Below, one piece after another: positions 1 to 64,000 of a DNA stretch of 64,000 nucleotides. Within the stretch, counting starts at the first letter, position 1. Every line of letters starts with the position of its first letter. Location of the stretch: the NCBI GenBank assembly GCA_053919585.1, contig CM132822.1; one strand, given 5' to 3'. Under the pieces are notes generated by a model. The model made no database searches. It was not told where the DNA came from and saw only the letters and a list, made by a program, of their open reading frames with translations. The position numbers were made by a program, and so were the translations under genes. Source of the DNA: Euprymna scolopes (Eukaryota).

Positions 1-134
1 GGCTGACCTAATGCAAGGTTTTATAAACTGATAGCGAACACGTTTAAAAATGTAAACCACACGTCTTACGTTTAAAGTCAAGAACGTTGTGCAGGAGAAA
101 GGAATGGGGCAAAAGGTACGAAACTCTAGCATTG

Positions 135-205
135 GGTTTGGTGGTTGCTTGGTCTATTGGGCTTCACGACATATCAACCACTGTGGGTCATTTAATGCCA
201 AGCTA
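135..205 (-). mobile_element. Degenerate 3' tail remnant of the same LINE/SINE family
   Basis: gacatatcaaccactgtgggtcatttaatgcc closely matches LINE 47866-47897 and is preceded by a decayed (GGTT)n tract. Confidence 0.6.
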
Positions 206-919
206 TGTATTTATAAATTTATTTCTAATCTGAGATTTACGTTTTAATTGAAGAAATTCTAAAAATCTAAGTATTTTTGTTGAAATAGTTAAATTGTAAT
301 CACTTTTAGAAATTTGTCCATAATTGAAAATTGTATTAGGATTATTATTTCACTGGATTGAAAATGCCAAATTCATGATTTTTTTCAGCTAGCACTTGCG
401 AACTGGTGACCCTTCTAATCTTTAAAATGTTTCATTTATTTCCATTTCAATATACATGCATGTCTATACGCCCTTCACTTTCTTCATTAAAATGCAACTT
501 TTCTAACCCAATTCATATTAAAATATCGCAAAATCAACGATTTCATTCACCGTTTTTGTTACAGGTTTATTCACATGATTAGAAGCTTCTCCGGCTCATG
601 ATTCAAGTCGCATTAAAACCAAAATGCTTCATTACAAATTTAAGCCCATTCAGTTTTAAACAAACCATTTCAATCTTGAGACTTAGAAATTTGAAAGCAT
701 TTTAACTGACGAATAGAAAGTAATTAGTCTTTTCTTAGCAAATCCTCATGTATTCGAAGACTGAATCCAATAGACGGTATTGAAACCTTGAGTGTAGTTA
801 AGCTTGGAAACGGCAATATTACCCCCTAGAAAAAAAAAGTTCTCGTAATTACAACAAATGATCTGACCTGGCTCTAATAGAAAGATCTGGATTAGATAGG
901 TTTTAATTTCAATTATAGG

Positions 920-1230
920 TTGGTTGGTTGTTTTACGGCATATCAACCCATTTCGGGTTATTTAATGTCGAATCCAAAGATTTTAATAGAATATATTGTT
1001 TTCACGTCGGTATTTAACCCATAGTTGGGACCCTAACAGGTACTACCACTCCAGGTCAGAGTGGACCTGGGAGCAATGGTAATTAAAGGGTGGCTCCACA
1101 CTCCAAAGCCCACAAGCTGGGGCCTCACTACTGGATATAGTTTAAGGTCATATCCAGGACCCCCATTGAGGGACTTTTACCCTCTGCAGGGAGGCAGTCG
1201 GCGTATTCTAATGCCCCACCGACAGGGCCA
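920..1230 (-). mobile_element. Short non-autonomous retroelement (SINE-like, family B) with an I/Nimb-type tail
   Basis: 11-bp TSD tcaattatagg (909-919 and 1231-1241). The (CCAA)n tail and ggcatatcaacc..tttaatg motif are shared with the LINE 3' end. The 5' ~70 nt match LINE 53581-53646. Paralogous empty sites lie near 21625 and 35800. Confidence 0.85.
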
Positions 1231-1674
1231 TCAATTATAGGAAATATTTAAATGGAAAGAAAAATGAAGGAAAATTACAGAGAAGATAGATACAGTTATA
1301 AACATACTCTCAATGAATACATTATTGCCTTCCTAGACACTGAAAACTTATTCACTAACGTTTAGATTAAAAAAAAAAAATCTTAAGCCTACAAACACAA
1401 TGCGATATCCCCTCCAGTCAGAAATTTTTTCTGAAATGCACCACTCCCCCGGGATCTCTGAAATTAAGTTTACTGGTAAAAATCGTTCATGTAAAAGTGT
1501 GGGTCTTAAAAACAAGGTTACCTAATAATACTGCCTCCATAGGCACCAAAAACTTATTCACTAATGTTCTGATAAAAAAAAAGACCATTAAAAAATTATC
1601 ATGCCCACAAACAATTCGATACGCCCTCCAGTCAGAAAAACTTACTAAAATGAACTTCCATTTGTAGACCATAT

Positions 1675-2030
1675 AGGGAATTGCAATAGTTGGTTGAAAC
1701 AGCAGCATCTGAAAAGAAAATCAGATGGACCAATTTAAAGAGCTGTTTTGCAGATATTTGCAAGAAACCGGGCCATCCGTGAATTGGGATGAAATCAAAC
1801 CAATCAGAGATGTGATTAAATCCTATGCAGACATTCAGCAAAGAGCTCAAAAATGTCAAAGACCTCAATTGGTTGTGGTGAAGCTTAATGGTGGCCTAGA
1901 AACAAGTATGGGTTTTCGCGGTCCCAAAAGTGCCATCTGTCCAGAATAATCTCACATTTCTTGATCTTACTGTCCAAATTATGTATCCAAAGGATCCAGT
2001 TTGACCATTGGACGAGTTTTAGTATGGTCA
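1675..2030 (+). pseudogene. UGP2: UGP (UTP-glucose-1-phosphate uridylyltransferase) pseudogene fragment, representative copy
   Basis: ORF 1725-1949 reads MDQFKELFCRYLQETGPSVNWDEIKP...LVVVKLNGGLETSMGFRGPKSAI and continues out of frame as NLTFLDLTVQ. Stops and indels are present. Confidence 0.88.
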
Positions 2031-2739
2031 AAAACTCATTCGAATATCTGAAATCCAACATGTTCAGACATACAAGATAATATGAAAGATAAATAATGGA
2101 TTGAAACATTTGAAAATAGATATGAAAATAGGTTCTACCCTGCCTACTACCACATAAGTGTTTGCTCAACACCCCCCCAAATAAAAGTCCCAGAGGGATG
2201 CGAACCAGAATTTTGCCAGGGTTATCCATACTGAATTTATATTAACTATGGCCTCCACATTTTGGCCAAGTGTCAGGAAAATCTAATGAATGAATCAAAT
2301 GCTATGGGGCAAAAAGTCATTTTGGGCCATTTAAGTATTTTTGACCTCCTAGCCCCTGGGGACGCCGAATCAGAGTGTAAATTGTTAACAGGTCAGTTTG
2401 AGGCTTTAACACATGTATATTCGAGTTGAATCACGAACGCTACTAACATTAGGTCCTCTCCAATAAATCGAGGGACAAAAAAAAAATTTTATCATTTAAT
2501 AATTCAACATTGGTTTTCCAATAATTTTAATTTACTTACGAAACGTCTAAGAGCAGTTGCTATTGACTAATTACTAGTGCGACACAAAAAGATAACAGAG
2601 GGAAGATAAAAGTCGTTGGAAGCGGGGAAAATATTCATATTGTCATAATCAGAGTTAATAATTTTAATATTTTATATTAATAAAATTAAATATACAATAA
2701 AAAAAAAATTATTTTAAGTCAAAGAAATTTTATCCATCC

Positions 2740-3181
2740 ACTATGAATGACTCCTCACTTGCAAACTGGTGGATAATTCGTCCAGAAATCCGAAATTTTC
2801 GTAAGAATCACTAAATAAAATGTACAGCTCTAGAAAAAACCGTTTTGGATTAGCGGTTTTTATTACCATGCAGGCGAAATAAAAAAAAAAAAAAAAAAAA
2901 CTTTCAAATATTTGACTTCCTCAACATGTTTGGTCATACAAGGAGATGCCTGCATAGAATACGAGTAAAAGGCTTTAAACTAGTTTTCTAGTAGACAACC
3001 ACTTTCAATAAGCTCCTGCTGAGATTATGAAAGAACGGTTCAACTGTCACGGTAAGCGCCCGATTTACTATATATCAGGATAGATGCGGAATACATTCCT
3101 ACAGTGTTTCCTGACGAAAAGCTGGCAAAATGCAAGAGAAACGTTTTAAATGAGAAACTGGTTCTCGTCACTATTGAATTC
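2740..3181 (-). pseudogene. Module X: degenerate fragment of an unidentified repeat-domain protein gene (representative of about 17 blocks)
   Basis: The minus-strand consensus across copies is nearly stop-free for about 100 codons: NSDENQFLIQNVSLAFSQLSIRKHCRNVFRIYPDIYIESVAYHDSLTFILSEFQQELIESGCLIEN..KVFYSYSMQ(T/A)(F/S)PCMSKHVEEVRSLNEFF (see ORFs 19327-19518, 32671-32871, 54142-54357, 56245-56463, 32397-32630). Other blocks lie near 5100, 15585, 19080, 25830, 29600, 32415, 38220, 40245, 42810, 44890, 53960, 56060, 56770, 57825, 59135, 60930 and 61975. Confidence 0.55.
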
Positions 3182-3182
3182 C

Positions 3183-3500
3183 AGATGGAGATGGACCAAT
3201 TAAAAGAGCTGTTTAGCAGATATTTGCAAGAAACAAGGCCATCTGTAAACTGGGATAAAATGAAACCAATTCCAGGAGATGTGATTAAATCCTATGCAGA
3301 CATTCAGCAACGAGTTCACAAACGACAAAGGCCTCAATTGGGTGTGGTGAAGCTTAATAGTGGCCTAGAAACAAGGATGGGTTGTCGCGGTGCCAAAAGT
3401 GCCATCTGTCCAGAAAGGATCTCACATTTCTTGATCTCATTGTCAAACAAATATATTTGAAGCATCCAGTTTGACCATTGGATGAGCTTTAGTACGGCCA
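3183..3500 (+). pseudogene. UGP2: UGP pseudogene fragment fused to module X
   Basis: In ORF 3104-3460 the first ~27 aa come from module X (+ frame) and the rest is MEMDQLKELFSRYLQETRPSVNWDK...KLNSGLETRMGCRGAKSAI. Confidence 0.85.
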
Positions 3501-3699
3501 AAAAGTCCTTTAAATATCTGAAATCCTCAACATGTTCAGACAGACAAGGTAATATGAAGGATAAAAAATGGATTGAAACATTGGAAAATAGAGATATTAA
3601 AACAGGTAGATCTAAAAAAATCTATAACAAATGGAAAACATCTGAAGGAAGATATGTAGGTGAATTTATAGTTTTCATTAGAAGAGTTCCAATGAAACT

Positions 3700-4800
3700 G
3701 AAAATATTTTTGAAAATGCACAACTTATGCAGTTTTTGTGAAATGCATGCGTAAAACTTTCGGCAGAGGCGACGGATTTTTGCGACATCGGTATCTTTTT
3801 GAAACTCGCCTTTTCGGATGAAAAATATCAGAAAATTGGCTAAAAACATCTTCAACTGGGCACTTTTCTACAAGCAGGCTCAGTTTTTTTTGTTTTTTTT
3901 TTTGAAAGTCATCGTATAGGTTGGAATGACTAATTTCAGCGTTCCAAAATTCCAGTCGTGTCATGGAGTAGCGGTAAGACGTCAGATTTTTTTTTACACT
4001 TTCTCTCCCGCCTCCGTGTTATGGGTTCAAGCCTGCTTGCTTACTACCATATAAAAGTTTCTGCTCAACACACCTCCAAACACTTGGGCAACGCCAGAAA
4101 CCAGGCTAGTCGAAAATAAACTATCTTTAATTAGGGTATGGTGACATAAAATTTATCATTCAGAAAAACAAGCAGCTCGTGTGTGGTCCCATGGTGCTGC
4201 ATGCGAGATGAGGCAAAAATAAAAAAAAAAATTTTTAAAGTGAAGAAATGATGTGAGAAAATAAAAGGTGCAATGCTGCTTTCACATTTTGGCTTAGTTT
4301 CACAAACATCTAATGGATGGGCCAAAAGTTAAGAGGTAAAAAGTGTCTTTTTGCAATGTTGGGGCATTTGTGACCCTTCGAGTTCCTGGGAATGCCGAAT
4401 CTCAGTGAAAATAGACAAACGGTTCAGTTTCACACCTTAAGGCATGTATATTTGAATTCAACACCATGGAAAACCCCTATGTAGACAGACATCAAGTTTG
4501 GAGTAAAATGAAAAAAAAGCTCCCAAAAGCCATGTTTTTAGCCCTAAAAGTCTCATAGGGATGCGAACCAGAAATTTGGCAGGATCACCCATACTTGATT
4601 TATATTAACGCTATGGGGCTAACAGTCATTTTTGGCCATTTTGAAATATTTTTGACTTGAGCCGGTGGGGATGCTGAAGCAGAGTAAATTGTTAACAGGT
4701 CAGTTTAAGGCCTTACCATGTGTATATTTGACGCCACTAAAAAATAAAAAAAATAAAAATTTAAAAAAAAACAGATCCTCTCAGATAAATCGTGGGGCAA
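3700..4800. repeat. Non-coding interspersed repeat, probably a DNA-transposon derivative; internally deleted copy at about 2140-2480
   Basis: 2141-2180 matches 4040-4080 and 2181-2480 matches 4545-4800. No ORF and no termini were resolved. Confidence 0.45.
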
Positions 4801-5664
4801 ACAAAAAAAAAAAAAAAAGATTTTATTTAATAAAAATTTTCCTCAATATTAGTTTTCCAGTAATTTTAATTTACTTACGAAATGTCTAGGCAGATGTTTG
4901 CAACCAATTTGCTATTGCGCCACGAAAAGTTAACAGATGAAAGGTACAAGTTAAAGAGAGGGAAAATATTCATTGTTATAATCGGAAAATTTTAATATTT
5001 TATATTAATACAAAAATAATATTTTTTTTAATTTATTGTACGTTTTAATTAAAAGAAATTTTATCTAGGTTTAGTATTACTAGGTTATAGTATTAAAAGT
5101 TGACATCGCTTCCAAACTGGTAGATAATTCATCCAACAATCCGAAATTTTCATGAGAATCACTAAAATGTACAGAAAAAAAAACGTTTGGGATTAGTGGT
5201 TTTCATTACAATGTGGGCGAAAACTTTTCAAATATTCGACTTCAACATGTTTAAACATACAAGGAAATGTCTGCATAGAATACGAGTAAAAGACTTTCTA
5301 CGCTAGTTTTCTATCAAACAAATACTTTCAATAACCTCCTGCTGAAATTCTGAAATAAAGCTTCAACTGTCATTGTAAGTGACTGATTCAATAAATATCA
5401 GGATAGATGCGGAATACATTCCTACAGTGCTTCCTGATGGAAAGCTGGCTAAATACAAGAAGGTTTTGAATGAGAAACTGGTTCTCGTCACTACTGAATT
5501 CCAGATGGAGATGAACCAATTAAAAAAAGCTGTTTAGCAGATATTTGCAAGAAACCAGGCCATCTGTAACATAGAATAAAATCAAACAAATCCCAGATAA
5601 AATCCTATGCAGATATTCAGAAAGATATCAAAGACCTTTTTAATAAGTTGGTTATGAAGCTGAA

Positions 5665-6313
5665 TACTTTAGCGGATATTTTCGTCGGGTACCATGAATC
5701 CGTTATGGTTAATTCTACAACTAAACCCACTACATATTTCAGGTATGTTGACGACACTTACTGTTTTTCCATCGCAAGGTGAAGCGTCGATATTTTTTAA
5801 TAGGTTGAATTCTTTACTTGGGGCTCTTAAGTTCACTATGGAAAGTGAAAAGGACAATTCGCTTCCCTTCTTGGATGATCGTGTCGAACGTTTAAGGGGG
5901 GGGGGCTTTCTCACTACAATTTATAGAAAGCCGACATTTACTGGTCTATATGTGAACTGGTTGTCTTTTGTACCAAAATCACGTAAGGTCGGCCTAATTA
6001 ATACTTTGGGACAGAGCCCTCATGATTTGTTCGCCTAACAGATTAGACGCCGAACTCAAGATCAGGGAAATATTCATCAATAATGGTTATCCTGTTGACC
6101 TTATTGATGACTATTTTCGAAAAGGTTGCGGACTTTAAATCCCCTAAAAAGTTTGGACCCTTGAAACGCCCGGTTTATTTAAAAATTACCGTGGATTGGA
6201 GAAAAGAGTAATAGACTTTCCAAACAGATTCACAGAAGTATTTACGACTGCTTTTATTCTGTCTCCTTATATTTGGTAAATACTACGAGACCTGCTTTTC
6301 CTTCTTTTCGCAA
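5665..6313 (+). mobile_element. Penelope-like element reverse transcriptase relic
   Basis: LADIFVGYHE, FRYVDDT (ttcaggtatgttgacgacact), LKFTMESEKDNSLPFLD and TTIYRKPTFTGLY..SFVPKSRKVGLINTL are PLE RT/thumb motifs. Frameshifted. Confidence 0.88.
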
Positions 6314-6326
6314 GTAGAAAATTGGT

Positions 6327-6408
6327 TCTATACGTAATAAGAAACCTGCATACAATAAAATATAATTAAGCTTATTTTACGACAGGGCAACGCCTAGCGG
6401 CCTGCTAG
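6327..6408 (+). mobile_element. Helitron-like mini element or 3' terminus (TC...gggcaacgcc hairpin...CTAG)
   Basis: tctatacgtaataag...ttttacgacagggcaacgcctagcggcctgCTAG|t. Confidence 0.55.
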
Positions 6409-7589
6409 TGTATATATATGAAGATTCACCTGAATAAGTTCTAGTTTTATATCAGCCAAAACCTTGTAGCATCTAAGATGAGAACAATAGTCCAAGTATT
6501 TTAAACTAAACATTCTCATTGTAGAACATTGAAAGCGTTTTTCCGAATATAAAATTCGTTAATTACACTATTTGAACAATTGAACGTATCTTTAATAGTC
6601 AAGTTAGAAATATTCAAGCTTTTCAAGTGCCTATATGTATAGTTTAGGGGGAAATGACAAATACCCTTTAATGCCTGCCAGATGTGCATTAGATGCATAC
6701 TATTACTCACTATAAATAAAGCCTAAAGATATAGGGTGATTAAATTTTTATAGGGTGACTAAATTTTTAGTGATACAAAAATATTTTGTGGATAAGAATT
6801 TATTAAAAGTAAATTAGTAAATATAAAAAATATTCAATCCCTATTTAAACGAAAATGTTTAATTATAAAATTAAGCCCATTAAGTTTTTTTCCGACAAGT
6901 TAACCATGTCAATCTGCTTTCCTGGCTGTACTAACCCGCACAAGTTTAAATGTAAACACCTTGTTGCTCAACGCTTGTTTTACAAGCGTTATACAGTCCC
7001 AAACAGTGAACCTTACGTTTCAAGTGCTTTTGGGTAAAAGGGTTAATGCCTGCTTCCTTTTCCGAAATGACCTCGAGGTGTGAATATCGCATTTTTCTTC
7101 CACTCTTAAAGCTAAGTTTAAAAAATGTCTCTAATTTTCTGAAATCTATTTTGTGCTAATTAACGGTAACTCTTATTGCAGCCTTGACTTAAAATCCGGC
7201 AACTCACATTACCTATCGACTTGCCCTTTTTGTTCGGAAATCTTTTTTATTTCATGTATGCTACAAACGAATATTGCTCTGTTACATGTAAAACGAGAAA
7301 AAAAAAGCTACTCGCGAAAAGGAACCTCCCAAACTAAAAACCTCGAACTATTATCTAAACTAAAATGTAAATTAAGTCCAAATTAAGCCGACTTCACAAA
7401 TTGATAAAAGTAAAATATTTTATTTGAATTAAGATGAAGCTCGAACGATTCAAACTCGAGATAGATAATGCTAAAAAACATCCCCCATAAATATGGGAAA
7501 GGAGATTATCTTCAAAGAGCATCCTAAATTGATAATTTAGCACCGGACTTGGATTAAGTAGATATTAGTATGTCCCTCGTACACATTCC

Positions 7590-7621
<32 letters not shown>

Positions 7622-7624
<3 letters not shown>

Positions 7625-9406
7625 GGAGAGTGGATAATGCGGTGGATGTGTTCCTCTCATTCTTGCTCAAATCAAGTATGCTGACCTGTTCCACAAACCC
7701 CAACATGAAAGATCTCAAAAAAAAAAAAAAAAAACCTAGAACCCCATCTTCCAACGTAGACCCCTACTACCTTGTCTCCAACATCAGGGGTCTACGTTCC
7801 AAACTTCCAGAGGTTTAAACCCAATTACAGGAGACGAAATCGGACATATTCTTTCTAAGCGAAACTGGAATAGGGCCGACCACTTCCCTAGATGAATTCA
7901 TAATTAACGGATACTAACTTAACATCGAAATCTGACCTCCAAGATCGCCATGGGCATGGAATATGTGCCTACATTAAAGATGGCTTCTCGTGTAGCAGGG
8001 ATATCTCCAGAGAAGACCCTAATTTACCTTATATGTGCTTCCGGGTTGCACTAGCTTACACCACTGCATTTGTATTTTCCCTCTATCGCCTCCACAACAG
8101 CAGAGTTACTATCTTTAAGAGTATATCTGAGAAAATAGACCACATCCTGTCGGCACATCTCTCGGCGAACATTCACATTTGTGGTGACTTCAATGTCCAT
8201 AACGTGGAATGGCTGACCCACTCAAATAAGACAGATGACATGTATCATATCAAAGGCTTTCGACAAGGTATGGAAGATTTCCAGCTAGGGTATAACTGGA
8301 AATGCTTTCTCAATCATTAAATCATTTCTCTCTAATAGGCTCATAAGAGTAGTGGTCGATGGACAAAAATCAGAGGCCTGCAGTATTAATGCTGGAGTCC
8401 CTCAGGGGGCCATCCTGGGCCCAACTCTTCCTGATCTACATCAATGATCTCCCTAAACACATACTTAAATCATTCATAGACATCTATGCTGATGACACGA
8501 CCATCTACGGCAACACACCAAAGGCTGTAAATGACAAAGTTCCGATTCTCTCTCCTCTGATCTTGAGCGTGTAGTTCAGTGGATGAAGACGTGGCTGGTT
8601 ACCTTTAATGCATCTAAAACCAAGCTCCTATCTTTACACCATCAACGCTCTGATCCCCATCTGACATCAATTGTGATGGATGGCTCTCGCCTAGGAGAAG
8701 CTCAATGTTTTAACAAGCTTCTGGGCTTGACCCTTACTCCTGATATGAAATGGAACACTTACATAAAGTCTGTTGCCAGGGTTGCTGGAAAGATGGTGGG
8801 TTCCTTCTACCACTCCAGAAGATATCTCACTAATGATGCTATTCTCTATATAAAAGCTAAGTACGTCCAAGGATGGAATACTGCTGCCATATCTGGGCAG
8901 GAGCTGCTAAAAATAGCCTATCTTGCCTTGACAGAGTACAAAATAGACTCTTAGTGGGGGATGCCCTTTTCTCTTTCCTGCAACCTCTCTCCCACAAGAG
9001 ACGTTGCGAGCCTGTCTTTGTTTTTACCGTTATTTCCATGGCAAGTGCTCGTCTGAGCTACAATCTCTGGTCCTCCCCCTCGCTAATCTTTTACGAAAAA
9101 CACTAGCTGAAGCCACTGTCAAAACTTTCCCCACTATCTGTGCCTAAATCAAAACGTAGATTCCATGAACAAAGCTTTTTTCTTAGGACAGCACGCCAGT
9201 GGAACTGTTCCGTCTGCCTGTTTCCCACCTGACTACAACTTGGACGTCTTCAAATCCAACGTAAACTAATTCGTGATGAACCGCCTCCTTTAGTAGACAC
9301 TTTATGAAATCTCAACACTAACGTACAACGTACTGTACATGCAATAACCCTTATCCCTGAGTGGCTTCCGGGCCTTGATAAGTAGTGACCTTGTAAGAAA
9401 AAAAAA
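7622..9406 (+). mobile_element. CR1-group LINE relic (endonuclease plus C-terminal RT) with a large internal deletion
   Basis: SNIRGLRS, FLSETG and CGDFNVHNVEWL are followed, after a jump near 8240, by AGVPQGAILGP.LFLIYINDLP, YADDTTIY, WLVTFNASKT and MEYCCHIWAG. A-rich end near 9400. Confidence 0.85.
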
Positions 9407-9751
9407 TAGTTGTGCCTAATGTATACGCATAAAATTGCTCAGTAAAAATAAGGTCTAAAGAAATAGAGCGCTCCTATATTTTCATCAATAAGATATAAAT
9501 GTTTACAGGAAAATTGGCAGAGATTCAAGAACCCAAGCAAAAGTCATATCAAGGTTTTACACTAGTTGTGTCCCTTACAACCGGAGCTCTAAAGTTTATT
9601 GGTTAAAAATAGAGTTTGGATCTTATTTGTTAGGCGACCACAAACCTGGCCATGTGTAAGGAAAAATAAAAACTCAAATGGGACACTATAAGATCTAGAG
9701 GTTCTAAAATTCCTTTACCCGTATATCAGAGCAAAAAACATCCAGCTATAG

Positions 9752-9752
<1 letters not shown>

Positions 9753-9790
<38 letters not shown>
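9753..9790. repeat. (TA)n microsatellite (others at about 12882-12910, 22856-22891, 34989-35010)
   Basis: Directly visible. Confidence 0.9.
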
Positions 9791-9792
<2 letters not shown>

Positions 9793-10572
9793 TCCTCAAT
9801 TTCAATAATGGCATTTTCCCCAGTGCTATTAAAATCCTTCATAAAATTTTGTACCCATAAAAATCATATATATATATATCACCAACGCAATACAGGTACA
9901 CCTAAACTTTCCATTAATACATAACTAGCTCAGATGAAGGTGGACCAAGAAACTGGACCATCTGTAAATTGAGGTTAAAATCAAGCTAATCCATTCACAC
10001 AATTGATACGCCCTCCCATCAGAAAACACACTAAAATTCACTACTCCAGTTCCCTTTGTCAACCCTATAGGGAATTGAAAAAGTTGGTTGAAACAGCAGC
10101 ACTCGAAAAGAAAAGTGTCAAATGGACCAATTTAAGGAGCCGTTTAGCAGATATTTGCAAGAAACCGAGCTATCTGTAACCTGGGATAAAATGAAACCTA
10201 TTTCAGACGTGATTAAATCCTATGCAGACATTCAAAGATCAAAACGTCAAAGATCTTCAATAAATTTGTTGTGAATGTCTGGAATGAGCGTAAAAAAAAA
10301 AATTCTATGCATGAAGTATTGCGACATTAGAGTAACAAATTCAAATAAATCCGGCTCCATTAGCAAAGCTCCAATTCTTGGCGCATCACTAATGCCTCAT
10401 TCCCATGTCTTTTTTACCTGTATTTTAATAGAATGTACTGAACTTTTAGCACTCGTGTCCCCTCAACATGCTCCCAACTAATCTAGCAAGCAAAATGCAA
10501 CCCATTCACTGTTGACCTTATAAAAAAAAAAAAAAAAAAAAACCCTCTTGTATTTTTTCCTTCGGAAAGACT

Positions 10573-10951
10573 GATTGCTTGGTTTTGTTTTATGCCATAT
10601 CAACCCTTTTCAGGCTTTTAATGCTGAATCCAGTTATTTTGGAAATGGGATTCATGTTACAGTTTCTGTAGGTTTTTATACTTCAACCTCCGCGTCATCG
10701 ATCGCTAATTTTAGTGTTTGGTTTGGTGGTTTTATATTTTTAGATCCCTGCCCTGAAAACCATGACTATGTTTGACAATGGGAGATGGAAAAGGGGTATT
10801 GTGTTAATGCTTGGTACATTTTGAGCTAAGAAACCAGTCACGGAAATAGAAAAAGAGAGAATGGGAAGAAGGCAAAGGGGAGAAACGTAGACAAAGCTGC
10901 ATTTCATCTCAGGAAGCCGATATCTTCAGACAGCCTGATCTGTTAACACCA
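10573..10951 (-). mobile_element. Short non-autonomous retroelement (family A) sharing the extreme 5' head and the 3' tail of the LINE
   Basis: 9-bp TSD ggaaagact (10564-10572 and 10952-10960). Tail gccatatcaaccc..tttaatgctgaatcc. Head tttcatctcaggaag..agacagcctgatctg..cacca matches 53830-53874. A paralogous empty site lies near 13700. Confidence 0.8.
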
Positions 10952-12524
10952 GGAAAGACTTTAGAATTGTCTCATTGTTTCTCCCCACTTCTGACTGTAC
11001 TAACCTGCAGAAGTTCAAATGTAAACATCTTGCTGTATAACAGTCTGTTATACACAACCCCAAACAGTGACCCTTATGTTTCATGCTTATATCTTGATTA
11101 GGAAAAAAAAGACAGGTTTGTCAAGACCCTCCTAGATGTGCCTAATGCATATGAATCAAGTTACAAATAACGTAAAGAAATAGGGTTCATGTAAATACAT
11201 TTTTATAACAAAGGACAATAAGCAGAGATTCAAGAACACAAGTAAAAAGTCATCCATGTTTCACAGTTCTCTCACAATGGCACTCAATTAGAAAGCTTTA
11301 AAAGCTCCCTCTGGAGCTGTAAATGAAGTGGTTTGGTTAAGAAAAAAAAAATAGTACGTATTTGAGTCTTACATATGCTAAGCAACGACAAACCTGGCTA
11401 CATGTAAGGAAAAATAAAAACTCAAATGGCATTCTTCTTAAGACCTATAATTTCTTAAATCTCTACATCCGTGGAGTACAGAGCAAAAACATTAACCTCA
11501 TAAAAAATTTTAAAAAACACAAAAGGCAATACAGCTATAATCAAACTCCCGTTAATGCATTACTGCCTCAATAGACACCAAAAACTAATATTCTGATAAA
11601 AGACCATAAAATAATTCTTAAGTCTACAAACACAATGCGATACCCCTCCATAAAGTGATAGTAAATTCGAATGTTGAGTGTTCTCGGCATCGCGCCAGAA
11701 CGTCCAGAAAGCAATCAGCTTTTGATCAAGGCAGTACTTTCATATGGACACCCCTATTTTTTTTTTTTATGGGGAACTGGTTTTCTACCCGATATCTTGA
11801 GGAAACTAAACCAAAATAAACTTTACTGCGGGATTGATATTTGACTTAATTCACTTGTAACTTATTCAGCACGTTTTTTTTTTCGCCTCAAAGATTCGAG
11901 TTTTGTAAGATGCCCCTCTTGTCTTAAAATGAATTTTCGTACTAGCTATACTCAGTAAACTCCATTAAAAACAAAGCAAAAACCGTAAATAGTGATCAGC
12001 GTCTGATTTATTTGTGTGACAGCCACCCCCTTTCCGCTGATGTCAGTACTAGAAGTTAATTGCAGTTCCAAACCATGTTTTTCACCATGTTAAAACTCAG
12101 GAATTGCAAAGACAACTGTTTAAAGTTAGAAGGAAAGGAGAAAAAGGAGGGGAAAAAAAGCTCAAAGATCTGAAATCCTCAACACGTGAAGATAAAATTA
12201 ATGTAAGGTGAAGCTACAAATGCTTAAATTTTTGATGAAAAAGAAAAGGTTATCCTCTTTTCCATGGTGGCAAAAAGCAGAAGCAACTTTCAATTAGTTT
12301 TGTTCAGTTGAATAAACTTTGACCTAAATCTGTCACTAAGGTCAAAGGTGAAAACAAACTGAGCACAGGCCTTATTAAAATGGTAAAACAACATTTTTTA
12401 ATAAGTATGGGTTAAAAATAAAGTAACAATTCTAATGTACAAAAAATCATTTTTTTTTTAATCATTTAACTATCAAGCTGCAGTAAGAAAAGCTTGCACA
12501 TAAGAAAAATCGATATATATATAT

Positions 12525-12878
12525 CGTCTACGCGGGATGTGAGAATTTTGGAGGTTTTGAGAGTTGAGCACGCCACTATAAAGCGAGCCTTACGAAAGTG
12601 AGAGGATACAGAGGACTTTGATCTCGACCCCGCGTACTCGTGCGGGATATGCGGCAGGGTGTGCCTGTCAAAAGCAGGCCTCAAGAGTCATGGAACTACG
12701 CACGCGGGACATGAACTGGGAGCACGTGAGGAAGGGGGGGGGCGGTCACCAACAAGGTTATCCTGCAGAATATGCGGCAAACTGTGCAGGCCGGGTGGGG
12801 CTATGTGGAATCATATGCGGACTCACTCACGCGCCATCGTATCGTGAGGGTTGGCCGTCTTCTATAAAGAAGTGGCAG

Positions 12879-12881
<3 letters not shown>
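12525..12881 (+). mobile_element. 5'-truncated LINE 3' end (probably RTE type) encoding two C2H2 fingers, flanked by (TA)n
   Basis: CGICGRVCLSKAGLKSHGTTH and CRICGKLCRPGGAMWNHMRTH, then a short UTR. TA repeats lie on both sides (12513-12524 and 12882-12910). Confidence 0.65.
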
Positions 12882-12915
<34 letters not shown>

Positions 12916-14864
12916 AAGTGGGTAAAATTATCAATCCAGTTTTCATAGGAGAAAAAATATAAGCATGACCGTTTTGGAAACGCTATCCTTTTATTTCATT
13001 CAATATTTACAAATAAAACCATCGATAAGTAAAACATTTCTGGATATTTACTCATCAGTATAAATGGAAAGGAAGATGAGCATAAATTATGAACTAGAAT
13101 AAAAAATATTTTTGTGGAATTTAATTCTTTTGTTTGTGATTAATAGATAAATATAAAACTATTGTTTAATGATTTTTAATTGGTTGAATCAGAAAATAGG
13201 AAACTAGTAATTACATTTTTGATTTGATAGGATTTTTTTTATAAAGGGAGAAATTAATTATAAATACGAAAAGCTGTGTCTAGAATGTCAGCTGGCAAAA
13301 AAAATGACTAATTCTGATGGTTTCATTTGGTTTTCGTAAAACACTAATTTCAGCAAAAATAAATAAAAACTTATCACCTCCCCAACATAAATACAGCAAA
13401 ATATGTAACACTCAAAATTTATTACTCAACACTGCCAAATTTAAACTAACAAATAATTAGCATGACAAAAATATTAAAATACAGGACATAACTAATCTAT
13501 GACTAATTGCAAAAAAAAAAAAAAAAAAAAATTCTATAGGTCCTGCTCCATTGGCAAAGCCCCAACTCCTGCTTTAATGTCTCACATTAATGCCAGTTTT
13601 ATATTTATATTTGCTCAACAAACTCCCAACAAGCAAAATGAAACCCATTCACTGTTGAGGACCTCAGATACCAGAAAGCCTAATCTTGTATTTTCTTCCT
13701 TTGGACTGAGACTGGAATTCCTCACTACTGTTCCGCTTCCCTGGCTGTACTAACCCGCAGAAATTTTAATGTAAACATCTCACATGGATTTCAAATCTTG
13801 AACCGCGAGAATTAGCTCCTGCTGATGATTGTAGCGAGTTTTGGCTGCTGCACATCTAACTGCCAGACTCTTCTCAGTCTGTTATATACAATTACAAAGA
13901 GCGAATCTTACGTTTCTAGTACTTAAGTCTTAAGGAAAAAATAAGAGCATGTCTGGGTCCTTCCTAGATGTGCCTCATGCATATGGATAAAATTACTCGC
14001 TACAAATAAAGTCTAAAGAAATAGGGTCTCTAAATATTTTATTGATGAAAATATAGGAAAATTGGCAGAGATTCAATACAAGTAAAAAGTAATACCCGGG
14101 TTTTGCATTATTTCTCTCCCTTACAATGGCACTCAAAGAGAAAGTTTTGATTAAATAAAATTTACTGGTTTCAAAAAAAAAAAAAAAAAAAAAAAATGTC
14201 CTGTAAGAGTTTATACAGCAATACTAGAGTTTCCATAAATACATATCTTCCTCCCAAGACATGAAAAAGTAATGTTCTGATGAGAATTATTTTATGGTCT
14301 TTTTTAAGGCTACGAACATAATGCGATACTACTCCGAGTAAATAAAAAAATTAAAAAAAAAAAATTACTAAAATGCATCACACCAGTTCCCTTTGTCGAC
14401 CATACAGGGAATTTCAAAGTTGGTTGAAACCGCAGCACCCGAAAACAAGATCTCAGATGCAAATTAAAGAGCTGTTTAGCAGATATTTGCAAGAAGTCAT
14501 TCCATCTGTAAATTGGCATAAAATTAAACCAGCCCCCACGATGTGATTAAATCCTATGCAGACATTCAGCAAAGAGCTAAAAAACGTCAAAGATGTCAAA
14601 GACCTCAAATTGATTGTGAAGCTGAAGAGGAACAAGTATGGATTGTCGGGATAACAAAATTGCAAACTGTCTGGAATGATCTCACATTTGTAGATTTTAC
14701 TGTCTTACAAGCTGAGTATCTGAGGATCAAGTTTGACTATTGGATGAGCTTTAGTACAGCCAAGATAGTTGCATAAATATCGGAAAAGATAAGTAAAAGT
14801 GAAAGTGAACAATAGAAATCATGTTTGGAGCATTTTTTTTAAACATAGGTCTAAGCAATGATAA

Positions 14865-15310
14865 AGCAGGTGTACCTCAGGGGTCAATCACTGGTCCTTT
14901 ATTCTAATATTCATAAATGACCTCCCTGATAAAAGACTGAGGGGCATATTTGCTGACGACACCACACTAACAGGCAAAAAGGAAACAAATGAACACATTC
15001 AAGACAATGACTGAAAACTTAGAGGAAGACCTCCAGTCATTAAGGGAATAGAAAAAAAAAAAAAAAAAATTTCAATGCTTCCCAGACTACACTCGTTTTC
15101 CTTATTACAAGAACTTCTCAACCACCAATTGCTATGGCTTAAGATACATTACTTGAAATTACTTCGTTCAAGCTCTGCAGCTTATCACTCAGAATAAGAC
15201 ATGGAGCAGATACATTGCTAAAACTGCTGCAAAGAAGGTGGGTACCACCGGGCTTAAAAGTTACTTTCGCCTGACAGTATCCTGTACCTCTACAAGGCTC
15301 TCAGCATTAA
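14865..15310 (+). mobile_element. Decayed CR1-type RT fragment carried as an array module (also about 23645-23880, 24015-24470, 24895-25170, 34545-34900, 37460-37920)
   Basis: gcaggtgtacctcaggggtc..ggtcctttattc..ataaatgacctccctgat..atatttgctgacgacaccaca encodes AGVPQGS..GP.LF..INDLPD..IFADDTT. It recurs downstream of UGP copies. Confidence 0.75.
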
Positions 15311-15559
15311 AATTCCCGCTAACCAGAATAATGTGCCGTCGTCAAGAAAACATTTTATAACGCCATGATTCTTTTCTTGGAAAAACATGAAAAACTAAAA
15401 GCAACAGTCATCTTTAATAAGTCTTCATATTGCTATAAGAGGGAATTGTATTTATAAAATATAAAGATAAATGAAATCTACAATAAATAAGAGAAATTGT
15501 CTATGTAAAGGGATTGCAGATTTATAATGTACCACAAATTTGCAAAATAATTTTCTTTG

Positions 15560-17580
15560 ATAAATTTAAAAAATAGTCATTTTCATGGTGTAAACGTTCA
15601 AACTGATGGATAATTCCTCTAAAAATCCGAAATCGTCATAGAAATGATCACTAAATGAATGCAGGAAAAAACACGTTTTGGATACGATTGTCACAACCAT
15701 GGCGGGGGGGGGGTCTCAAAGATCCGACTTCCTCAACATGTTTAGACAAAAAAGAATTGTCTGCATAGAATACAAGTAAAAGACTTTACACTAATTTTCT
15801 ATTAGACAACTACTTTCAATAAGTTCCTGCTGAAATTCTGAAAGACTAAAAAGGTTAAACTGTCATGGTAAGCGAGTGATTCAATATATATCAGGATAGA
15901 TGCAGAATACATTCCTACAGTGTTTCCAGACAAAGCTGGCGAAATGCAAGAGAAACGTTTTGCCTAAGAAACTGGTTCCCGTCATTATTAAATTCCAGAT
16001 GGAGATGGGCCAATTAAAGCTGTTTAGCAGATATTTGCAAGAAACCGAAGGATAGATGCGGAATACATTCATACAGTGTTTCCAGACAGAAAGCTGGCTA
16101 AATGCAAAACGCGTTTTAAAGAAACTGGTTCTCGTTACTATCGAATTCCAGATGGAGATGGACCAATTATAAAAGCTGTTTAGCAGATATTTGCAAGAAA
16201 CCGGGCCATCTGTAAAATGGAATAAAATCAAATACCAGATGTGATTAAATCCTATTCTGACAGTACGCAAAAACTTCAAAAACGTCAAAGACCTCAAACT
16301 GGTTGTGTGGAGCCTGAACGGTGGCTTACGAACAAGTATGGGTCGTTGGGGTCCCAAAAGTGCTATCTGTCCGGAAGGATGTCACTTTTCTTGATCTTAC
16401 TGTCCCACAAATAGAGTATCTGAAGCATAAAATTTGACGATTGGATGAGCTTTAGTACTGCCAAGAGTTGCATAAATACAGTGATATCAGTATTAAAACA
16501 GTGAAGGATAGAAACCATGTTTGAGTTTGTTTTTTAAAAATGTCACTACAATATTTGAAAAACTCATTACAAGATCTGAAATCTTCAACATGTGCAAACA
16601 TACAAGAAATGTTTGCATAAAATAAAATTTCTGCACTAAGAATAGCTCCATTAGACAACCATTAAATAAGCTACACTTGGTTTTCTAAGAGTGCAATAAA
16701 TAAATGTCCTGAATACAGGTCGTTTTTATGATGGACGGGGAGTGCATCACTAATAAGAGTGAAAGACATTTCTACAAATACGAAATCTATGAATTAATAT
16801 TCAAGCATATATTTTATAATCAGGTGGCATGTTAATTATAGACAAATATGGTTTTCTGCATATCCATCCAATTGAAGACAAAATATTAATCTTCCAACAA
16901 TTCCTGTAGATCAGACCCTTCATACAGAGCATACCTAAAGTGATTCTTACTATACATATAAGTCCAAACTATTCGATACCCTCTCCAGTCTGAAAATCTT
17001 ACGAAAATGCACAACTCCTGTTCCCTTTGTCAACCATACAAGAAATTGCAAAAGTTGGTTGAAACCGCAGCACCAAAAGACGAAACCTCAGATGAAGATG
17101 GACCAATTTAAAGAGATGTTTAGTAGATATTTGCAAGAAACTAAGCCATCCATAAATTTGGATAGAAACAAAGTAAATCCCAGATATGATTAAATCCTAT
17201 GCACACATTCAGCAACGCTCGCAAAACATGAAGTCCTTAATGATCTCGCATTTCTTGATCTTACTGTCCAACAAATTGAGTAGCTGTGTCCTGTTTGGCT
17301 GAGCTTTAGTACGGCCAAGATAATTGCATAATATCCAAAGTATAAAAACAGTTAAGGAGAGAAACCATTCTAAGGGCTTCACCTCTGACCCACTTATGTG
17401 AACATTTTTACAATACAAACCCATAACACCAGACACTTCAATATATTCATAGCAATCGACTCTTGACATTGAAAAACAAAATCACGAAACTCACTCCATT
17501 CTTGCATTCAGAGTTCCTTTGTAATGCCGACAATCGGACATTGCTGTTGTGAAAATTAATCGTGATTTGATAGTATTTCA
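15560..17580 (+). repeat. Segmental duplication of about 25850-28290
   Basis: Near-identical ORFs 15881-16357 and 26112-26429, with colinear downstream sequence. Confidence 0.85.
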
Positions 17581-17724
17581 ATGACAGGAAATATTGTAGG
17601 TTAAAAAACAAACAAAAAAAATTAAATGAACAAATTAGTCTCCCTCTACCATACTAGAAAATATGGTATGTAAACAGGTATCCTGTTTATTCATATAAAA
17701 TAAAAATTACCTATACATGGGTAT

Positions 17725-17943
17725 CGTTGCACCCCCCCACACACACCTGGGCTGGAGCATCTACCCCTATTCTTCCAATCTTAAATCGGATTAAAAATAA
17801 AAATACAAAAGAGAAATCCAGTAGGTCCTCCTGTATAAGTTCCAACCCTGTAACATCTCATGAAGCTATAGCATTTGGGTTCTTCACATACAACTACCAA
17901 CAAACTCAAGCAGCAATATCCCACCCCTTCACTGCCAAGGTCG

Positions 17944-17982
<39 letters not shown>

Positions 17983-18480
17983 AAGAAATTCTCTACCTGT
18001 ATAAGAGTCAAGTACGTCCAAGGATGGAGTACTGTTGCCATATCTTGGCAGGAGTTGCTAGACACATTATCCTGCTTTGACAGAAGACTATCGCCTAGTG
18101 GGGATGCCCTTTTCTCTTCCCTACAATCTCTTTCCCCACTAAAGAGACGTCTGCTTTATCATTTTCATGGCAGGTGCTCCTGAGCTCAATTTATGACCTT
18201 GCCAAACCCATGAAAAACACTCGCCTAGCTAAAACCACTATCAATTCCCCCCTCCTACTGTGTGCCTGAAAGTAAACGTAGATTCCACGAACAAAGCTTT
18301 TTTTAGAATTGCTTGCCTGCTTTCCAGCTAACTACAATTTTGTAGTCTTCAATGAGCCGCTCCCTTAAGTAATCCAATTTACCAAATTACTAAAAGATTA
18401 CGATATTGTTCCATTGACTATTGTACAATCATTAACCCTTATCAAGGCCTGGGCGCCACTGGAGGATAAGTGGTGCCTCA
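17725..18480 (+). mobile_element. Decayed CR1-group LINE 3' relic related to 8830-9390
   Basis: YLYKSQVRPRMEYCCHIL..CFDR..GDALFSSLQSLSPL, with shared tail aaacgtagattccacgaacaaagct. Confidence 0.65.
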
Positions 18481-18601
18481 TTTTTAAAGAAATTTAATGA
18501 CCGCAACAAGACTCGTTTTATATTACACAGCATAAAGAAATAAATTTAAGACGTTCAGAAAAGACGTTTTAAATAACTCCATGTTGATTTTATTCCAAAA
18601 A

Positions 18602-18636
<35 letters not shown>

Positions 18637-19565
18637 AAAGAGAAAACTTAATGATTATTCGAACCCATGCGAAACTTTATATTTGGGTATTAGCCAGAGG
18701 AAATCGGGACAGAAGGGTGAAAATTAAAAGAAATTTGCCAGGTGAAGGTCGAACGACAGCATTACAAATATGCATGTGTAGTGTAAAAATTATAGAAATG
18801 GGATTTTCCAAGTCGAGGGCGAACGACAGCATTACGAATATATATGTGTAACATAATAGCTATTGGTTCGCATTTTAATTTTTAGCCTTGTAGGAAACAT
18901 GTCTCCATAGCTCAAGTATAAACTTGAAGAGAAAAAGCTAAATGGAGGGAATTGCATTTATAACAAATGAAATATACAATAAATAAAATTGGCATAAATA
19001 GATTTACAATGTACCACAAAATTGTAAAATAATTTTCTTTGGTGAATTTAAAAAAAAAAATTAAAAAAATCAATCAAGGTTTTACACCATGAAAATGACT
19101 AATCACGTTTAAACTAGTGGATAATTCCTCTAAAAATCCGAAATCGTCATAGGAAGAATCACTAAAAGAATGCACAGTTCCAGGGGAAACATTTTTAATA
19201 TGATTGTCACTACCATGCAGGCGAAAACCTCAAAGATCAGACTTCAACATGTTTAGACAAAAAAGAATTGTCTGCATAGAATACAAGTAAAAGACTTTAC
19301 ACTAGTTTTCTATTAGACAAACACTTTCAATAAGCTCCTGAAATTCTCAAAGAATAAAGGTTAAAATAGGTCATGGTAAGTGACCGATTCCATATATCAA
19401 GATGGATGCGGAGTACATTCCTACAGCATTTCCTGAAGGAAAGCTGGCCAAATGCAAAAGAAACGTTTTGAAGGAACTGGTTCTCGTCACTATTAAATCC
19501 CAGATGGAGATGAACCAATTAAAGCAGTTTATGTTTTAATAAGCTCCTGCTGAAATTCTGAAAGG

Positions 19566-19597
<32 letters not shown>

Positions 19598-20259
19598 ATG
19601 TTAAGGCGCTGAGACAATATATAATCAGGATAGATGGAGAATACATGGAGAGCTGGCTAAATGCAAGAACAACGTTTTGAATAACAAACTGGTTCTCGTC
19701 ACTATTGAATTCCAGATGGAGATGGACCAATTAAAGCTGTTTTGCAGATAAAAGGTAAGAAACTGGGTCATCTGTAAAACAATAGAATCAAACAAATCCC
19801 AGCTGTGATTAAATCTCATGCAGACATTCAGCAAAGAGCTCAAAAACGTTAAAGACCTTCTCAATAAATTGGTCGTAGTGAAATTGAATTGTGGCCTACA
19901 ACCAAGTACGAGTTTTAGAAACGTTTTGAATAAGAAACTGGTTCTCGTCACTTCTGTTGGTGAAAAACTCGTTCAAAGATCTGAAATCTTCAACATGTGC
20001 AGACATGCAAGGAAACATGCGTAAAATAAAAGAATTTCTGCACTAGTTTTTAGAATAGCAGTCCATTAAACAACCACATTAAATAAGCTACCCCTTATTT
20101 TCTAAATCTGTAAAGGTTAAATAATGTTCTTAATAGAGACTTTAAATGTAAGGATGAACGTGAAATGTAGAATTTTGTTATCGATCAGTGGGGATACAAT
20201 AGGAAATCTATGAATTTATATTTATGCGTAAATTTTATGACTGGAATGCTTGTGAATTA

Positions 20260-20800
20260 TAACCAAACAACATGAACGAAGGCAGTGAAAAGTAACATTC
20301 AAAACAGAATCAGCAGCTATGTCCCAAAGCCTAGCTGGAGTCCGAACACAGTACCCCCATAATAATAAAGGGTTGGGTTCGAGACTCTTAACAAACCGTT
20401 CCCAGTTCGATACAAAACACCTGATGAAGGCCGGAGGGCAAAACGGCCGAAACGTGACTATAACAACCAAGATGAAGATTGGTTGGTTGGTTGTTTTATG
20501 GCACAACCGTTTTCGGGTTATTTAATGCCGAATCCAAAGATTGAAAAATTTTTCATAGAATATATTTGTTTTCAAATCATTTTCTATTTAACCCATAGTT
20601 GGGACCCTAACAGGTACTACCACTCCGGGTCAGAGTGGAACTGGGAACAATGGTAATTAAAGGGTGGCTCCACACTCCCCAAAGACCGCAAGCTGGGGCC
20701 TCACCACTGGATATAGTTTAAGGTCATATCCTGGACTGAAGATGAGGAAGTCAGTCCGACAATCTCAATAGATAAAAACGCCTCATCTAAAAATAAAATA
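20260..20800 (+). mobile_element. Penelope-like terminal repeat remnant with a hammerhead-like core, interrupted by SINE B
   Basis: 20421-20457 reads ctgatga-aggccg(gagggcaaaa)cggcc-gaaacgtg, i.e. CUGAUGA, stem II, GAAAC. The block is absent from paralogous array units. Confidence 0.6.
20480..20736 (-). mobile_element. 5'-truncated copy of SINE-like family B
   Basis: Colinear with 920-1160. 7-bp TSD tgaagat (20473-20479 and 20737-20743). Confidence 0.85.
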
Positions 20801-22430
20801 CAGACAAAAATACAGACAATTACCAAACAATATGTAATTGTAATTATCAAATAACCCCTTTAAAGTTCGTAAACAATGCAATGTCTTCAGTCAAAACCAA
20901 CATCTTTAAAAACTTAAAATGCATCACTCCAGTTCCTTTGTCGACCATAAAGGGAACTGCAAAAATTATTTGAAACCGCATCCGAAAACCAGAAAAAAAT
21001 ATCAGATGGGCCAATTTTAAAGAGATGTTTAGCAGATACTTGAAAGAAAATAGACCATCTGTAAATTGGTATAAAATCAAACCACTTGCAGGAGGATGTG
21101 ATTAAATCCTATGCAGACATTCAGCAAAGATTTCAAAAACGTGAAGACCTCAATAAATTGGTTGTCAGGGTCCCTAAAGTGCCAGCTGCCTTGAATGATC
21201 CTACATTTCTTGATCTTACTGTCCAACAAATAAAGTATCTGAATGATCCAATTTGACCATTGAATGAGCTTTACAATCAACTTGATGTTTTAAACTATTA
21301 AACGTAAATTTAATAGAAATATTCAAGTGTTTAATTACAAAATTAAACACTTAAAATTTTTGATAAGTTAACTATTTCACTCTTCATATTTTGAAGACAT
21401 TCAAACTACCGAATAGAAAGTACTTTTTTCCTTAGCAAATCCGCATGTATTCAAAGACTGAATCTAATAATTTTTGAAAGATTAATATGTAGTTAGTGTC
21501 ATGAACGGTATTGGAATCTTGAGCGTCTAGCAAGCATAGGAATAGCATAATTACCACCACAGCAAAATGTTTGATTTCGGCAAATCTGACGTTGCTCTTA
21601 AAGATCTGGATTTGATAGTTCTAATTTCAATGATTATAAATATTTTTAGGTAAAAGAAATTACAAAGATGGACTCCCTCTACCATACTAGAAAATAACAT
21701 GCAAAAGAGTGCATCCTATATCTACAAACAATAAAAAATTCTATGCATGGAGTATTGCTACATTTACACTGAACTACCACATATTGGTATGACTGGTTTT
21801 TACCCTAAGTCCTGCTCCATTAGCAAAGCTCCAACTGCTGTCCCATCGCTATAACGTCATTCTCGTGTATTTTACATGTATTGTACAAAGTCCTGAACTT
21901 TTAACACGTGTTGACCCTCAAATTACTCCCAACTAACCCAACAAACAAAAGGAAACCCATTCACTGTTCAGGAATAGATACCAGAAACCCTACTCTATTT
22001 TCTTCCTTTGGACTGAAGGAATTTGGAATTCCCTCACTGCAGAAATTTTAATATAAACATCTTACATGGATTTCAAATCCCGAACCGCGAGAATTAGCTC
22101 CTGATTGTAGCGAGTTTCAGCTGCTACACATATCTCACTGCTCGACTGTGTTAAACACAAACAGTGAGCCTTTCGTTTCTAGTACTTATGTACTAAAGAA
22201 AAATAGGAGGGTGTATGGGTCCCTCCTAGATGTGCCTAATGCATACGAATAAAATTGCTCGCTACAAATAAAGAAATTGGGTTTGTAAATATTGTGAAAA
22301 TATAGGAAAATTGGCAGAGATTCAAAAGTAAAGACAGTCATGACCGGGTTTTGCGCTACTTCTCTCCCCTACAATGGCACTCAAATAGAAAGCCTTTGAA
22401 TAAAAGCTACTGGTAAAAAAAAAAAAAATT

Positions 22431-22851
22431 ATATAAGTAGGTTGTCGTTTGCTTGAAGCATTGAAGAAAATTATAAGGTGAAATTAAAGCCAAGAACAAT
22501 GCGAGATTTTTTTTATATAGAGTAAAATTATTTCAACTCTAAACAGTAGTTTTTTACTATATAAAAAAAATCTCGCATTGTTCTTGGCTTTAATTTCACC
22601 TTATAATTTTCTTCAACAATGCTTCAAGCAAACGACAACCTACTTATATCCCTCAGTCTCGGCCAGACTGAGTTTGCACTCATGAAGAACACTCTTCCGC
22701 TGTCTTCTCTTGAAAAAGGACTAATAAGTCCGAAATATATTGAGATTTATAACACCATTGGATACAACAGAAAAAAAAAACTACTGTTGTTTAGACTTGA
22801 AATAATTTTACTCTATAAAAAAAATCTCGCATTGTTCTTGGCTTTAATTTC

Positions 22852-22857
<6 letters not shown>
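22431..22857. mobile_element. Inverted plus partial direct repeat structure typical of Penelope pseudo-LTR relics
   Basis: 22431-22520 is the reverse complement of 22557-22649, and 22771-22857 is the reverse complement of about 22473-22556. A degenerate hammerhead-like ttgaaaa-aggac(taataa)gtcc-gaaa lies at about 22710-22735. Confidence 0.6.
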
Positions 22858-22894
<37 letters not shown>

Positions 22895-23889
22895 AAGTCC
22901 TGTAAGAGTTTGGGTCTTATATGTTAGGCGACTACAAACCTGCAACATGTATGGAAAAAAAATAACTCAAATCGTGATACCCCATAATTTTTAAAATCAT
23001 TACACCTGTATATAACACGACAAAAAACAGCGCTAGAATCAAATTTCCATAAATAAATAACTTTCTCCCTAGACATGAAAAACTAAGGTTCTGAAAAAAA
23101 ATAAATAAATAAAAAATTTCATGGTCTTTTAAGTCAACAAATACAATGCGATACCTCGTCCAGTCGAGGGAGGGGGAAAAACTTACTAAAATGCATGGCT
23201 AGTTCTTTGTCGATCACACAGGGAATTGCAGCACCCAAAAACAAAATCTCAGATGCACCAAATTAGAGAGCAGTTTAGCAGATATTTGCAAGAAGCCATT
23301 CCATCTGTAAATGAGCATAAAATTAAACCAATCCCTGACAATGTGATTAAACCCTAGGCAGACATTCAGCAAATAGATTTCAAAAACGTTGAAGACCTCA
23401 ATAAATTGGTTGTGAAGCTGAATAGGAAAAAGTATGGGTTGTCGGGATAACAAAATTGTCATCTGTCTGGAATGATCTCACATTTCTTGATCTTACTTAC
23501 AAATTCAGTATCTGAGGATCAACTTTACCCATTGGATGAGATTTAGTACGGTCAATATAGTTGCATAAATATCGGAAGAGATTAGTAAAAATGTGAAGGA
23601 TAGAAACCATGTTTGAGTATTTTTTTTAAACATGTCTAAGCAATGATAAAAAGCAGGTGTACTTCAGGGGTCGATCATTGGTCCTTTATTCCTAATATTC
23701 ATAAAGGACCTCCTTGATAAAATAGTATCCGAGATAGGTATATTTGCTGACGACACCACACTATAACCGACACAAGGGAAACAAATGAACACTTATCCAA
23801 AGCAATGGCAGAAACCTTAGAGGAAGCTCTCCAGTCAGTAAAGGAATAGGGTAAAAAATAGATGGTAACTTCAGTGCTTCCAATTTCTT

Positions 23890-24900
23890 AATCAAGTTTA
23901 ACTATTTGATGAGATTTAGTACGGCCAAATAGTTGCATAAATATCGGAAGACACAAGTAAAAAAAGTGAAGGATAGAAACCATGTTTGAGTATTTTTTTT
24001 AAACTGTCCAAGCAATGATAATGCAGGTGCAGCTCCAGGGGTCGATCATTAGTTCTTTACTCCTAATAGTCATAAAGGACCTCCCTGATAATATAAATAG
24101 TCTGAGAGGTATATTTGCTGATGACACCACACTATAACCAGCACGAGGGAAACAAATGAACACACATCCAAGGCAATAGCAGACACCTTAGAGGAATACC
24201 TCCTGTCAGTAAGGGAACAGGTTAAAAAAAAAAAAAAACATGCTTCCAAGACTACTCGTTTTCTTTATTACAAGAAACCTCCTCAACCACCAATTGCTAT
24301 GGCTTAAGATACATTACTTGAAATTACTTCGTTCAAGCTCCACAGCTTAACTCTCCGAGAACATGACATGTAGCAGATACATTGCTAAGGCTGCTGCAAA
24401 GGTGGGTACCACCGTGGTAGAAAGTTACTCATGTCTGAAAGTATCCTGTACCTCTACAAGGCTCTCAGCAGCGTTAAAATTCACGCCAATCAGAATAATG
24501 TGCCGTCATCAATTAAACGTTTTATATCACTCCATGTTGATTTATTTTTTTTTTAGCAAAAAATTTAAAACTTCTAAAATTAACTAAAAACACTCGTCTT
24601 TATAAGAAGGACTTGTATTTATAAAATATTAAAGTAAATGAAATATAAAATTAAAAAATGTTATGTAAATTGATTGCATTGAATGTCAAGTTAAGATAGA
24701 TTTACAATGTACAACAAATTTGTAAAATAATTTTCTTTGAATTAAAAATCAATCTAGGTTTTAAACTATGAAACAAATTACTAATCACGTTCAAACTGGT
24801 GGATAATTCATCCACAAATCCGAAATAACCATAGGAAGAATCATTTTAAAAAATGCAGAGTTCCATCAAAAGACGTTTGATAAGTGGTTGTCATTATCAG
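23890..24900 (+). repeat. Segmental duplication of about 37335-38360; 24895-25560 is a tandem re-duplication of 24205-24850
   Basis: Long, nearly identical runs. ORF 24363-24587 is repeated within ORF 24938-25330. Confidence 0.88.
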
Positions 24901-26850
24901 TAAGGGAACAGGTTAAAAAAAAAAAAAAAAAAAACGGATGATAACTTCCATGCTTCACAGACTACTCGTTTTCTTTATTACAAGAAACCTTCTCAACCAC
25001 CAATTGCTATGGCTTAAGATACATTACTTGAAATTACATCAAACACCTCAGCCTTACACTCAGGACATGACATGTAGCAGATACATTGCGAAGGCGAATG
25101 CGAAGGTGGGTACCACCGTGGTAGAAAGTTACTTATGTCTGAAAGTATCCTGTACCTCTACAAGGCTCTCAGCAGCGTTAAAATTCACGCCAATCAAAAT
25201 AATGTGCCGTCATCAATTAAACGTTTTATATCACTCCATGTTGATTTATTTTTTTTTAGCAAAAAATTTAAAACTTCTAAAATTAAAAACTAAAAACACT
25301 CGTCTTTATAAGAAGGAATTGTATTTATAAAATATTAAAGTAAATGAAATAAAATTTTAAAAAATGTCATGTAAATTGATTGCATTGAATGTCAAGTTAA
25401 AAAGATAGATTTACAATTGTACCACAAATTTGTAAAATAATTTTCTTGTAATTAAAAATCAATCTAAGTTTTAAACTATGAAACAAATGACTAATCACGT
25501 TCAAACTGGTGGATAATTTATCTACAAATCCGAAATAATCATAGAAAGAATCATTAAAAAAAATGCACACCAACCAGAATATGCCGTCATCAATAAAACG
25601 TTTTATATCCTACGTTGATTTTTATTTTTTGCAAAAACAAACATCTAAAATGAAAAACTAAAAACTGCTTAATAAGTTTTCATATTTTTATAAGAGAAGA
25701 GGATTCTATTTATATAAAATATTAAAGTAAATTAAATATACAATAAAAGAAATTGTTAATTTAAAAAAGATAGATTTACAATGTACCACAAATTTGTCAA
25801 ATTTTCTTTGACGAATTAAAAATCTGTTTTACACTATGAAAAAAGTGATAACTTTAATATCCGACATTTTCATCATAGAATCATTAAAATGCAAAAACAC
25901 GTTGGATAAGTAGTTGTCATTACCATGCAGACGAAAAACCCATTCAAATATTTGATTTCCTCAAAATGTTCAGACATACAAAGGAATGACTGCAAAGAAT
26001 ACAAGTAAAAGACTTTACACTAGTTTTCTATTAGACAACCACTTTCAATAAGTTCCTGTTGAAATTCTGAAAGACTAAAAAGGTTAAACTGTGTCATGGT
26101 AAGCGACTGATTCAATATATATCAGGATAGATGCGGAATACATTCATACAGCGTTTCCAGACAGAAAGCTGGCTAAATGCAAAACGCGTTTTAAAGAAAC
26201 TGGTTCTCGTTACTATCGAATTCCAGATGGAGATGGACCAATTATAAAAGCTATTTAGCAGATATTTGCAAGAAACCGGGCCATCTGTAAAATGGAAAAT
26301 CAAATACCAGATGTGATTATATCCTATTCTGACAGTACGCAAAAACTTCAAAAACGTCAAAGACCTCAAACTGGTTGTGTGGAGCCTGAACGGTGGCTTA
26401 CAAACAAGTATGGGTCGTTGGGGTCCCAAAAGTGCTATCTGTCCGGAAGGATGTCACTTTTCTTGATCTTACTGTCCCACAAATAGAGTATCTGAAGCAT
26501 AAAATTTGACGATTGGATGAGCTTTAGTACTGCCAAGAGTTGCATAAATACAGTGATATCAGTATTAAAACAGCGAGGGCTGGAAACCATGTTTGATTTT
26601 GTTTTTTTAAACATGTTACTATCATTAGTGAAGACCTCATTCAAAGATCTGAAATCTTTAAAATGCGCAGACATACAAGAAAAAGATTTGCACAAAATAA
26701 AAGAATTTCTGCACCAAGAATAGCTTTCCATTAGACAACCTTTAAATAAGCTACACTTGGTTTTCTAAGAGTGCAATAAATACTGTAAATGTCCTGAATA
26801 CAGGTCGTTTTTATGATGGACAGAGTGCATCACTAAGAGTGAAAGACATT

Positions 26851-26925
26851 TCTACAAATACGGAATCTATGAATTAATATTTAAGCATATATTTTACAAC
26901 CGGGCAACGTCGGGCGGCATACTAG
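26851..26925 (+). mobile_element. Helitron-like mini element or 3' terminus, best-preserved array copy (also ending at 30677, 33608 and 60225; decayed near 16830, 20250, 41372)
   Basis: tctacaaatacgg...ttttacaaccgggcaacgtcgggcggcataCTAG|t has a GC hairpin about 10 nt upstream of CTAG followed by T, the canonical Helitron 3' signature. Confidence 0.6.
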
Positions 26926-27180
26926 TTAATTATAGACTAACATGGTTTTCTGCTAGTCACTTATTTAAGACATTAGTATTCCAAGAATTCCTGGAGATCA
27001 GACCCTTCTTACAGGGCATACCTAAAATGCTTCTTACTATACATATAAGTCAAAACCATTCGATACCCTCTCCAGTCTGAAAATCAGACGAAAATGCACC
27101 ACTCCTGTACCCTTTGTCAACCATACAAGAAATTTCAAAAGTAGGTTGAAACCACAGCACCAAAAGACGAAACCTTAGAT

Positions 27181-27254
27181 GAAGATGGACCAATTTAAAG
27201 AGATGTTTAGCAGATAAATATCTGCTGAACATCTCTTTAAATTGGTTCATCTTC
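27181..27254. repeat. 36-bp inverted duplication (fold-back) of UGP sequence
   Basis: gaagatggaccaatttaaagagatgtttagcagata-aa-tatctgctgaacatctctttaaattggttcatcttc, with 2 mismatches between the arms. Confidence 0.9.
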
Positions 27255-27442
27255 AAGATGCAAGAAACTAGGTCATCCATAAATTTTGATAAAAGTGAAC
27301 TAATTCCAGATGATGTGATTAAATCCTACGCACATATTCAGCAAAGCTCAAACATGAAAGTCCTTAAATTGGTTGTGATGAAGGTGAATGGGAGCCTATG
27401 AACAAGTATGGGTTGTCGGGGTCCCAGAAGCGCTATCTGGAA

Positions 27443-27963
27443 TGATCTTTACTTTCTTGATCTTTACTTTCTTGATCTTTACTTTCTTGATCTTTACTTT
27501 CTTGATCTTTACTTTCTTGATCTTTACTTTCTTGATCTTTACTTTCTTGATCTTTACTTTCTTGATCTTTACTTTCTTGATCTTTACTTTCTTGATCTTT
27601 ACTTTCTTGATCTTTACTTTCTTGATCTTTACTTTCTTGATCTTTACTTTCTTGATCTTTACTTTCTTGATCTTTACTTTCTTGATCTTTACTTTCTTGA
27701 TCTTTACTTTCTTGATCTTTACTTTCTTGATCTTTACTTTCTTGATCTTTACTTTCTTGATCTTTACTTTCTTGATCTTTACTTTCTTGATCTTTACTTT
27801 CTTGATCTTTACTTTCTTGATCTTTACTTTCTTGATCTTTACTTTCTTGATCTTTACTTTCTTGATCTTTACTTTCTTGATCTTTACTTTCTTGATCTTT
27901 ACTTTCTTGATCTTTACTTTCTTGATCTTTACTTTCTTGATCTTTACTTTCTTGATCTTTACT
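27443..27963 (+). repeat. Perfect 15-bp minisatellite (tgatctttactttct) x ~34.7 inside a UGP copy
   Basis: 521 bp with no visible variant unit. The flanks are UGP GPRSAIWN and TVQQIE. Confidence 0.97.
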
Positions 27964-30900
27964 GTCCAACAAATTGAGTAGCTGAAGAGTCCAGTTTGAC
28001 TACGAGCTTTAGTACGGCCAAGGTTGTTGCACAATAGCCAAAGTATAAAAACAGTTAAGGATAGAAACCATTCTAAGGGCTTCACCTCACAGACCCACCG
28101 TTGCTTATGTGAACATTTTTACAATATGAACCCATAACATCAGACCCGTCAATATATTCATAGCAACCGAATCTTATGGCATTGAAAAAAAAAAATCACA
28201 AAACCCACTCCATTCCGATTTCTATAATGCCGACAAACTGACATTGCTGTTATGGAAATTTACCGTGATTTGATAGTATTTCAAAAAATTATAAAAGTAA
28301 CAACTACCATAGAGCTATAATATAACTCCCAAAACACCGAAAACTTATTCACTAATGCGCCAATACAAATTTTTTATACAGGGAATTTAAAAAATCGGTT
28401 GAAACAATAGCACCAAAGCAAAATAAATGTAGGTAGACCAATTTAAAGAGCCGTTTTGAAGATTTGTTAGAAACCTGGCCATCCCTAAATTGGGATTGAA
28501 TCAAACTAATCCCAGAGGAGATTAAATCCTATGCAGACATTCAGCAAAGAACGCTCAAAATCATGAAAGACCTCAATGAATTAGTCGGGAAGCTTAATAC
28601 TGGCCTAGTAACAAGTATGGGTTGTCAGGGTCCTAAAAGTGCCATCTGTCTGGAATGATCCCACATTCAATATTGCTGTCCAACAAATAGAGTATCTGAA
28701 GGATCTAACTTGACGAGCTTTACAATCAATAAAACAAACCTAACATACCAGATTGGTCAAAAATTCACACTAACAGTTGGTTTACATAAATATCAGACAA
28801 ATTTTATAATGGAATTAAATTTCTCATTTTCGTTGAAATTTAATTTAAATACGAAGAGAGCAATGGTTCAAAAACCAAAGTGAAAACGTTGGTTGAAACA
28901 GCAGCACTCGAAACCAAAAACAAAGAAAAGTCGATATCTACCACTTAATATAAAACGATAGACCAATTTAAAGAGTTGTTTAGCAGATATTTGCAATAAA
29001 TCAGGTCATCTGCAAGTTGGAATAAAATCAAATCAATCCCAGATGATTAAATCCTTTGCAGACATTCAGCAAATAATGCTCAAAATCATGAATGGCCTCA
29101 ATAAATTAGTTGAAGATAAAGGTGGCCTAGGAACACGTATGGGTTGTCAGGGTCCCAAAAGTGCCATGCGTCTGGAATGCTCACATTCCTTAATCTTACT
29201 TTCCAACAAATAAAGTATCTGAATGATCCAATTTTACCATTGGAGGAGCTTTAGAATCAATAAAACAAACCTATCATACCAGACACGTCAAAAATTCATA
29301 CTAACAAGAATGGAGGGTTTACATAAGTATCGGACAAAAATTTTATAATTCAATTAAATTTTCATTTAATTTTAATTTACCTACGAAGTGTCTAAGAGAG
29401 CAATGGTTCAAAACCAATTTTCTATTTAATAATTAGAGGGAAGATAAAAGACGTTATCGGCGGGGGAGTATTCATATTGTTATAACCGCAGGTAACTATA
29501 ATATTAAAATTAAAGATTTCATCAATATAAATTGCAGGTTTACAATGTACTACAAAATTCAAAAATAATTTTTGTATTATTTAGAATTTGTCTAGTTTTG
29601 CGCTATGAAAAATCGACTTGTCACTTCCAAACTCTTGGATACTTCATACGAAAGTACAAAATTGCCACTATTGGAAGAATCATTTTCAGATAAGCGGTGT
29701 CATTACCGTGCGGGAAAAAAATCCCAAAGATCCAACTTCTAAACATTAGATATGCAAGAAAATGACTTTACACTAGTTTTCTATTAGGCAACCAGTTTCA
29801 ATAAGCTACTGCTGAAATTCTGAAAGAATTGAACTATCATAGTAAGCGACCGATTCAATATATATTGGGATAGATACGGAATACATTCCTACAGCGTTTC
29901 CTGACTGAAAGATTGCTAAATGCAGACCATAGATCTGAAATCCACAACAGGTTTGCATAAAATTAAAAGCATTAGACGACCATTTTAAATAAGCTACCAC
30001 CTGGTTTTCCAAATATGTAAAGGTGAAATAATGCTCTGAATACAGACTTAAACATTGGACGTAGAATGCATCCCTGATCAATCATTTCTATAATAAATAC
30101 AAAATCTGAGATAATATTCAAGCGTATATTTCACAACTTATTCAAAACGCTTCGTAAGGATTATTTGATAATTCTGACAAACTATTTTTTGTCCGAGAAA
30201 CTGGTTCTCGTCACTACTGAATTCCATATGGATGGACCAATAAAACCGGGTCATCTGTAAAATGGAATAAAATAGAAAAAAAAACCCAGATGCGATTAAA
30301 TCCTATGCAGACATTCAGCAAAGAGCTCAAAATACGTCAAGACCTCAATAAATTGGTTGTGAAGCCAACTTAAAGATGGCTAAATGCAAAAGATCCGAAA
30401 TCCTCAACGTGTGCAGACATAAGGAAATATTTGCAGAAAATAAAAGGATGTTTCCACTAGTTACTAGAATACCAGACCATTAGACAACCATTTTAAATAA
30501 GCTACCACCTGGTTTTCTAAATGTGCAAAGGTGAAATACTGTTCTGATTACAGACTTCATGATTGGATGTGGAATGCATCACTAATAATCAATAAAGAAT
30601 TATTTCCATAAATAAGAAATCTGAGATGATATTCAAGCGAATATTTTACAACTGGATAACTTTGGCCGGCATGCTAGTAAATTATAGACTAAAAAAATTG
30701 TTTGAATCATCAAATAAACGTAACGAACCCAGCTAATCGTTATATTAAACGGATATGGTTTTCTACAGATCACTATAATTTAAATGATAGAATAATTATC
30801 TTTCAAAAATTCCTGAGATAGGACCTTTCATACAACGCGTATCTAAAAGGCTTACTATTCATCTATTGATGTCTCGATTTGTCTCCCCTAATAAAGAAAA

Positions 30901-33304
30901 TGCAAATCAATCATGAACTTCGCGTTCGAATCTAAATTCTACCAATGCTATAATCAATCCCCCAATATATACATAACTGCCACGCTAGACACTGAAGACT
31001 TAGTCATTAACGTTCTGATAAAGACCATAAAAATAATTCTTGAGTCTACAAACAATGCAATAACCAGTCTGGTCAGAAAAACCGATGAAAATGCACAATT
31101 CCAGTTCCCTTAGTTGAATATACTGTTCAAACATTTGACTATTGGTTAGCTTTTATACGACCAAGATAGCATAAATACCTAAAGTATAAAAACAAGGTAA
31201 AAATGAATTTATTACTATACATATTGATATCTGTCGCCTTTAAAAAAAAAGGCCAAAGCAATCAGGAATTTCTAGTTTGAATCTTAAAACTTTGTATCTT
31301 TATCATATCCTCATCCACAAAAACATCATAGAAACCCAATAATAAACGTAACCGCATGGATAGATATGTGCATCCATGTTGTAAAATGCTGGTAGTGGTT
31401 TTTAAAATTTATAAAAAGTTCCTTGCCGTCTTTACTCCAAAATTCCATTAAACAGTAAAATTAAAAAAAATTTTGAATGAAGCAGAACCCACCATGAATG
31501 GAATTTTGAGCTGAAATTTGACATGCGTCATATCCGCATTTTACAAAACAATCATAGAAGCAAAGTAATTAAAGAGAAAACATCCCTTACAGCGCACAGT
31601 ATAAAGTAAAAATTTAAGACGTTTAGAAAATACGTTCTATATAACTCCACGTTGATTTTATTAAAGATGACTTGCTTTTAGTTTATTTTAGACGTTCGGT
31701 TTTTGAATAAGTCCATATGAAGCAGAACCAATCATGAATTTTACGTTTGAATAAAATCTACTAGAGCTATCACGCTATAATCAATCTCTTCAAATACAGA
31801 ACTGTCTCTCTGGACATCGGAAACTTAATCACTAATTTCTGATAATTATTTTTATGGTCTTATTTAGTCTACAAAACTATGCGATACTTCCTCTAGTCAG
31901 AACCCAACACCTCGAAAACTTGTTAAAATACACCACTCAAGTTCGCTGTGTCCACGATAAAGGAAATTGCAAAAGTTGGTTGAAACAGTAGCACCCAAAT
32001 ATAAAAATGTCAGATGAAGATGGACCAATTTGAAGAGCTATTTAGCAGATATTTGTAAGCAACTGGGCCACATGTAAATTTGGATGAAATCAAACCAATA
32101 CCAAAGGTTGTGATTAAACCACATATAGGCATTTGGCAAAGATCTCAAAAATGGGAAAGAGCTGAATAAATTGGTTGTGAGGCTGAATGGTGGCCTCGGA
32201 ACAAGTATGGGATCGGGGTCCCAAAAGTGCCATCCGTCTTGAATGATCTCTAAAAATCCGAAATAGTCATAGAAAGAAAGTTCCTTTTTTTGAATAAGTC
32301 CATATTATAAAAAGGAGGGGACTATATAAAATGAAATATACAAGGAGTAAAAGTAATTGTCAATACCACAAAATTGTAAAATAATTTCGTTTGATGTTAA
32401 AAAAAAAACAGTCTAGGTTTTACACCATGAAAATTACTAATCGCGTTCAAACTGGTAGATAATTCCTTCAAAAATCCGAAATCGTCATAGGAAGAATCAA
32501 TAAATGAATGCAGAGTTCCAGGAAAACCCGTTTTGGATAAGTGCTTGTCAATACCATGCGGGTGAATACCGAAAGATCTGACTTCCTCAACATGTTTAGT
32601 CATACAAAGAAATGGCTGCAAAGAAAACAAGTAAAAGACTTTACACTAGTTTTATAGCAGACAACCACCTTCAATAAGTTCCTGTGGAAATTCTGAAAGT
32701 TGAAAAGGTCACACTGTCTTGGTAAGCAACCGATTCAATATATATATCAGGATAGATGCGGAATATATTCCTACAGCTTTTCCTGATGGAAAGATGCCTA
32801 AATGTAACGGAAACGTTTTGAATAAGAAACTGGTTCCCCTCACTATTAAATCCCAGATAGAGATGGGCCAATTAAAGCTGTTTAGTTGATATTTTAATCT
32901 GCTGAAAATCTGGAAGTTTAAGCCGTCATGGTAAGACGCTGATTCAATATACCTCAGCATAGATGCAGAATACATTTCCTAGAGCGCTTCCTGATTGAAG
33001 TCTGGAAAATGTGAAAGAAACGTTTTTAAGAAACTGGTTCTCGTCATTATTGAATTCCAGATGGAGATGGACCAATTAAAAAAGCTGTTGTGCAGATATT
33101 TGCAAGAAACTGGGTCATCTGTAAAATGGAATAAAAATCAAACAAATCCCAGCTGTGATTAAATCTCATCCAGACATTCAGCAAAGAGCTCAAAAACGTT
33201 AAAGACCTTCTCAATAAATTGATTGTGGTGAAATAGAATTGTAGCCTACGAACACATACGGGTTTTGGAAACGTTTTGTATAAGAAACTGGTTCTTGTCA
33301 CTAT

Positions 33305-33530
33305 GCTGGTGAAGAACTCCAAAGATCTGAAATCTTTAACATGTGCAGACATACAAGGACATTTGTGCATAAAATAAAATTCTTTTACATACTCTTAGAA
33401 TAGCACTCCATTACACCATCACTAAATAAGCTACCCCCGATTTTCTAGATGTGTAAAGGTTAAACAAAATGTCCTGATTATAGACTTTAAATATAAGGAT
33501 GGACGTGAAATGTATCCCCCACTAATCTAA
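33305..33530 (-). pseudogene. Module X': diverged second repeat unit of the module X gene
   Basis: gctggtgaagaactc..aaagatctgaaatc..aacatgtgcagacatacaagg..aataagctacc is homologous to X but distinct (FMQTFPCMSAHVEDFRSLNEFF versus SMQTFPCMSKHVEEVRSLNEFF). Further copies lie near 16560, 19955, 26630, 29930, 30390, 41075 and 59930. Confidence 0.5.
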
Positions 33531-34067
33531 AGAATTTCTATAATACGAAATCTGAATTCATATTTACATGTAAATTTTACAACTAGGCAGCGTTGAGTCG
33601 CATGCTAGTAAATTATAAGCAAATATGTAGTCGTAATTATCAAATAGCCCTTACGAAACCAGATAAGCATTATATTAAACGGATGTTTTTTTTGCATATC
33701 ACTTCAATTTAAATAATATCTTCCAAGAATTTCTTGAGATCTGCTCCTTCATACAGAGAATACCGGAAGTGCTTTTTACTACACATTGATGACATCTTTA
33801 TTTTTCTATAAAAAAAAAAAGTTTTCAATGAACATAAACCAATCATGAAAGTCACCTTTGAATCTTAAATCTATCAAAACTATCAAGCTATAATAAAACA
33901 CCTCAAAAACATAACTGTCTCCATGGCCAGCGAAAACCTAGTCACGTTCCGATAACATTTTTACGGTCTTTTTGAGACCGTTAACAATGCAATGCCCTCT
34001 CCCGTCAAAACCCAAAATCTCGAAAAACTTATCAAAATGCCACTCCAGTTCCTTTGTGGACCATACA

Positions 34068-34431
34068 AGGAATTGCAGAATGTGGTTGAAACTGCAGCAC
34101 CCGAAAAGAAAATATCAAATGGATCCTTTAAAGAGCTGTTTAGCAGATAATTGCAATCAAACCTGACCATCTAAATTTGTATAAAATCAAACCAATCGCA
34201 GGAGATGCGATTAAATCCTATGCAGACATTCAGCAAAGATCTCAAAAACGTGAAAGACCTCAATAAATTGGTTGTGATGAAAATGAATGGTGGCCTAGAA
34301 ACAAGTATGGGTTGTCGAGGTCCAAAAAGTTCCATCCACCTTGAATAACTTCATTTCTTGATCTTACTGTCCCACAAACTGAGTATCTGAAAGATCCGGT
34401 TTGACCATTGGATGAGCTTTAGTTCGGCCAA
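34068..34431 (+). pseudogene. UGP2: UGP pseudogene fragment, one of the longest copies
   Basis: Runs from aggaattgcagaatgtggttgaaactgcagcacccgaaaag (ELQNVVETAAPEK) through aataaattggttgtgatgaaaatgaatggtggcctagaaacaagtatgggttgtcgaggtccaaaaagt (NKLVVMKMNGGLETSMGCRGPKS) to ttcttgatcttactgtcccacaaactgagtatctg. Contains frameshifts. Confidence 0.85.
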
Positions 34432-35192
34432 GATAATTCTTAATACCCAAAGGGATATAGATTAAGTATAACAATCGAGTGAAAGTTGGAAACCATGTTA
34501 GGTTTGTAAGTTTACAAAAAAAACTCAAAGTCAAAACAATGATATAAATGCGGGTGTATCTCAGGTGCCGATCTTTCGACCTTTATTCCTGATATTTACG
34601 AATAACGTTTCTGATAAAATTAAGATGGGTATATTTGCCGATGACACTATTCTCAATAACAGGCACGAGGGGAAAACGGATGAACACCTCGAAGGCAATG
34701 GCAAAAACCCTAGAGGAAGACCTCCAGTCTGTAGTTGAATAGGATAAAAAAAATGATTGTAAAGTTCAATGCTGCTAAATCTAAGCTCGTTTCGTTTAAT
34801 TACAAGAAACTTTCAACCACAAATATGTTTGGCTAAAGATGCATTACATTTAATTACTGTTCAGACTTTTTAGCTAAACCTTCAGAGAATATTAGTGGAA
34901 CAAATACAGATTCGTAATTGTGTCGTGACAAATCCTCAAGGTGTTCAGGATGGTGTGGACGAACTTGTTCAGGACATTACTACACGCGATATATATATAT
35001 ATATATATATTTGGGGGAGGTGCGTTCTCGTCTTCCCTTGTAAAGTGCAGATTCACTTGCATAAGTTCTTGCTTTATATCAACCGAAACATTGCATCTAA
35101 CACGAGAAGAGTAGTCCAAATATTTTAAACTAAACATTATCACAAAATGTTGAAAGCTTGCGTTTTTCACAATATAAATTGTGAATTACACT

Positions 35193-35229
<37 letters not shown>

Positions 35230-36182
35230 TATTGAACTATTCAAGAAAAATTTCAATAGTCAAGTTAAAAATTGAATATATGTCTTGTTTAGAGCGGGGG
35301 GGGGGAAAGGACAAAAATGTATCTGTCCCTGGGTCCCTGCTAGATGGGCATTATGTATGTAAATACAATTACTCACTACACAAAGCCGAAAGATATATGG
35401 TGATAATATTTTATGGGTAACAATTTCAGTTTTAAACTTAAAAGTAAATTAAAAAATATTTACGCCCCATTTAGACCAAAGTGTTTATTTACAAAATTAA
35501 GCTCATTAAAAGTGTTGACAAGTTAACCATTTCACTCTTGATACTTTTGAAATTTGAAAGCATTCAAACTGCCGAATAGAAAGTCATTTGTCTTAGCAAA
35601 TGACTCGTGTATTCAAAGACTGAATCCAATAATTTTTGAAAGAGATTAATGTAGTTAGTGTCATTAATGGTATTGGAAACTCGAGCGGCTAACAAGCATG
35701 GGAATAGCATAACTACCACCTCAGCAAAATGTTTGCTTGCGATTTCAGCAAATCTGACGTTGCCCTTATGGAAAAGGTCTGGATTTAATAGATTTCATTT
35801 CAATGATAGGAAACATTTACAGTAAGAAGAAATTACAAAGATGGGCTCCCTCTACCACACTAGAAAATAACATGTAAAAGAGTTCATACTATATGTTTAC
35901 AAGATTAAAACTTCTAAGCATGGAGTATTGCTACATCTAGGCTGGAGAAACTACCACATAGGGTAAAAAACCAGTCAGACTAATAAGTTCTACTCCATTA
36001 GCAAAGCTTCAACTCCCATCACATTCATGTCTATTTCACATGTATACTGAAAAGTATTTTATGGTCTTTTTGAATCTATGATCGCAATGCGATACCTTTT
36101 CCAGTAAAAAACAAAAAAAAAAAAAACACACACACACACACTAAAATGCACCACTTAGTTCCCTTTGTTGACCATACAGGGA

Positions 36183-36759
36183 TGGGTACATTACCAAATT
36201 GAAAGCCAAGCTGTAATCACGAAAGCCTTCCCAGTAAGCTTGCCACCAGCAATTGGGGTGCTGACCCCAAAACACTGAGGCAAACAACTCTCGCACTGGA
36301 GTATTGTGCCCCAGTATGGGCAAGATCATGCCATGCCCATAAAATTGATGTAGAGCTGAACAAGGCATACCGGACCATAACTGGTGCCCTAAGACCAACT
36401 CCCTTGCCAGCTCTATACTGCCTAACTGGTATTCCACCACATATCAGGTGAGAAGGCATCACCAGAATGGAACGGTACAAACAGCTTAATGACCACAGGC
36501 ACGCACTGTTTGGTCACCAATCAGTGAGACAGACTGAAATCTCACAGTAGCTTCAATATAGAGGAAATAGATCCCAGGTAAGATGGAACGATGGCGAGAC
36601 GATAACAGCAGGAATAAAAATGAAGCCCTACCAGACCCAAAAGAAACGATGCACCACCTTAGAGAAAACTTCGGATTGGGCCCTCATTGCTCAAACCAAG
36701 ACCTTAAGGAGGCAAACAGCACAGCCATGCAATGGATTAATTTCTATTGCGAAAAGATA
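36183..36759 (+). mobile_element. 5'-truncated Vingi/Ingi-like LINE fragment
   Basis: TLRQTTLALEYCAPVWARSCHAHKIDVELNKAYRTITGALRPTPLPALYCLTGIPP. 14-bp TSD tgaccatacaggga at 36169-36182 and 36760-36773, in the leader of a UGP copy. Confidence 0.82.
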
Positions 36760-38734
36760 TGACCATACAGGGAATTGCAAAAGTTGGTTGAAACAGCAGC
36801 ACCCGAAAACAAGATCTCAGATGGACCAAATATAAGAGCCGTTTAATAGATATTTGCAAGAAGTCATTCCATCTGTAAATTGGCATGAAATTAAACCAAT
36901 CCCCACAACGTGATTTAATCCTATACAGCGATTCAGCAACGAGCTAAAAAACGTCAAAGACCTCAATTGGTTGTGAAGCTGAATAGGAACACTGTGCCTA
37001 AACCTAAATGTAGATTCCATGAACAAAGCTTCTGAGAACTGCACGCCTATGGAATTGTCTTCAGTTTTCCAGCTGACTACAATATGGTAGTCTTCAAGTC
37101 TAATGTAAATAAATATTTTGATGAGCCGTTCCATATGTTAACAAATTTACCGAATTTCCATCACTAACAATCACTATCGTCTAATTTGTATTATAAACTT
37201 TAACCTTTATCAAGGACAAGAGGCAACTCGAGGATAAGTGGTGAGGCCTATGTAAAAAAAAAAAATTTGATTGTCGGGATAACAAAATTGCCATCTGTCT
37301 GGAATCACCTCAAATTTCTTGATCAGTATCTGAGGATCAAGTTTAACTATTTGATGAGATTTAGTACGGCCAAATAGTTGCATAAATATCGGAAGAGATG
37401 AGTAAAAATGTGAAGGATAGAAACCATGTTTGAGTAGTTTTTTTTTAAACTGTCCAAGCAATGATAAAAATGCAGGTGCAGCTCTAGGGGTCGATCATTG
37501 GTTCTTTACTCCTAATAGTCATAAAGGACCTCCCTGATAACATAAATAGTCTGAGAGGTATATTTGCTGATGACACCACACTATAACCAGCACGAGGGAC
37601 ACAAATGAACACACATCCAAGGCAATGGCAGACACCTTAGAGGAAGACCTCCTGTCAGTAAGGGAACAGGTTAAAAAAAAAAAAAAAACCATGCTTCCAA
37701 GACTACTCGTTTTCTTTATTACAAGAAACCTCCTCAACCACCAATTGCTATGGCTTAAGATACATTACTTGAAATTGCTTCGTTCAAGCTCCACAGCTTA
37801 ACTCTGAGAACATGACATGTAGCAGATACATTGCTAAGGCTGCTGCAAAAGTGGGTACCACCGTGGTAGAAAGTTACTCATGTCTGAAAGTATCCTGTAC
37901 CTCTACAAGGCTCTCAGCAGCGTTAAAATTCACGCCAATCAGAATAATGTGCCGTCATCAATAAAACGTTTTATATCACTTCATGTTGATTTATTTTTTT
38001 TTAGCAAAAAAAATTAAATTTTAAAATTAAAAACTAAAAACACTCGTCTTTATATGGTTATAAGAGGGAATTGTATTTATAAAATATTAAAGTAAATGAA
38101 ATATAAAATTAAAAAAAAATGTTATGTAAATTGATTGCATTGAATGTCAAGTTAAGATAGATTTACAATGTACAACAAATTTGTAAAATAATTTTCTTTG
38201 AATTAAAAATCAATCTAGGTTTTAAACTATGAAACAAATGACTAATCACGTTCAAACTGGTGGATAATTCATCCACAAATCCGAAATAATCATAGGAAGA
38301 ATCATTTTTAAAAAATGCAGAGTTCCATCAAAAGACGTTTGATAAGTGGTTGTCATTATCAGACAGGTGAACAACTCATTTAAAGATTTGATTTCCTCAA
38401 TATACAAAGAAATGCCTGCATAGAATACAAATAAAAGACTTTGCACTAGTTTTCTACTAGAAAACTACTTTCGATGAGTTCCTGCTGAAATCTTGAATGT
38501 TTAAAGATTAAACTGTGTCATGGTAAGCGACTGATTCAACATATATCAGGATAGATGCGGAATACATTCATACAGCGTTTCCAGACAAAGCTGGCTAAAT
38601 GAAAAACACGTTTTAGAGAAACTGGTTCTCGTTACTATCGAATTCCAGATGGAGAAGGACCAAAAGCCTCAAAAAACGTCAAAGACCTCAAACTGGTTTT
38701 GTGGAACCTGAATGGTGGCTTAGGAACAACTAGA

Positions 38735-39575
38735 TCGCATACGTGTTTTGTCATCTGTTCCAACTTTGAGAGGAACTTGAACATCTGGTTGAACATTCCC
38801 AGAAATCTGTGAGTTTAAGAAAAGCTTGACATATGACATATATATTATCCTTTACTGCAAGTCTAAGGAAGTCTGTAAGACGGGCATCATTGGAGCTCGA
38901 GCTGCCAAAGTCTACTGTGCATAAGATTCTGAAGGCAAAGCTTCATATGAAAGCTTACAAAATACAGTTACATCAACAGTTGTTAGAAGAGGATTATTAT
39001 GCACGGCTAACTTTCTGTCACTGAAAAACTTTGCAATGTTGATGCATTTGAGTAATTTGTTTTCTGATAAAGCAACATTTCACATTAGTGGCAAGGTCAA
39101 CAGGCATAATTGCCGAATTTGGGGAACTGAAAACCCAAATGAAACTGTTGAACATGAAAGGGACTCTCTTAAAGTTAATGTGTGGTGTGCTTTGGGAAAA
39201 AACTTCGTTCAAGCTCCACACGAATCATAGGGCCATATTTTTTTAAAGATGGTGTTATTAACAGTGACAGCTACTTAGATATATTGCAGAATTACTTTAT
39301 TCCTCAACTTGAACAATTAAACGTGAAAGATGATAGTGTTTCAACAAGATGGAGTTCCTTGCAACTTTACTCGGCGTGTTAGGAAATTCATGATTTAGAA
39401 ACTGTCTAACAGATGGATCGGAAGGGGGTGAACCATTTCATTGGCCTCCACGTCCGCCAGATTTGACTCCATTAGGATTTTTTCATGGGAACATGTGAAA
39501 ACAATTGTGTATGCAACCAAACCTAGTTCATTAAAAGATTTAAAAGCTAGAATAACTAATGCTATTCCAGGCATT
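38735..39575 (+). mobile_element. Tc1/mariner-superfamily (maT/DD37D-like) transposase relic without recognisable TIRs
   Basis: RKSVRRASLELELPKSTVHKIL..KAYKIQL, FSDKATFHISGKVNRHNCRIWG, IIGPYFF, FQQDG, WIGRG and WPPRPPDLTPL. Multiple frameshifts. Confidence 0.88.
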
Positions 39576-41779
39576 ATAAATCATTTGTCAAAAACTTAGT
39601 CACGTTCTGATAAAGACAATCAAAATTCTTTTGGCCAAGAACAATGCAATAACCCCCCCCCCGGCCAGAAAAACTTCTGCAAATGCACCATTCCAGTTTC
39701 CTTTGTTGAATATATTGTTCAACGAACACAGTATCAAATTTGACCACTGGATTAGCTTTTATGCGATCAAGGTAATAACAAATATCCAAAGTGTAAAAAA
39801 AAATTTTTTAAAGTGTAAAAAGTTTTACTGGTGATATGTCCCCTTAAACATACACTAAAACGCAAAAGCAGTCAGGAATTTCACGTTTGAATCTTAAAAA
39901 GTATCTTTATCATATCCTCATCCACAAAAACAACCATCATAGAAACCCAATAATAAACGTAACCGCATAGATGGATACATGTATCAATGTTGTAAAAAAC
40001 TACCAGCATTTTTACATTTGTAAAAATTCCTGTCTTTTTACTCTAAAATTCCATTAAACAGTCAAATTAAAAAAGGAAATCTTGAATGAAGCAAAACCCA
40101 CCCCACCATGAATTAGGTATTTTAAGCTGAAATTTTATTAAATTGTTTTTAAATACAGATATGACGCATGTAAAAAAACAAAAAAAAACAATCATAGAAG
40201 CCAAGTAATTAAAGCGAAAACATCAATTACAACAATTAATCTAAGTTTTACACCATGAAAATTACTAATCACGTTCAAAATAGTTAATGATTCCTAAAAA
40301 TCTGAAGTCGTCATAGAAAGAATCACTTAATGAATGCAGAGTTCCAGGAAAAAGAAACTCCTTCCAAGATCTTACTTCCTCTCATGTTTAGACATACAAG
40401 GAAATGTCTGCATAGAATAAGCGTAAAAGAGTTAAATTTCTATTAGACAAGCACTTTCAATAAGCACCAGCTGAAATTCTGAAAAAAATAAAGGTTGAAC
40501 TGTAAGCGACCGATTCAATATCTCAAGAGATGCAGAGTGCATTCCTACATCATTTCCTGAGGGAAAGCTGGCCAAACGCAAAAGAAACGTTTTTAATAAG
40601 AAACTGGTTCTAGTTACTATTAAATCCCAGATGGAGATGGACTAATTAAAGCTGTTCAGTAGATATTGTAATGAGTCTACTGAAATTCTGAAAGTGTAAA
40701 CTGTCATGGTAAGCAACTGATTCAATATATATCAGGATAGATGTGGAATACATTCCTACAGCGTTTCCTGACGGAAGATGCCTAAATGCAAAAGAAACGT
40801 TTTAAAAGAAACTGGTTCTCGTCAGTATTGAATTCCGGATGAAGATGGACCAATTAAAAGCTGTTTAGCAGATATTTGGAAGAAACCGGGGCATCTGTAA
40901 AATGGAAGAAAGTCAAAACAAATGCCGGATGTAATTAAATCCTATGCAGACATTCAAAGAGATTTCAAAAACGTCAAAGACTTCAATAAATTGGTTGTGA
41001 AGTTGAATTGTGACGTACGAACTAGTATCGGTTTTGGAAACGTTTTGAATAAGAAACTGATTCTCGTCACGATCATGCTGGTGAAGAACTCCTTCAAAAG
41101 ATCTGAAAACATGTGCAGACATACAAGGAAAGGTTTGCATATAAAAGATTCTTTCACTTGTTCTTAGAATAACACTTCATTAGGCAACCATTTTAAATAA
41201 GTTACCCCTGATTTTTGAAATGTGCAAAGGTTGAATAATGTCCTAAATACAGACTTTAGGAGCATGGACGGTAAACGTATCCCTAATAATAATCTATCAA
41301 ATTTCTATAATATCTATGAATTAATATTTATACGTAAATTTTACACATGCGCAGTGTTGGGTGGTATACCAGTAAATTATAACCTAATAATACGTGGTCG
41401 TAATTATCAAATAAATCTTACGCAACAAGATAAGCGTTATATAAAACGGATACGATTTTCTGCATATGACTTCAATTTAAATGATTGAAAGTATTAATCT
41501 TCCAAGAATTCCTGAAGATCGGACCCTTACTACAGCGCATACCTAAAGTGCTTCTTAATATATAAATGACGTCTTGATTTGTCTCCATAAAAAAAGACCT
41601 TCAATGAAGCATAACCAATCATGAATTTTACGTTTGAATAAAATCTACCAGAGCTATCCATCTCTAGTCAATCTCTTCAAATACATAACTGCCTCCCTGG
41701 ACATCGAAAACCTTGTCACTAACTTTCTGATAATTATTTTTACGGTCTTTTTTTAGTCTACAAAAACTATGCGATACTT

Positions 41780-42460
41780 TGTGGGGGTCGCCTGGCCTTT
41801 TTTTGGGAACTGACTTCCTCCACAAATAATAAAAATGAAAATAAGAAATCTTATGTGCAACACAAACGGAGGTTTATTTCCGGAATAGAAACAACAAACA
41901 ATAACAAGCAAAACATAGTTCTCAATATTTCAGAGTTCTTTTTTTTTTTTGAGTTCATATGAAAGATGGAGAGTCTCTTTTTGTGTTCTTTGAATGTTCA
42001 AATATGTAACAGAGACAATATTAATGTTCGTCTGTTAAAAGAGAGTATTAATGCGCGGAGCAGTGGAAATGAAATAATTCATGTTTGCACGCGTGGGTAG
42101 TCCTAATGAGAAAGCGTTGAATGAGTCGGAAGAGTTTAAAGAGACGAAAGAATGCTCGAAAGGCTAAGAGGCTAAAGAGATTTTGTGTTTGTGCATGTTT
42201 ATATATATGATTTGATCGGCTCCAAACGAGCTCTAGAAAATCAGTTTTAAAATATGTCCTCGGAGGAATTCTATTGGACCGAACGCATCACATGGGGTGC
42301 CTTCAACTACGCCCGCACCTTTGGTATATAAAGGTCACGCCGGAATTTGCGTGGGTGTCATTTTTCATTTTTTTAACGCGCCGAAACAATCAATTGCACT
42401 GCGCACCTAAACTGTATTCAACGATTTTAAATTTGAATATTAAACTGTGCCAACGGAACA
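41780..42460 (-). mobile_element. Probable solo LTR (681 bp)
   Basis: TG...CA termini and a 4-bp TSD actt/aatt with one mismatch. The empty site gcgatacttcctctagtcag is at 31881. On the minus strand there is a TATA-like tract near 42200 and AATAAA near 41875. Confidence 0.62.
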
Positions 42461-45400
42461 AATTCCTCTAGTCAGAAACCAACCCCTCGAAAACTTGTTA
42501 AAATACACCACTCGATTTCGCTGCGTCCACGATACAGAAAATTGCAAAAGTTGGTTGAAACTAGCGCCCAAATATAAAAATGTCAGATGAAGATGGATCA
42601 ATTTAAAGCAGATATTTGCAAGAAACTGGGCCACCTGTAAATTTGGATGAATCTGATACCAAAGGATGTGATTAAACCACATGCAGCCACTTGGAAAAGA
42701 TCGCAACCAATTTATTCAACTCATCCACGTTTTTGAGAAGCTGAATGGTGGCCTAGGAACAAGTACAGGATGTCGGGGTCCCAAAAGTGCCATCAGTATT
42801 GAATGATCTCTAAAAATCTTAAATCGTCATAGGAAGAATCACTAAATGAATGCAGAGTTCCAGGATAACGTTTTGGATAAGCTGTTGTCAATACAACGCG
42901 GGTGAATACCGAAAGACCAGACTTCCTCAACATGTTTAGTCATCCAAAGAAATGACTGCAAAGAATACAAGTAAAAGACTTTACACTAGTTTTTTAGTAG
43001 ACAACCACTTTCAATAAATTCCTGCGGAAATTCTGAAAGTTGAAAAGGTCAAACTGTCTTGGTAAGCGACTGATTCAATATATATCAGTATAGATGCGGA
43101 ATATATTCCTACCGCATTTCCTTAAGGAGCGCTGGCTAAATGCAATGGAAACGCTTTGAATAACAAACTTTCTCGTTACTATTAAATCCAAGATGGACCA
43201 ATTAAAGCTGTCTAGAACATATTTTAAGCTGCTGCTGAAATTCTGGAAGTTTAAGCTCTCATGGTAAGACGTTGATTCAATATATATCAGGATAGATAGA
43301 GAATACATTCCTAAAGAGTTTTCCTCATGGAAAGATGGCAAGAGAAACATTTTGCATAAGAAACTGGTTGTTGTCATTATTGAATTCCAAATGGAGACGG
43401 AAAATAACAAAAGCTGTTTTTCAGATATTTTAGAGAAACCTGGCCATCTGTAAAACGGAATAAAATCAAATAAAAGCTGTGATTAAATCCTAATCTGACA
43501 TTCAACAAAATCCTCAAAAACGTAAAAGACTTCAAATTGGTTGCATGCAACCCGAATGGTGGCTTAGCAACAAGTATGGGATGTCGGTCCAAAAATTGCG
43601 ATCCGTCTTTAATGATCTCATTTCTTGACCTCACCGTCCAATAAATTGAGTATTTTAAGAGTCCAGATTGGATACGCTTTAGTACGGCCAAGAGTTGCAT
43701 AAATACAAAGTGATACAAGTATTAAACCGATAATTGAGATTTTAAATATTTTAGTATTCTCAGAAGTTCTTTCTACGTATAAACACGTAAACGGAACTGA
43801 ACCCTTCAACCAGCGGCATGATATTAATTCTATTTTCCCCACAAGAATACTTCAACCTAATAACCTTTCTCTTGTACTCTTCTGCTAACAAAGATAACAA
43901 ATAAAGTTGTTTATTAATATAGAATGAAACTATTGCGTTGTTCCTTATTCTCTAAGCTGGCTTGTGAGGATACTAGCATCAGTAGCAATTAAAAAAAATA
44001 AAAATAAAAAGGAAGTTTCTATAAATTGGTGCAAGAAGAGGAAGGAAAAAGGGCACGTGGTCAGCAGAGAAAAATTTCGTTTGAAAAAGATGTGTAAAGT
44101 CGAAGACAAGAAATGTCTATGGCCAGTGTATAGTGGAGCAGAGTGAAAAACGCTCGCCAGGGGAGATCGACATGTGACCTCGTAGTGGCAGAGAGTCTAA
44201 TCTGGTGTGAAGACAAAAATACCGTTAAAAAGAGAAAACGGATTGGATCTGGATTTATTAGACTACATGCTATTTTCCATTATTCATATACAGTGTAAAT
44301 GCACTTAAAAACCGTCAGAAGTTACATCGGCCGAAATGCTGTGAAAATATAATCAATTCTTATTTCCAATAGATTTAGTTTTCTTTATACTTTTGATTAA
44401 TCGACGCTTGGCAATTCATAAGTCATTTCGAAATTTTAAGAACTGCGGCCATTTTCTTTCTAAAGTATAAAAACAAAGTAAAAATAAATTTCTTACTATA
44501 CATATTGATATCTGTCGCCTTAAACTAAAATGCAACAGCAATCAGGAATTTCACGTTTGAATCTTAAAACTTGGTATCTTTATCATATCCTCATCCACAA
44601 AAACAACCATCATAGAAACCCAATAATAAACGTAACCGCATGGATGGATACATGTATCAATGTTGTAAAAAACTACCAGCATTTTTACATTTGTAAAAAT
44701 TCCTGTCTTTTTACGCTAAAATTCCATTAAACAGTAAAATTAAAAATCTTGAATGAAGCAGAACCCACCGTGTATTAGGAATTTTAAGCTGAAAATCTTT
44801 TACATGCGTCATATCTGTATCTACAAAACAATTACAGAAGCCAAGTAATTAAAGCGAAAACATCAATTACAGCGCAATTAAAGCTGTTTAGTAGATATTT
44901 TAAGCTCCTGCTGAAATTCTGGAAGTTTTAACTATCCTTGTAAGACGCTGATTCTATATATATTAGGATAGATGGAGAATACATTCCTAGAGAGTTTTCT
45001 GATAGAAAGCTGGCTAAATGCAAGAGAAACATTTTGCATGAGAAACTGGTTCTCGTCATTATTGAATTCCAGATGGAGATGGACTAATTAAAAATGCTCT
45101 TGCAGATATTTGCAAGAAACTGGTCCATCTGTAAAACGGAATAAAATCAAACAAATAAAAGATGATTAAATCCTAATCTGACATTAAGAAAAATCTCAAA
45201 AACGTCAAAGACCTCAAATTGGTTGTCTGCAAGCTGAATGGTGGCTTAGAAACATGGGATGTCGGGGTCCCAAAAGTTCCATCCGTCTTCAAAGATCTCA
45301 TTTCCTGATCTCATCGTCCAATAAATTAAGTATTTGAAGAGTCCAGATTGTCCATTCAGCTTTAGTATGGCCGAGATGGATATATATAAAACTGATAATT

Positions 45401-46199
45401 GCGATTTAAAAAATATTTTAGTATCCATATTATAAGTGGATTGTCTTAATATAGATCATTAAAATGTACAATGAATCAAAGAAATTGTCAATGTGAATAG
45501 ATTGCAGATTCATATTGTACTAAATTCGAGAATAATTTTATACCATGAAAATGACTGATCACGTTCAAACTGATGGATAATTCATCCAAAATCCACAATT
45601 TTTATTGTAGAAAGAATTACTAAATAAATCTAGAGTTCCAGGAAAAACGTTTTGGATTAATGGTTGGAAACGGGCAAAAAACTCAGATTATAGGGAATTG
45701 TGACAGTTTATTAAAAGGACCTGAAAACCAGAAAAAATGTCAGATGGAGATTGACCAATTTTAAGACCTGTTTAGCAGATATTTGCAAGAAACCAGGCCT
45801 TGTAACAAGTTAAGGTTGTTTGAGTTCTTAAAATGATCTCGCGTTTCTTGATCTTACTGTCCACCGAATCGAGTATCTGAAGGATTCAGTTTGACCATTG
45901 GATGAGCTTTAGTATGGTCAAGACAGTTGCATAACTATGCAAAGTGGTGCAAGTATAAAAACAAATGAAGGATAGAAACAGTTTTCAGAGGTACACCTGA
46001 CCACTGATGCTTATTACAAATAAACCCGACATGCGCCAATATTTTCATAGCATTCGACTATCACATTGAATGCAAAAACAGGGCGACTTTCAAGATTTAA
46101 TTTTCAGAGTGCTTTTGTCCTATTATGCTGTTTGCATCAGGTTTTAGAGAAAAGATCGGCTGTATGTGTAAATTCCCGAACACGTTTACATTCCAAGAT

Positions 46200-46622
46200 C
46201 TAGGATGGTGATTAACTGCCAAATGAAGGTCACTTACTACAGTCTCCAGCAAAAAGGCAAAGCATTCCCATTTAGAAGCTGCAGTGCTCAACCGGTCCAA
46301 GCTCTTAACCATAAGCATTCGAGCTGCTTGGGATCAGATTCAATTGGAAAGGCATCCTTTCCTTTTCACATCGCAAGGTGGTCCACGAAATGCTGAGCAA
46401 GATGCATTCGGCTCCATTGAAGCTGCTGCAGTTCATTTAGCTCTGGTGAGAATATGTGATGCCCGGCTTCTCGAGTCGCTGGTCCTGGGCAACATGCACC
46501 ATAACATGCTCAGGGAATTGGATGTTAATGTGAAAAAACATCTGCAGGTGGCCGAAGCTCCCAAAAGACTTTCTGGTCGGCTTTTATCATGCCACCGTCT
46601 CAGAATTTTAGTGCAGTCTTGA
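46200..46622 (+). mobile_element. R2/NeSL-like (RLE-clade) non-LTR RT relic, deleted derivative of 63217-64000
   Basis: HSAPLKLLQ..LVLGNMHHNMLRELDVNVKKHL.RWPKLPKDFLVGFYHA resembles the R2-type APLKPQQ..LVLG..LD..VR.WL.LP.D..FFHA thumb region. Confidence 0.65.
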
Positions 46623-47975
46623 AGGGGGGAGAGGTGATTGCCTTCCTTGGCAACTTCGATTTCTTTAAGACAGTAGGTACCAAAAGAATTGTAATTTTAT
46701 AGGTAACAAGCCAAGCATGTGGGATCCTTCTTCACGAGGGAAGAACATTTACTCTCGCCATGATTAATGTTTATGCAAAATTTAAAATATAAGGCATGGT
46801 TGAGAAAGTCCGAACAAATGAACGGATGAACAATTTGGGGAAAATTTACCCCTACCATGCCCCTCCCCTCCTACAGGGAGCAATCGGTGTTATCCCGGAA
46901 AATCCGTTCTGGCAAAAAATTTACTCTCACCATGACTAATGATTGTGCAATAGTTGAAAACCTTCAAACAGATATTGAAAAACTGCGAACAATCACAAGT
47001 TAGCCTTATGTGGCAGTATATAAAAGGCAAAATCTGAAACCATTAATTCTTTCGCTGGCCTGCCCAACAGGAAACATCGTTAGTACAACAAGCGTACAAT
47101 GGCTCTCTTATAAACTAGCATTTAAACAAGCATTCTTTGTCATGTGAAAAAAAACAACTCACTCATGCCAACATTAACATTACGCAACCAGATAAGCATT
47201 ATATTAAACGGATACAGTTTTCTGCATATGACTTCAATTTAAATGATTGAAAATAATCAATCTTTCAAGAATTGCAGGAGATCATACACTTCATACAGCG
47301 CATACGTAAAGTGCTTCTTAAAACGCATATTAATGACCTTGATTTGTCTCCGTAAAAAAATAACACCCACAAATCTTCAATGAAGCAGACACAATCATGA
47401 ATTTGAATCAAATCTATCAAAGCTATCCAGCTATAATCAATCTCTTCAAATACGTAACTTCCTCCCTGGACATCGAGAACCTAGTCACTGACGTTCTGAT
47501 AATTATTTTACGGTCTTTTTTAGTCTACAAAAACGATGCAATACTTCCTCCAGTCAGAACCCAACACCTCGAAAACTTGTTAAAATGCACCACTCCAGTT
47601 CGCTGTGTCCACGATACAGGAAATTGCAAAAGTTGGTTGAAACAGTAGCACCCGAAAATAAGAAATGTCATATGAAGATGGACCAATTTAAATAGCTGTT
47701 TAGCAGATATTTGCAAGAAATTGGGCCACCTGTAAATTTGGATAAAATCAAACCAATACCAAAGGATGTGATTAAACCACATGCAGACATTTGGCAAAGA
47801 TCTCAAAAATGTGAAAGAGTTGAAGAAATTGGTTGTGTTTGTTTGTTTGTTTGTTCTGTTTTACGGCATATCAACCACTTTGGGGTCATTTAATGCCGAA
47901 AGGTTCGTTATGTTGTGTTAAATATTGGTTTGTTCTTCTTAAGGTTTTTCTTTTTTTGGGGGGGGGGGTCTTTCC

Positions 47976-50900
47976 TTATATTTTTGAGTATATTTTAGTT
48001 TCTTTCAGAAAATTGATAATTTTTTGGGGATCAATCTTGTTTAATATTGTTTTCAGATTTTTTTCTTGGTAATACTTTGTTCGGATTTGTTCAAGGTCAA
48101 TGCAGTTTGTCAGTATATGGTGTATTGTGTAGGGTTCTTGACACGTTATACAGTTTGGTGTCTCCTCCCCTTTTAGTAGATGTGAGTGGGTGATGTGAGT
48201 GTGACCTATTCGCAGTCTGGTCATTACTACCTCTTCCTTTCTTGTTAACTTTTTGGTGTTTCTCGTTCCAATATTTGGTGTTATTTGGAATAGTTTGTTT
48301 TTGGTGCATGAGCTCCAGTTTTCTTGCCATTTTCTCTTCAAAAATGTGTTTATTTTAGTCTTTAGGTCTGTATAGGGGATTTTTCCACTTATGTGGTTTT
48401 GTTGCAGAGTTTCCTTTGCTGCCTTATCTGCTTGTTCATTCATGTATATGCCGATATGGCTTGGTATCCAGCAAAAGATAATGTTTTTTTTCATGGTTAT
48501 GGCATCTATTTTGTTTAGCAATTTTGTAATAAGTGGGTTTGTCATTTTTTTTTCTTTTAGAGATATGAGTATTGAAAGTGAGTCAGTAAATATGATATAT
48601 TTTTGATGGTCATCATTGGTTATTATATTCAGTGCCGAATCTATGGCTGTTGCTTCTGCGCTGAAAATAGAAGATTCGTTTGGGAGCCTTTTCTTTAGTT
48701 TTATTTTTTTGTGGATGGCTGCGCATCCTACTTTATCTCCATCTTTTGATCCGTCAGTGTAAATTTGTGTATATTCTTTGTATGTATTCTGGATGATAAG
48801 TAGTTCTTCATGGAAGGTTGATGGGTGGGTTTTCGTTTTGGGATATTTATTTAATTTTAATATTATGTGTGGTTGTTTGATCATCCAGGGTGGAGTTTTT
48901 GATTTGTTATATTTATGTATTTTTGTAATGTCCATTTGGGCTTCTGTGAGAAGGTTTTTTATCCGGAGGCTGTAGGGCTTGATGATATTTTCTTTCTTGT
49001 TGAAGAGATGTGTGTATTGTGGGTGGAGGGTACATTGGTATGCAGGATTTGTTGGACACGATACCAGCTTTAGGTAATATTGTAGCGCTAACTTCTGTCG
49101 TCTTAGAATCAGTGGAGGCTCATGGGCCTCTATATAGAGGCTTTCTACTGGAGAGGTTCTAAATGCTCCCAAGGCTAATCTTAATCCTTGATGATGGATT
49201 GTATTTAGTTCTTTTATGTAGGACTTCCTTGCTGCTCCATAGATGAAGCATCCATAGTCCATTTTAGATCTGATTAGGGTTTGGTATAATTTCAATAATG
49301 TGACTTTGTCTGCACCCCAATCGGTGTGTGCTAGGACTTTGATCAATTGCATTGTCTTTTGGCATTTTGCTTTTAAATATTTTATATGCGGTATAAAGTT
49401 CAATTTTTTATCGAATATAATACCTAAATATTTATGTTGGTCGGTGAGTGGGATGTTCTTGTTATCCAGTTTCAGGTTGGGGTCGTGGTGGAATTTTCGT
49501 AATTTGCAAAAGTGGATGCATTTAGTTTTTTCCTCTGAGAATGTAAATCCATTTTCTATGGCCCATTTGTTTATTTTATTCAGACAGAGTTGTAGTTTGC
49601 GTTCGGCTGTTTGTATATATTTAGATTGGTAGTATATAAGTAGGTCGTCCACGTATAGGGCGTTTTCAATTCCTGGGTCTATGTTTTTTATGATATTGTT
49701 TATTTTAATGTTGAAGAGGGTGACAGACAGGATACTGCCTTGGGGGACCCCCATTTCTTGATCTTTTTGGACTGAATAAGTGTTGTCCATCCGTACTTGG
49801 AAGTTTCTATTTGTTAAGAAATTTCTGATAATTTCTGGCATTCTACCCCTAAGTCCTAGTTCATACAGGTCTTTTTGGATTCCGTATTTCCAAGCGGTGT
49901 CATACGCCTTTTGCATGTCAAAAAAAATTGCTATTAGATGTTCTTTTTTTGCAAATGCTTCTCTTATGCGTGTTTCCAGTTTTATTAAGTGATCGGTGGG
50001 GCTTCTATTTTTCCTGAAACCCGACTGGCTTTCTGTAATTAGATTTTTGCTTTCCAAGTACCAATTTAACCTTTCGTTAATCATTCTCTCAAAAGTTTTG
50101 CACAAACAACTAGTTAGTGCAATGGGTCGGTAGTTTGTTGGGTTTGTATGGTCTTTTTTTGGTTTGGGTATTGGGATTACTGTTGCCTGCTTCCAGTTTT
50201 TTGGAATGTTGTTAGTTATCCATATCTCATTGTAAATTTGTAATAAGTAGTCCAGTGATGGTTTTGGTAGTTTTTTGAGGAATTGATAATGGATCTCGTC
50301 GGGGCCGACTGCTGTATCGGGAGATTTGTTTATTGCCTCCTCTAGTTCTGCACTGTTGAATAATTGATTGTAGTTTTCTTCATTTTTTGATTTGAAGTTT
50401 ATTTTTATTTTTTCTTCATTTTTCTTTATAGCTTGGAATTTTTTATTTTGGTTTTTTGATGATGAGTTCATTGAGAATTGTTCTGCTAATTTATTTGCGA
50501 TATTTTGTTTGTCGGTAATCTTTGTGTTGTCGCATATAAGGTGTTTAATAGGGTTCTTTGTATTTTTTCCTGCTATTTTTCTGACCATCTCCCATACTTT
50601 TTTGGGTTTTGTGTTTTGATTAATTTTTGTTACATAGTCTTTCCACGAGTTCCGTTTTGATTCTTTGATAGTTTTCCGTGCTTTGGCTTTGCTGTTTTTA
50701 TAGGTGTCCAAATTTTCTTTCGTTGGACTGTTTTTGAATTTCCTTAGGTTTGCACGTCTGGCTCTTATAGCTTCTTTGCATTCTTTATTGTACCAGGGTT
50801 TGTTATATTTTGTAGTAGTGGAACTTTTTGGTATGTTCTCCTCGGCTATTGTGAGTAGGGTGTTGCTGAAATATGTGATGTGTTCTAAGTCAGGATTCGC

Positions 50901-51647
50901 TTCAGGTATTAATCTGTATTGACATGTATTTTGGAAATTTTCCCAATTTGCCTTTTGTAAATTCCAGCGGGGTGTTTTGTCTTCTGGCTTGGGATTCTCG
51001 TTTTCTATTATGATTGGGAAGTGGTCACTTCCGCATGTATCCTTATGTGTTCTCCAGCTATAATCCATGTATATAGTTGGGTCACATAGTGTTATATCGA
51101 TTGCTGATAGGGTTCCCGTTGGTGGGTGCATATATGTATTCTCTTTGTTGTTGAGTAGGCATAGATCATTTTGGTTAATTATTTTTTCTATGGTTTGGCC
51201 TCTTTTGTTGTTTTTTTTACTGCCCCACCATATATTGTGACTATTGAAGTCTCCCAACAGTAGAAAAGGTTTAGGTAGTTGTTTGATTATATTGTTTAAT
51301 TCTGTTTCGTTTATTGTTTCATTTGGTGGTATATAGAGTGAGCATAGGGTTACTGTTTTGTGTAGTGTTGCAGTTATTGCAACAGCTTGCATATTTGTTT
51401 TTAAGTTCACTTTGCTGTGTGGAATGTTTTCGTTTATCAGTATTGATGATCCACCGGTGGCTTTGCATGATAATTTGTTTATGTGGTTGTATATTGAGTA
51501 GTGTTTTATGTTAATTTTGTCATTTTCTTTTAAGTGTGTTTCCTGTAGGCAAATTATTGCAGGACATAAGGATTTGATAAGTATTTGCATTTCTTCGATA
51601 TTAATTTTTAATCCTCTTATGTTCCACTGTAGGATTTTGTTAGTCAT
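47976..51647 (-). CDS. LINE ORF2: apurinic-like endonuclease, reverse transcriptase, RNase H and C-terminal CCHC (1223 aa)
   Basis: APE motifs QWNIRGL, CLQET, LLGDFNSH and GSDHFPI. RT motifs YRPIALTS, FFDMQKAYD, GVPQGSILS and LYVDD. RNase H motifs IYTDGS, SAEATAI, FTDSLS and WIPSHIGIYMNEQAD. Terminal CITC..TIHHILTNC. Confidence 0.96.
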   Translation of the reverse strand: MTNKILQWNIRGLKINIEEMQILIKSLCPAIICLQETHLKENDKINIKHYSIYNHINKLSCKATGGSSILINENIPHSKVNLKTNMQAVAITATLHKTVTLCSLYIPPNETINETELNNIIKQLPKPFLLLGDFNSHNIWWGSKKNNKRGQTIEKIINQNDLCLLNNKENTYMHPPTGTLSAIDITLCDPTIYMDYSWRTHKDTCGSDHFPIIIENENPKPEDKTPRWNLQKANWENFQNTCQYRLIPEANPDLEHITYFSNTLLTIAEENIPKSSTTTKYNKPWYNKECKEAIRARRANLRKFKNSPTKENLDTYKNSKAKARKTIKESKRNSWKDYVTKINQNTKPKKVWEMVRKIAGKNTKNPIKHLICDNTKITDKQNIANKLAEQFSMNSSSKNQNKKFQAIKKNEEKIKINFKSKNEENYNQLFNSAELEEAINKSPDTAVGPDEIHYQFLKKLPKPSLDYLLQIYNEIWITNNIPKNWKQATVIPIPKPKKDHTNPTNYRPIALTSCLCKTFERMINERLNWYLESKNLITESQSGFRKNRSPTDHLIKLETRIREAFAKKEHLIAIFFDMQKAYDTAWKYGIQKDLYELGLRGRMPEIIRNFLTNRNFQVRMDNTYSVQKDQEMGVPQGSILSVTLFNIKINNIIKNIDPGIENALYVDDLLIYYQSKYIQTAERKLQLCLNKINKWAIENGFTFSEEKTKCIHFCKLRKFHHDPNLKLDNKNIPLTDQHKYLGIIFDKKLNFIPHIKYLKAKCQKTMQLIKVLAHTDWGADKVTLLKLYQTLIRSKMDYGCFIYGAARKSYIKELNTIHHQGLRLALGAFRTSPVESLYIEAHEPPLILRRQKLALQYYLKLVSCPTNPAYQCTLHPQYTHLFNKKENIIKPYSLRIKNLLTEAQMDITKIHKYNKSKTPPWMIKQPHIILKLNKYPKTKTHPSTFHEELLIIQNTYKEYTQIYTDGSKDGDKVGCAAIHKKIKLKKRLPNESSIFSAEATAIDSALNIITNDDHQKYIIFTDSLSILISLKEKKMTNPLITKLLNKIDAITMKKNIIFCWIPSHIGIYMNEQADKAAKETLQQNHISGKIPYTDLKTKINTFLKRKWQENWSSCTKNKLFQITPNIGTRNTKKLTRKEEVVMTRLRIGHTHITHSHLLKGEETPNCITCQEPYTIHHILTNCIDLEQIRTKYYQEKNLKTILNKIDPQKIINFLKETKIYSKI

Positions 51648-53106
51648 GGTTTATATTTTCTTTTGGTTTTGGACTGTTGGTGTTTATGTCTACGTCCATA
51701 GTTTCGATGTTAGTTTGGGTGTTTCTTTTGGAAGTGGATGGTCTGTTTCTTGTTTCTGGTGAGAGGCTTTTTTTGGGTTTTGGTCTGGGACTTTTAGATT
51801 TACTTTGTCTTGACTGTCTTTTTTGGCTACCAGTTTCAACTAGTTCAAATTTATTTTCATTTTCAATTAATACTAATTCTGTTTTTTGTTTGTCATTTTG
51901 TTTTTGGGGGGTAGTTTTTTTGTTGTTCTGTTCTATTTCCATTTTTTCTGTTGTGTGTTTATTTTTAACATCTGTTTTTGTCCTTGTTAGTGACTTGGAT
52001 CTTTCACGTTTTGATAATTGAGGAGGTTTCATTTCTTTAGAGATTGATTCCTCAATATTGATGGAAGTTTTTCTGATTTCCTTTGTTTCGTTTTCTTTTA
52101 TACTGGGTTGTTCGTTTCTGACTTTTATTTGGCTGTTAGAATTTATTTTCAGTTCTGATAAAAAAGATTTTAATTCTTCAAGTATGTTCTTTAGTTCTTT
52201 TGCTAGGTTTGCAATTTCTGGAGCAAGGTTTAGTTCATTGTAGTTGTACATTTTGTTTGCTTGTTGGGTTATTGTGGCATATGAGTTTTTGGTGCGATTT
52301 GTGACTTCTTTGCGGGCTTCTTGGAAGGTTATATTTTTTTGATATTTGATTGTTATTATTTCCTTCTCTTGCTTATATATTTTGCACTGTTTTGAGTGAG
52401 AGTGGTGCTCTTCTTGACAGTTTGTGCATTTGGTTTTATTTGGACAGTCTTCTTCATCGTGGTCTGGGTTTTTTTCACTGCAGTTTCCACATGTGAAGAA
52501 TCTTAGACATTGGTCTTTATTATGTCCAAACTTTTGGCAGTTGTAGCATTGTAAAGGTTTTGGAATGTATTGTTCTATTTTCGTTCTTTCATAACCTATA
52601 TTGATGGTCTCTGGTATTTGAGGATAATTGAATGTTAATATATAAGTGTTTGTATATATTACCTCTCCTTTTTTTTTAAATGTGATTCTTTTTACATCTG
52701 TGACCCCTTGGTTTTTTAGTTCTGTTTTGATTTCTTCTGTTGTGCAGACGGAGATTTCCTGGTTTTTTATGACTCCTTTGGAGTAGTTTAGTGTTTGGTG
52801 TGGATAAGCTTTGATGTTTGTTTCATGCAATTTTTGTAGTTGAAGTAGAGTTTTGGCCTGTTTTTTATTTTGTACTTCTACCAATATGGTACCATTCCTT
52901 AATTTTTTGACATTTTTAGGTGTTATTTTGCTTGATATTACCTTTTGGATAATGAAGGGTGACATTTTAGTTAACGGTATATTAGACGTTGCTTCTAGCA
53001 CGATGAATCTTGGAAAGTTTGTATCTTCATTGTCGCTGTCAGAGTCTATTTCTGTGTGTGGTCTCTTGGATTTTTTGGCATTCATAATAATTTTTGAAAA
53101 ATTCAT
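51640..53106 (-). CDS. LINE ORF1, gag-like nucleic-acid-binding protein with three Cys/His knuckles (488 aa)
   Basis: Motifs SPFIIQKVI..VKKLRNGTILVEV, PHQTLNYSKGVI, then CYNCQKFGHNKDQC, CGNCSEKNPDHDEEDC and CTNCQEEHHSHSKQC, followed by a basic low-complexity tail. The start codon may be the second Met. Confidence 0.92.
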   Translation of the reverse strand: MNFSKIIMNAKKSKRPHTEIDSDSDNEDTNFPRFIVLEATSNIPLTKMSPFIIQKVISSKITPKNVKKLRNGTILVEVQNKKQAKTLLQLQKLHETNIKAYPHQTLNYSKGVIKNQEISVCTTEEIKTELKNQGVTDVKRITFKKKGEVIYTNTYILTFNYPQIPETINIGYERTKIEQYIPKPLQCYNCQKFGHNKDQCLRFFTCGNCSEKNPDHDEEDCPNKTKCTNCQEEHHSHSKQCKIYKQEKEIITIKYQKNITFQEARKEVTNRTKNSYATITQQANKMYNYNELNLAPEIANLAKELKNILEELKSFLSELKINSNSQIKVRNEQPSIKENETKEIRKTSINIEESISKEMKPPQLSKRERSKSLTRTKTDVKNKHTTEKMEIEQNNKKTTPQKQNDKQKTELVLIENENKFELVETGSQKRQSRQSKSKSPRPKPKKSLSPETRNRPSTSKRNTQTNIETMDVDINTNSPKPKENINHD

Positions 53107-53644
53107 CAGCCATGCTCCCCACCCTCCTCGGAGCCCCTTATGGGGAAGAACTATGAGGGGGTAAATCCCATTCGCCTCGGTTCTCCAGGGCTACATAGCT
53201 GGTATACTCAAACATGGGGAGGTTTCCAAGCATTCACAATATATGGTTATGCCCACCCAAGTATGGGATTTCCCTGTATTTTTATTATTCCTGATGGTTA
53301 CCTTTTTCCCAGCTTGATTGACCCTTCAGCCATCGCTTATTAACTCAGTTTATTGTTTATGTTGAGTGTTAGTGTGTTTTTGTTTGGATTGTCTGAATTA
53401 GTGCTTGTCATGACCAACCGATTGATTGGATCGGGCCTATCCAACCTCCCGTCTAGCCTAGTAAGGGCCAAAGTGGTGTGTTGTAGTATCATGTTATTAT
53501 TTCCTAGGCATGTTCCACTCAACCACCAGGATCCCGTTCTTAATGCATTACGGGTTGCCACCAACGGTCAACTGGTGGTCCCATTGAAGGATTTTTACCC
53601 TCTGCAGGGGGGCAGTTGGTATGTTCTATCGCCCTACCAACTAG

Positions 53645-53698
<54 letters not shown>

Positions 53699-54481
53699 GT
53701 GAGGAGGTGAAGGAAAAAGAAAACGAGGGAGGGGAAGGGGAGGAGAATGTTGTTTTTGTTTTTGTTTTCGCAGAACATGACTAAGTTTTGCAAAAGGGAA
53801 TAAAAAAACAAAGACATCTATGTAGGTGCGTTTCATCTCAGGAAGTCAGTAGACAGCCTGATCTGGTAGCACCAGAGAAATTGGTTGTGAAGCTGAATGG
53901 TGGCCTAGAAACAAGTATGGGATGTCGGGGTCCCAAAAGTGCCATCAGTCTTGAATGATCTATTAAATCCGAAAACGTCATAGGAAGAATCACTAAATGA
54001 ATGCAGAGTTCCAGGAAAACACGTTTTGGATAAGTAGTTGTCAATACCATGCGTGTGAATACCCAAAGATCTGACTTCAACATGTTTACTCATACAAAGA
54101 AATGACGGCAAAGAATACAAGTAACAGACTTTACACTAGTTTTATAGTAGACAACCACTTTCAATAAATTCCTGCGGAAATTCTGAAAGTTGAAAAGGTA
54201 TAACTGTCTTGGTAAGCAACTGATTAAATATATCAGGATAGATGCGGAATATATTCCTACAGCGTTTCCTTAAGGAAAGCTGGCTAAATGCAACGGAAAC
54301 GTTTTTAATAAGAAACTGGTTCTCGTTACTATTAAATCCCAGATTGAGTTGGACCAATTAAAGCTATTTAGTAGATATTTTACGCTCCTGCTGAAATTCT
54401 GGAAGTTTAAACTGTCATTGTAAGACTATATATATCAGGATACATGGAGAATACATTCCTAGAGTTTCCCGAGAGAAAGCT

Positions 54482-55255
54482 TGCTCAACAGGAAACATCG
54501 TGAGTAAAACAAGCTAACAATGGCTCTTCACACTAGCATTTCTACGTGCTGTACCCACACGAACATTCTTTGTCATGCTAAAGAGCACACAACTCACTCA
54601 CACCAACACATTAACATACTGAAGACAGCTCTTTCTACCTATAAACACGTAAACGGAACTGAACTCTTCAACCAGCCGGCATAATATTAATTCTATTTTT
54701 CCACAAGAACACTTCAACCTAATAACCTTTCTACTAACGAAGATAACAAAGTTGTTTATTAATATAGAATGAAACTATTGCGTTGTTCCTTATTCTCTAA
54801 GCTGCCTTGTGAGGATACTAGCATCAGTAACAATTAAAAAAAAATTAGGAAGTGTCTGCGAATTGGCGCAACAAGAGAAAGTAAAAAGGGCACGTGGTCA
54901 GCAGAGGAAAAGTTACTTTGAAAAAGATGTGCAAGGTCGAAGACAAGAAATGTCTATGGCCAGTGTAGTGGAGCAGAGAGAAAAACGATCGTCAGGAGAG
55001 ACTGGCATGTGACCTCATAGTGGCAGAGAGAGACTAAGCTGGTGTCAAAACAAAAATACTGTAAAAACAAAAAAAAAAATTAAAAAAAAAAAAAATCAAA
55101 AATGAGATGGACCTGAATTAGACTACACGTTATTTTTCATTATTAATATACAGTGTAAATGCACTTGAAAACCGTCAGAAGTTACATTGACCAAAATGCT
55201 GTGAAAATATAATCAATTCTCATCTCCAATAGATATTAGTTTTCTTTAAACTTTT
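54482..55255 (+). mobile_element. Possible Penelope-like 3' relic (GIY-YIG tail plus terminal repeat); paralogous pieces at about 43765-44395 and 47060-47180
   Basis: ILCHAKEH..H..INILKT..Y..ELFNQ..NIN resembles a PLE GIY-YIG C-terminus. A decayed hammerhead-like cttaaaaa..cggccgaaatgctgtg lies at about 44303-44345. Confidence 0.4.
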
Positions 55256-56699
55256 GAACCTCTTCGATAGCCACTAACGTAAGACCTACACAACCAGAAT
55301 TGGAGATAAAACGGAAGACTAGGGAAACTATCGGAGATGGGGGTGGGGGTAGGTGGTTGTCGAATGAGGAGAAGTAGACTGTCTCACATGAATATCTTCA
55401 AAGCTTTTAGCCAAAAAAGCTGACAAACCGATATATTGATTTCAAGCAGCTTAAGATGTTGAAGTGTTGGAAAATCTATACAGAAGTTATTGTGAGAGTT
55501 CCTAATAGGAACCGAAACGGCCGAGAATAAGTTTTGCAAATTTCAAAGCCACCATAAGGATAGAATTGACTATTAATCGACGCTTGCCAATTCATTAAGT
55601 CATTCCGAAATGTTAAGAACTCTGCGGCCATTTACTTTCTGAAGTATAAAAACAAGGTAAAAATAAATTTCTTACTATACATATTGATATCTGTCGCCTA
55701 AACTAAAACGCAAAAGCAATCACGAATTTCACGTTTGAATCTTAAAACTTTGTATCTTTATCATATACTCATCCACAAAAACAATCATAGAAACCCAATA
55801 ATAAACGTAACCGCATGGATGGATACATGTATCAATGTTGTAAAAAACCACAACCAGCATTTTTACATTTGTAAAAATTCCTGTCTTTTACTCTTCAATT
55901 CCATTAAACACTAAAATTAAAAAGCAAATCTTGAATGAAGCAGAACCCACCATGAATTAGGAACTTTACGCTGATTTTTTTTCACATGCGTCATATCTAT
56001 TTACAATCATAGAAACCAAGTGATTAAAGCGAAAACATCAATTACAACAATTAATCTAAGTTTTGCAATTACTAATCACGTTCAAAATAGTTAATGATTC
56101 CTAAAAATCTGAAGTCGTCATAGAAAGAATTACTTAATGAATGCAGAGTTCCAGGAAAAAGAAACTCCTTCCAAGATCTTACTTCCTCTCATGTTTAGGC
56201 ATACAAGGAAATGTCTGCATAGAATAGGAGTAAAAGACTTTATACTAAATTTCTATTAGACAAGCACTTTCAATGAGCACCCACTGAAATTCTGAAAAAA
56301 TAAAGGATAAACTGTCATAGTAAGCGACAGATTCAATCGGTCGAGAGATACAGAGTGCATTCCTACAGCATTTCCTGAAGGAACACATGCCAAACGTTTC
56401 TTTTGCGTTTGGCCAAAGAAACTGGTTCTCGTCACTATTAAATCCCAGATGGAGATTGACCAATTAAATCTGTTCAGTAGATATTTATGTTTAGTGTCCA
56501 TGATGCAGGAATGAATAAATAAAAAAAACATGTCAGATGGATCAATTTAAAGAGCTGCTTAGCAGATATTTGCAAGAAATTGTGACACCTGTAAATTTGG
56601 ATGAAATCCAATCACTATCAAAGGACGTGATTAAACCACATGCAGACATATGGCAAAGATCTCAAAAACGTGAAAGAGTTGAAGAAATTGGATGGGAAG

Positions 56700-59090
56700 C
56701 TGAATGGTTGCCTAGGAACAAGTACGGGATGTCGGGGTCCCAAAAGTGCCATCAGTCTTGAATGATCTCTTAAATCCGAAATCGTCATAGGAAGAATAAC
56801 TAAATGAATGTAGAGTTCCAGGATGACGTTTTGGATAAATGGTTGCCAATATCATGCGGATGAATACCAAAAGATCAGACTTCAACATGTTTAGTCATAC
56901 AAAGAAATGACGGCAAAGAATACAAGTAAAAGACTTTACACTACTTTCCTAGTAGACAACCACTTTCAATAAATTCCTGCGGAAATTCTGAAAGTTGAAA
57001 AAGTCACTGTCTTGGTAAGTGATCGATTCAATAAATATAAGTATAGATGCGGAATATATTCCTACAGCGTTTCCTTAAGGAAAGCTGGCTAAATGCAATG
57101 GAAACTTTTTGCATAAGAAACTGGTTCTCGTTACTATTAAATCCCAGATGGAGATGCACCAATTAAAGCTGTTTAGTAGATTTTAAGCTCCTGCTTCAAT
57201 TCAGGAAGTTTAAACTCATGGTAAGACGCCGATTCGATATATATCAGGATAGATGGAGAATACATTCCTAGATTTTCCTGAGAGAATGCTTGCTAAATGT
57301 ATAAGAAACTGGTTCCCGTCATTATTGAATTCCAAATGGAGATGGACCAATGAAAAAAGCTCTTTTGCATATATTTGCAAGAAACTGGGCATCTGTAAAA
57401 CGGAATAAAATGAAATAAAAGGTTTGATTAAATCCTAATCTGACATTCAGCAAAAATCTCAAATACGTCAGAGACCTCAAATTGGTTGTCTGCAAGCTGA
57501 ATGGTGGCTTAGGAACAAATATGGATGTCGGGGTCCCAAAAGTGCAATCCGTCTTTAAACATCTCATTTCTTGATCTTACCGTCCAATAAATTGAGTATT
57601 TGAAGAGTCCAGATTGACCATTCAGCTTTAGTATGGCCAAGATTGCATAAATACCCAAAGTGATACGAGTATAACACCGATAATTGAGATTTTAAAAATA
57701 TTTTAGTATCCACATTATAAGTGGATTGTCTTAATATGGATCATTAAAATGTACAATGAATCAAAGAAATTGTCAATGTGAATTGATTGCAGATTTATAT
57801 TGTACTAAATTCGAGAATAATTTTATACCATGAAAATGACTAATCACTTTCAAACTGATGGATAATTCATCCTAGATCCGAAATTTTCATCGTAGAATTA
57901 CTAAAATGTAGAGTTATAGGAAATACAGGTTTTGGATTAATGGTTGTCATTACCATGCAGGCGAAAAACTCAAAGGTCTGACTTCAGCAACATGTTTAGA
58001 CATGCAAGGAACTGTGTGCATAGACTAAAAGTAAAAAAAACTACACTAGTAGACAAACACTTTCAATAAATTGCAAAAATTCTCAAAGAATAAAAGTTAA
58101 ACTGTCATGGTAAGCGACTGATTCAATTCATATTAGGATAGATGCAGAATACATTCCTACATTGTTTCTTGACGTAAAGCTGGCTAAATGCAAAGGAAAC
58201 GTTTTGAATATAAAATTGGCTCTCGTCACTAAGTTTCAGATGGAGATGGACCAATTAAAGCTGTTTAGCAGATATTTCATAAGCTCCTGCTGATATTCCG
58301 AAAGTTTAAACTCAAGGTAAGCCACAGATTCAATTATATCAGGATAGATGGAGAATACTTTCCTACAGTATTACCTGAGGGAAAGCTGGCTAAATGCAAG
58401 AGAAACGAAAACCTTATTAAAATGTACCCCTGTAGTTCCTGCTGTCGATTCTAGGGAATTGCAGAAGTTGATTAAGAGAGCAGGACCTGAAAACCAGAAA
58501 AAATGTCAGATGGAGATTGACCAATTTTAAGACTTGTTTAGCAGATATTAGCAAGAAACCAGGCCATCTGTAAATTGGGATAAAAGTAAACCTATTCCAG
58601 GAGATGCGATTTAATCACATACAGACATTCAGCATGGTGCTTTAAACGTGATAACCACAACCAATGTATTGCGGCCTAAGCCAAATAGTGGCCTAGTAAC
58701 AAGTATGGGTTGTTGGAGTTCCCAAAATGCCAGAATGATCTCACGTTTCTTGATCTTACTGTCCAACGAATCGAGTATCTGAAGGATTCAGTTTGACCAT
58801 TGGATGAGCTTTAGTATGGCCAGGATTGTTGCATAAATATCTAAAGTGATGCAAGTATGAAAACAAATGAATAGAAACAGTTTTGAGAGGTACACTTCTG
58901 ACCACCGATGCTTATTACACTAAAACCCGACAAGCGCCAGATATGTCAATATTTTCATAGCAATCGACTATTATGACATTGAAAATTAAATCTTGAAACT
59001 CCCCCTGTTTTGCATTCAGAGTGCTTTTGTCCTATTATGCTGTATGCATCGTGTTTTAGAGCAAAGATCGGCTGTGATGTGAATTCCCAA
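56700..59090 (+). repeat. Higher-order unit duplicated at about 60855-63200 (offset ~4.1 kb); partial paralogs at 42740-43750, 44880-46180 and 53880-54470
   Basis: Same module order and near-identical ORFs (58348 and 62451; 53838 and 60825). Confidence 0.85.
58453..58830 (+). pseudogene. UGP2: UGP pseudogene fragment, duplicated at about 62555-62940
   Basis: ORF 58348-58530 ends RELQKLIKRAGPENQKKCQMEIDQF. Downstream lie GLVTSMGC and [16 protein letters not shown]. A near-identical ORF is at 62451-62633. Confidence 0.8.
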
Positions 59091-62000
59091 TTGGAAGCCA
59101 AGTAATTAAAGCGAAAACAATTACAATTAATCTAAGTTTTACACCATGAAAATTACTAATCACGTTCAAAGTAGTTAATGATTCCTAAAAATCTGAATCT
59201 TCATAGAAAGAATCGCTTAATGAATGCAGAATTCCAGGAACAGGAAACTCCAAGATCTGACTTCAACATGAGTAAAAGACTTGACTAAATTTCTATTAGA
59301 CAAACACTTTCAATAAGCATCGCTGAAATTCTGAACAAATGGTCAAACTGTAATAGTAAGCGACCGATTCAATATCACGAGATTCAGAGTGCATAACTAC
59401 AGCATTTCCTGAAGGAAAGCTGGCCAAACCCAAAAGAAACGTTTTGAATAAGAAACTGGTTCTCGTCACTATTAAATCCCAGATAGAGATGGACCAATTA
59501 ACGCTGTTCAGCAGATATTTTAATGAGTTTCTGCTGAAATTCTGAAAGAAACTGTCATGGTAAGCAACAGATTCAATATATATCAGGATAGATACGTATA
59601 CATTCCTACAGCGTTTCCTGGCAGAAAGATGCCTAAATGCAAAAGAAACGTTTGGAATGAGAAATTGGTTCTAGTCAGTATTGAATTGCGGATGAAGATT
59701 AACCAATTAAAAGCTGTTTAGCAGATATTTGCAAGAAACCGGGCCATCTGTAAAATGGAATAAAATCAAAACAACTGCCAGATGCGATTAAAACTTATCC
59801 AGACATTCAGCAAGAGATTTCAAAAACGTCAAAGAACTCAAATTGGTTGCAGTAAAGTTGAATTGTGGCCTACGAAGGAGTACAGGTTTTGGAAACGTTT
59901 TGAAACAGAAACCGATTCTCGCCAATATTATGCTGGTGAAGAACTCCTTCAAAAGATCTGAAATCCTCAACATGTGCAGACATACAAGGAAACGTTTGCA
60001 TCAAAAAGAATTTTTCACTCGTTCTTAGAATAGCACTTCATTAAACAACCATTTTAAATAAGTTACACCCGATTTTCTAAAGGGGTAAAGGTTTAATAAT
60101 ATCCTGACTATGAGCATGTATGTGAAATGTATCACTAATTTATTAAAATTTTCTATAATATGAAATATATGAATTAATATTTATTCGTAAATTTTACACC
60201 TGGGCAGCGTTGGGTGGCATGCTAGTAAATTATAACCAAATACGTAGTCGTGATTATCAAATAAACCTTACGCAACAAGATAAGCATGACAAACAGATAT
60301 GGTTTTCTGCATATAACTTCAATTTAAATGATTAAAAATATTAATCTACGAAGAATTCCTAAGCGCATACCTAAAGGGCTTCTTACAATACATATATTAA
60401 TGTCTTGATTTGTCTCAAAAAAAAAAAAAAAAAAAACAACAACTTCAATAATGCAGAACCAATGAAATTTTACGTTTGAATCAAATCTACCAGAGCTATC
60501 CAGCTATAATCAATCTCTTCAAATACGTACCTGCCTCCATGGACATCGAAAACCTAGTCACTAGCTTTATTATTTTTACGGTCTTTTTTAGTCTACAAAA
60601 CTATGCAATACTTCTAGTCAGAAACCAACTCCTCGAAAAAATTGTTAAAATGCACCACTCAAGTTTGCTGTGTCCACGATACAGGAAATTGCAAAAGTTG
60701 GTTGATTAAATAAAAAAAATGTCAGATGAAGATGGACCAATTTAAAGAGCTGTTTAGCAGATATTTGCTAGAAACTGGGCCACCTGTAAATTTGGATAAA
60801 TCAAACCAATACCAAAGGATGTGATTAAACCACATGAAGACTTAAATTGGTTGTGAAGCTGAATGGTGACCTAGGAACAAGTATGGGATGTCGGGGTCCC
60901 AAAAGTGCCATCAGTCTTGAATGATCTATTAAATCCGAAAACGTCATAGGAAGAATCACTAAATGAATGCAGAGTTCCAGGAAAACACGTTTTGGATAAG
61001 TAGTTGTCAATACCATGCGTGTTAATACCCAAAGATCTGACTTCAACATGTTTAGTCATACAAAGAAATGACTGCATAGAATACAAGTAACAGACTTTAC
61101 ACTTTCTAGTAGACAACCACTTTCAATAAGTTCCCAAGTTGAAAAGGTCAAACTGTCTTGGTAAGCAACTGATTCAATATATATCAGGATAGATGCGGAA
61201 TATATTCCTACAGCGTTTCCTTAAGGAAAGCTGGCTAAATGCAACGAAAACGTTTTTAATAAGAAACTGGTTCTCGTTACTATTAAATCCCAGATGGAGA
61301 TGCACCAATTAAAGCTGTTTAGTAGATATTTTAAGCTCCTGCTTCAATTCAGGAAGTTTAAACTCCTGGTAAGACGCAGATTCGATATATATCAGGATAG
61401 ATGGAGAATACATTCCTAGATTTTCCTGAGAGAATGCTTGCTAAATGTATAAGAAACTGGTTCCCGTCATTATTGAATTCCAGATGGAGATGGACTAATT
61501 AAAAATGCTCTTGCAGATATTTGCAAGAAACTGGGCCATCTGTAAAACGGAATAAAATCATAAAAAGGTGTGATTAAATCCTAATGTGACATTTAGCAAA
61601 AATCTCAAATACGTCAGAGACCTCAAATTGGGTGTCTGCAAGCTGAATGGTGGCTTAGGAATAAATGTGGATGTCGGGGTCCCAAAAAGTGCCATCCGCC
61701 TTGAAATATCTCATTTCTTGATCTCACCGTCCAATAAATTGAGTATTTGAAGAGTCCAGATTGACCATTCAGCTTTAGTATGGCCAAGATTGCATAAATA
61801 CTCAAAGTGATACGAGTATAACACCGATAATTGAGATTTAAAAAATATTTTAGTATCCACATTACAAGTGGATTGTCTTAATATGGATCATTAAAATGTA
61901 CAATGAATCAAAGAAATTGTCAATGTGAATTGATTGCAGATTTATATTGTACTAAATTCGAGAATAATTTTATACCATGAAAATTACTAATCACTTTCGA

Positions 62001-63216
62001 ACTGATTGATAATTGATCCAAAAATCCGAAATTTTCATCGTAGAATTACTAAAATGTAGAGTTCCAGGAAAAGACAGGTTTTGGATTAATGGTTGTCATT
62101 ACCATGCAGGCGAAAAACTAAAAGATCTGACTTCAGCAACATGTTTAGACATTCACGGAACTGTGTGCATAGACACAAAGTAAAAATAAAAACTATACAA
62201 ATAGACAAACACTCAATAAATTGCAAAAATTCAATTCATATCAGGATGCAGAATACATTCCTACATTGTTGACGTAAAGCTGGCTAAATGCAATGGACAC
62301 GTTTTGAATATAAAATTGGCTCTCGTCACTATTAAGTTTCAGATGGAGATGGACCAATTAAAGCTGTTTAGCAGATATTTCATAAGCTCCTGCTGATATT
62401 CCGAAAGTTTAAACTCAATGTAAGCCACAGATTCAATTATATCAGGATAGATGGAGAATACTTTCCTACAGTATTACCTGAGGGAAAGCTGGCTAAATGC
62501 AAGAGAAACGAAAACCTTATTAAAATGTACCCCTGTAGTTCCCGCTGTCGATTCTAGGGAATTGCAGAAGTTGATTAAGAGAGCAGGACCTGAAAACCAG
62601 AAAAAATGTCAGATGGAGAGTGACCCATTTTAAGACTTGTTTAGCAGATATTTGCAAGAAACCAGGCCATCTGTAAATTGGGATAAAAGTAAACCTATTC
62701 CAGGAGATGCAGTTTAATCACATACAGACATTCAGCATGGTGCTTAAAAACGTGATAGACCGCAATAAATTGGTTGCGGTCTAAGCCAAATAGTGGCCTA
62801 GTAACAAGTATGGGTTGTTGGAGTTCCCAAAATGCCAGAATGATCTCACGTTTCTTGATCTTACTGTCCAACGAATCGAGTATCTGAAGGATTCAGTTTG
62901 ACCATTGGATGAGCTTTAGTATGGCCAGGATTGTTGCATAAATATGCAAAGTGATGCAAGTATGAAAACAAATCAAGGATAGAAACAGTTTTGAGAGGCA
63001 TACCTCTGACCACCGATGCTTATTACACTAAACAAAACCGACAAGCGCCAGATACGTCAATATTTTCATAGCAATCGACTATTATGACATTGAAAATTAA
63101 ATCTTGAAACTCCTCCATATTTTGCATTCAGAGTGCTTTTGTCCTATTATGCTGTTTGTATCGGGTTTTAGAGCAAAGATCGGGTGTGATGTGAATTCCC
63201 AAACCAGTTTCCATTC

Positions 63217-64000
63217 CAGGTATGCGACCATTGCCTGGAAGTCACCACCACCCTTAATGCCATTCTTCATAGTGTCCGTCTGGAGAGACACGATCTGTAC
63301 GATGATCTATATTTTCCCAGTATCTGACACCAACCAGGATAGGATCTGAGAGGCTCCAAGGTTCAGCGCACCAGCTCCTTTGGTGTGCTACATCTGAGCG
63401 AGCTATGATGCAGCTACCAGCATGTTGAATGACCGGTTACTTCACCCTTTCTGTGGCATTCGCCCATGCTGTTCAATATGGTTATGGACGAGGTGCGCTC
63501 TATCCAAGCTTGCATATCCAATGGGGTCAACGGAGGTGGGGGGGGGTGACGTTGGCTATGCTGATGACCTCACTCCTGTCACAGACACTGGCAGATATGT
63601 TGGTTAGCTTGGGGAAGTGAAGCTAGCTCTGGGAGGATCAAGGATGGTGATTAACTCCTCCAAATGAAGGTCACTTACTATAGTCTCCAGCAAAAAGGCA
63701 AAGCATATTCATTTGGAAGCTGCGGAGTTTGTCTGGTGCTCAACCGGTCCAAGATCTTAACCCTAAGCATTTGAGCTGCTTGGGATCAGATATAATTAGA
63801 AAGTCCTTTCCTTTCCATATCGCAAGGTGGTCCACGACTGGCTGAGCAAGATGCATTCGGCTCCATTGAAGCTGCTGCAGTTCATTTAGCTCTGGTGGGG
63901 ATATGCGATGCCCAGCTTCTGCAGTCGCTGGTCCTGGGTAACATGCACCATAACATGCTCAGGGCATTGGATGTTAATGTGAAAAAACAACGTCCAAAAA
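63217..64000 (+). mobile_element. R2/NeSL-like non-LTR RT relic running off the window end
   Basis: CLEVTTTLNAILH, LFNMVMDE, VGGGDVGYADDL, SAPLKLLQ and LVLGNMHHNMLRALD. Frameshifted. Confidence 0.7.

What the first reader, a model, noticed from the sequence alone, without database searches (positions are those of the whole stretch)
1675..62940. A metabolic-gene fragment (UGPase N-terminus) has become the monomer of a >60-kb repeat array
Seen: about 30 long and 10+ stub copies of the same ~350-bp segment in one orientation, roughly every 1-3 kb, with stops or frameshifts in every copy examined. Established: KLNGGLGTSMG..GPKS..ND.TFLDLTVQQIE is the eukaryotic UGPase signature, and this is normally a single- or low-copy housekeeping gene. 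Inference: the copies form a pseudogene-derived complex satellite rather than a gene family. I know of no description of a UGP-derived array, but I cannot search for one.
Basis: partly seen in the sequence, partly recalled or inferred. Interest (0 to 1): 0.85.

Follow-up and report, generated by a model that had tools for sequence, protein, structure and literature searches.

The report
Dead UGPase exon amplified in tandem
A broken copy of one exon of a housekeeping sugar-metabolism gene (UDP-glucose pyrophosphorylase) was duplicated head-to-tail dozens of times over more than 60 kb of a squid chromosome. It looks like decaying junk DNA, not a gene family: a real and unusual curiosity of an already known kind.

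Summary
A profile search finds 49 copies of the segment between 1723 and 62890, 48 of them on the + strand: 33 long and 16 stubs, with a median spacing of about 1.5 kb. The segment is UGPase N-terminus (Pfam UDPGP 1-77, E=1.8e-14; human UGP2 residues 70-156). Only residues ~34-147 of the protein are represented.

All 33 long copies carry frameshifts or stops. Diversity is equal at the three codon positions. One frameshift is shared across classes, so the founder was already dead before amplification.

The repeating unit is not the 350-bp piece. It is a composite ~1-kb subunit, nested in a 4.19-kb higher-order repeat (two adjacent copies, 89.8% identical) and in larger segmental duplications. 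Of the window, 44 kb is self-similar, almost all in direct orientation. Copy identity ranges from 49% to 99% (median 76%). The array is interrupted by a LINE with open ORFs and other transposon debris.

The UGP similarity ends exactly at ...TFLDLTVQQIE. A phase-0 intron follows that point in all seven animal UGP genes I examined. This slightly favours a genomic exon over a cDNA origin.

I found no transposon hallmarks. A polyA RNA run gave almost no reads, and no paper describes the array. An earlier scan note on the adjacent window says the array continues there.

Verdict: an old, degenerate tandem array derived from a pseudo-exon, and a new member of a known kind.

The parts
1675..63202 (+). 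Whole array inside the window.
   Evidence: 49 UGP-fragment hits. 44.0 kb is self-similar, almost all in direct orientation.
3056..3462 (+). Best-preserved copy. A 134-aa open frame covers the X flank plus the UGP fragment, but it is still frameshifted relative to UGP before ...FLDL...
   Evidence: 17 nt where a multiple of 3 is needed.
56512..60702 (+). Higher-order repeat, copy 1 (4.19 kb), holding four UGP subcopies of different classes.
60703..63202 (+). Higher-order repeat, copy 2. It is directly adjacent to copy 1 and 89.8% identical over 2.6 kb.
56535..56776 (+). UGP subcopy, class G, with the native-like (type B) upstream flank.
57338..57605 (+). UGP subcopy, class C, with the X (type A) upstream flank.
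58512..58785 (+). UGP subcopy, class J, with the type B flank encoding RELQKLIKRAGPENQKK.
59694..59892 (+). UGP subcopy, class A, truncated at profile position 201 and followed by a second copy of a ~40-bp piece of X.
59359..59522 (+). Example of a stub: X module positions 1-171, which is X plus the first ~39 nt of the UGP core. There are 16 short UGP hits in total.
47590..47837 (+). Class G copy in which the UGP N-terminal motif (RKLQKLVETVAPENKK) runs in frame into MKMDQFKE...
16049..17240 (+). Part of a younger segmental duplication. Its partner is 26124-27367 (87% overall; the UGP copies 16154 and 26229 are 98.9% identical).
23891..24910 (+). Spacer segment duplicated at 95% identity at 37336-38373.
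47979..53190 (-). LINE insertion that splits the array. Both ORFs are open (ORF2 1224 aa, ORF1 516 aa).
27443..27963 (+). Perfect 15-bp microsatellite (34.7 copies) that expanded out of the FLDL-coding part of one UGP copy.

Best explanation
This is a non-functional tandem array. It was seeded by a dead copy of one internal piece of the UDP-glucose pyrophosphorylase gene, coding residues ~34-147 from ...ELQKLVETA... to ...TFLDLTVQQIE, together with about 100 nt of flanking non-coding DNA on each side. The seed already carried a frameshift. Repeated rounds of DNA-level tandem duplication (unequal crossing-over or replication template switching) then built nested periodicities. These are ~0.2-kb stubs, ~1-kb subunits that diverged into classes, a 4.19-kb higher-order repeat of four subunits, and kilobase-scale segmental duplications, some recent (up to 98.9% identical). 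In about a dozen copies the native upstream flank was replaced by an unrelated module, X. Afterwards the array decayed neutrally and collected a LINE, other transposon fragments and a microsatellite. Shown: the UGP identity, the tandem direct structure, the lack of coding constraint and the shared frameshift. Inferred: the duplication mechanism, the absence of function, and the seed being a genomic exon with intron ends (my estimate ~0.6) and not a cDNA.
For: UGP identity. Only residues ~34-152 are present. 48 of 49 copies are on the + strand. 43.8 kb of direct versus 0.38 kb of inverted self-similarity. Two higher-order-repeat copies abut with no spacer at 60702/60703. The class order along the window, AAAABCDAABCDEEFGAABHAGCCGIGCJAGCJ, shows repeated blocks (BCD...BCD, GCJA GCJ). 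All 33 long copies are broken. Per-column diversity is 0.26/0.21/0.23 at codon positions 1/2/3 (Kruskal-Wallis p=0.22). The spacing between the GPKS and DLTF anchors is 16 nt in 18 of 23 copies across classes, so that frameshift is ancestral. For an exon origin: UGP similarity stops exactly after QQIE. A GT intron follows that codon in a bird, a fluke and five unidentified invertebrate contigs. A profile of the next exon scores no better than background downstream of the copies. The native-like upstream flank encodes RELQKLVETAAPENK (10.8 bits versus a null maximum of 4.8 in 1777 windows) and is preceded by an acceptor-like CCATACAG. PolyA RNA reads: 4 of 12 million in one run.
Against: The fragment lacks two introns that other animals have inside this region: position 49/50 in the bird and two invertebrate contigs, and 85/86 in the bird and the fluke. 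That would fit an RNA intermediate if the squid gene has them, and I could not retrieve the squid's own UGP gene. After the last codon the consensus reads TATCTG, not GTATCTG, so the donor reading needs a lost G. Runs labelled 'RNA?' hold contigs over the array at word depth 3-42. Low-level transcription is therefore not excluded, although those runs also hold a non-array control stretch. The order and size of the array rest on the assembly alone.
Confidence: 0.75

Rival explanations
1. Same array, but the seed was RNA-derived: a retrocopy of a partly spliced or intron-terminated UGP transcript. The upstream introns were removed and the transcript read into the intron after QQIE. That copy was then amplified in tandem at the DNA level.
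For: The fragment is continuous across intron positions 49/50 and 85/86, which are occupied in other animals. Cephalopods are generally intron-rich (general knowledge, not tested here).
Against: Three of seven genes examined lack both introns, so their absence is not diagnostic. The fragment holds a 5' internal part only, whereas LINE-made retrocopies normally keep the 3' end. No poly-A tail follows the unit. The end coincides exactly with the one intron position conserved in 7 of 7 genes. There is no significant similarity to the next exon.
Confidence: 0.3
2. The unit is a non-autonomous transposon (Helitron-like or similar) that captured a UGP exon. The array is a cluster of insertions or a rolling-circle read-through product.
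For: Helitrons capture gene fragments, and in molluscs they carry tandem repeats (general knowledge).
Against: 48 of 49 copies are on one strand, and higher-order-repeat copies abut directly. Almost no inverted repeats are present. The flagged motif occurs once even with 3 mismatches allowed and does not fold (z=+1.4). The unit has no transposase or Rep ORF. Among this genome's notes, UGP is mentioned only for this window and the adjacent one. That last point is weak evidence.
Confidence: 0.05
3. The array is a functional RNA locus. It could be a uni-strand small-RNA (piRNA-type) cluster, a long non-coding RNA, or a set of decoy pseudo-exons inside a giant intron of the UGP gene itself.
For: Its architecture is one-directional with embedded transposons. 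Contigs from runs labelled RNA cover 13-28% of sampled words of an array stretch, with a 10-fold peak over the pre-X/X module in one small run. The neighbouring non-array DNA is also held, as expected for a long precursor or an intron.
Against: Two polyA RNA runs gave 0 and 4 reads, and the zero may only mean the organism is absent from that run. The run kinds are guesses, and most contigs are only 95-99% alike. Copies evolve neutrally at 49-99% identity. No splice joints were seen. No other UGP exon lies in the window.
Confidence: 0.1
4. It is a functional family of short UGP-like proteins.
For: One copy has a 134-aa open frame.
Against: All 33 long copies are broken relative to UGP. There is no codon-position signal. 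An ancestral frameshift is shared. No related short proteins exist in 5.8 billion clusters.
Confidence: 0.01

Closest known systems
Tandemly amplified pseudogene or gene-fragment arrays, for example the Y-linked pseudogene duplications and CK2-beta-derived PCKR/Su(Ste) repeats of Drosophila (PMC8794474)
   Same: A piece of an ordinary gene is copied to a new place, loses coding capacity and is multiplied by intrachromosomal duplication.
   Different: Here the parent is a housekeeping metabolic enzyme. Only one exon-sized piece is involved. The host is a cephalopod. There is no evidence of sex linkage, testis expression or small-RNA function.
Macrosatellites built on a gene-derived unit, such as D4Z4 with the DUX4 retrogene (PMC12376486)
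   Same: A kilobase-scale unit containing gene-derived sequence, repeated head to tail over tens of kilobases.
   Different: D4Z4 units are highly homogeneous and keep an intact ORF. Here the copies are 49-99% identical (median 76%), irregularly spaced, all broken and riddled with transposons.
Secondary propagation of a pseudogene by segmental duplication (SEPTIN14P-CICP case, PMC13015009)
   Same: One founding insertion is multiplied by DNA-level duplication, not by repeated independent insertions. The shared frameshift here argues the same way.
   Different: That case is dispersed among pericentromeric and subtelomeric duplication blocks in primates. This one is a single local direct-repeat array.
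Classical satellite DNA with higher-order repeats
   Same: Head-to-tail units and a higher-order period (4.19 kb made of four diverged subunits).
   Different: There is no homogenisation across the array, the spacing is variable, and only about 19% of the window is the conserved UGP/X core.

Membership tests
UDP-glucose pyrophosphorylase (Pfam UDPGP) derived sequence | Significant match to the family profile or to solved structures | tested here: met
   PF01704 E=1.8e-14 at profile positions 1-77. Human UGP2 4r7p E=1.7e-11. The consensus contains KLNGGLGTSMGC.GPKS and TFLDLTVQQIE.
UDP-glucose pyrophosphorylase (functional gene) | Full catalytic domain (413 profile positions) in an open frame | tested here: not met
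   Only profile positions 1-~81 are present. All long copies have frameshifts or stops.
Tandem array / satellite-like repeat | Many head-to-tail copies in one orientation | tested here: met
   48 of 49 copies are on the + strand. 43.8 kb of self-similarity is direct against 0.38 kb inverted. Higher-order-repeat copies abut.
Tandem array / satellite-like repeat | Homogeneous monomers of regular period (concerted evolution) | tested here: not met
   Median pairwise identity is 76%, range 49-99%. Spacing is 0.5-6.1 kb. Tandem Repeats Finder reports no array-wide period.
Processed pseudogene (retrocopy) | Lacks the parent gene's introns | tested here: inconclusive
   The fragment is continuous over positions 49/50 and 85/86 that hold introns in some animals, but 3 of 7 genes examined lack both. 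The squid parent gene was not available.
Processed pseudogene (retrocopy) | Includes downstream exons or the 3' end and a poly-A tail | tested here: not met
   Similarity stops at the QQIE exon end. The next-exon profile is not significant. No UGP residues above ~152 are found.
Helitron or other gene-capturing transposon | Defined termini (hairpin plus CTRR, or terminal inverted repeats) recurring at unit ends | tested here: not met
   The flagged motif is unique in the window and does not fold. Inverted repeats are short and scattered.
Helitron or other gene-capturing transposon | Dispersed copies in both orientations genome-wide | not testable with these tools
   No genome-wide search was available. 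Within the window the orientation is uniform. Scan notes mention UGP only here and in the adjacent window.
Uni-strand small-RNA (piRNA) cluster | Dense strand-biased small RNAs mapping to the locus | not testable with these tools
31-letter word indexing cannot see small RNAs.

The most novel reading that the evidence does not exclude
The array is not inert. One possibility is that it lies inside a giant intron of the UGP gene itself, as a field of decoy pseudo-exons that the splicing machinery must skip. The other is that it is transcribed as one long one-directional precursor that yields small RNAs. Either way it would be a gene-derived regulatory repeat in a cephalopod.
Probability: 0.1. Interest if true: 0.6.

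Novelty: new member of a known kind. Interest (0 to 1): 0.3.

Why it matters
It is a clean, datable example of how a piece of a single-copy housekeeping gene can seed a large tandem repeat in a very repeat-rich cephalopod genome. The layers of duplication can still be read: stub, subunit, 4.2-kb higher-order repeat, and segmental duplication. For annotation, it warns that dozens of 'UGP-like' hits at this locus are debris and not paralogues. It does not open a new biological question unless the locus proves to be transcribed with a purpose.

Tried and rejected
- **Protein family reading:** rejected.
- **Second gene on the minus strand of the X module:** the longest antisense ORFs have no Pfam match. 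The protein atlas barely recognises the 166-aa one (score 787). X shows no period-3 diversity on either strand.
- **X as the diverged UGP N-terminus:** I considered this, but the X flank and the native-like type B flank share no DNA similarity above shuffles, and X does not score with the N-terminal profile. The origin of X stays unknown.
- **UGP similarity continuing past QQIE** (an apparent M-SF-T match to MNSFNT): not better than background.
- **Helitron 3' end at 26900:** not supported.
- **tRNA and Rfam scans:** nothing found.
- **Finding the squid's own UGP gene:** failed. The representative search returned fragments at no more than 45% identity. The word-indexed search with a bird UGP2 listed only vertebrates. 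The fragment ORF itself found nothing.
- **Transcription:** the 'RNA?' runs also hold a non-array control stretch, so they prove nothing. The single read-laying run is spent.
- **Scan look-up by sequence:** blank.
Full report
**Setting**

The window is AT-rich (about 35% G+C) eukaryotic DNA. Earlier scan notes call the genome a squid. I did not verify the species. No tRNA or Rfam family is present.

- One copy (3101-3620) finds 59 blastn matches, 58 on the + strand, at 70-92% identity, spread from 1723 to 62927.
- An iterated nhmmer profile of the 276-nt core finds 49 matches, 48 on the + strand. There are 33 of at least 130 nt and 16 short stubs.
- Long copies are 0.5-6.1 kb apart, with a median near 1.5 kb.
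- Self-comparison shows 44.0 kb of the 64 kb is repeated within the window. Of this, 43.8 kb is in direct orientation and only 0.38 kb is inverted.

**Is it UGPase?**

Yes.
- The only long open copy (3056-3457) matches Pfam UDPGP positions 1-77 of 413 (E=1.8e-14) and human UGP2 residues 70-156.
- A majority consensus of 21 copies reads ...EMDQFKELFSRYLQETGPSVNWDKIKPIPEDVIKSYADIQ...KLNGGLGTSMGCRGPKS...TFLDLTVQQIE. It is 76% identical to a bird UGP2 over the last 38 residues.
- tblastn with four UGP proteins finds nothing convincing beyond residue ~152 of a 508-aa UGP2 anywhere in the window.
- Upstream, about half of the copies carry a 'type B' flank. In it, the 17 codons before the core encode RELQKLVETAAPENK, the conserved ELxKLVxTAP motif of UGP N-termini. 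These score 5-10.8 bits, against a maximum of 4.8 in 1777 control windows.
- The gene-derived piece is therefore residues ~34-147, about 345 nt.

**Is it coding?**

No.
- All 33 long copies have frameshifting indels and/or stops.
- Mean per-column diversity is 0.26, 0.21 and 0.23 at codon positions 1, 2 and 3 (p=0.22). The copies have drifted without coding constraint.
- The distance between the GPKS and DLTF anchors is 16 nt, not a multiple of three, in 18 of 23 copies across classes. At least one disabling frameshift therefore predates the amplification, and all copies descend from one dead founder.
- No related short proteins exist in the 5.8-billion-cluster database.

**Architecture**

- The 350-bp piece is not itself the monomer.
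- The last 6.7 kb holds two directly abutting copies of a 4.19-kb higher-order repeat (56512-60702 and 60703-63202, 89.8% identical). Each contains four UGP subcopies of different classes.
- Clustering of the 33 cores gives the order AAAABCDAABCDEEFGAABHAGCCGIGCJAGCJ along the window. The recurring blocks reveal larger duplications.
- Pairwise identity runs from 49% to 98.9%, with a median of 76%. Duplication therefore went on over a long period and some events are recent.
- About a dozen copies have, in place of the native-like flank, an unrelated module X (43 profile hits, all on the + strand).
- X shows no DNA similarity to the type B flank, no Pfam or atlas match and no period-3 signal.
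- The stubs are X plus the first ~39 nt of the core.
- Unique blocks are transposon insertions. They include a LINE with both ORFs open on the minus strand (47979-53190) and a LINE endonuclease fragment.
- A perfect 15-bp microsatellite has grown out of one copy.

**Origin of the founder**

I compared intron positions in seven UGP genes:

| Source | Intron positions found |
|---|---|
| Bird gene | 49/50, 85/86, 147/148 |
| Fluke *Dicrocoelium* | Equivalents of 12/13, 85/86, 147/148 |
| Five unidentified invertebrate contigs | GT directly after the QQIE codon in all five. Two also have the 49/50 intron. None has 85/86 |

- The array's UGP similarity stops exactly at QQIE, the one position occupied in 7 of 7 genes.
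- A profile of the following exon (…LNKxYxxDVPLVLMNSFNT…) scores no better than background downstream of the copies.
- The start of the similarity in type B flanks is preceded by CCATACAG, an acceptor look-alike.
- These points favour a genomic exon copied with its intron ends.
- Two points speak against this. The fragment lacks the 49/50 and 85/86 introns that some animals have. The consensus after the last codon is TATCTG and not GTATCTG.
- A retrocopy of a partly spliced transcript remains possible. I put the genomic origin at about 0.6 and could not settle it, because the squid's own UGP gene could not be retrieved.

**Transposon rival**

- The uniform orientation and the direct abutment of higher-order-repeat copies argue against insertion.
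- Terminal inverted repeats are absent, and no transposase or Rep ORF lies in the unit.
- Genome-wide dispersal could not be tested. Scan notes mention UGP only for this window and the adjacent one.

**Expression**

- Raw polyA RNA-seq reads gave 0 reads in one run, which may not contain the organism. A second run gave 4 partial reads out of 12 million.
- Contig sets of runs guessed to be RNA hold 13-28% of the sampled words of an array stretch. They also hold 7-16% of a non-array control stretch, and most contigs are only 95-99% alike.
- This is compatible with low-level read-through or intronic transcription, with paralogous copies, or with DNA in those libraries.
- One small run has a depth-42 contig over the pre-X/X module, ten times its depth elsewhere. 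I cannot explain this.

**Comparison and novelty**

- The closest known kinds are intrachromosomally amplified pseudogenes such as those on Drosophila Y chromosomes (PMC8794474), gene-derived macrosatellites such as D4Z4/DUX4 (PMC12376486), and secondary propagation of a pseudogene by segmental duplication (PMC13015009).
- This array shares their mechanism. It differs in its parent gene, its host lineage, its exon-sized seed and its advanced decay.
- Full-text searches found no description of a UGP-derived array or of such arrays in cephalopods.
- I rate it a new member of a known kind, of modest interest.
- An earlier scan note (s1-269008) says the same array continues for about 21 kb in the next window. 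I did not test that.

Noticed in passing
window 47979-53190 (-): A LINE with both reading frames open. ORF2 is 1224 aa with endonuclease, reverse transcriptase and an RNase-H-like RVT_3 domain. ORF1 is 516 aa with no Pfam match. It is probably a young, possibly active element inserted into the array.
   Followed up: partly
window 27443-27963: A perfect 15-bp microsatellite (TGATCTTTACTTTCT, 34.7 copies, 100% identical) that arose from the FLDL-coding part of one UGP copy. It is a very recent expansion inside an old repeat.
   Followed up: partly
window 57035-57238 and 60990-61178: In one small run labelled RNA, a 395-nt contig over the pre-X/X module has word depth 42, about ten times the depth elsewhere on the array. 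The cause is unknown: an abundant transcript, or a higher-copy relative of X elsewhere.
   Followed up: no
window 59474-59952: Contigs in two runs join 59474 to 59952, with 20 other letters between them. This is a version of the unit without the UGP piece between the two ~40-bp direct repeats of X. It could be an allele or paralogue made by recombination between the repeats, or the 'empty' form.
   Followed up: no
window 12602-12844 (+) and 7904-8317 (+): A short ORF with C2H2 zinc fingers and a LINE endonuclease fragment lie in the non-repeated blocks between array units.
   Followed up: partly
L003, L005, L006, L007, L009 (unidentified invertebrate contigs): In public gene calls on short genomic contigs, the first UGP exon is read through its donor site. 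The 'proteins' end in QQIE followed by V and intron-encoded junk. These calls are useful as markers of the intron position.
   Followed up: yes

What the first reader, a model, noticed from the sequence alone, without database searches (positions are those of the whole stretch)
33017..33304. Probable founding event: a UGP piece inserted into gene X with a ~37-bp flanking duplication
Seen: gaaacgtttt(gaa)taagaaactggttctcgtcactat occurs on both sides of a ~215-bp UGP segment (MEMDQ...TS.G) at 33017-33050 and 33268-33304. The same arrangement is at 19671/19918, 40795/41037 and 59645/59892. Removing the UGP piece and one duplicate joins X directly to X' and restores the repeat-protein periodicity. 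Inference: a templated insertion placed UGP homology inside X. Recombination between this short piece and longer UGP copies could then generate the X-to-long-UGP chimeras (e.g. 3100-3500) and drive expansion.
Basis: partly seen in the sequence, partly recalled or inferred. Interest (0 to 1): 0.75.

Follow-up and report, generated by a model that had tools for sequence, protein, structure and literature searches.

The report
Reshuffled UGP pseudogene array, not founder
The 37-base repeat flanking a UDP-glucose pyrophosphorylase (UGP) fragment is real, but it is one old rearrangement, copied six times, inside a 92-kb array of dead spliced UGP fragments in a large animal genome, and it is probably a late by-product of array shuffling, not the event that started the array.

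Summary
Observation confirmed. The 37-mer (S2) sits at 33017-33050 and 33268-33304 around UGP exon 2 plus exon 3 bases 1-109. The same layout occurs at the three other window loci and at two more just outside. A third S2 lies 204 bp upstream, and S2 belongs to a 124-bp module (S1+S2) repeated about 60 times in one 92-kb, same-strand cluster.

The UGP pieces are spliced copies of a multi-exon gene on contig C9, and they share derived bases, so they have one origin. All six triplets break at exon-3 base 109, so they are one event that was later duplicated.

Copies that still carry exon 1 must be the ancestral form. The X-linked copies are a derived clade (97/94). The start of X' probably derives from UGP exon 4. 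If so, long copies (e3-e4-X') keep the native order and S2|X' is derived.

The only uninterrupted S1-S2-X' copy nests inside the triplet clade, so it is a revertant and not an empty site. Excising the insert restores no consistent reading frame, and X has no relative elsewhere in the genome or in protein space.

"Founding event" is not supported. Polarity remains about 70:30.

A Helitron-like 3' end recurs in the units. The finding is ordinary and of low interest.

The parts
32721..32846 (+). Unit A: module S1+S2. The third, upstream copy of the 37-mer is at 32810-32846.
   Evidence: blastn and nhmmer with the S1S2 module
32849..32894 (+). Unit A: first ~46 bases of UGP exon 2, then a jump back to S1 (junction J2)
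   Evidence: the A/B doublet is also seen in the self-match 32716-32894 vs 32925-33101
32930..33050 (+). Unit B: module S1+S2. The left-hand 37-mer of the finding is at 33017-33050.
33053..33155 (+). UGP exon 2 copy, 79% identical to the C9 gene. It starts within 0-9 bases of the parental exon 1/2 boundary.
33158..33264 (+). UGP exon 3 bases 1-109, joined to exon 2 without the 17.5-kb parental intron. It contains stop codons (pseudogene).
33267..33304 (+). Right-hand 37-mer (copy C of S2), joined to exon 3 base 109 through 2-3 filler bases
33305..33480 (+). X' (alpha family). Its first ~40 bases probably derive from UGP exon 4 bases 35-72.
33542..33617 (+). Helitron-like 3' end (…CTAG followed by T) that recurs about 300 bp after X'alpha
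19375..20135 (+). Paralogous triplet (A, B with e2-e3 1-109, S2-X')
40502..41249 (+). Paralogous triplet
59356..60110 (+). Paralogous triplet
3051..3566 (+). Long type II unit: S1 S2, e2, full e3, start of e4, then X'.

Best explanation
The window lies in a 92-kb, single-orientation array (G000:C40:64.599-64.692 Mb) of pseudogenised 5' fragments of a UDP-glucose pyrophosphorylase mRNA. Exons 1 to 4 of the multi-exon gene on contig C9 are joined without introns. These fragments are interleaved with array-specific modules (S1, the 37-mer S2, and X') and with a Helitron-like 3' end.

The array grew by segmental duplication and was reshuffled by unequal recombination, deletions and short templated patches. 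That left about nine recurrent junction types.

The flagged arrangement [S1 S2][e2 e3(1-109)][S2 X'] is one such junction (exon 3 base 109 joined to S2). It arose once and was then copied six times. It is most likely derived from a longer unit [S1 S2 e2 e3 e4...X']. In that unit the stretch from exon 3 base 110 to about exon 4 base 34 was either lost by a deletion reaching the S2 of the next unit or replaced by a copy of S2.

Shown:
- the structure and its copy number;
- the spliced C9 origin of the UGP pieces;
- the single origin of the triplet junction;
- recombination between units;
- the revertant status of the UGP-free copy.

Inferred:
- the polarity (long form first);
- the exon 4 origin of X';
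- the exact repair mechanism.
For: All matches to X, X' and the UGP piece fall within C40:64599172-64691750, on the + strand.

The C9 gene has exons 1-13. The array copies join e2|e3 exactly across a 17.5-kb intron, and many also carry e1|e2. The copies are 65-88% identical to the C9 exons but only about 55% to the intronless C10 paralogues. Two derived columns are shared by 30 of 31 copies.

All six triplets stop at exon 3 base 109 and form one clade (85/72). That clade is sister to eight long type II copies (98/96) inside a starred clade (97/94). The exon-1-bearing copies and the long unit at 3177 branch outside this clade. The 3177 unit nevertheless carries 13 of the 16 states diagnostic for type II.

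An HMM of S2+X' hits the exon 4 equivalent ('PLVLMNSFN') of both C10 genes on the sense strand at 9.7 and 8.9 bits; 0 of 150 shuffles reach that score. The four best hits of an exon 4 HMM in 124 kb are the X' starts of triplets (3 of 60 permuted nulls reach it). tblastn gives the same alignment. In long copies X' follows e3 and the start of e4 colinearly.

The UGP-free copy (L029:3476-3750) is 92% identical to a triplet's X' and groups with four triplets. In the upstream tree this grouping is starred 100/98, and monophyly of the six triplets is rejected at AU p = 0.00017.

Independent deletion variants exist: e3(71)|X'(17) at 30.3 kb and S2(107)|X'(74) at 80.5 kb.
Against: The triplet clade and the main long clade are sisters, so the tree alone does not give polarity. 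The base of the tree is a polytomy rooted on a distant outgroup.

The position of the long unit at 3177 may reflect gene conversion by its neighbour at 1723; the two group at 96/94 in the 3' tree.

S2*-X'beta adjacency is old (about 68% identity; the alpha/beta split has 100/98 support). S2|X' may therefore predate the triplets, and it may even be the older state.

The link from X' to exon 4 rests on about 40 bases at P of roughly 0.01-0.05, and the matching copies are paralogues, not independent observations.

The inferred ancestral sequences of the left and right 37-mers are indistinguishable. This fits a duplication made at the time of insertion as well as it fits two neighbouring units.

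It remains unexplained why S2 abuts exon 2 within 0-9 bases of an exon boundary.
Confidence: 0.6

Rival explanations
1. An array-specific sequence X (S1-S2-X') was contiguous. A templated insertion placed UGP e2-e3(1-109) after S2 and duplicated the 37-mer. Later recombination or gap-repair conversion with long UGP copies produced the long X-UGP units.
For: S2|X' adjacency exists in a UGP-free copy and in the old beta family. The inferred ancestral left and right 37-mers are the same sequence. The upstream region of the main long clade nests with triplets 19k and 33k, and units do recombine. The 3' tree weakly moves two long copies next to exon-1-bearing neighbours (82/77).
Against: Exon-1-bearing copies must predate any X-linked copy, because their e1|e2 junction is a splice junction. 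X-linked copies are a derived clade. The UGP-free copy is nested within the triplets. X' probably derives from exon 4 and is colinear with e3-e4 in long copies, which makes the long form native. A long type II unit (3177) lies outside the triplet+long clade. S2 is a module repeated about 60 times, not a site-specific duplication.
Confidence: 0.25
2. Everything called X (S1, S2, X') is an older, heavily decayed generation of the same UGP cDNA (end of exon 3 plus exon 4, or exon 1). On this view the '37-mer duplication' is UGP sequence in two generations of copies.
For: tblastn aligns S2+X' in frame and at conserved length with exon 4 ('LNKKLILVTIMLVKNSF' against 'LNKTYETNVPLVLMNSF'; E = 0.97). 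X' shows HMM support for exon 4. S2 sits exactly where exon 1 would end.
Against: HMMs of S1+S2 find nothing in 130 kb of the C9 locus, in the C10 genes, or in the exon-1 regions of array copies. A consensus-to-consensus Smith-Waterman score equals the shuffle mean (z = 0). The middle 27 bases of S2 match exon 4 at only 26%.
Confidence: 0.1
3. The units are non-autonomous Helitrons that captured a retro-copied UGP 5' fragment. Rolling-circle replication that ran through the 3' end made the head-to-tail array, and template switching during capture made the junctions, including the 37-mer repeat.
For: A ~80-base end …CGGGCAACGTCGGGCGGCATGCTAG followed by T recurs about 300 bp after X'alpha in about 10 units. 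The first-pass screen found at least 241 candidate sites genome-wide (40 scored; 33 of those lie on other contigs), and all 10 fetched copies end in CTAG followed by T. Published work reports Helitron tandem arrays, a bias of capture toward 5' exons in the Helitron's orientation, and LINE-made retrocopies inside Helitrons (PMC12001565).
Against: No Helitron 5' end or Rep/helicase gene was found. The stem before CTAG folds no better than shuffles. UGP, S1, S2 and X' occur nowhere outside this one cluster, so there is no sign of transposition. Helitrons make no target duplications. Unequal crossing-over alone explains a same-strand array.
Confidence: 0.2

Closest known systems
Tandemly amplified processed-pseudogene (retrocopy) fragments reshaped by unequal crossing-over
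   Same: Intron-less exon junctions copied from one parent gene. Stop codons and frameshifts. All copies in one orientation at one locus. Higher-order repeats at 72-95% identity. Discordant trees along the unit.
   Different: Only the 5' part of the mRNA (exons 1-4) is present, with no poly(A) tail and no recognisable target duplication. It is therefore not a canonical 3'-anchored LINE-made retrocopy. It is also interleaved with array-specific modules of unknown origin.
Helitron gene-fragment capture and Helitron tandem arrays (as summarised in PMC12001565)
   Same: A 3' end …CTAG followed by T that is shared with a dispersed family. The captured piece is the 5' end of a gene, in the same orientation as the element. 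The arrangement is tandem. Retro-copied mRNA inside Helitrons has been reported.
   Different: No 5' terminus, no Rep/helicase gene and no transposed copy of the cargo were found. The cargo is confined to one locus.
Target-site duplication flanking an insertion
   Same: A direct repeat of 34-37 bases on both sides of a foreign piece, and a copy that looks like the empty site.
   Different: The repeat is part of a module present about 60 times, with a third copy 205 bp upstream. The 'empty site' is phylogenetically nested among filled sites. The right flank (X') probably derives from the same gene as the 'insert'.
Templated patches and microhomology-mediated template switching (FoSTeS/MMBIR-type repair) in repeat arrays
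   Same: A non-homologous junction with 2-3 filler bases, and a short nearby sequence copied into the break.
   Different: The mechanism is inferred from structure alone. A plain deletion between neighbouring units gives the same product.

Membership tests
Processed pseudogene / retrocopy of UGP | Exon-exon junctions of the parent gene with the introns absent | tested here: met
   The e2|e3 junction is exact across a 17.5-kb C9 intron. e1|e2 and e3|e4-start junctions are present in many copies.
Processed pseudogene / retrocopy of UGP | 3' end of the mRNA with a poly(A) tail, flanked by target-site duplications | tested here: not met
   Fragments end in exon 4. No later exon appears in tblastn or Pfam scans of the cluster, and no poly(A) was seen after the fragments.
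Processed pseudogene / retrocopy of UGP | Loss of coding capacity | tested here: met
   Stops and frameshifts occur in nearly all copies. The longest UGP-containing frame is 118 aa.
   The 37-mer is the end of a 124-bp module with about 60 copies, and a third copy lies 205 bp upstream at each locus.
   The only alpha-type S1-S2-X' copy groups inside the triplets (92% identity to T_74k; starred 100/98 in the upstream tree). An old beta-type S2*-X' adjacency does exist.
   S1 and S2 show no UGP homology. The start of X' matches UGP exon 4 at P of roughly 0.01-0.05.
Gene X as a protein-coding repeat gene | A conserved open frame, or homologues in protein or family databases | tested here: not met
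   After in-silico excision the open spans are 38-160 codons, in different frames and strands from copy to copy. No Pfam family at a meaningful score (one match at E = 0.042, 14.3 bits against a cut-off of 25). Atlas best score 0.83, recognition 810. The single HMMER hit is a summed weak match to a satellite-like protein.
Helitron | 3' end CTRR, with the host base T following, shared by dispersed copies | tested here: met
Helitron | A stable hairpin 10-12 bases before the 3' end | tested here: inconclusive
   The DNA fold of 26885-26930 gives -1.6 kcal/mol (z = +1.3). That of 33575-33620 gives -5.5 kcal/mol (z = -1.4).
Helitron | 5' TC terminus and (for autonomous copies) a Rep/helicase gene | not tested
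   Dispersed copies were fetched only around their 3' ends. No 5' end was sought.

The most novel reading that the evidence does not exclude
The array is the cargo of a Helitron-like element. A retro-copied 5' fragment of UGP was captured, and the whole unit was amplified in place by rolling-circle read-through. The same-strand array is now transcribed as a small-RNA (piRNA-like) source against the UGP paralogues. The recurrent 37-mer junctions would then mark template switches of the replication machinery.
Probability: 0.08. Interest if true: 0.55.

Novelty: new member of a known kind. Interest (0 to 1): 0.22.

Why it matters
It matters mainly as a worked example. A repeat flanking a gene fragment looks like a target-site duplication when read by eye. 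In a tandem array, a deletion or a templated patch between neighbouring units gives the same picture, and an apparent "empty site" can be a revertant.

The locus is a clean case of a spliced 5' gene fragment amplified dozens of times at one place next to a Helitron-like end. That could be useful for studying how such arrays grow in large mollusc-type genomes. Nothing here points to a new function or mechanism.

Tried and rejected
1. S1+S2 as decayed UGP exon 1, exon 3 or exon 4. By eye I found several tempting alignments. HMM searches against 130 kb of the C9 locus, against the exon-1 regions of array copies and against the C10 genes gave nothing. The consensus Smith-Waterman score had z = 0. 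Rejected as unsupported.

2. A parent for X elsewhere in the genome. DNA searches found matches only inside the cluster, and nothing in the 60 kb upstream of the C9 gene.

3. ORFs of 107-158 aa exist, but they overlap the antisense strand of UGP exons 2-3 and have no Pfam or Atlas relatives.

4. A plus-strand X-X' peptide (63 aa from the UGP-free copy) searched against 1.84 billion proteins. The one hit, P0001, is a 52-aa-repeat protein. Each repeat matches at only 26.9 bits with 11 of 33 identities. Treated as spurious.

5. Using the left and right 37-mers to tell a duplication from neighbouring units. Both inferred ancestral sequences equal the general S2 consensus, so the comparison is uninformative.

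6. A longer downstream tree (520 bp) to place the UGP-free copy. It was unresolved: alignment breaks down beyond about 200 bp, and AU p = 0.10.

7. The exon 3b-4a tree for recombination. It was poorly resolved.

8. The PF01704 hits on contig C5. They do not resemble UGP by tblastn and were set aside.

Method note: the C9 exons were never joined into a spliced model. They were searched and aligned exon by exon. The naturally intron-less C10 genes served as the contiguous outgroup.

Full report
**Setting.** The window is G000:C40:64604001-64668000 of a 5.9-Gb, 925-contig assembly. It is AT-rich (about 35% G+C) and carries an intact LINE (endonuclease, reverse transcriptase and an RNase-H-like domain), so it is a eukaryote. 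Earlier notes of this scan suggest a cephalopod or other mollusc; I did not test that.

**Observation.** The two 37-mers are at 33017-33050 and 33268-33304. A 24-base core matches 25 times in the window at up to 3 mismatches, always on the + strand, against 0 in shuffles. Between them lie UGP exon 2 (33053-33155) and exon 3 bases 1-109 (33158-33264). The same layout is at 19.7, 40.8 and 59.7 kb, and twice more just outside the window. Two facts were missed. A third 37-mer lies about 205 bp upstream at every locus. And the 37-mer (S2) is the end of a 124-bp module (S1+S2) with about 60 copies.

**Where the UGP pieces come from.** PF01704 finds a multi-exon UGP gene on C9, two intact intron-less copies on C10 (509 and 500 aa), and the C40 fragments. 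The C40 pieces join exon 2 to exon 3 exactly across a 17.5-kb C9 intron. Many copies also carry the last ~50 bases of exon 1 spliced to exon 2, and a few bases of exon 4 after exon 3. They are 65-88% identical to the C9 exons and only about 55% to C10. Two derived columns are shared by 30 of 31 copies. So a single mRNA-derived fragment of the C9 lineage seeded the whole array. Every match to the UGP piece, to X and to X' lies within C40:64599172-64691750.

**Grammar of the array.** I distinguish four kinds of unit.
- Type I carries exon 1, exon 2 and exon 3. It continues either into the start of exon 4 and X'alpha, or stops at exon 3 base 150 and continues into an S1b-like piece, S2* and X'beta.
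- Long type II is [A: S1 S2 e2(1-49)][B: S1 S2 e2 e3 e4-start … X'alpha].
- The triplets are [A][B: S1 S2 e2 e3(1-109)][S2 X'alpha].
- One UGP-free copy, [A][S1 S2 X'], sits at the 3' edge (L029:3244-3750).

Other one-off junctions exist: e3(71)|X'(17) at 30.3 kb, S2(107)|X'(74) at 80.5 kb, and S1(93) joined to the exon-1 region in three hybrids.

**One event, not four.** All six triplets break at exon 3 base 109 with the same 2-3 filler bases. They form one clade in the e2-e3a tree (85/72).

**Polarity.** In that tree, rooted on the C10 genes, the triplets are sister to eight long type II copies (98/96) within a starred clade (97/94). Exon-1-bearing copies and the long unit at 3177 branch outside it. 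The e1|e2 junction is a splice junction, so exon-1-bearing copies are the ancestral state whatever the root. UGP homology was therefore in the array before any S2|e2 junction, and "founding" fails for the family as a whole.

The next question is which X-linked form came first. The long unit at 3177 carries 13 of 16 type-II-diagnostic bases yet lies outside the triplet+long clade. That favours a long ancestor, although conversion by its neighbour at 1723 is possible.

A second argument comes from X'. A tblastn search with the exon 4 peptide has its best window hit on S2+X' of the 41-kb triplet. An HMM of S2+X' hits the exon 4 equivalent of both C10 genes, on the sense strand, at 9.7 and 8.9 bits; 0 of 150 shuffles reach that. 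The four best hits of an exon 4 HMM in 124 kb are triplet X' starts (3 of 60 permuted nulls reach it). In long copies X' follows exon 3 and the start of exon 4 at the right spacing. If X' is the rest of exon 4, the long order is native cDNA order, and S2|X' is derived wherever it occurs. I put about 70% on the triplet being derived.

**The "empty site".** But its X' is 92% identical to triplet 74k and groups with triplets 41k, 59k, 66k and 74k. Its upstream region groups with the same four (starred 100/98), while triplets 19k and 33k group with long copies, and monophyly of the six triplets is rejected there (AU p = 0.00017). So the UGP-free copy is most simply a triplet that lost the UGP piece and one 37-mer by recombination between the two 37-mers. 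The diverged S2*-X'beta family (about 68% identical; alpha/beta split 100/98) shows that S2|X' adjacency is old.

**Is X a gene?** Excising the insert in silico leaves open spans of 38-160 codons, in different frames and strands from copy to copy. Minus-strand ORFs overlap the antisense strand of UGP exons 2-3 and have no Pfam or Atlas relatives. The plus-strand X-X' peptide found only a satellite-like repeat protein through summed weak matches. S1, S2 and X' occur nowhere else in the genome. I could not show that S1 or S2 derive from UGP. Why S2 meets exon 2 within 0-9 bases of an exon boundary remains unexplained.

**Mechanism of the triplet.** Two routes give the observed product. One is a deletion from exon 3 base 110 to the S2 of the next S1-S2-X' unit. 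The other is a repair event that copied S2 from about 250 bp upstream into a break. The inferred ancestral left and right 37-mers are both the general S2 consensus, so they do not discriminate.

**Context.** A ~80-base end …CTAG followed by T recurs about 300 bp after X'alpha in about 10 units. It is shared with a dispersed family: the first-pass screen gave at least 241 candidates, and all 10 fetched copies end in CTAG followed by T. Helitron tandem arrays, capture biased to 5' exons, and retro-copied mRNA inside Helitrons are on record (PMC12001565). A Helitron-like vehicle is therefore plausible, but the cargo never left this locus and no 5' end was found.

**Verdict.** The locus is a new member of a known kind, a rearranged and tandemly amplified retro-fragment array. 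Interest is low.

Noticed in passing
window 26856-26934, 30610-30686, 33542-33617, 41312-41381, 60157-60234; loci L031-L040: A ~80-base element end …TTTTACAACCGGGCAACGTCGGGCGGCATGCTAG followed by T recurs after X'alpha in the array. It is shared with a dispersed family (at least 241 first-pass candidates, 40 scored). All 10 fetched copies end in CTAG followed by T, as Helitron 3' ends do. No 5' end was sought.
   Followed up: partly
window 27443-27963: A perfect 15-base minisatellite (TGATCTTTACTTTCT, 34.7 copies, 100% identical) has grown inside a UGP exon 3 copy, from the 'DLTFLDLT' stretch. Such perfection points to very recent expansion or to an assembly effect.
   Followed up: no
window 47976-53106 (- strand): An apparently intact LINE: ORF1 of 488 aa and ORF2 of 1223 aa with endonuclease, reverse transcriptase and an RNase-H-like domain. 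It is inserted in the array in the opposite orientation.
   Followed up: partly
L001:1393-2922 (-), L002:1393-2895 (-) = G000:C10 at 100.98 Mb and 111.85 Mb: Two intact intron-less UGP genes (509 and 500 aa), about 11 Mb apart. One of them (the 509-aa copy) is only 61-63% identical in DNA to exons 2-3 of the multi-exon C9 gene. They look like old retrogenes that stayed open.
   Followed up: partly
window 58316-58775, 62420-62880; window-equivalent 69008-69468: Three near-identical hybrid units in which S1 (to base 93, inside the first 6 bases of the 37-mer) is joined to the exon-1 region of a type I copy. This is another recurrent junction of the array.
   Followed up: partly
L029:3410-3484 (window-equivalent about 87.41-87.48 kb): A (TA)n microsatellite replaces the 5' part of S1 in the UGP-free terminal unit. 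It helps create a spurious 100-aa open frame.
   Followed up: no
window 23518-24229: A 371-base tandem repeat, 1.9 copies at 86% identity. It lies in the spacer that follows the UGP exon-3 remnant at 23346-23496.
   Followed up: no
G000:C5:20730132-20737669: PF01704 (UDPGP) hits that tblastn with the UGP protein does not recover. This is probably a different member of the UDPGP family.
   Followed up: no

What the first reader, a model, noticed from the sequence alone, without database searches (positions are those of the whole stretch)
53581..53646. Covarying tandem pseudoknot shared by the LINE 5'UTR and the 5' end of SINE B
Seen (sense strand): LINE GCCU-A-GUUGGU-A-GGGC-GAUAGAACAU-ACCAAC-UGC-CCCCCU-GCA-GAGGG versus SINE (1228-1178) GCCC-U-GUCGGU-G-GGGC-AUUAGAAUAC-GCCGAC-UGC-CUCCCU-GCA-GAGGG. 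The GUUGGU/ACCAAC and GUCGGU/GCCGAC pairings differ by compensatory changes while the linker diverges. A second small knot (UGC/GCA with CCCU/AGGG) follows. SINE B starts within 2 nt of this motif, and in the LINE it follows a ~49-nt U tract. Inference: a structured RNA that defines 5' ends (self-cleavage or an exonuclease block) or aids translation. By eye it does not fit HDV, hammerhead or twister consensus.
Basis: partly seen in the sequence, partly recalled or inferred. Interest (0 to 1): 0.72.

Follow-up and report, generated by a model that had tools for sequence, protein, structure and literature searches.

The report
Conserved pseudoknot head of a LINE
The flagged 66 bases are the start of a folded RNA module about 270 bases long that heads a family of jumping genes (LINEs) in molluscs and sea spiders and that a short parasitic element (SINE B) has copied; its first pseudoknot is real and conserved, the second is not, and its function is still unknown.

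Summary
The quoted sequences are exact (53 of 66 bases identical; CM E = 8.5e-21). The first pseudoknot is real. In 9 distinct sequences from squid, abalone, a sea spider and unidentified assemblies, S1 keeps 4/4 pairs and S2 keeps 6/6. Five of the six S2 pairs vary with compensation. The second knot fails: its AGGG strand belongs to a covarying hairpin (H3).

The motif is not this LINE's 5' end. An empty-site comparison puts the LINE at 53877-47838 with a 12-bp duplication, so a ~180-nt leader and the T49 tract are internal. In at least two other LINE families, independent copies start 1-2 nt before the pseudoknot, as SINE B does. The motif is the first part of a ~270-nt conserved 5'UTR domain.

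SINE B also shares the LINE's 3' hairpin tail, so it is a two-part non-autonomous LINE derivative.

No Rfam family, tRNA, HDV-like, twister or hammerhead features fit. My best reading is a non-catalytic cis-acting head that marks the RNA 5' end and recruits LINE proteins, perhaps overlapping a promoter. A new self-cleaving ribozyme is the main rival.

The scan's earlier notes hold no record of this motif; the sequence look-up was blank, which means nothing.

The parts
47838..53877 (-). Full-length LINE (about 6040 bp): leader, T tract, ~270-nt structured domain, ORF1, ORF2, 3' tail
   Evidence: Empty-site comparison with uninterrupted copies of the flanking repeat module (for example 56660-56720, 32145-32205). 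ORFs, Pfam domains.
53878..53889 (.). Target-site duplication AAATTGGTTGTG, 5' side of the LINE (the other copy is at 47826-47837)
   Evidence: Empty sites carry a single copy.
47826..47837 (.). Target-site duplication, 3' side of the LINE
53696..53877 (-). LINE leader (~180 nt, ending in a polypyrimidine stretch). It is homologous to L003:2183-2340 (83%) and partly to L002.
53647..53695 (-). T49 tract (U49 in the RNA) between the leader and the pseudoknot module. L003 has T24GT5 at the same place.
53615..53646 (-). Pseudoknot PK1 (H-type). S1 is 53646-53643 with 53634-53631. S2 is 53641-53636 with 53620-53615. L1 is 53642, L2 is 53635, and the A-rich L3 is 53630-53621.
   Evidence: 4/4 and 6/6 pairs in all 9 distinct sequences, with 5 of 6 S2 pairs and 1 of 4 S1 pairs changed on both sides.
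53603..53614 (-). Hairpin H2 (UGC / GCA, C-rich loop)
   Evidence: 3-5 bp in all sequences. The stem is lengthened in L012, L013 and L015 and is swapped to AGCA/UGCU in Haliotis.
53586..53602 (-). Hairpin H3 (GAGGG / CCUUC, 7-nt loop).
   Evidence: GAGG/CCUC, GUGG/CCAC, GGUCG/CGACC, GGUC/GACC.
53558..53578 (-). Hairpin H4 (CCACCA / UGGUGG, 9-nt loop GUUNNCCKU)
   Evidence: SINE B has an unrelated 8-bp stem at the same place.
53385..53646 (-). Whole conserved 5'UTR domain (~262 nt here, ~270-285 in relatives). It comprises PK1, H2, H3, H4, a long irregular arm and two further hairpins.
   Evidence: nhmmer, alignment, RNAalifold.
51640..53106 (-). ORF1, 488 aa, gag-like with one CCHC knuckle
47976..51647 (-). 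ORF2, 1223 aa: AP endonuclease, reverse transcriptase, RNase H-like domain
47838..47898 (-). LINE 3' tail: hairpin CGGCAU..AUGCCG, then UAAAAC, then an A/C-rich microsatellite. It is shared with SINE B and with L015-17.
920..1230 (-). SINE B (311 nt). The head (PK1 1228-1197, H2, H3, an H4-like hairpin) covers nt 3 to about 105. The body is of unknown origin. The LINE-type 3' hairpin and an (AACC)n tail follow. TSD copies are at 1231-1241 and 909-919.

Best explanation
The flagged stretch is the first sub-domain of a ~270-nt structured RNA domain. It holds an H-type pseudoknot (S1 4-5 bp, S2 6 bp, A-rich third loop) followed by two hairpins. The domain heads the RNA of an old group of LINEs with a gag-like ORF1 and an endonuclease/RT/RNase H ORF2. 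The group occurs in molluscs and chelicerates.

SINE B is a two-part non-autonomous derivative. It keeps the first ~105 nt and the last ~50 nt of such a LINE.

Proposed mechanism: the module is the element's cis-acting 'head'. Sitting 1-2 nt from the RNA 5' end, it folds into a compact pseudoknot. That fold marks and shields the 5' end and is recognised by the LINE's own proteins, while the 3' hairpin recruits the reverse transcriptase. At DNA level the module probably overlaps the internal start-site determinant. An RNA carrying head plus tail is therefore copied in trans, which is why the SINE kept both.

Shown here: the fold, its covariation, its position at the 5' ends, the two-part make-up of SINE B, and the phylogenetic spread. 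Inferred: protein binding, end protection and promoter overlap.

Confidence is about 0.9 for the descriptive part and about 0.45 for the non-catalytic head mechanism.
For: Fold:
- S1 4/4 and S2 6/6 pairs in 9 distinct sequences, with eight different S2 sequence pairs when the Haliotis tandem element is counted, from GUUGGU/ACCAAC to GCAUGG/CCAUGC.
- The nested helices are 91% paired against 80% in shuffles. Thirteen pairs changed on both sides against 5.2 expected, with 0/500 shuffles reaching this.
- H2 and H3 hold in all sequences.

Position:
- Flanks of five independent copies from one assembly diverge 2 nt before S1, and L015 versus L016 diverge at the C run.
- SINE B's TSD puts its start 2 nt before S1.

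Two-part SINE: head E 8.5e-21; tail 85% identical to the LINE tail; no ORF.

Still selected when internal: the window LINE has its own compensating A-U pairs where L003 has G.U.

Heads look interchangeable: a second non-coding element (10952-10579) carries the leader's 5' end plus the same tail. L002 has the leader but lost S1 and S2a.

Precedents from papers:
- R2 5' RNA directs R2 protein function in second-strand cleavage (PMC2346776).
- Pr77 is shared by L1Tc and NARTc (PMC1874656, PMC3383444).
- Two-part non-autonomous LINEs are known for RTE, Ingi, Vingi and R2 (PMC5786205).
Against: - No protein-binding, stability or promoter data exist.
- No recognisable Inr/DPE-type motif is conserved in the S2 region, whose sequence changes freely.
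- The LINE clades known to make two-part derivatives are largely those with 5' self-cleaving ribozymes (PMC5786205). This raises the prior of the ribozyme rival.
- L002's ORF2 is broken, so its loss of the pseudoknot may only mark a dead copy.
- Only about 7 independent lineages were sampled.
Confidence: 0.45

Rival explanations
1. A new class of self-cleaving ribozyme that cuts just 5' of S1. It would release the LINE or SINE RNA from read-through or leader-containing transcripts and so set the 5' end, as HDV-like and twister-variant ribozymes do in other LINEs.
For: - Element copies begin 1-2 nt before the fold.
- SINE B, whose head is closest (91%) to the leader-bearing L003, starts at the module and not at the leader.
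- The fold is pseudoknotted with conserved unpaired A-rich nucleotides.
- The 3' half of the domain is nearly invariant, which is core-like.
- Clades with two-part derivatives tend to have 5' ribozymes (PMC5786205).
- Precedents: PMC3185411, PMC8501958.
Against: - No match to any Rfam ribozyme.
- The HDV-like hallmarks are absent.
- Both leader-lineage LINE copies seen (window, with a TSD; and L003) kept the leader. Cleavage is therefore at best partial, and a promoter-bearing leader upstream of an efficient ribozyme would not be inherited.
- SINE B keeps only ~105 nt, so a core would have to lie within that.
Confidence: 0.2
2. An exonuclease-resistant structure: 5'-3' decay (Xrn1) stalls at the compact pseudoknot, producing stable RNAs whose 5' end lies at the module.
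For: The same 5'-end data. The pseudoknot is compact, with a 1-nt L1 and an A-rich L3. It remains selected when internal.
Against: No resemblance to known xrRNA folds was found. The Rfam scans were negative. Stalling would leave ends a few nt upstream, with some scatter. It was not testable here.
Confidence: 0.1
3. A DNA-level internal promoter only. The RNA pairings would be incidental.
For: Heads of non-autonomous elements must carry a promoter. Precise common 5' ends are typical of internal-promoter LINEs (PMC5786205 discussion).
Against: Compensatory changes replace the S2 sequence completely while keeping the pairing, and G.U pairs make the fold strand-specific. A protein-binding DNA site would conserve sequence, not complementarity.
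Confidence: 0.07
4. A translation element (IRES-like) for ORF1.
For: The 5'UTR location. A stable structure next to the 5' end would hinder cap-dependent scanning. HDV-like ribozymes are reported to promote translation initiation (title of Ruminski et al. 2011, as cited in PMC5786205; the paper itself was not read here).
Against: The non-coding SINE B keeps exactly this part and drops most of the rest. The role is more plausible for the downstream ~170 nt of the domain.
Confidence: 0.05
5. A degenerate tRNA-derived Pol III head (ordinary SINE2).
For: S1 with its loop looks like a D arm by eye. H3 has a 7-nt loop. There is no T4 run in SINE B.
Against: - ARAGORN found nothing.
- No Rfam tRNA hit at E<=10.
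- A- and B-box matches are poor and misplaced.
- The same module heads 6-kb LINEs that Pol III could not transcribe.
- S2 and H3 change sequence freely.
Confidence: 0.03

Closest known systems
Pr77 / L1TcRz hallmark of L1Tc, NARTc, ingi/RIME (trypanosomatid ingi-clade LINEs)
   Same: A 5'-terminal module of about 70-77 nt shared by an autonomous LINE (endonuclease/RT/RNase H type) and its non-coding partner, with a pseudoknotted RNA fold at the exact 5' end (PMC1874656, PMC3185411, PMC3383444).
   Different: No sequence similarity to the Pr77 sequence printed in PMC1874656. The fold is a simple H-type pseudoknot without P3/L3, P1.1, P4 or a conserved catalytic C. Promoter and cleavage activities are untested here. 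The hosts are molluscs and chelicerates.
R2 5' RNA (5' protein-binding RNA with pseudoknot)
   Same: A structured, pseudoknot-containing RNA near the 5' end of a LINE that acts in cis on the element's own protein (PMC2346776). R2 also gives non-autonomous derivatives that keep both ends (PMC3414825).
   Different: R2 is a single-ORF, restriction-like-endonuclease, site-specific element. There is no sequence or fold homology, and binding is not shown here.
HDV-like and twister-variant ribozymes at LINE 5' ends (R2, RTE, Baggins, Perere-3)
   Same: A pseudoknotted RNA at the 5' edge of the element, with element copies starting at the fold (PMC3774820, PMC8501958).
   Different: The defining cores are absent, there is no Rfam hit, and cleavage is untested.
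Two-part (5' + 3') non-autonomous LINE derivatives: RIME, NARTc, Vingi-derived elements, SINE2-1_AMi with Vingi-2_Gav nt 2-74
   Same: SINE B is LINE head plus LINE tail, non-coding, with a TSD (PMC5786205).
   Different: SINE B has a ~150-nt body of unknown origin. Homology of its head with the Vingi 5' end could not be tested because no Repbase sequences were available.
Classical H-type pseudoknots with a 1-nt loop 1 and an A-rich loop 3 (phage T2 gene 32, MMTV frameshift site; from my own knowledge)
   Same: The stem and loop lengths fit this geometry.
   Different: Those act in translation control. This one sits at an RNA 5' end.

Membership tests
HDV-like self-cleaving ribozyme | P1 (6-7 bp) starts at the cleavage site, and its 3' strand follows a P3 hairpin (nested double pseudoknot) | tested here: not met
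   The first 4-5 nt pair with nt 13-17. Only S2a plus 1-2 nt lie between the two strands, so there is no room for P2a and P3/L3.
HDV-like self-cleaving ribozyme | P3/L3, P1.1 and a conserved catalytic C in J4/2 | tested here: not met
   L2 is 1-2 nt. L3 (for example AUAGAAUAU or AGAUAAUAU) has no conserved C.
HDV-like self-cleaving ribozyme | Match to the Rfam HDV-type models | tested here: not met
   cmscan at E<=10 and E<=5 on the window and four homologous loci gave no ribozyme hit. These models are known to be insensitive.
Twister / T-variant, hammerhead, pistol, hatchet | Conserved core nucleotides and helices as in the Rfam models | tested here: not met
   No hit. The twister layout in PMC8501958 Table 1 does not map onto the helices. 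For pistol there is no P2 partner for L3 (judged by eye).
Any self-cleaving ribozyme | Site-specific self-scission | not testable with these tools
   Needs in vitro transcription or cleavage assays. RNA reads were unavailable.
tRNA-derived SINE head (SINE2) | tRNA cloverleaf and A/B boxes at the proper spacing | tested here: not met
   ARAGORN found 0. No Rfam tRNA hit. The best A-box-like match is at nt 1 and the best B-box-like match is far downstream, near the 3' end, each with 2 mismatches.
Two-part non-autonomous LINE derivative | 5' end homologous to the LINE 5' region | tested here: met
Two-part non-autonomous LINE derivative | 3' end homologous to the LINE 3' tail | tested here: met
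   85% over 54 nt, including the hairpin
Two-part non-autonomous LINE derivative | Non-coding, with a target-site duplication | tested here: met
   The longest stop-free stretch is 64 aa. The TSD is 11 bp.
H-type RNA pseudoknot | Two stems in the order S1a-S2a-S1b-S2b, both supported by covariation | tested here: met
   S1 rests on one G:C to C:G swap (3 of 9 sequences) and one U.G to C:G change. The rival cloverleaf pairing is broken in L012 and Nymphon.
Pr77 hallmark | Sequence similarity to the 77-nt signature | tested here: not met
   By eye, comparison with the sequence printed in PMC1874656 shows only a shared CCCUG start.
Exonuclease-resistant RNA (xrRNA) | Xrn1 stalling; ring-like fold around the 5' end | not testable with these tools
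   No Rfam xrRNA hit. The fold class cannot be judged from secondary structure alone.

The most novel reading that the evidence does not exclude
The module is a new class of small RNA that sets RNA 5' ends by its own chemistry or mechanics. It would be either a self-cleaving ribozyme cutting just upstream of S1 or an exonuclease-proof cap substitute. It has been conserved in LINEs from molluscs to chelicerates and has been hijacked by SINEs.
Probability: 0.25. Interest if true: 0.85.

Novelty: new variant of a known kind. Interest (0 to 1): 0.58.

Why it matters
How LINEs define and protect their 5' ends, and how non-autonomous elements get recognised, is known for only a few clades: HDV-like ribozymes, twister variants, R2 5' RNA and Pr77.

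Here is an uncatalogued fold with very clean covariation, and far better conserved than the proteins behind it (ORF1 is 39-50% identical). It sits at the RNA 5' end in several LINE families, and a SINE has taken it over together with the 3' tail.

This gives a compact, testable cis-element of about 105 nt for LINE/SINE recognition. It also leaves a realistic chance of a new ribozyme or exonuclease-block class.

For annotation, it shows that some mollusc 'SINEs' are headed by LINE 5' modules rather than by small-RNA genes.

Tried and rejected
- Viral-contig scan with a 17-mer gave 7 chance hits in phage genes.
- Two metagenome scans found nothing real. A 21-mer from the motif gave 0 hits; a gapped pattern from the conserved 3' half gave 1 GC-rich chance hit.
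- Rfam at gathering and E-value thresholds on the window, SINE B and four homologous loci gave only lncRNA, miRNA and snoRNA noise.
- ARAGORN found no tRNA.
- Single-sequence folding z-scores were unremarkable (-0.3 to -0.8). Comparative data, not folding energy, carry the case.
- Long-range pairing of ACCAAC/GCCGAC with a downstream UCGGY segment (RNAalifold) is rejected. Haliotis changes S2b to UUCCAC while that segment stays the same.
- A cloverleaf closing stem (CCC with the G run after H3) is disfavoured. It is broken in L012 (GAGG) and Nymphon (GAUGG), and it does not explain the C16/G16 swap.
- HDV-like mapping with S2 as P1 and GGGC pairing to the domain's 3' GCCC is rejected. L015's G16 is compensated by C1, not by the 3' segment.
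- Partial look-alikes to 5S rRNA and to twister by eye are not colinear and have no Rfam support.
- The beetle locus L023 has no domain.
- MAFFT alignments put S1b out of register. The S1/S2 counts were therefore made on coordinates and segment lengths in a script.
- The earlier-findings search by sequence was blank.

Full report
**1. The observation**

They are 53/66 identical without gaps. Of the 13 differences, five lie in stems and all keep pairing: one double change in S2, and U:A to U.G, U.G to C:G and G.U to G:C. The other eight lie in loops or linkers.

The match is far beyond chance:
- A 15-mer shared by the two sites has 0.16 expected matches in the window.
- BLAST gives E 8e-12.
- nhmmer gives E 7.5e-16.
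- The covariance model gives 76 bits, E 8.5e-21.

The A run on the plus strand is 53647-53695, 49 nt.

**2. Where the elements begin and end**

The LINE lies on the minus strand.
- ORF1 is 53106-51640, with one CCHC knuckle.
- ORF2 is 51647-47976, with AP endonuclease, RT and an RNase H-like domain.

The LINE sits inside one unit of the repeat family that fills this window. Uninterrupted units serve as empty sites. They place the insert at 53877-47838, with a 12-bp duplication AAATTGGTTGTG at 47826-47837 and 53878-53889. The T49 tract and a ~180-nt leader upstream of it are therefore part of the LINE, and the motif starts at about nt 232.

A second LINE on an unidentified ENA assembly (L003) confirms this. 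Its ORF1 is only 42% identical. It nevertheless has the same leader (83% identical), a T24GT5 tract and then the motif.

SINE B has an 11-bp duplication and spans 1230-920. It begins two bases (UG) before the motif.

SINE B also shares the LINE's 3' tail: the hairpin CGGCAU..AUGCCG, then UAAAAC, then a short A/C-rich repeat. It has no ORF and no T4 run. It is therefore a two-part (head plus tail) non-autonomous derivative with a ~150-nt body of unknown origin.

**3. A larger conserved domain**

I fetched contigs that encode ORF1 relatives. The motif turned out to be the first ~70 nt of a 5'UTR domain of about 270 nt. The domain lies upstream of ORF1 in the following loci:
- L003, L011, L012, L013, L018 and L019 (two copies in L019).
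- L015, L016 and L017 (Tara and other metagenome assemblies).
- Haliotis cracherodii (L020).
- Nymphon striatum (L021).
- Araneus ventricosus (L022), in reduced form.

ORF1 identity among these loci is 39-50%. The 3' half of the domain is nearly invariant from squid to abalone. A beetle locus showed nothing.

**4. The fold**

A covariance model built from 12 sequences realigned all copies. On that alignment the four nested helices (S2, H2, H3, H4) behave as follows:
- They are 91% paired, against 80% in column shuffles.
- Thirteen pairs changed on both sides, against 5.2 expected; 0 of 500 shuffles reached this.
- Sliding the 3' partners by 1-3 columns drops pairing to 27-56%.

S2 is 100% paired.

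I then extracted the segments by coordinates for nine distinct sequences.
- S1 keeps 4/4 pairs in every sequence.
- S2 keeps 6/6 pairs in every sequence.
- Seven different S2 sequence pairs occur among these nine sequences, and a Haliotis tandem element adds an eighth (GGGGAC/GUCCCC). They are GUUGGU/ACCAAC, GUCGGU/GCCGAC, GUUGGU/GCCGAC, GUCGGC/GUCGAC, GUCGGU/ACCGAC, GUGGAA/UUCCAC (abalone), GCAUGG/CCAUGC (sea spider) and that element.
- Five of the six S2 pairs vary with compensation.
- S1 swaps its outer pair G:C to C:G in three sequences: L015, abalone and sea spider.

Shuffling whole 3' strands among the sequences reaches the observed pairing in 60/20000 trials for S2 and 239/20000 for S1. 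These sequences are related, so the figures are not probabilities.

Several G.U pairs make the fold specific to the sense strand.

The segment lengths are conserved: L1 is 1-2 nt, L2 is 1-2 nt, and L3 is 8-12 nt, A/U-rich, with an AGAAU-like core. From my own knowledge of such folds, this fits a classical H-type pseudoknot.

RNAalifold cannot draw pseudoknots. It instead closes a cloverleaf by pairing the 5' CCC with the G run after H3. That pairing is broken in L012 and in Nymphon, and it leaves the position-16 swap unexplained. I therefore prefer the pseudoknot but cannot exclude an alternative state.

An earlier long-range alternative for S2b is refuted by Haliotis.

**5. The second knot**

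It drops to 1-3/4 in the other six sequences.

The AGGG strand belongs to hairpin H3, which is kept everywhere with compensatory changes: GAGGG/CCUUC, GAGG/CCUC, GUGG/CCAC, GGUCG/CGACC and GGUC/GACC. H2 is also kept. It is lengthened in some families and swapped to AGCA/UGCU in abalone.

After the pseudoknot there are therefore two plain hairpins, followed by H4. SINE B has an unrelated 8-bp stem at the H4 position.

**6. Link with 5' ends**

Five independent copies in one assembly (L011, L013, L018 and two in L019) have unrelated upstream flanks that converge 2 nt before S1. L015/L017 and L016 encode the same ORF1 protein, and their flanks diverge at the C run. SINE B starts 2 nt before S1.

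In at least two LINE families, and in the SINE, the pseudoknot therefore sits 1-2 nt from the element's 5' end.

The window LINE and L003 are the exception, with the leader and T tract in front. Even so, the window LINE has turned two G.U pairs (the state seen in L003) into A-U pairs, so the pseudoknot is still under selection when internal.

L002 is a leader-bearing Tara contig with a broken ORF2. It has lost S1 and S2a but keeps the domain from H4 onward.

A second non-coding element in the window (10952-10579) carries the leader's first ~55 nt and the same kind of tail. The leader and the pseudoknot module thus behave as interchangeable heads.

**7. What it is not**

- No Rfam family matches the window, SINE B or four homologous loci.
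- No tRNA was found, and the A/B-box matches are poor and misplaced.
- HDV-like ribozymes need P1 starting at the cut, P3/L3, P1.1 and a catalytic C. Here only S2a and 1-2 nt lie between the two S1 strands, and L3 has no conserved C.
- The Pr77 sequence of L1Tc (PMC1874656) is not similar.
- The twister layout (PMC8501958) does not map onto these helices.

**8. How it probably works**

The covariation shows selection on the RNA. The SINE's choice of exactly head plus tail points to a cis function in propagation, not in translation. My best reading, at about 0.45, is a non-catalytic head. It would be a compact 5'-terminal pseudoknot that marks and shields the RNA end and is bound by the LINE's proteins, probably overlapping the start-site determinant at DNA level. 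Two precedents are the R2 5' RNA, which directs R2 protein function (PMC2346776), and Pr77, which L1Tc shares with NARTc (PMC1874656, PMC3383444).

The main rival, at about 0.2, is a new self-cleaving ribozyme that cuts just before S1.
- For it: the clades known to make two-part derivatives are largely those with 5' ribozymes (PMC5786205).
- Against it: both leader-lineage LINE copies seen kept the leader, so cleavage cannot be efficient and obligatory.

The remaining rivals are an exonuclease stall (0.1), a DNA-only promoter (0.07), a translation element (0.05) and a tRNA-type head (0.03).

**9. Limits**

- Only about seven independent lineages were available.
- The organisms behind the ENA contigs are unknown.
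- The LINE clade (I/Ingi-like by domain order) was not determined by a tree.
- Earlier notes of this scan identified the genome as a squid. They describe a different structured LINE 5'UTR (s1-279901) and hold no record of this motif. The sequence look-up was blank, which means nothing.

Noticed in passing
window 10579-10952 (minus strand): A non-coding element of about 370 nt. It starts with the LINE leader's first ~55 nt (78% identical), continues with a polypyrimidine stretch, and ends with the LINE-type 3' hairpin and an A/C-rich tail. It is a second, leader-headed two-part derivative.
   Followed up: partly
window 20478-20736 (minus strand): A second SINE B copy (86% identical), 5'-truncated at about nt 70 so that it starts in hairpin H4. 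It has its own short target-site duplication.
   Followed up: partly
window 47838-47898; SINE B about 920-960; L015:5850-5920: The LINE 3' tail (hairpin CGGCAU..AUGCCG, then U(A/U)AAAC, then a family-specific microsatellite) is conserved across LINE families whose ORF1 proteins are under 50% identical to the window's. This is presumably the RT recognition site.
   Followed up: partly
window 53647-53877 (minus strand); L003:2183-2404: The leader, a ~50-nt polypyrimidine run and a pure T tract (T49 here, T24GT5 in L003) sit directly before a complete 5' module. The origin and role of the T tract are unexplained.
   Followed up: partly
L020:17170-17357 (minus strand), Haliotis cracherodii: Tandem units of about 150 nt, each holding a cut-down version of the module (S2 GGGGAC/GUCCCC, H2, H3) without S1b. 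This is a satellite- or SINE-like reuse of the head.
   Followed up: no
L011:971-2602: Five tandem 75-aa ORF calls with a 351-nt period lie between the conserved domain (46-330) and ORF1 (3001). It may be a tandem-repeat expansion inside a LINE 5'UTR or a nested element.
   Followed up: no
window 53385-53480 (minus strand) and homologues: The 3' half of the domain (blocks such as CACCACUUUGGCCCUUAC and AAUCGGCUGGUCA) is almost invariant from squid to abalone and sea spider. That is much more conservation than helices alone require. Kojima 2018 (PMC5786205) reports an RTE/Ceph-SINE-like block at 243-310 of the Aplysia Ingi-3_AC 5'UTR, which might be the same thing.
   Followed up: no
window 131-199: Another LINE-type 3' tail (77% identical to the LINE tail) lies near the window start.
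   Followed up: no
window 53353-53784 (plus strand): A 143-aa TTG-start ORF runs antisense to the LINE 5'UTR and through the A49 run. It is almost certainly spurious.
   Followed up: no
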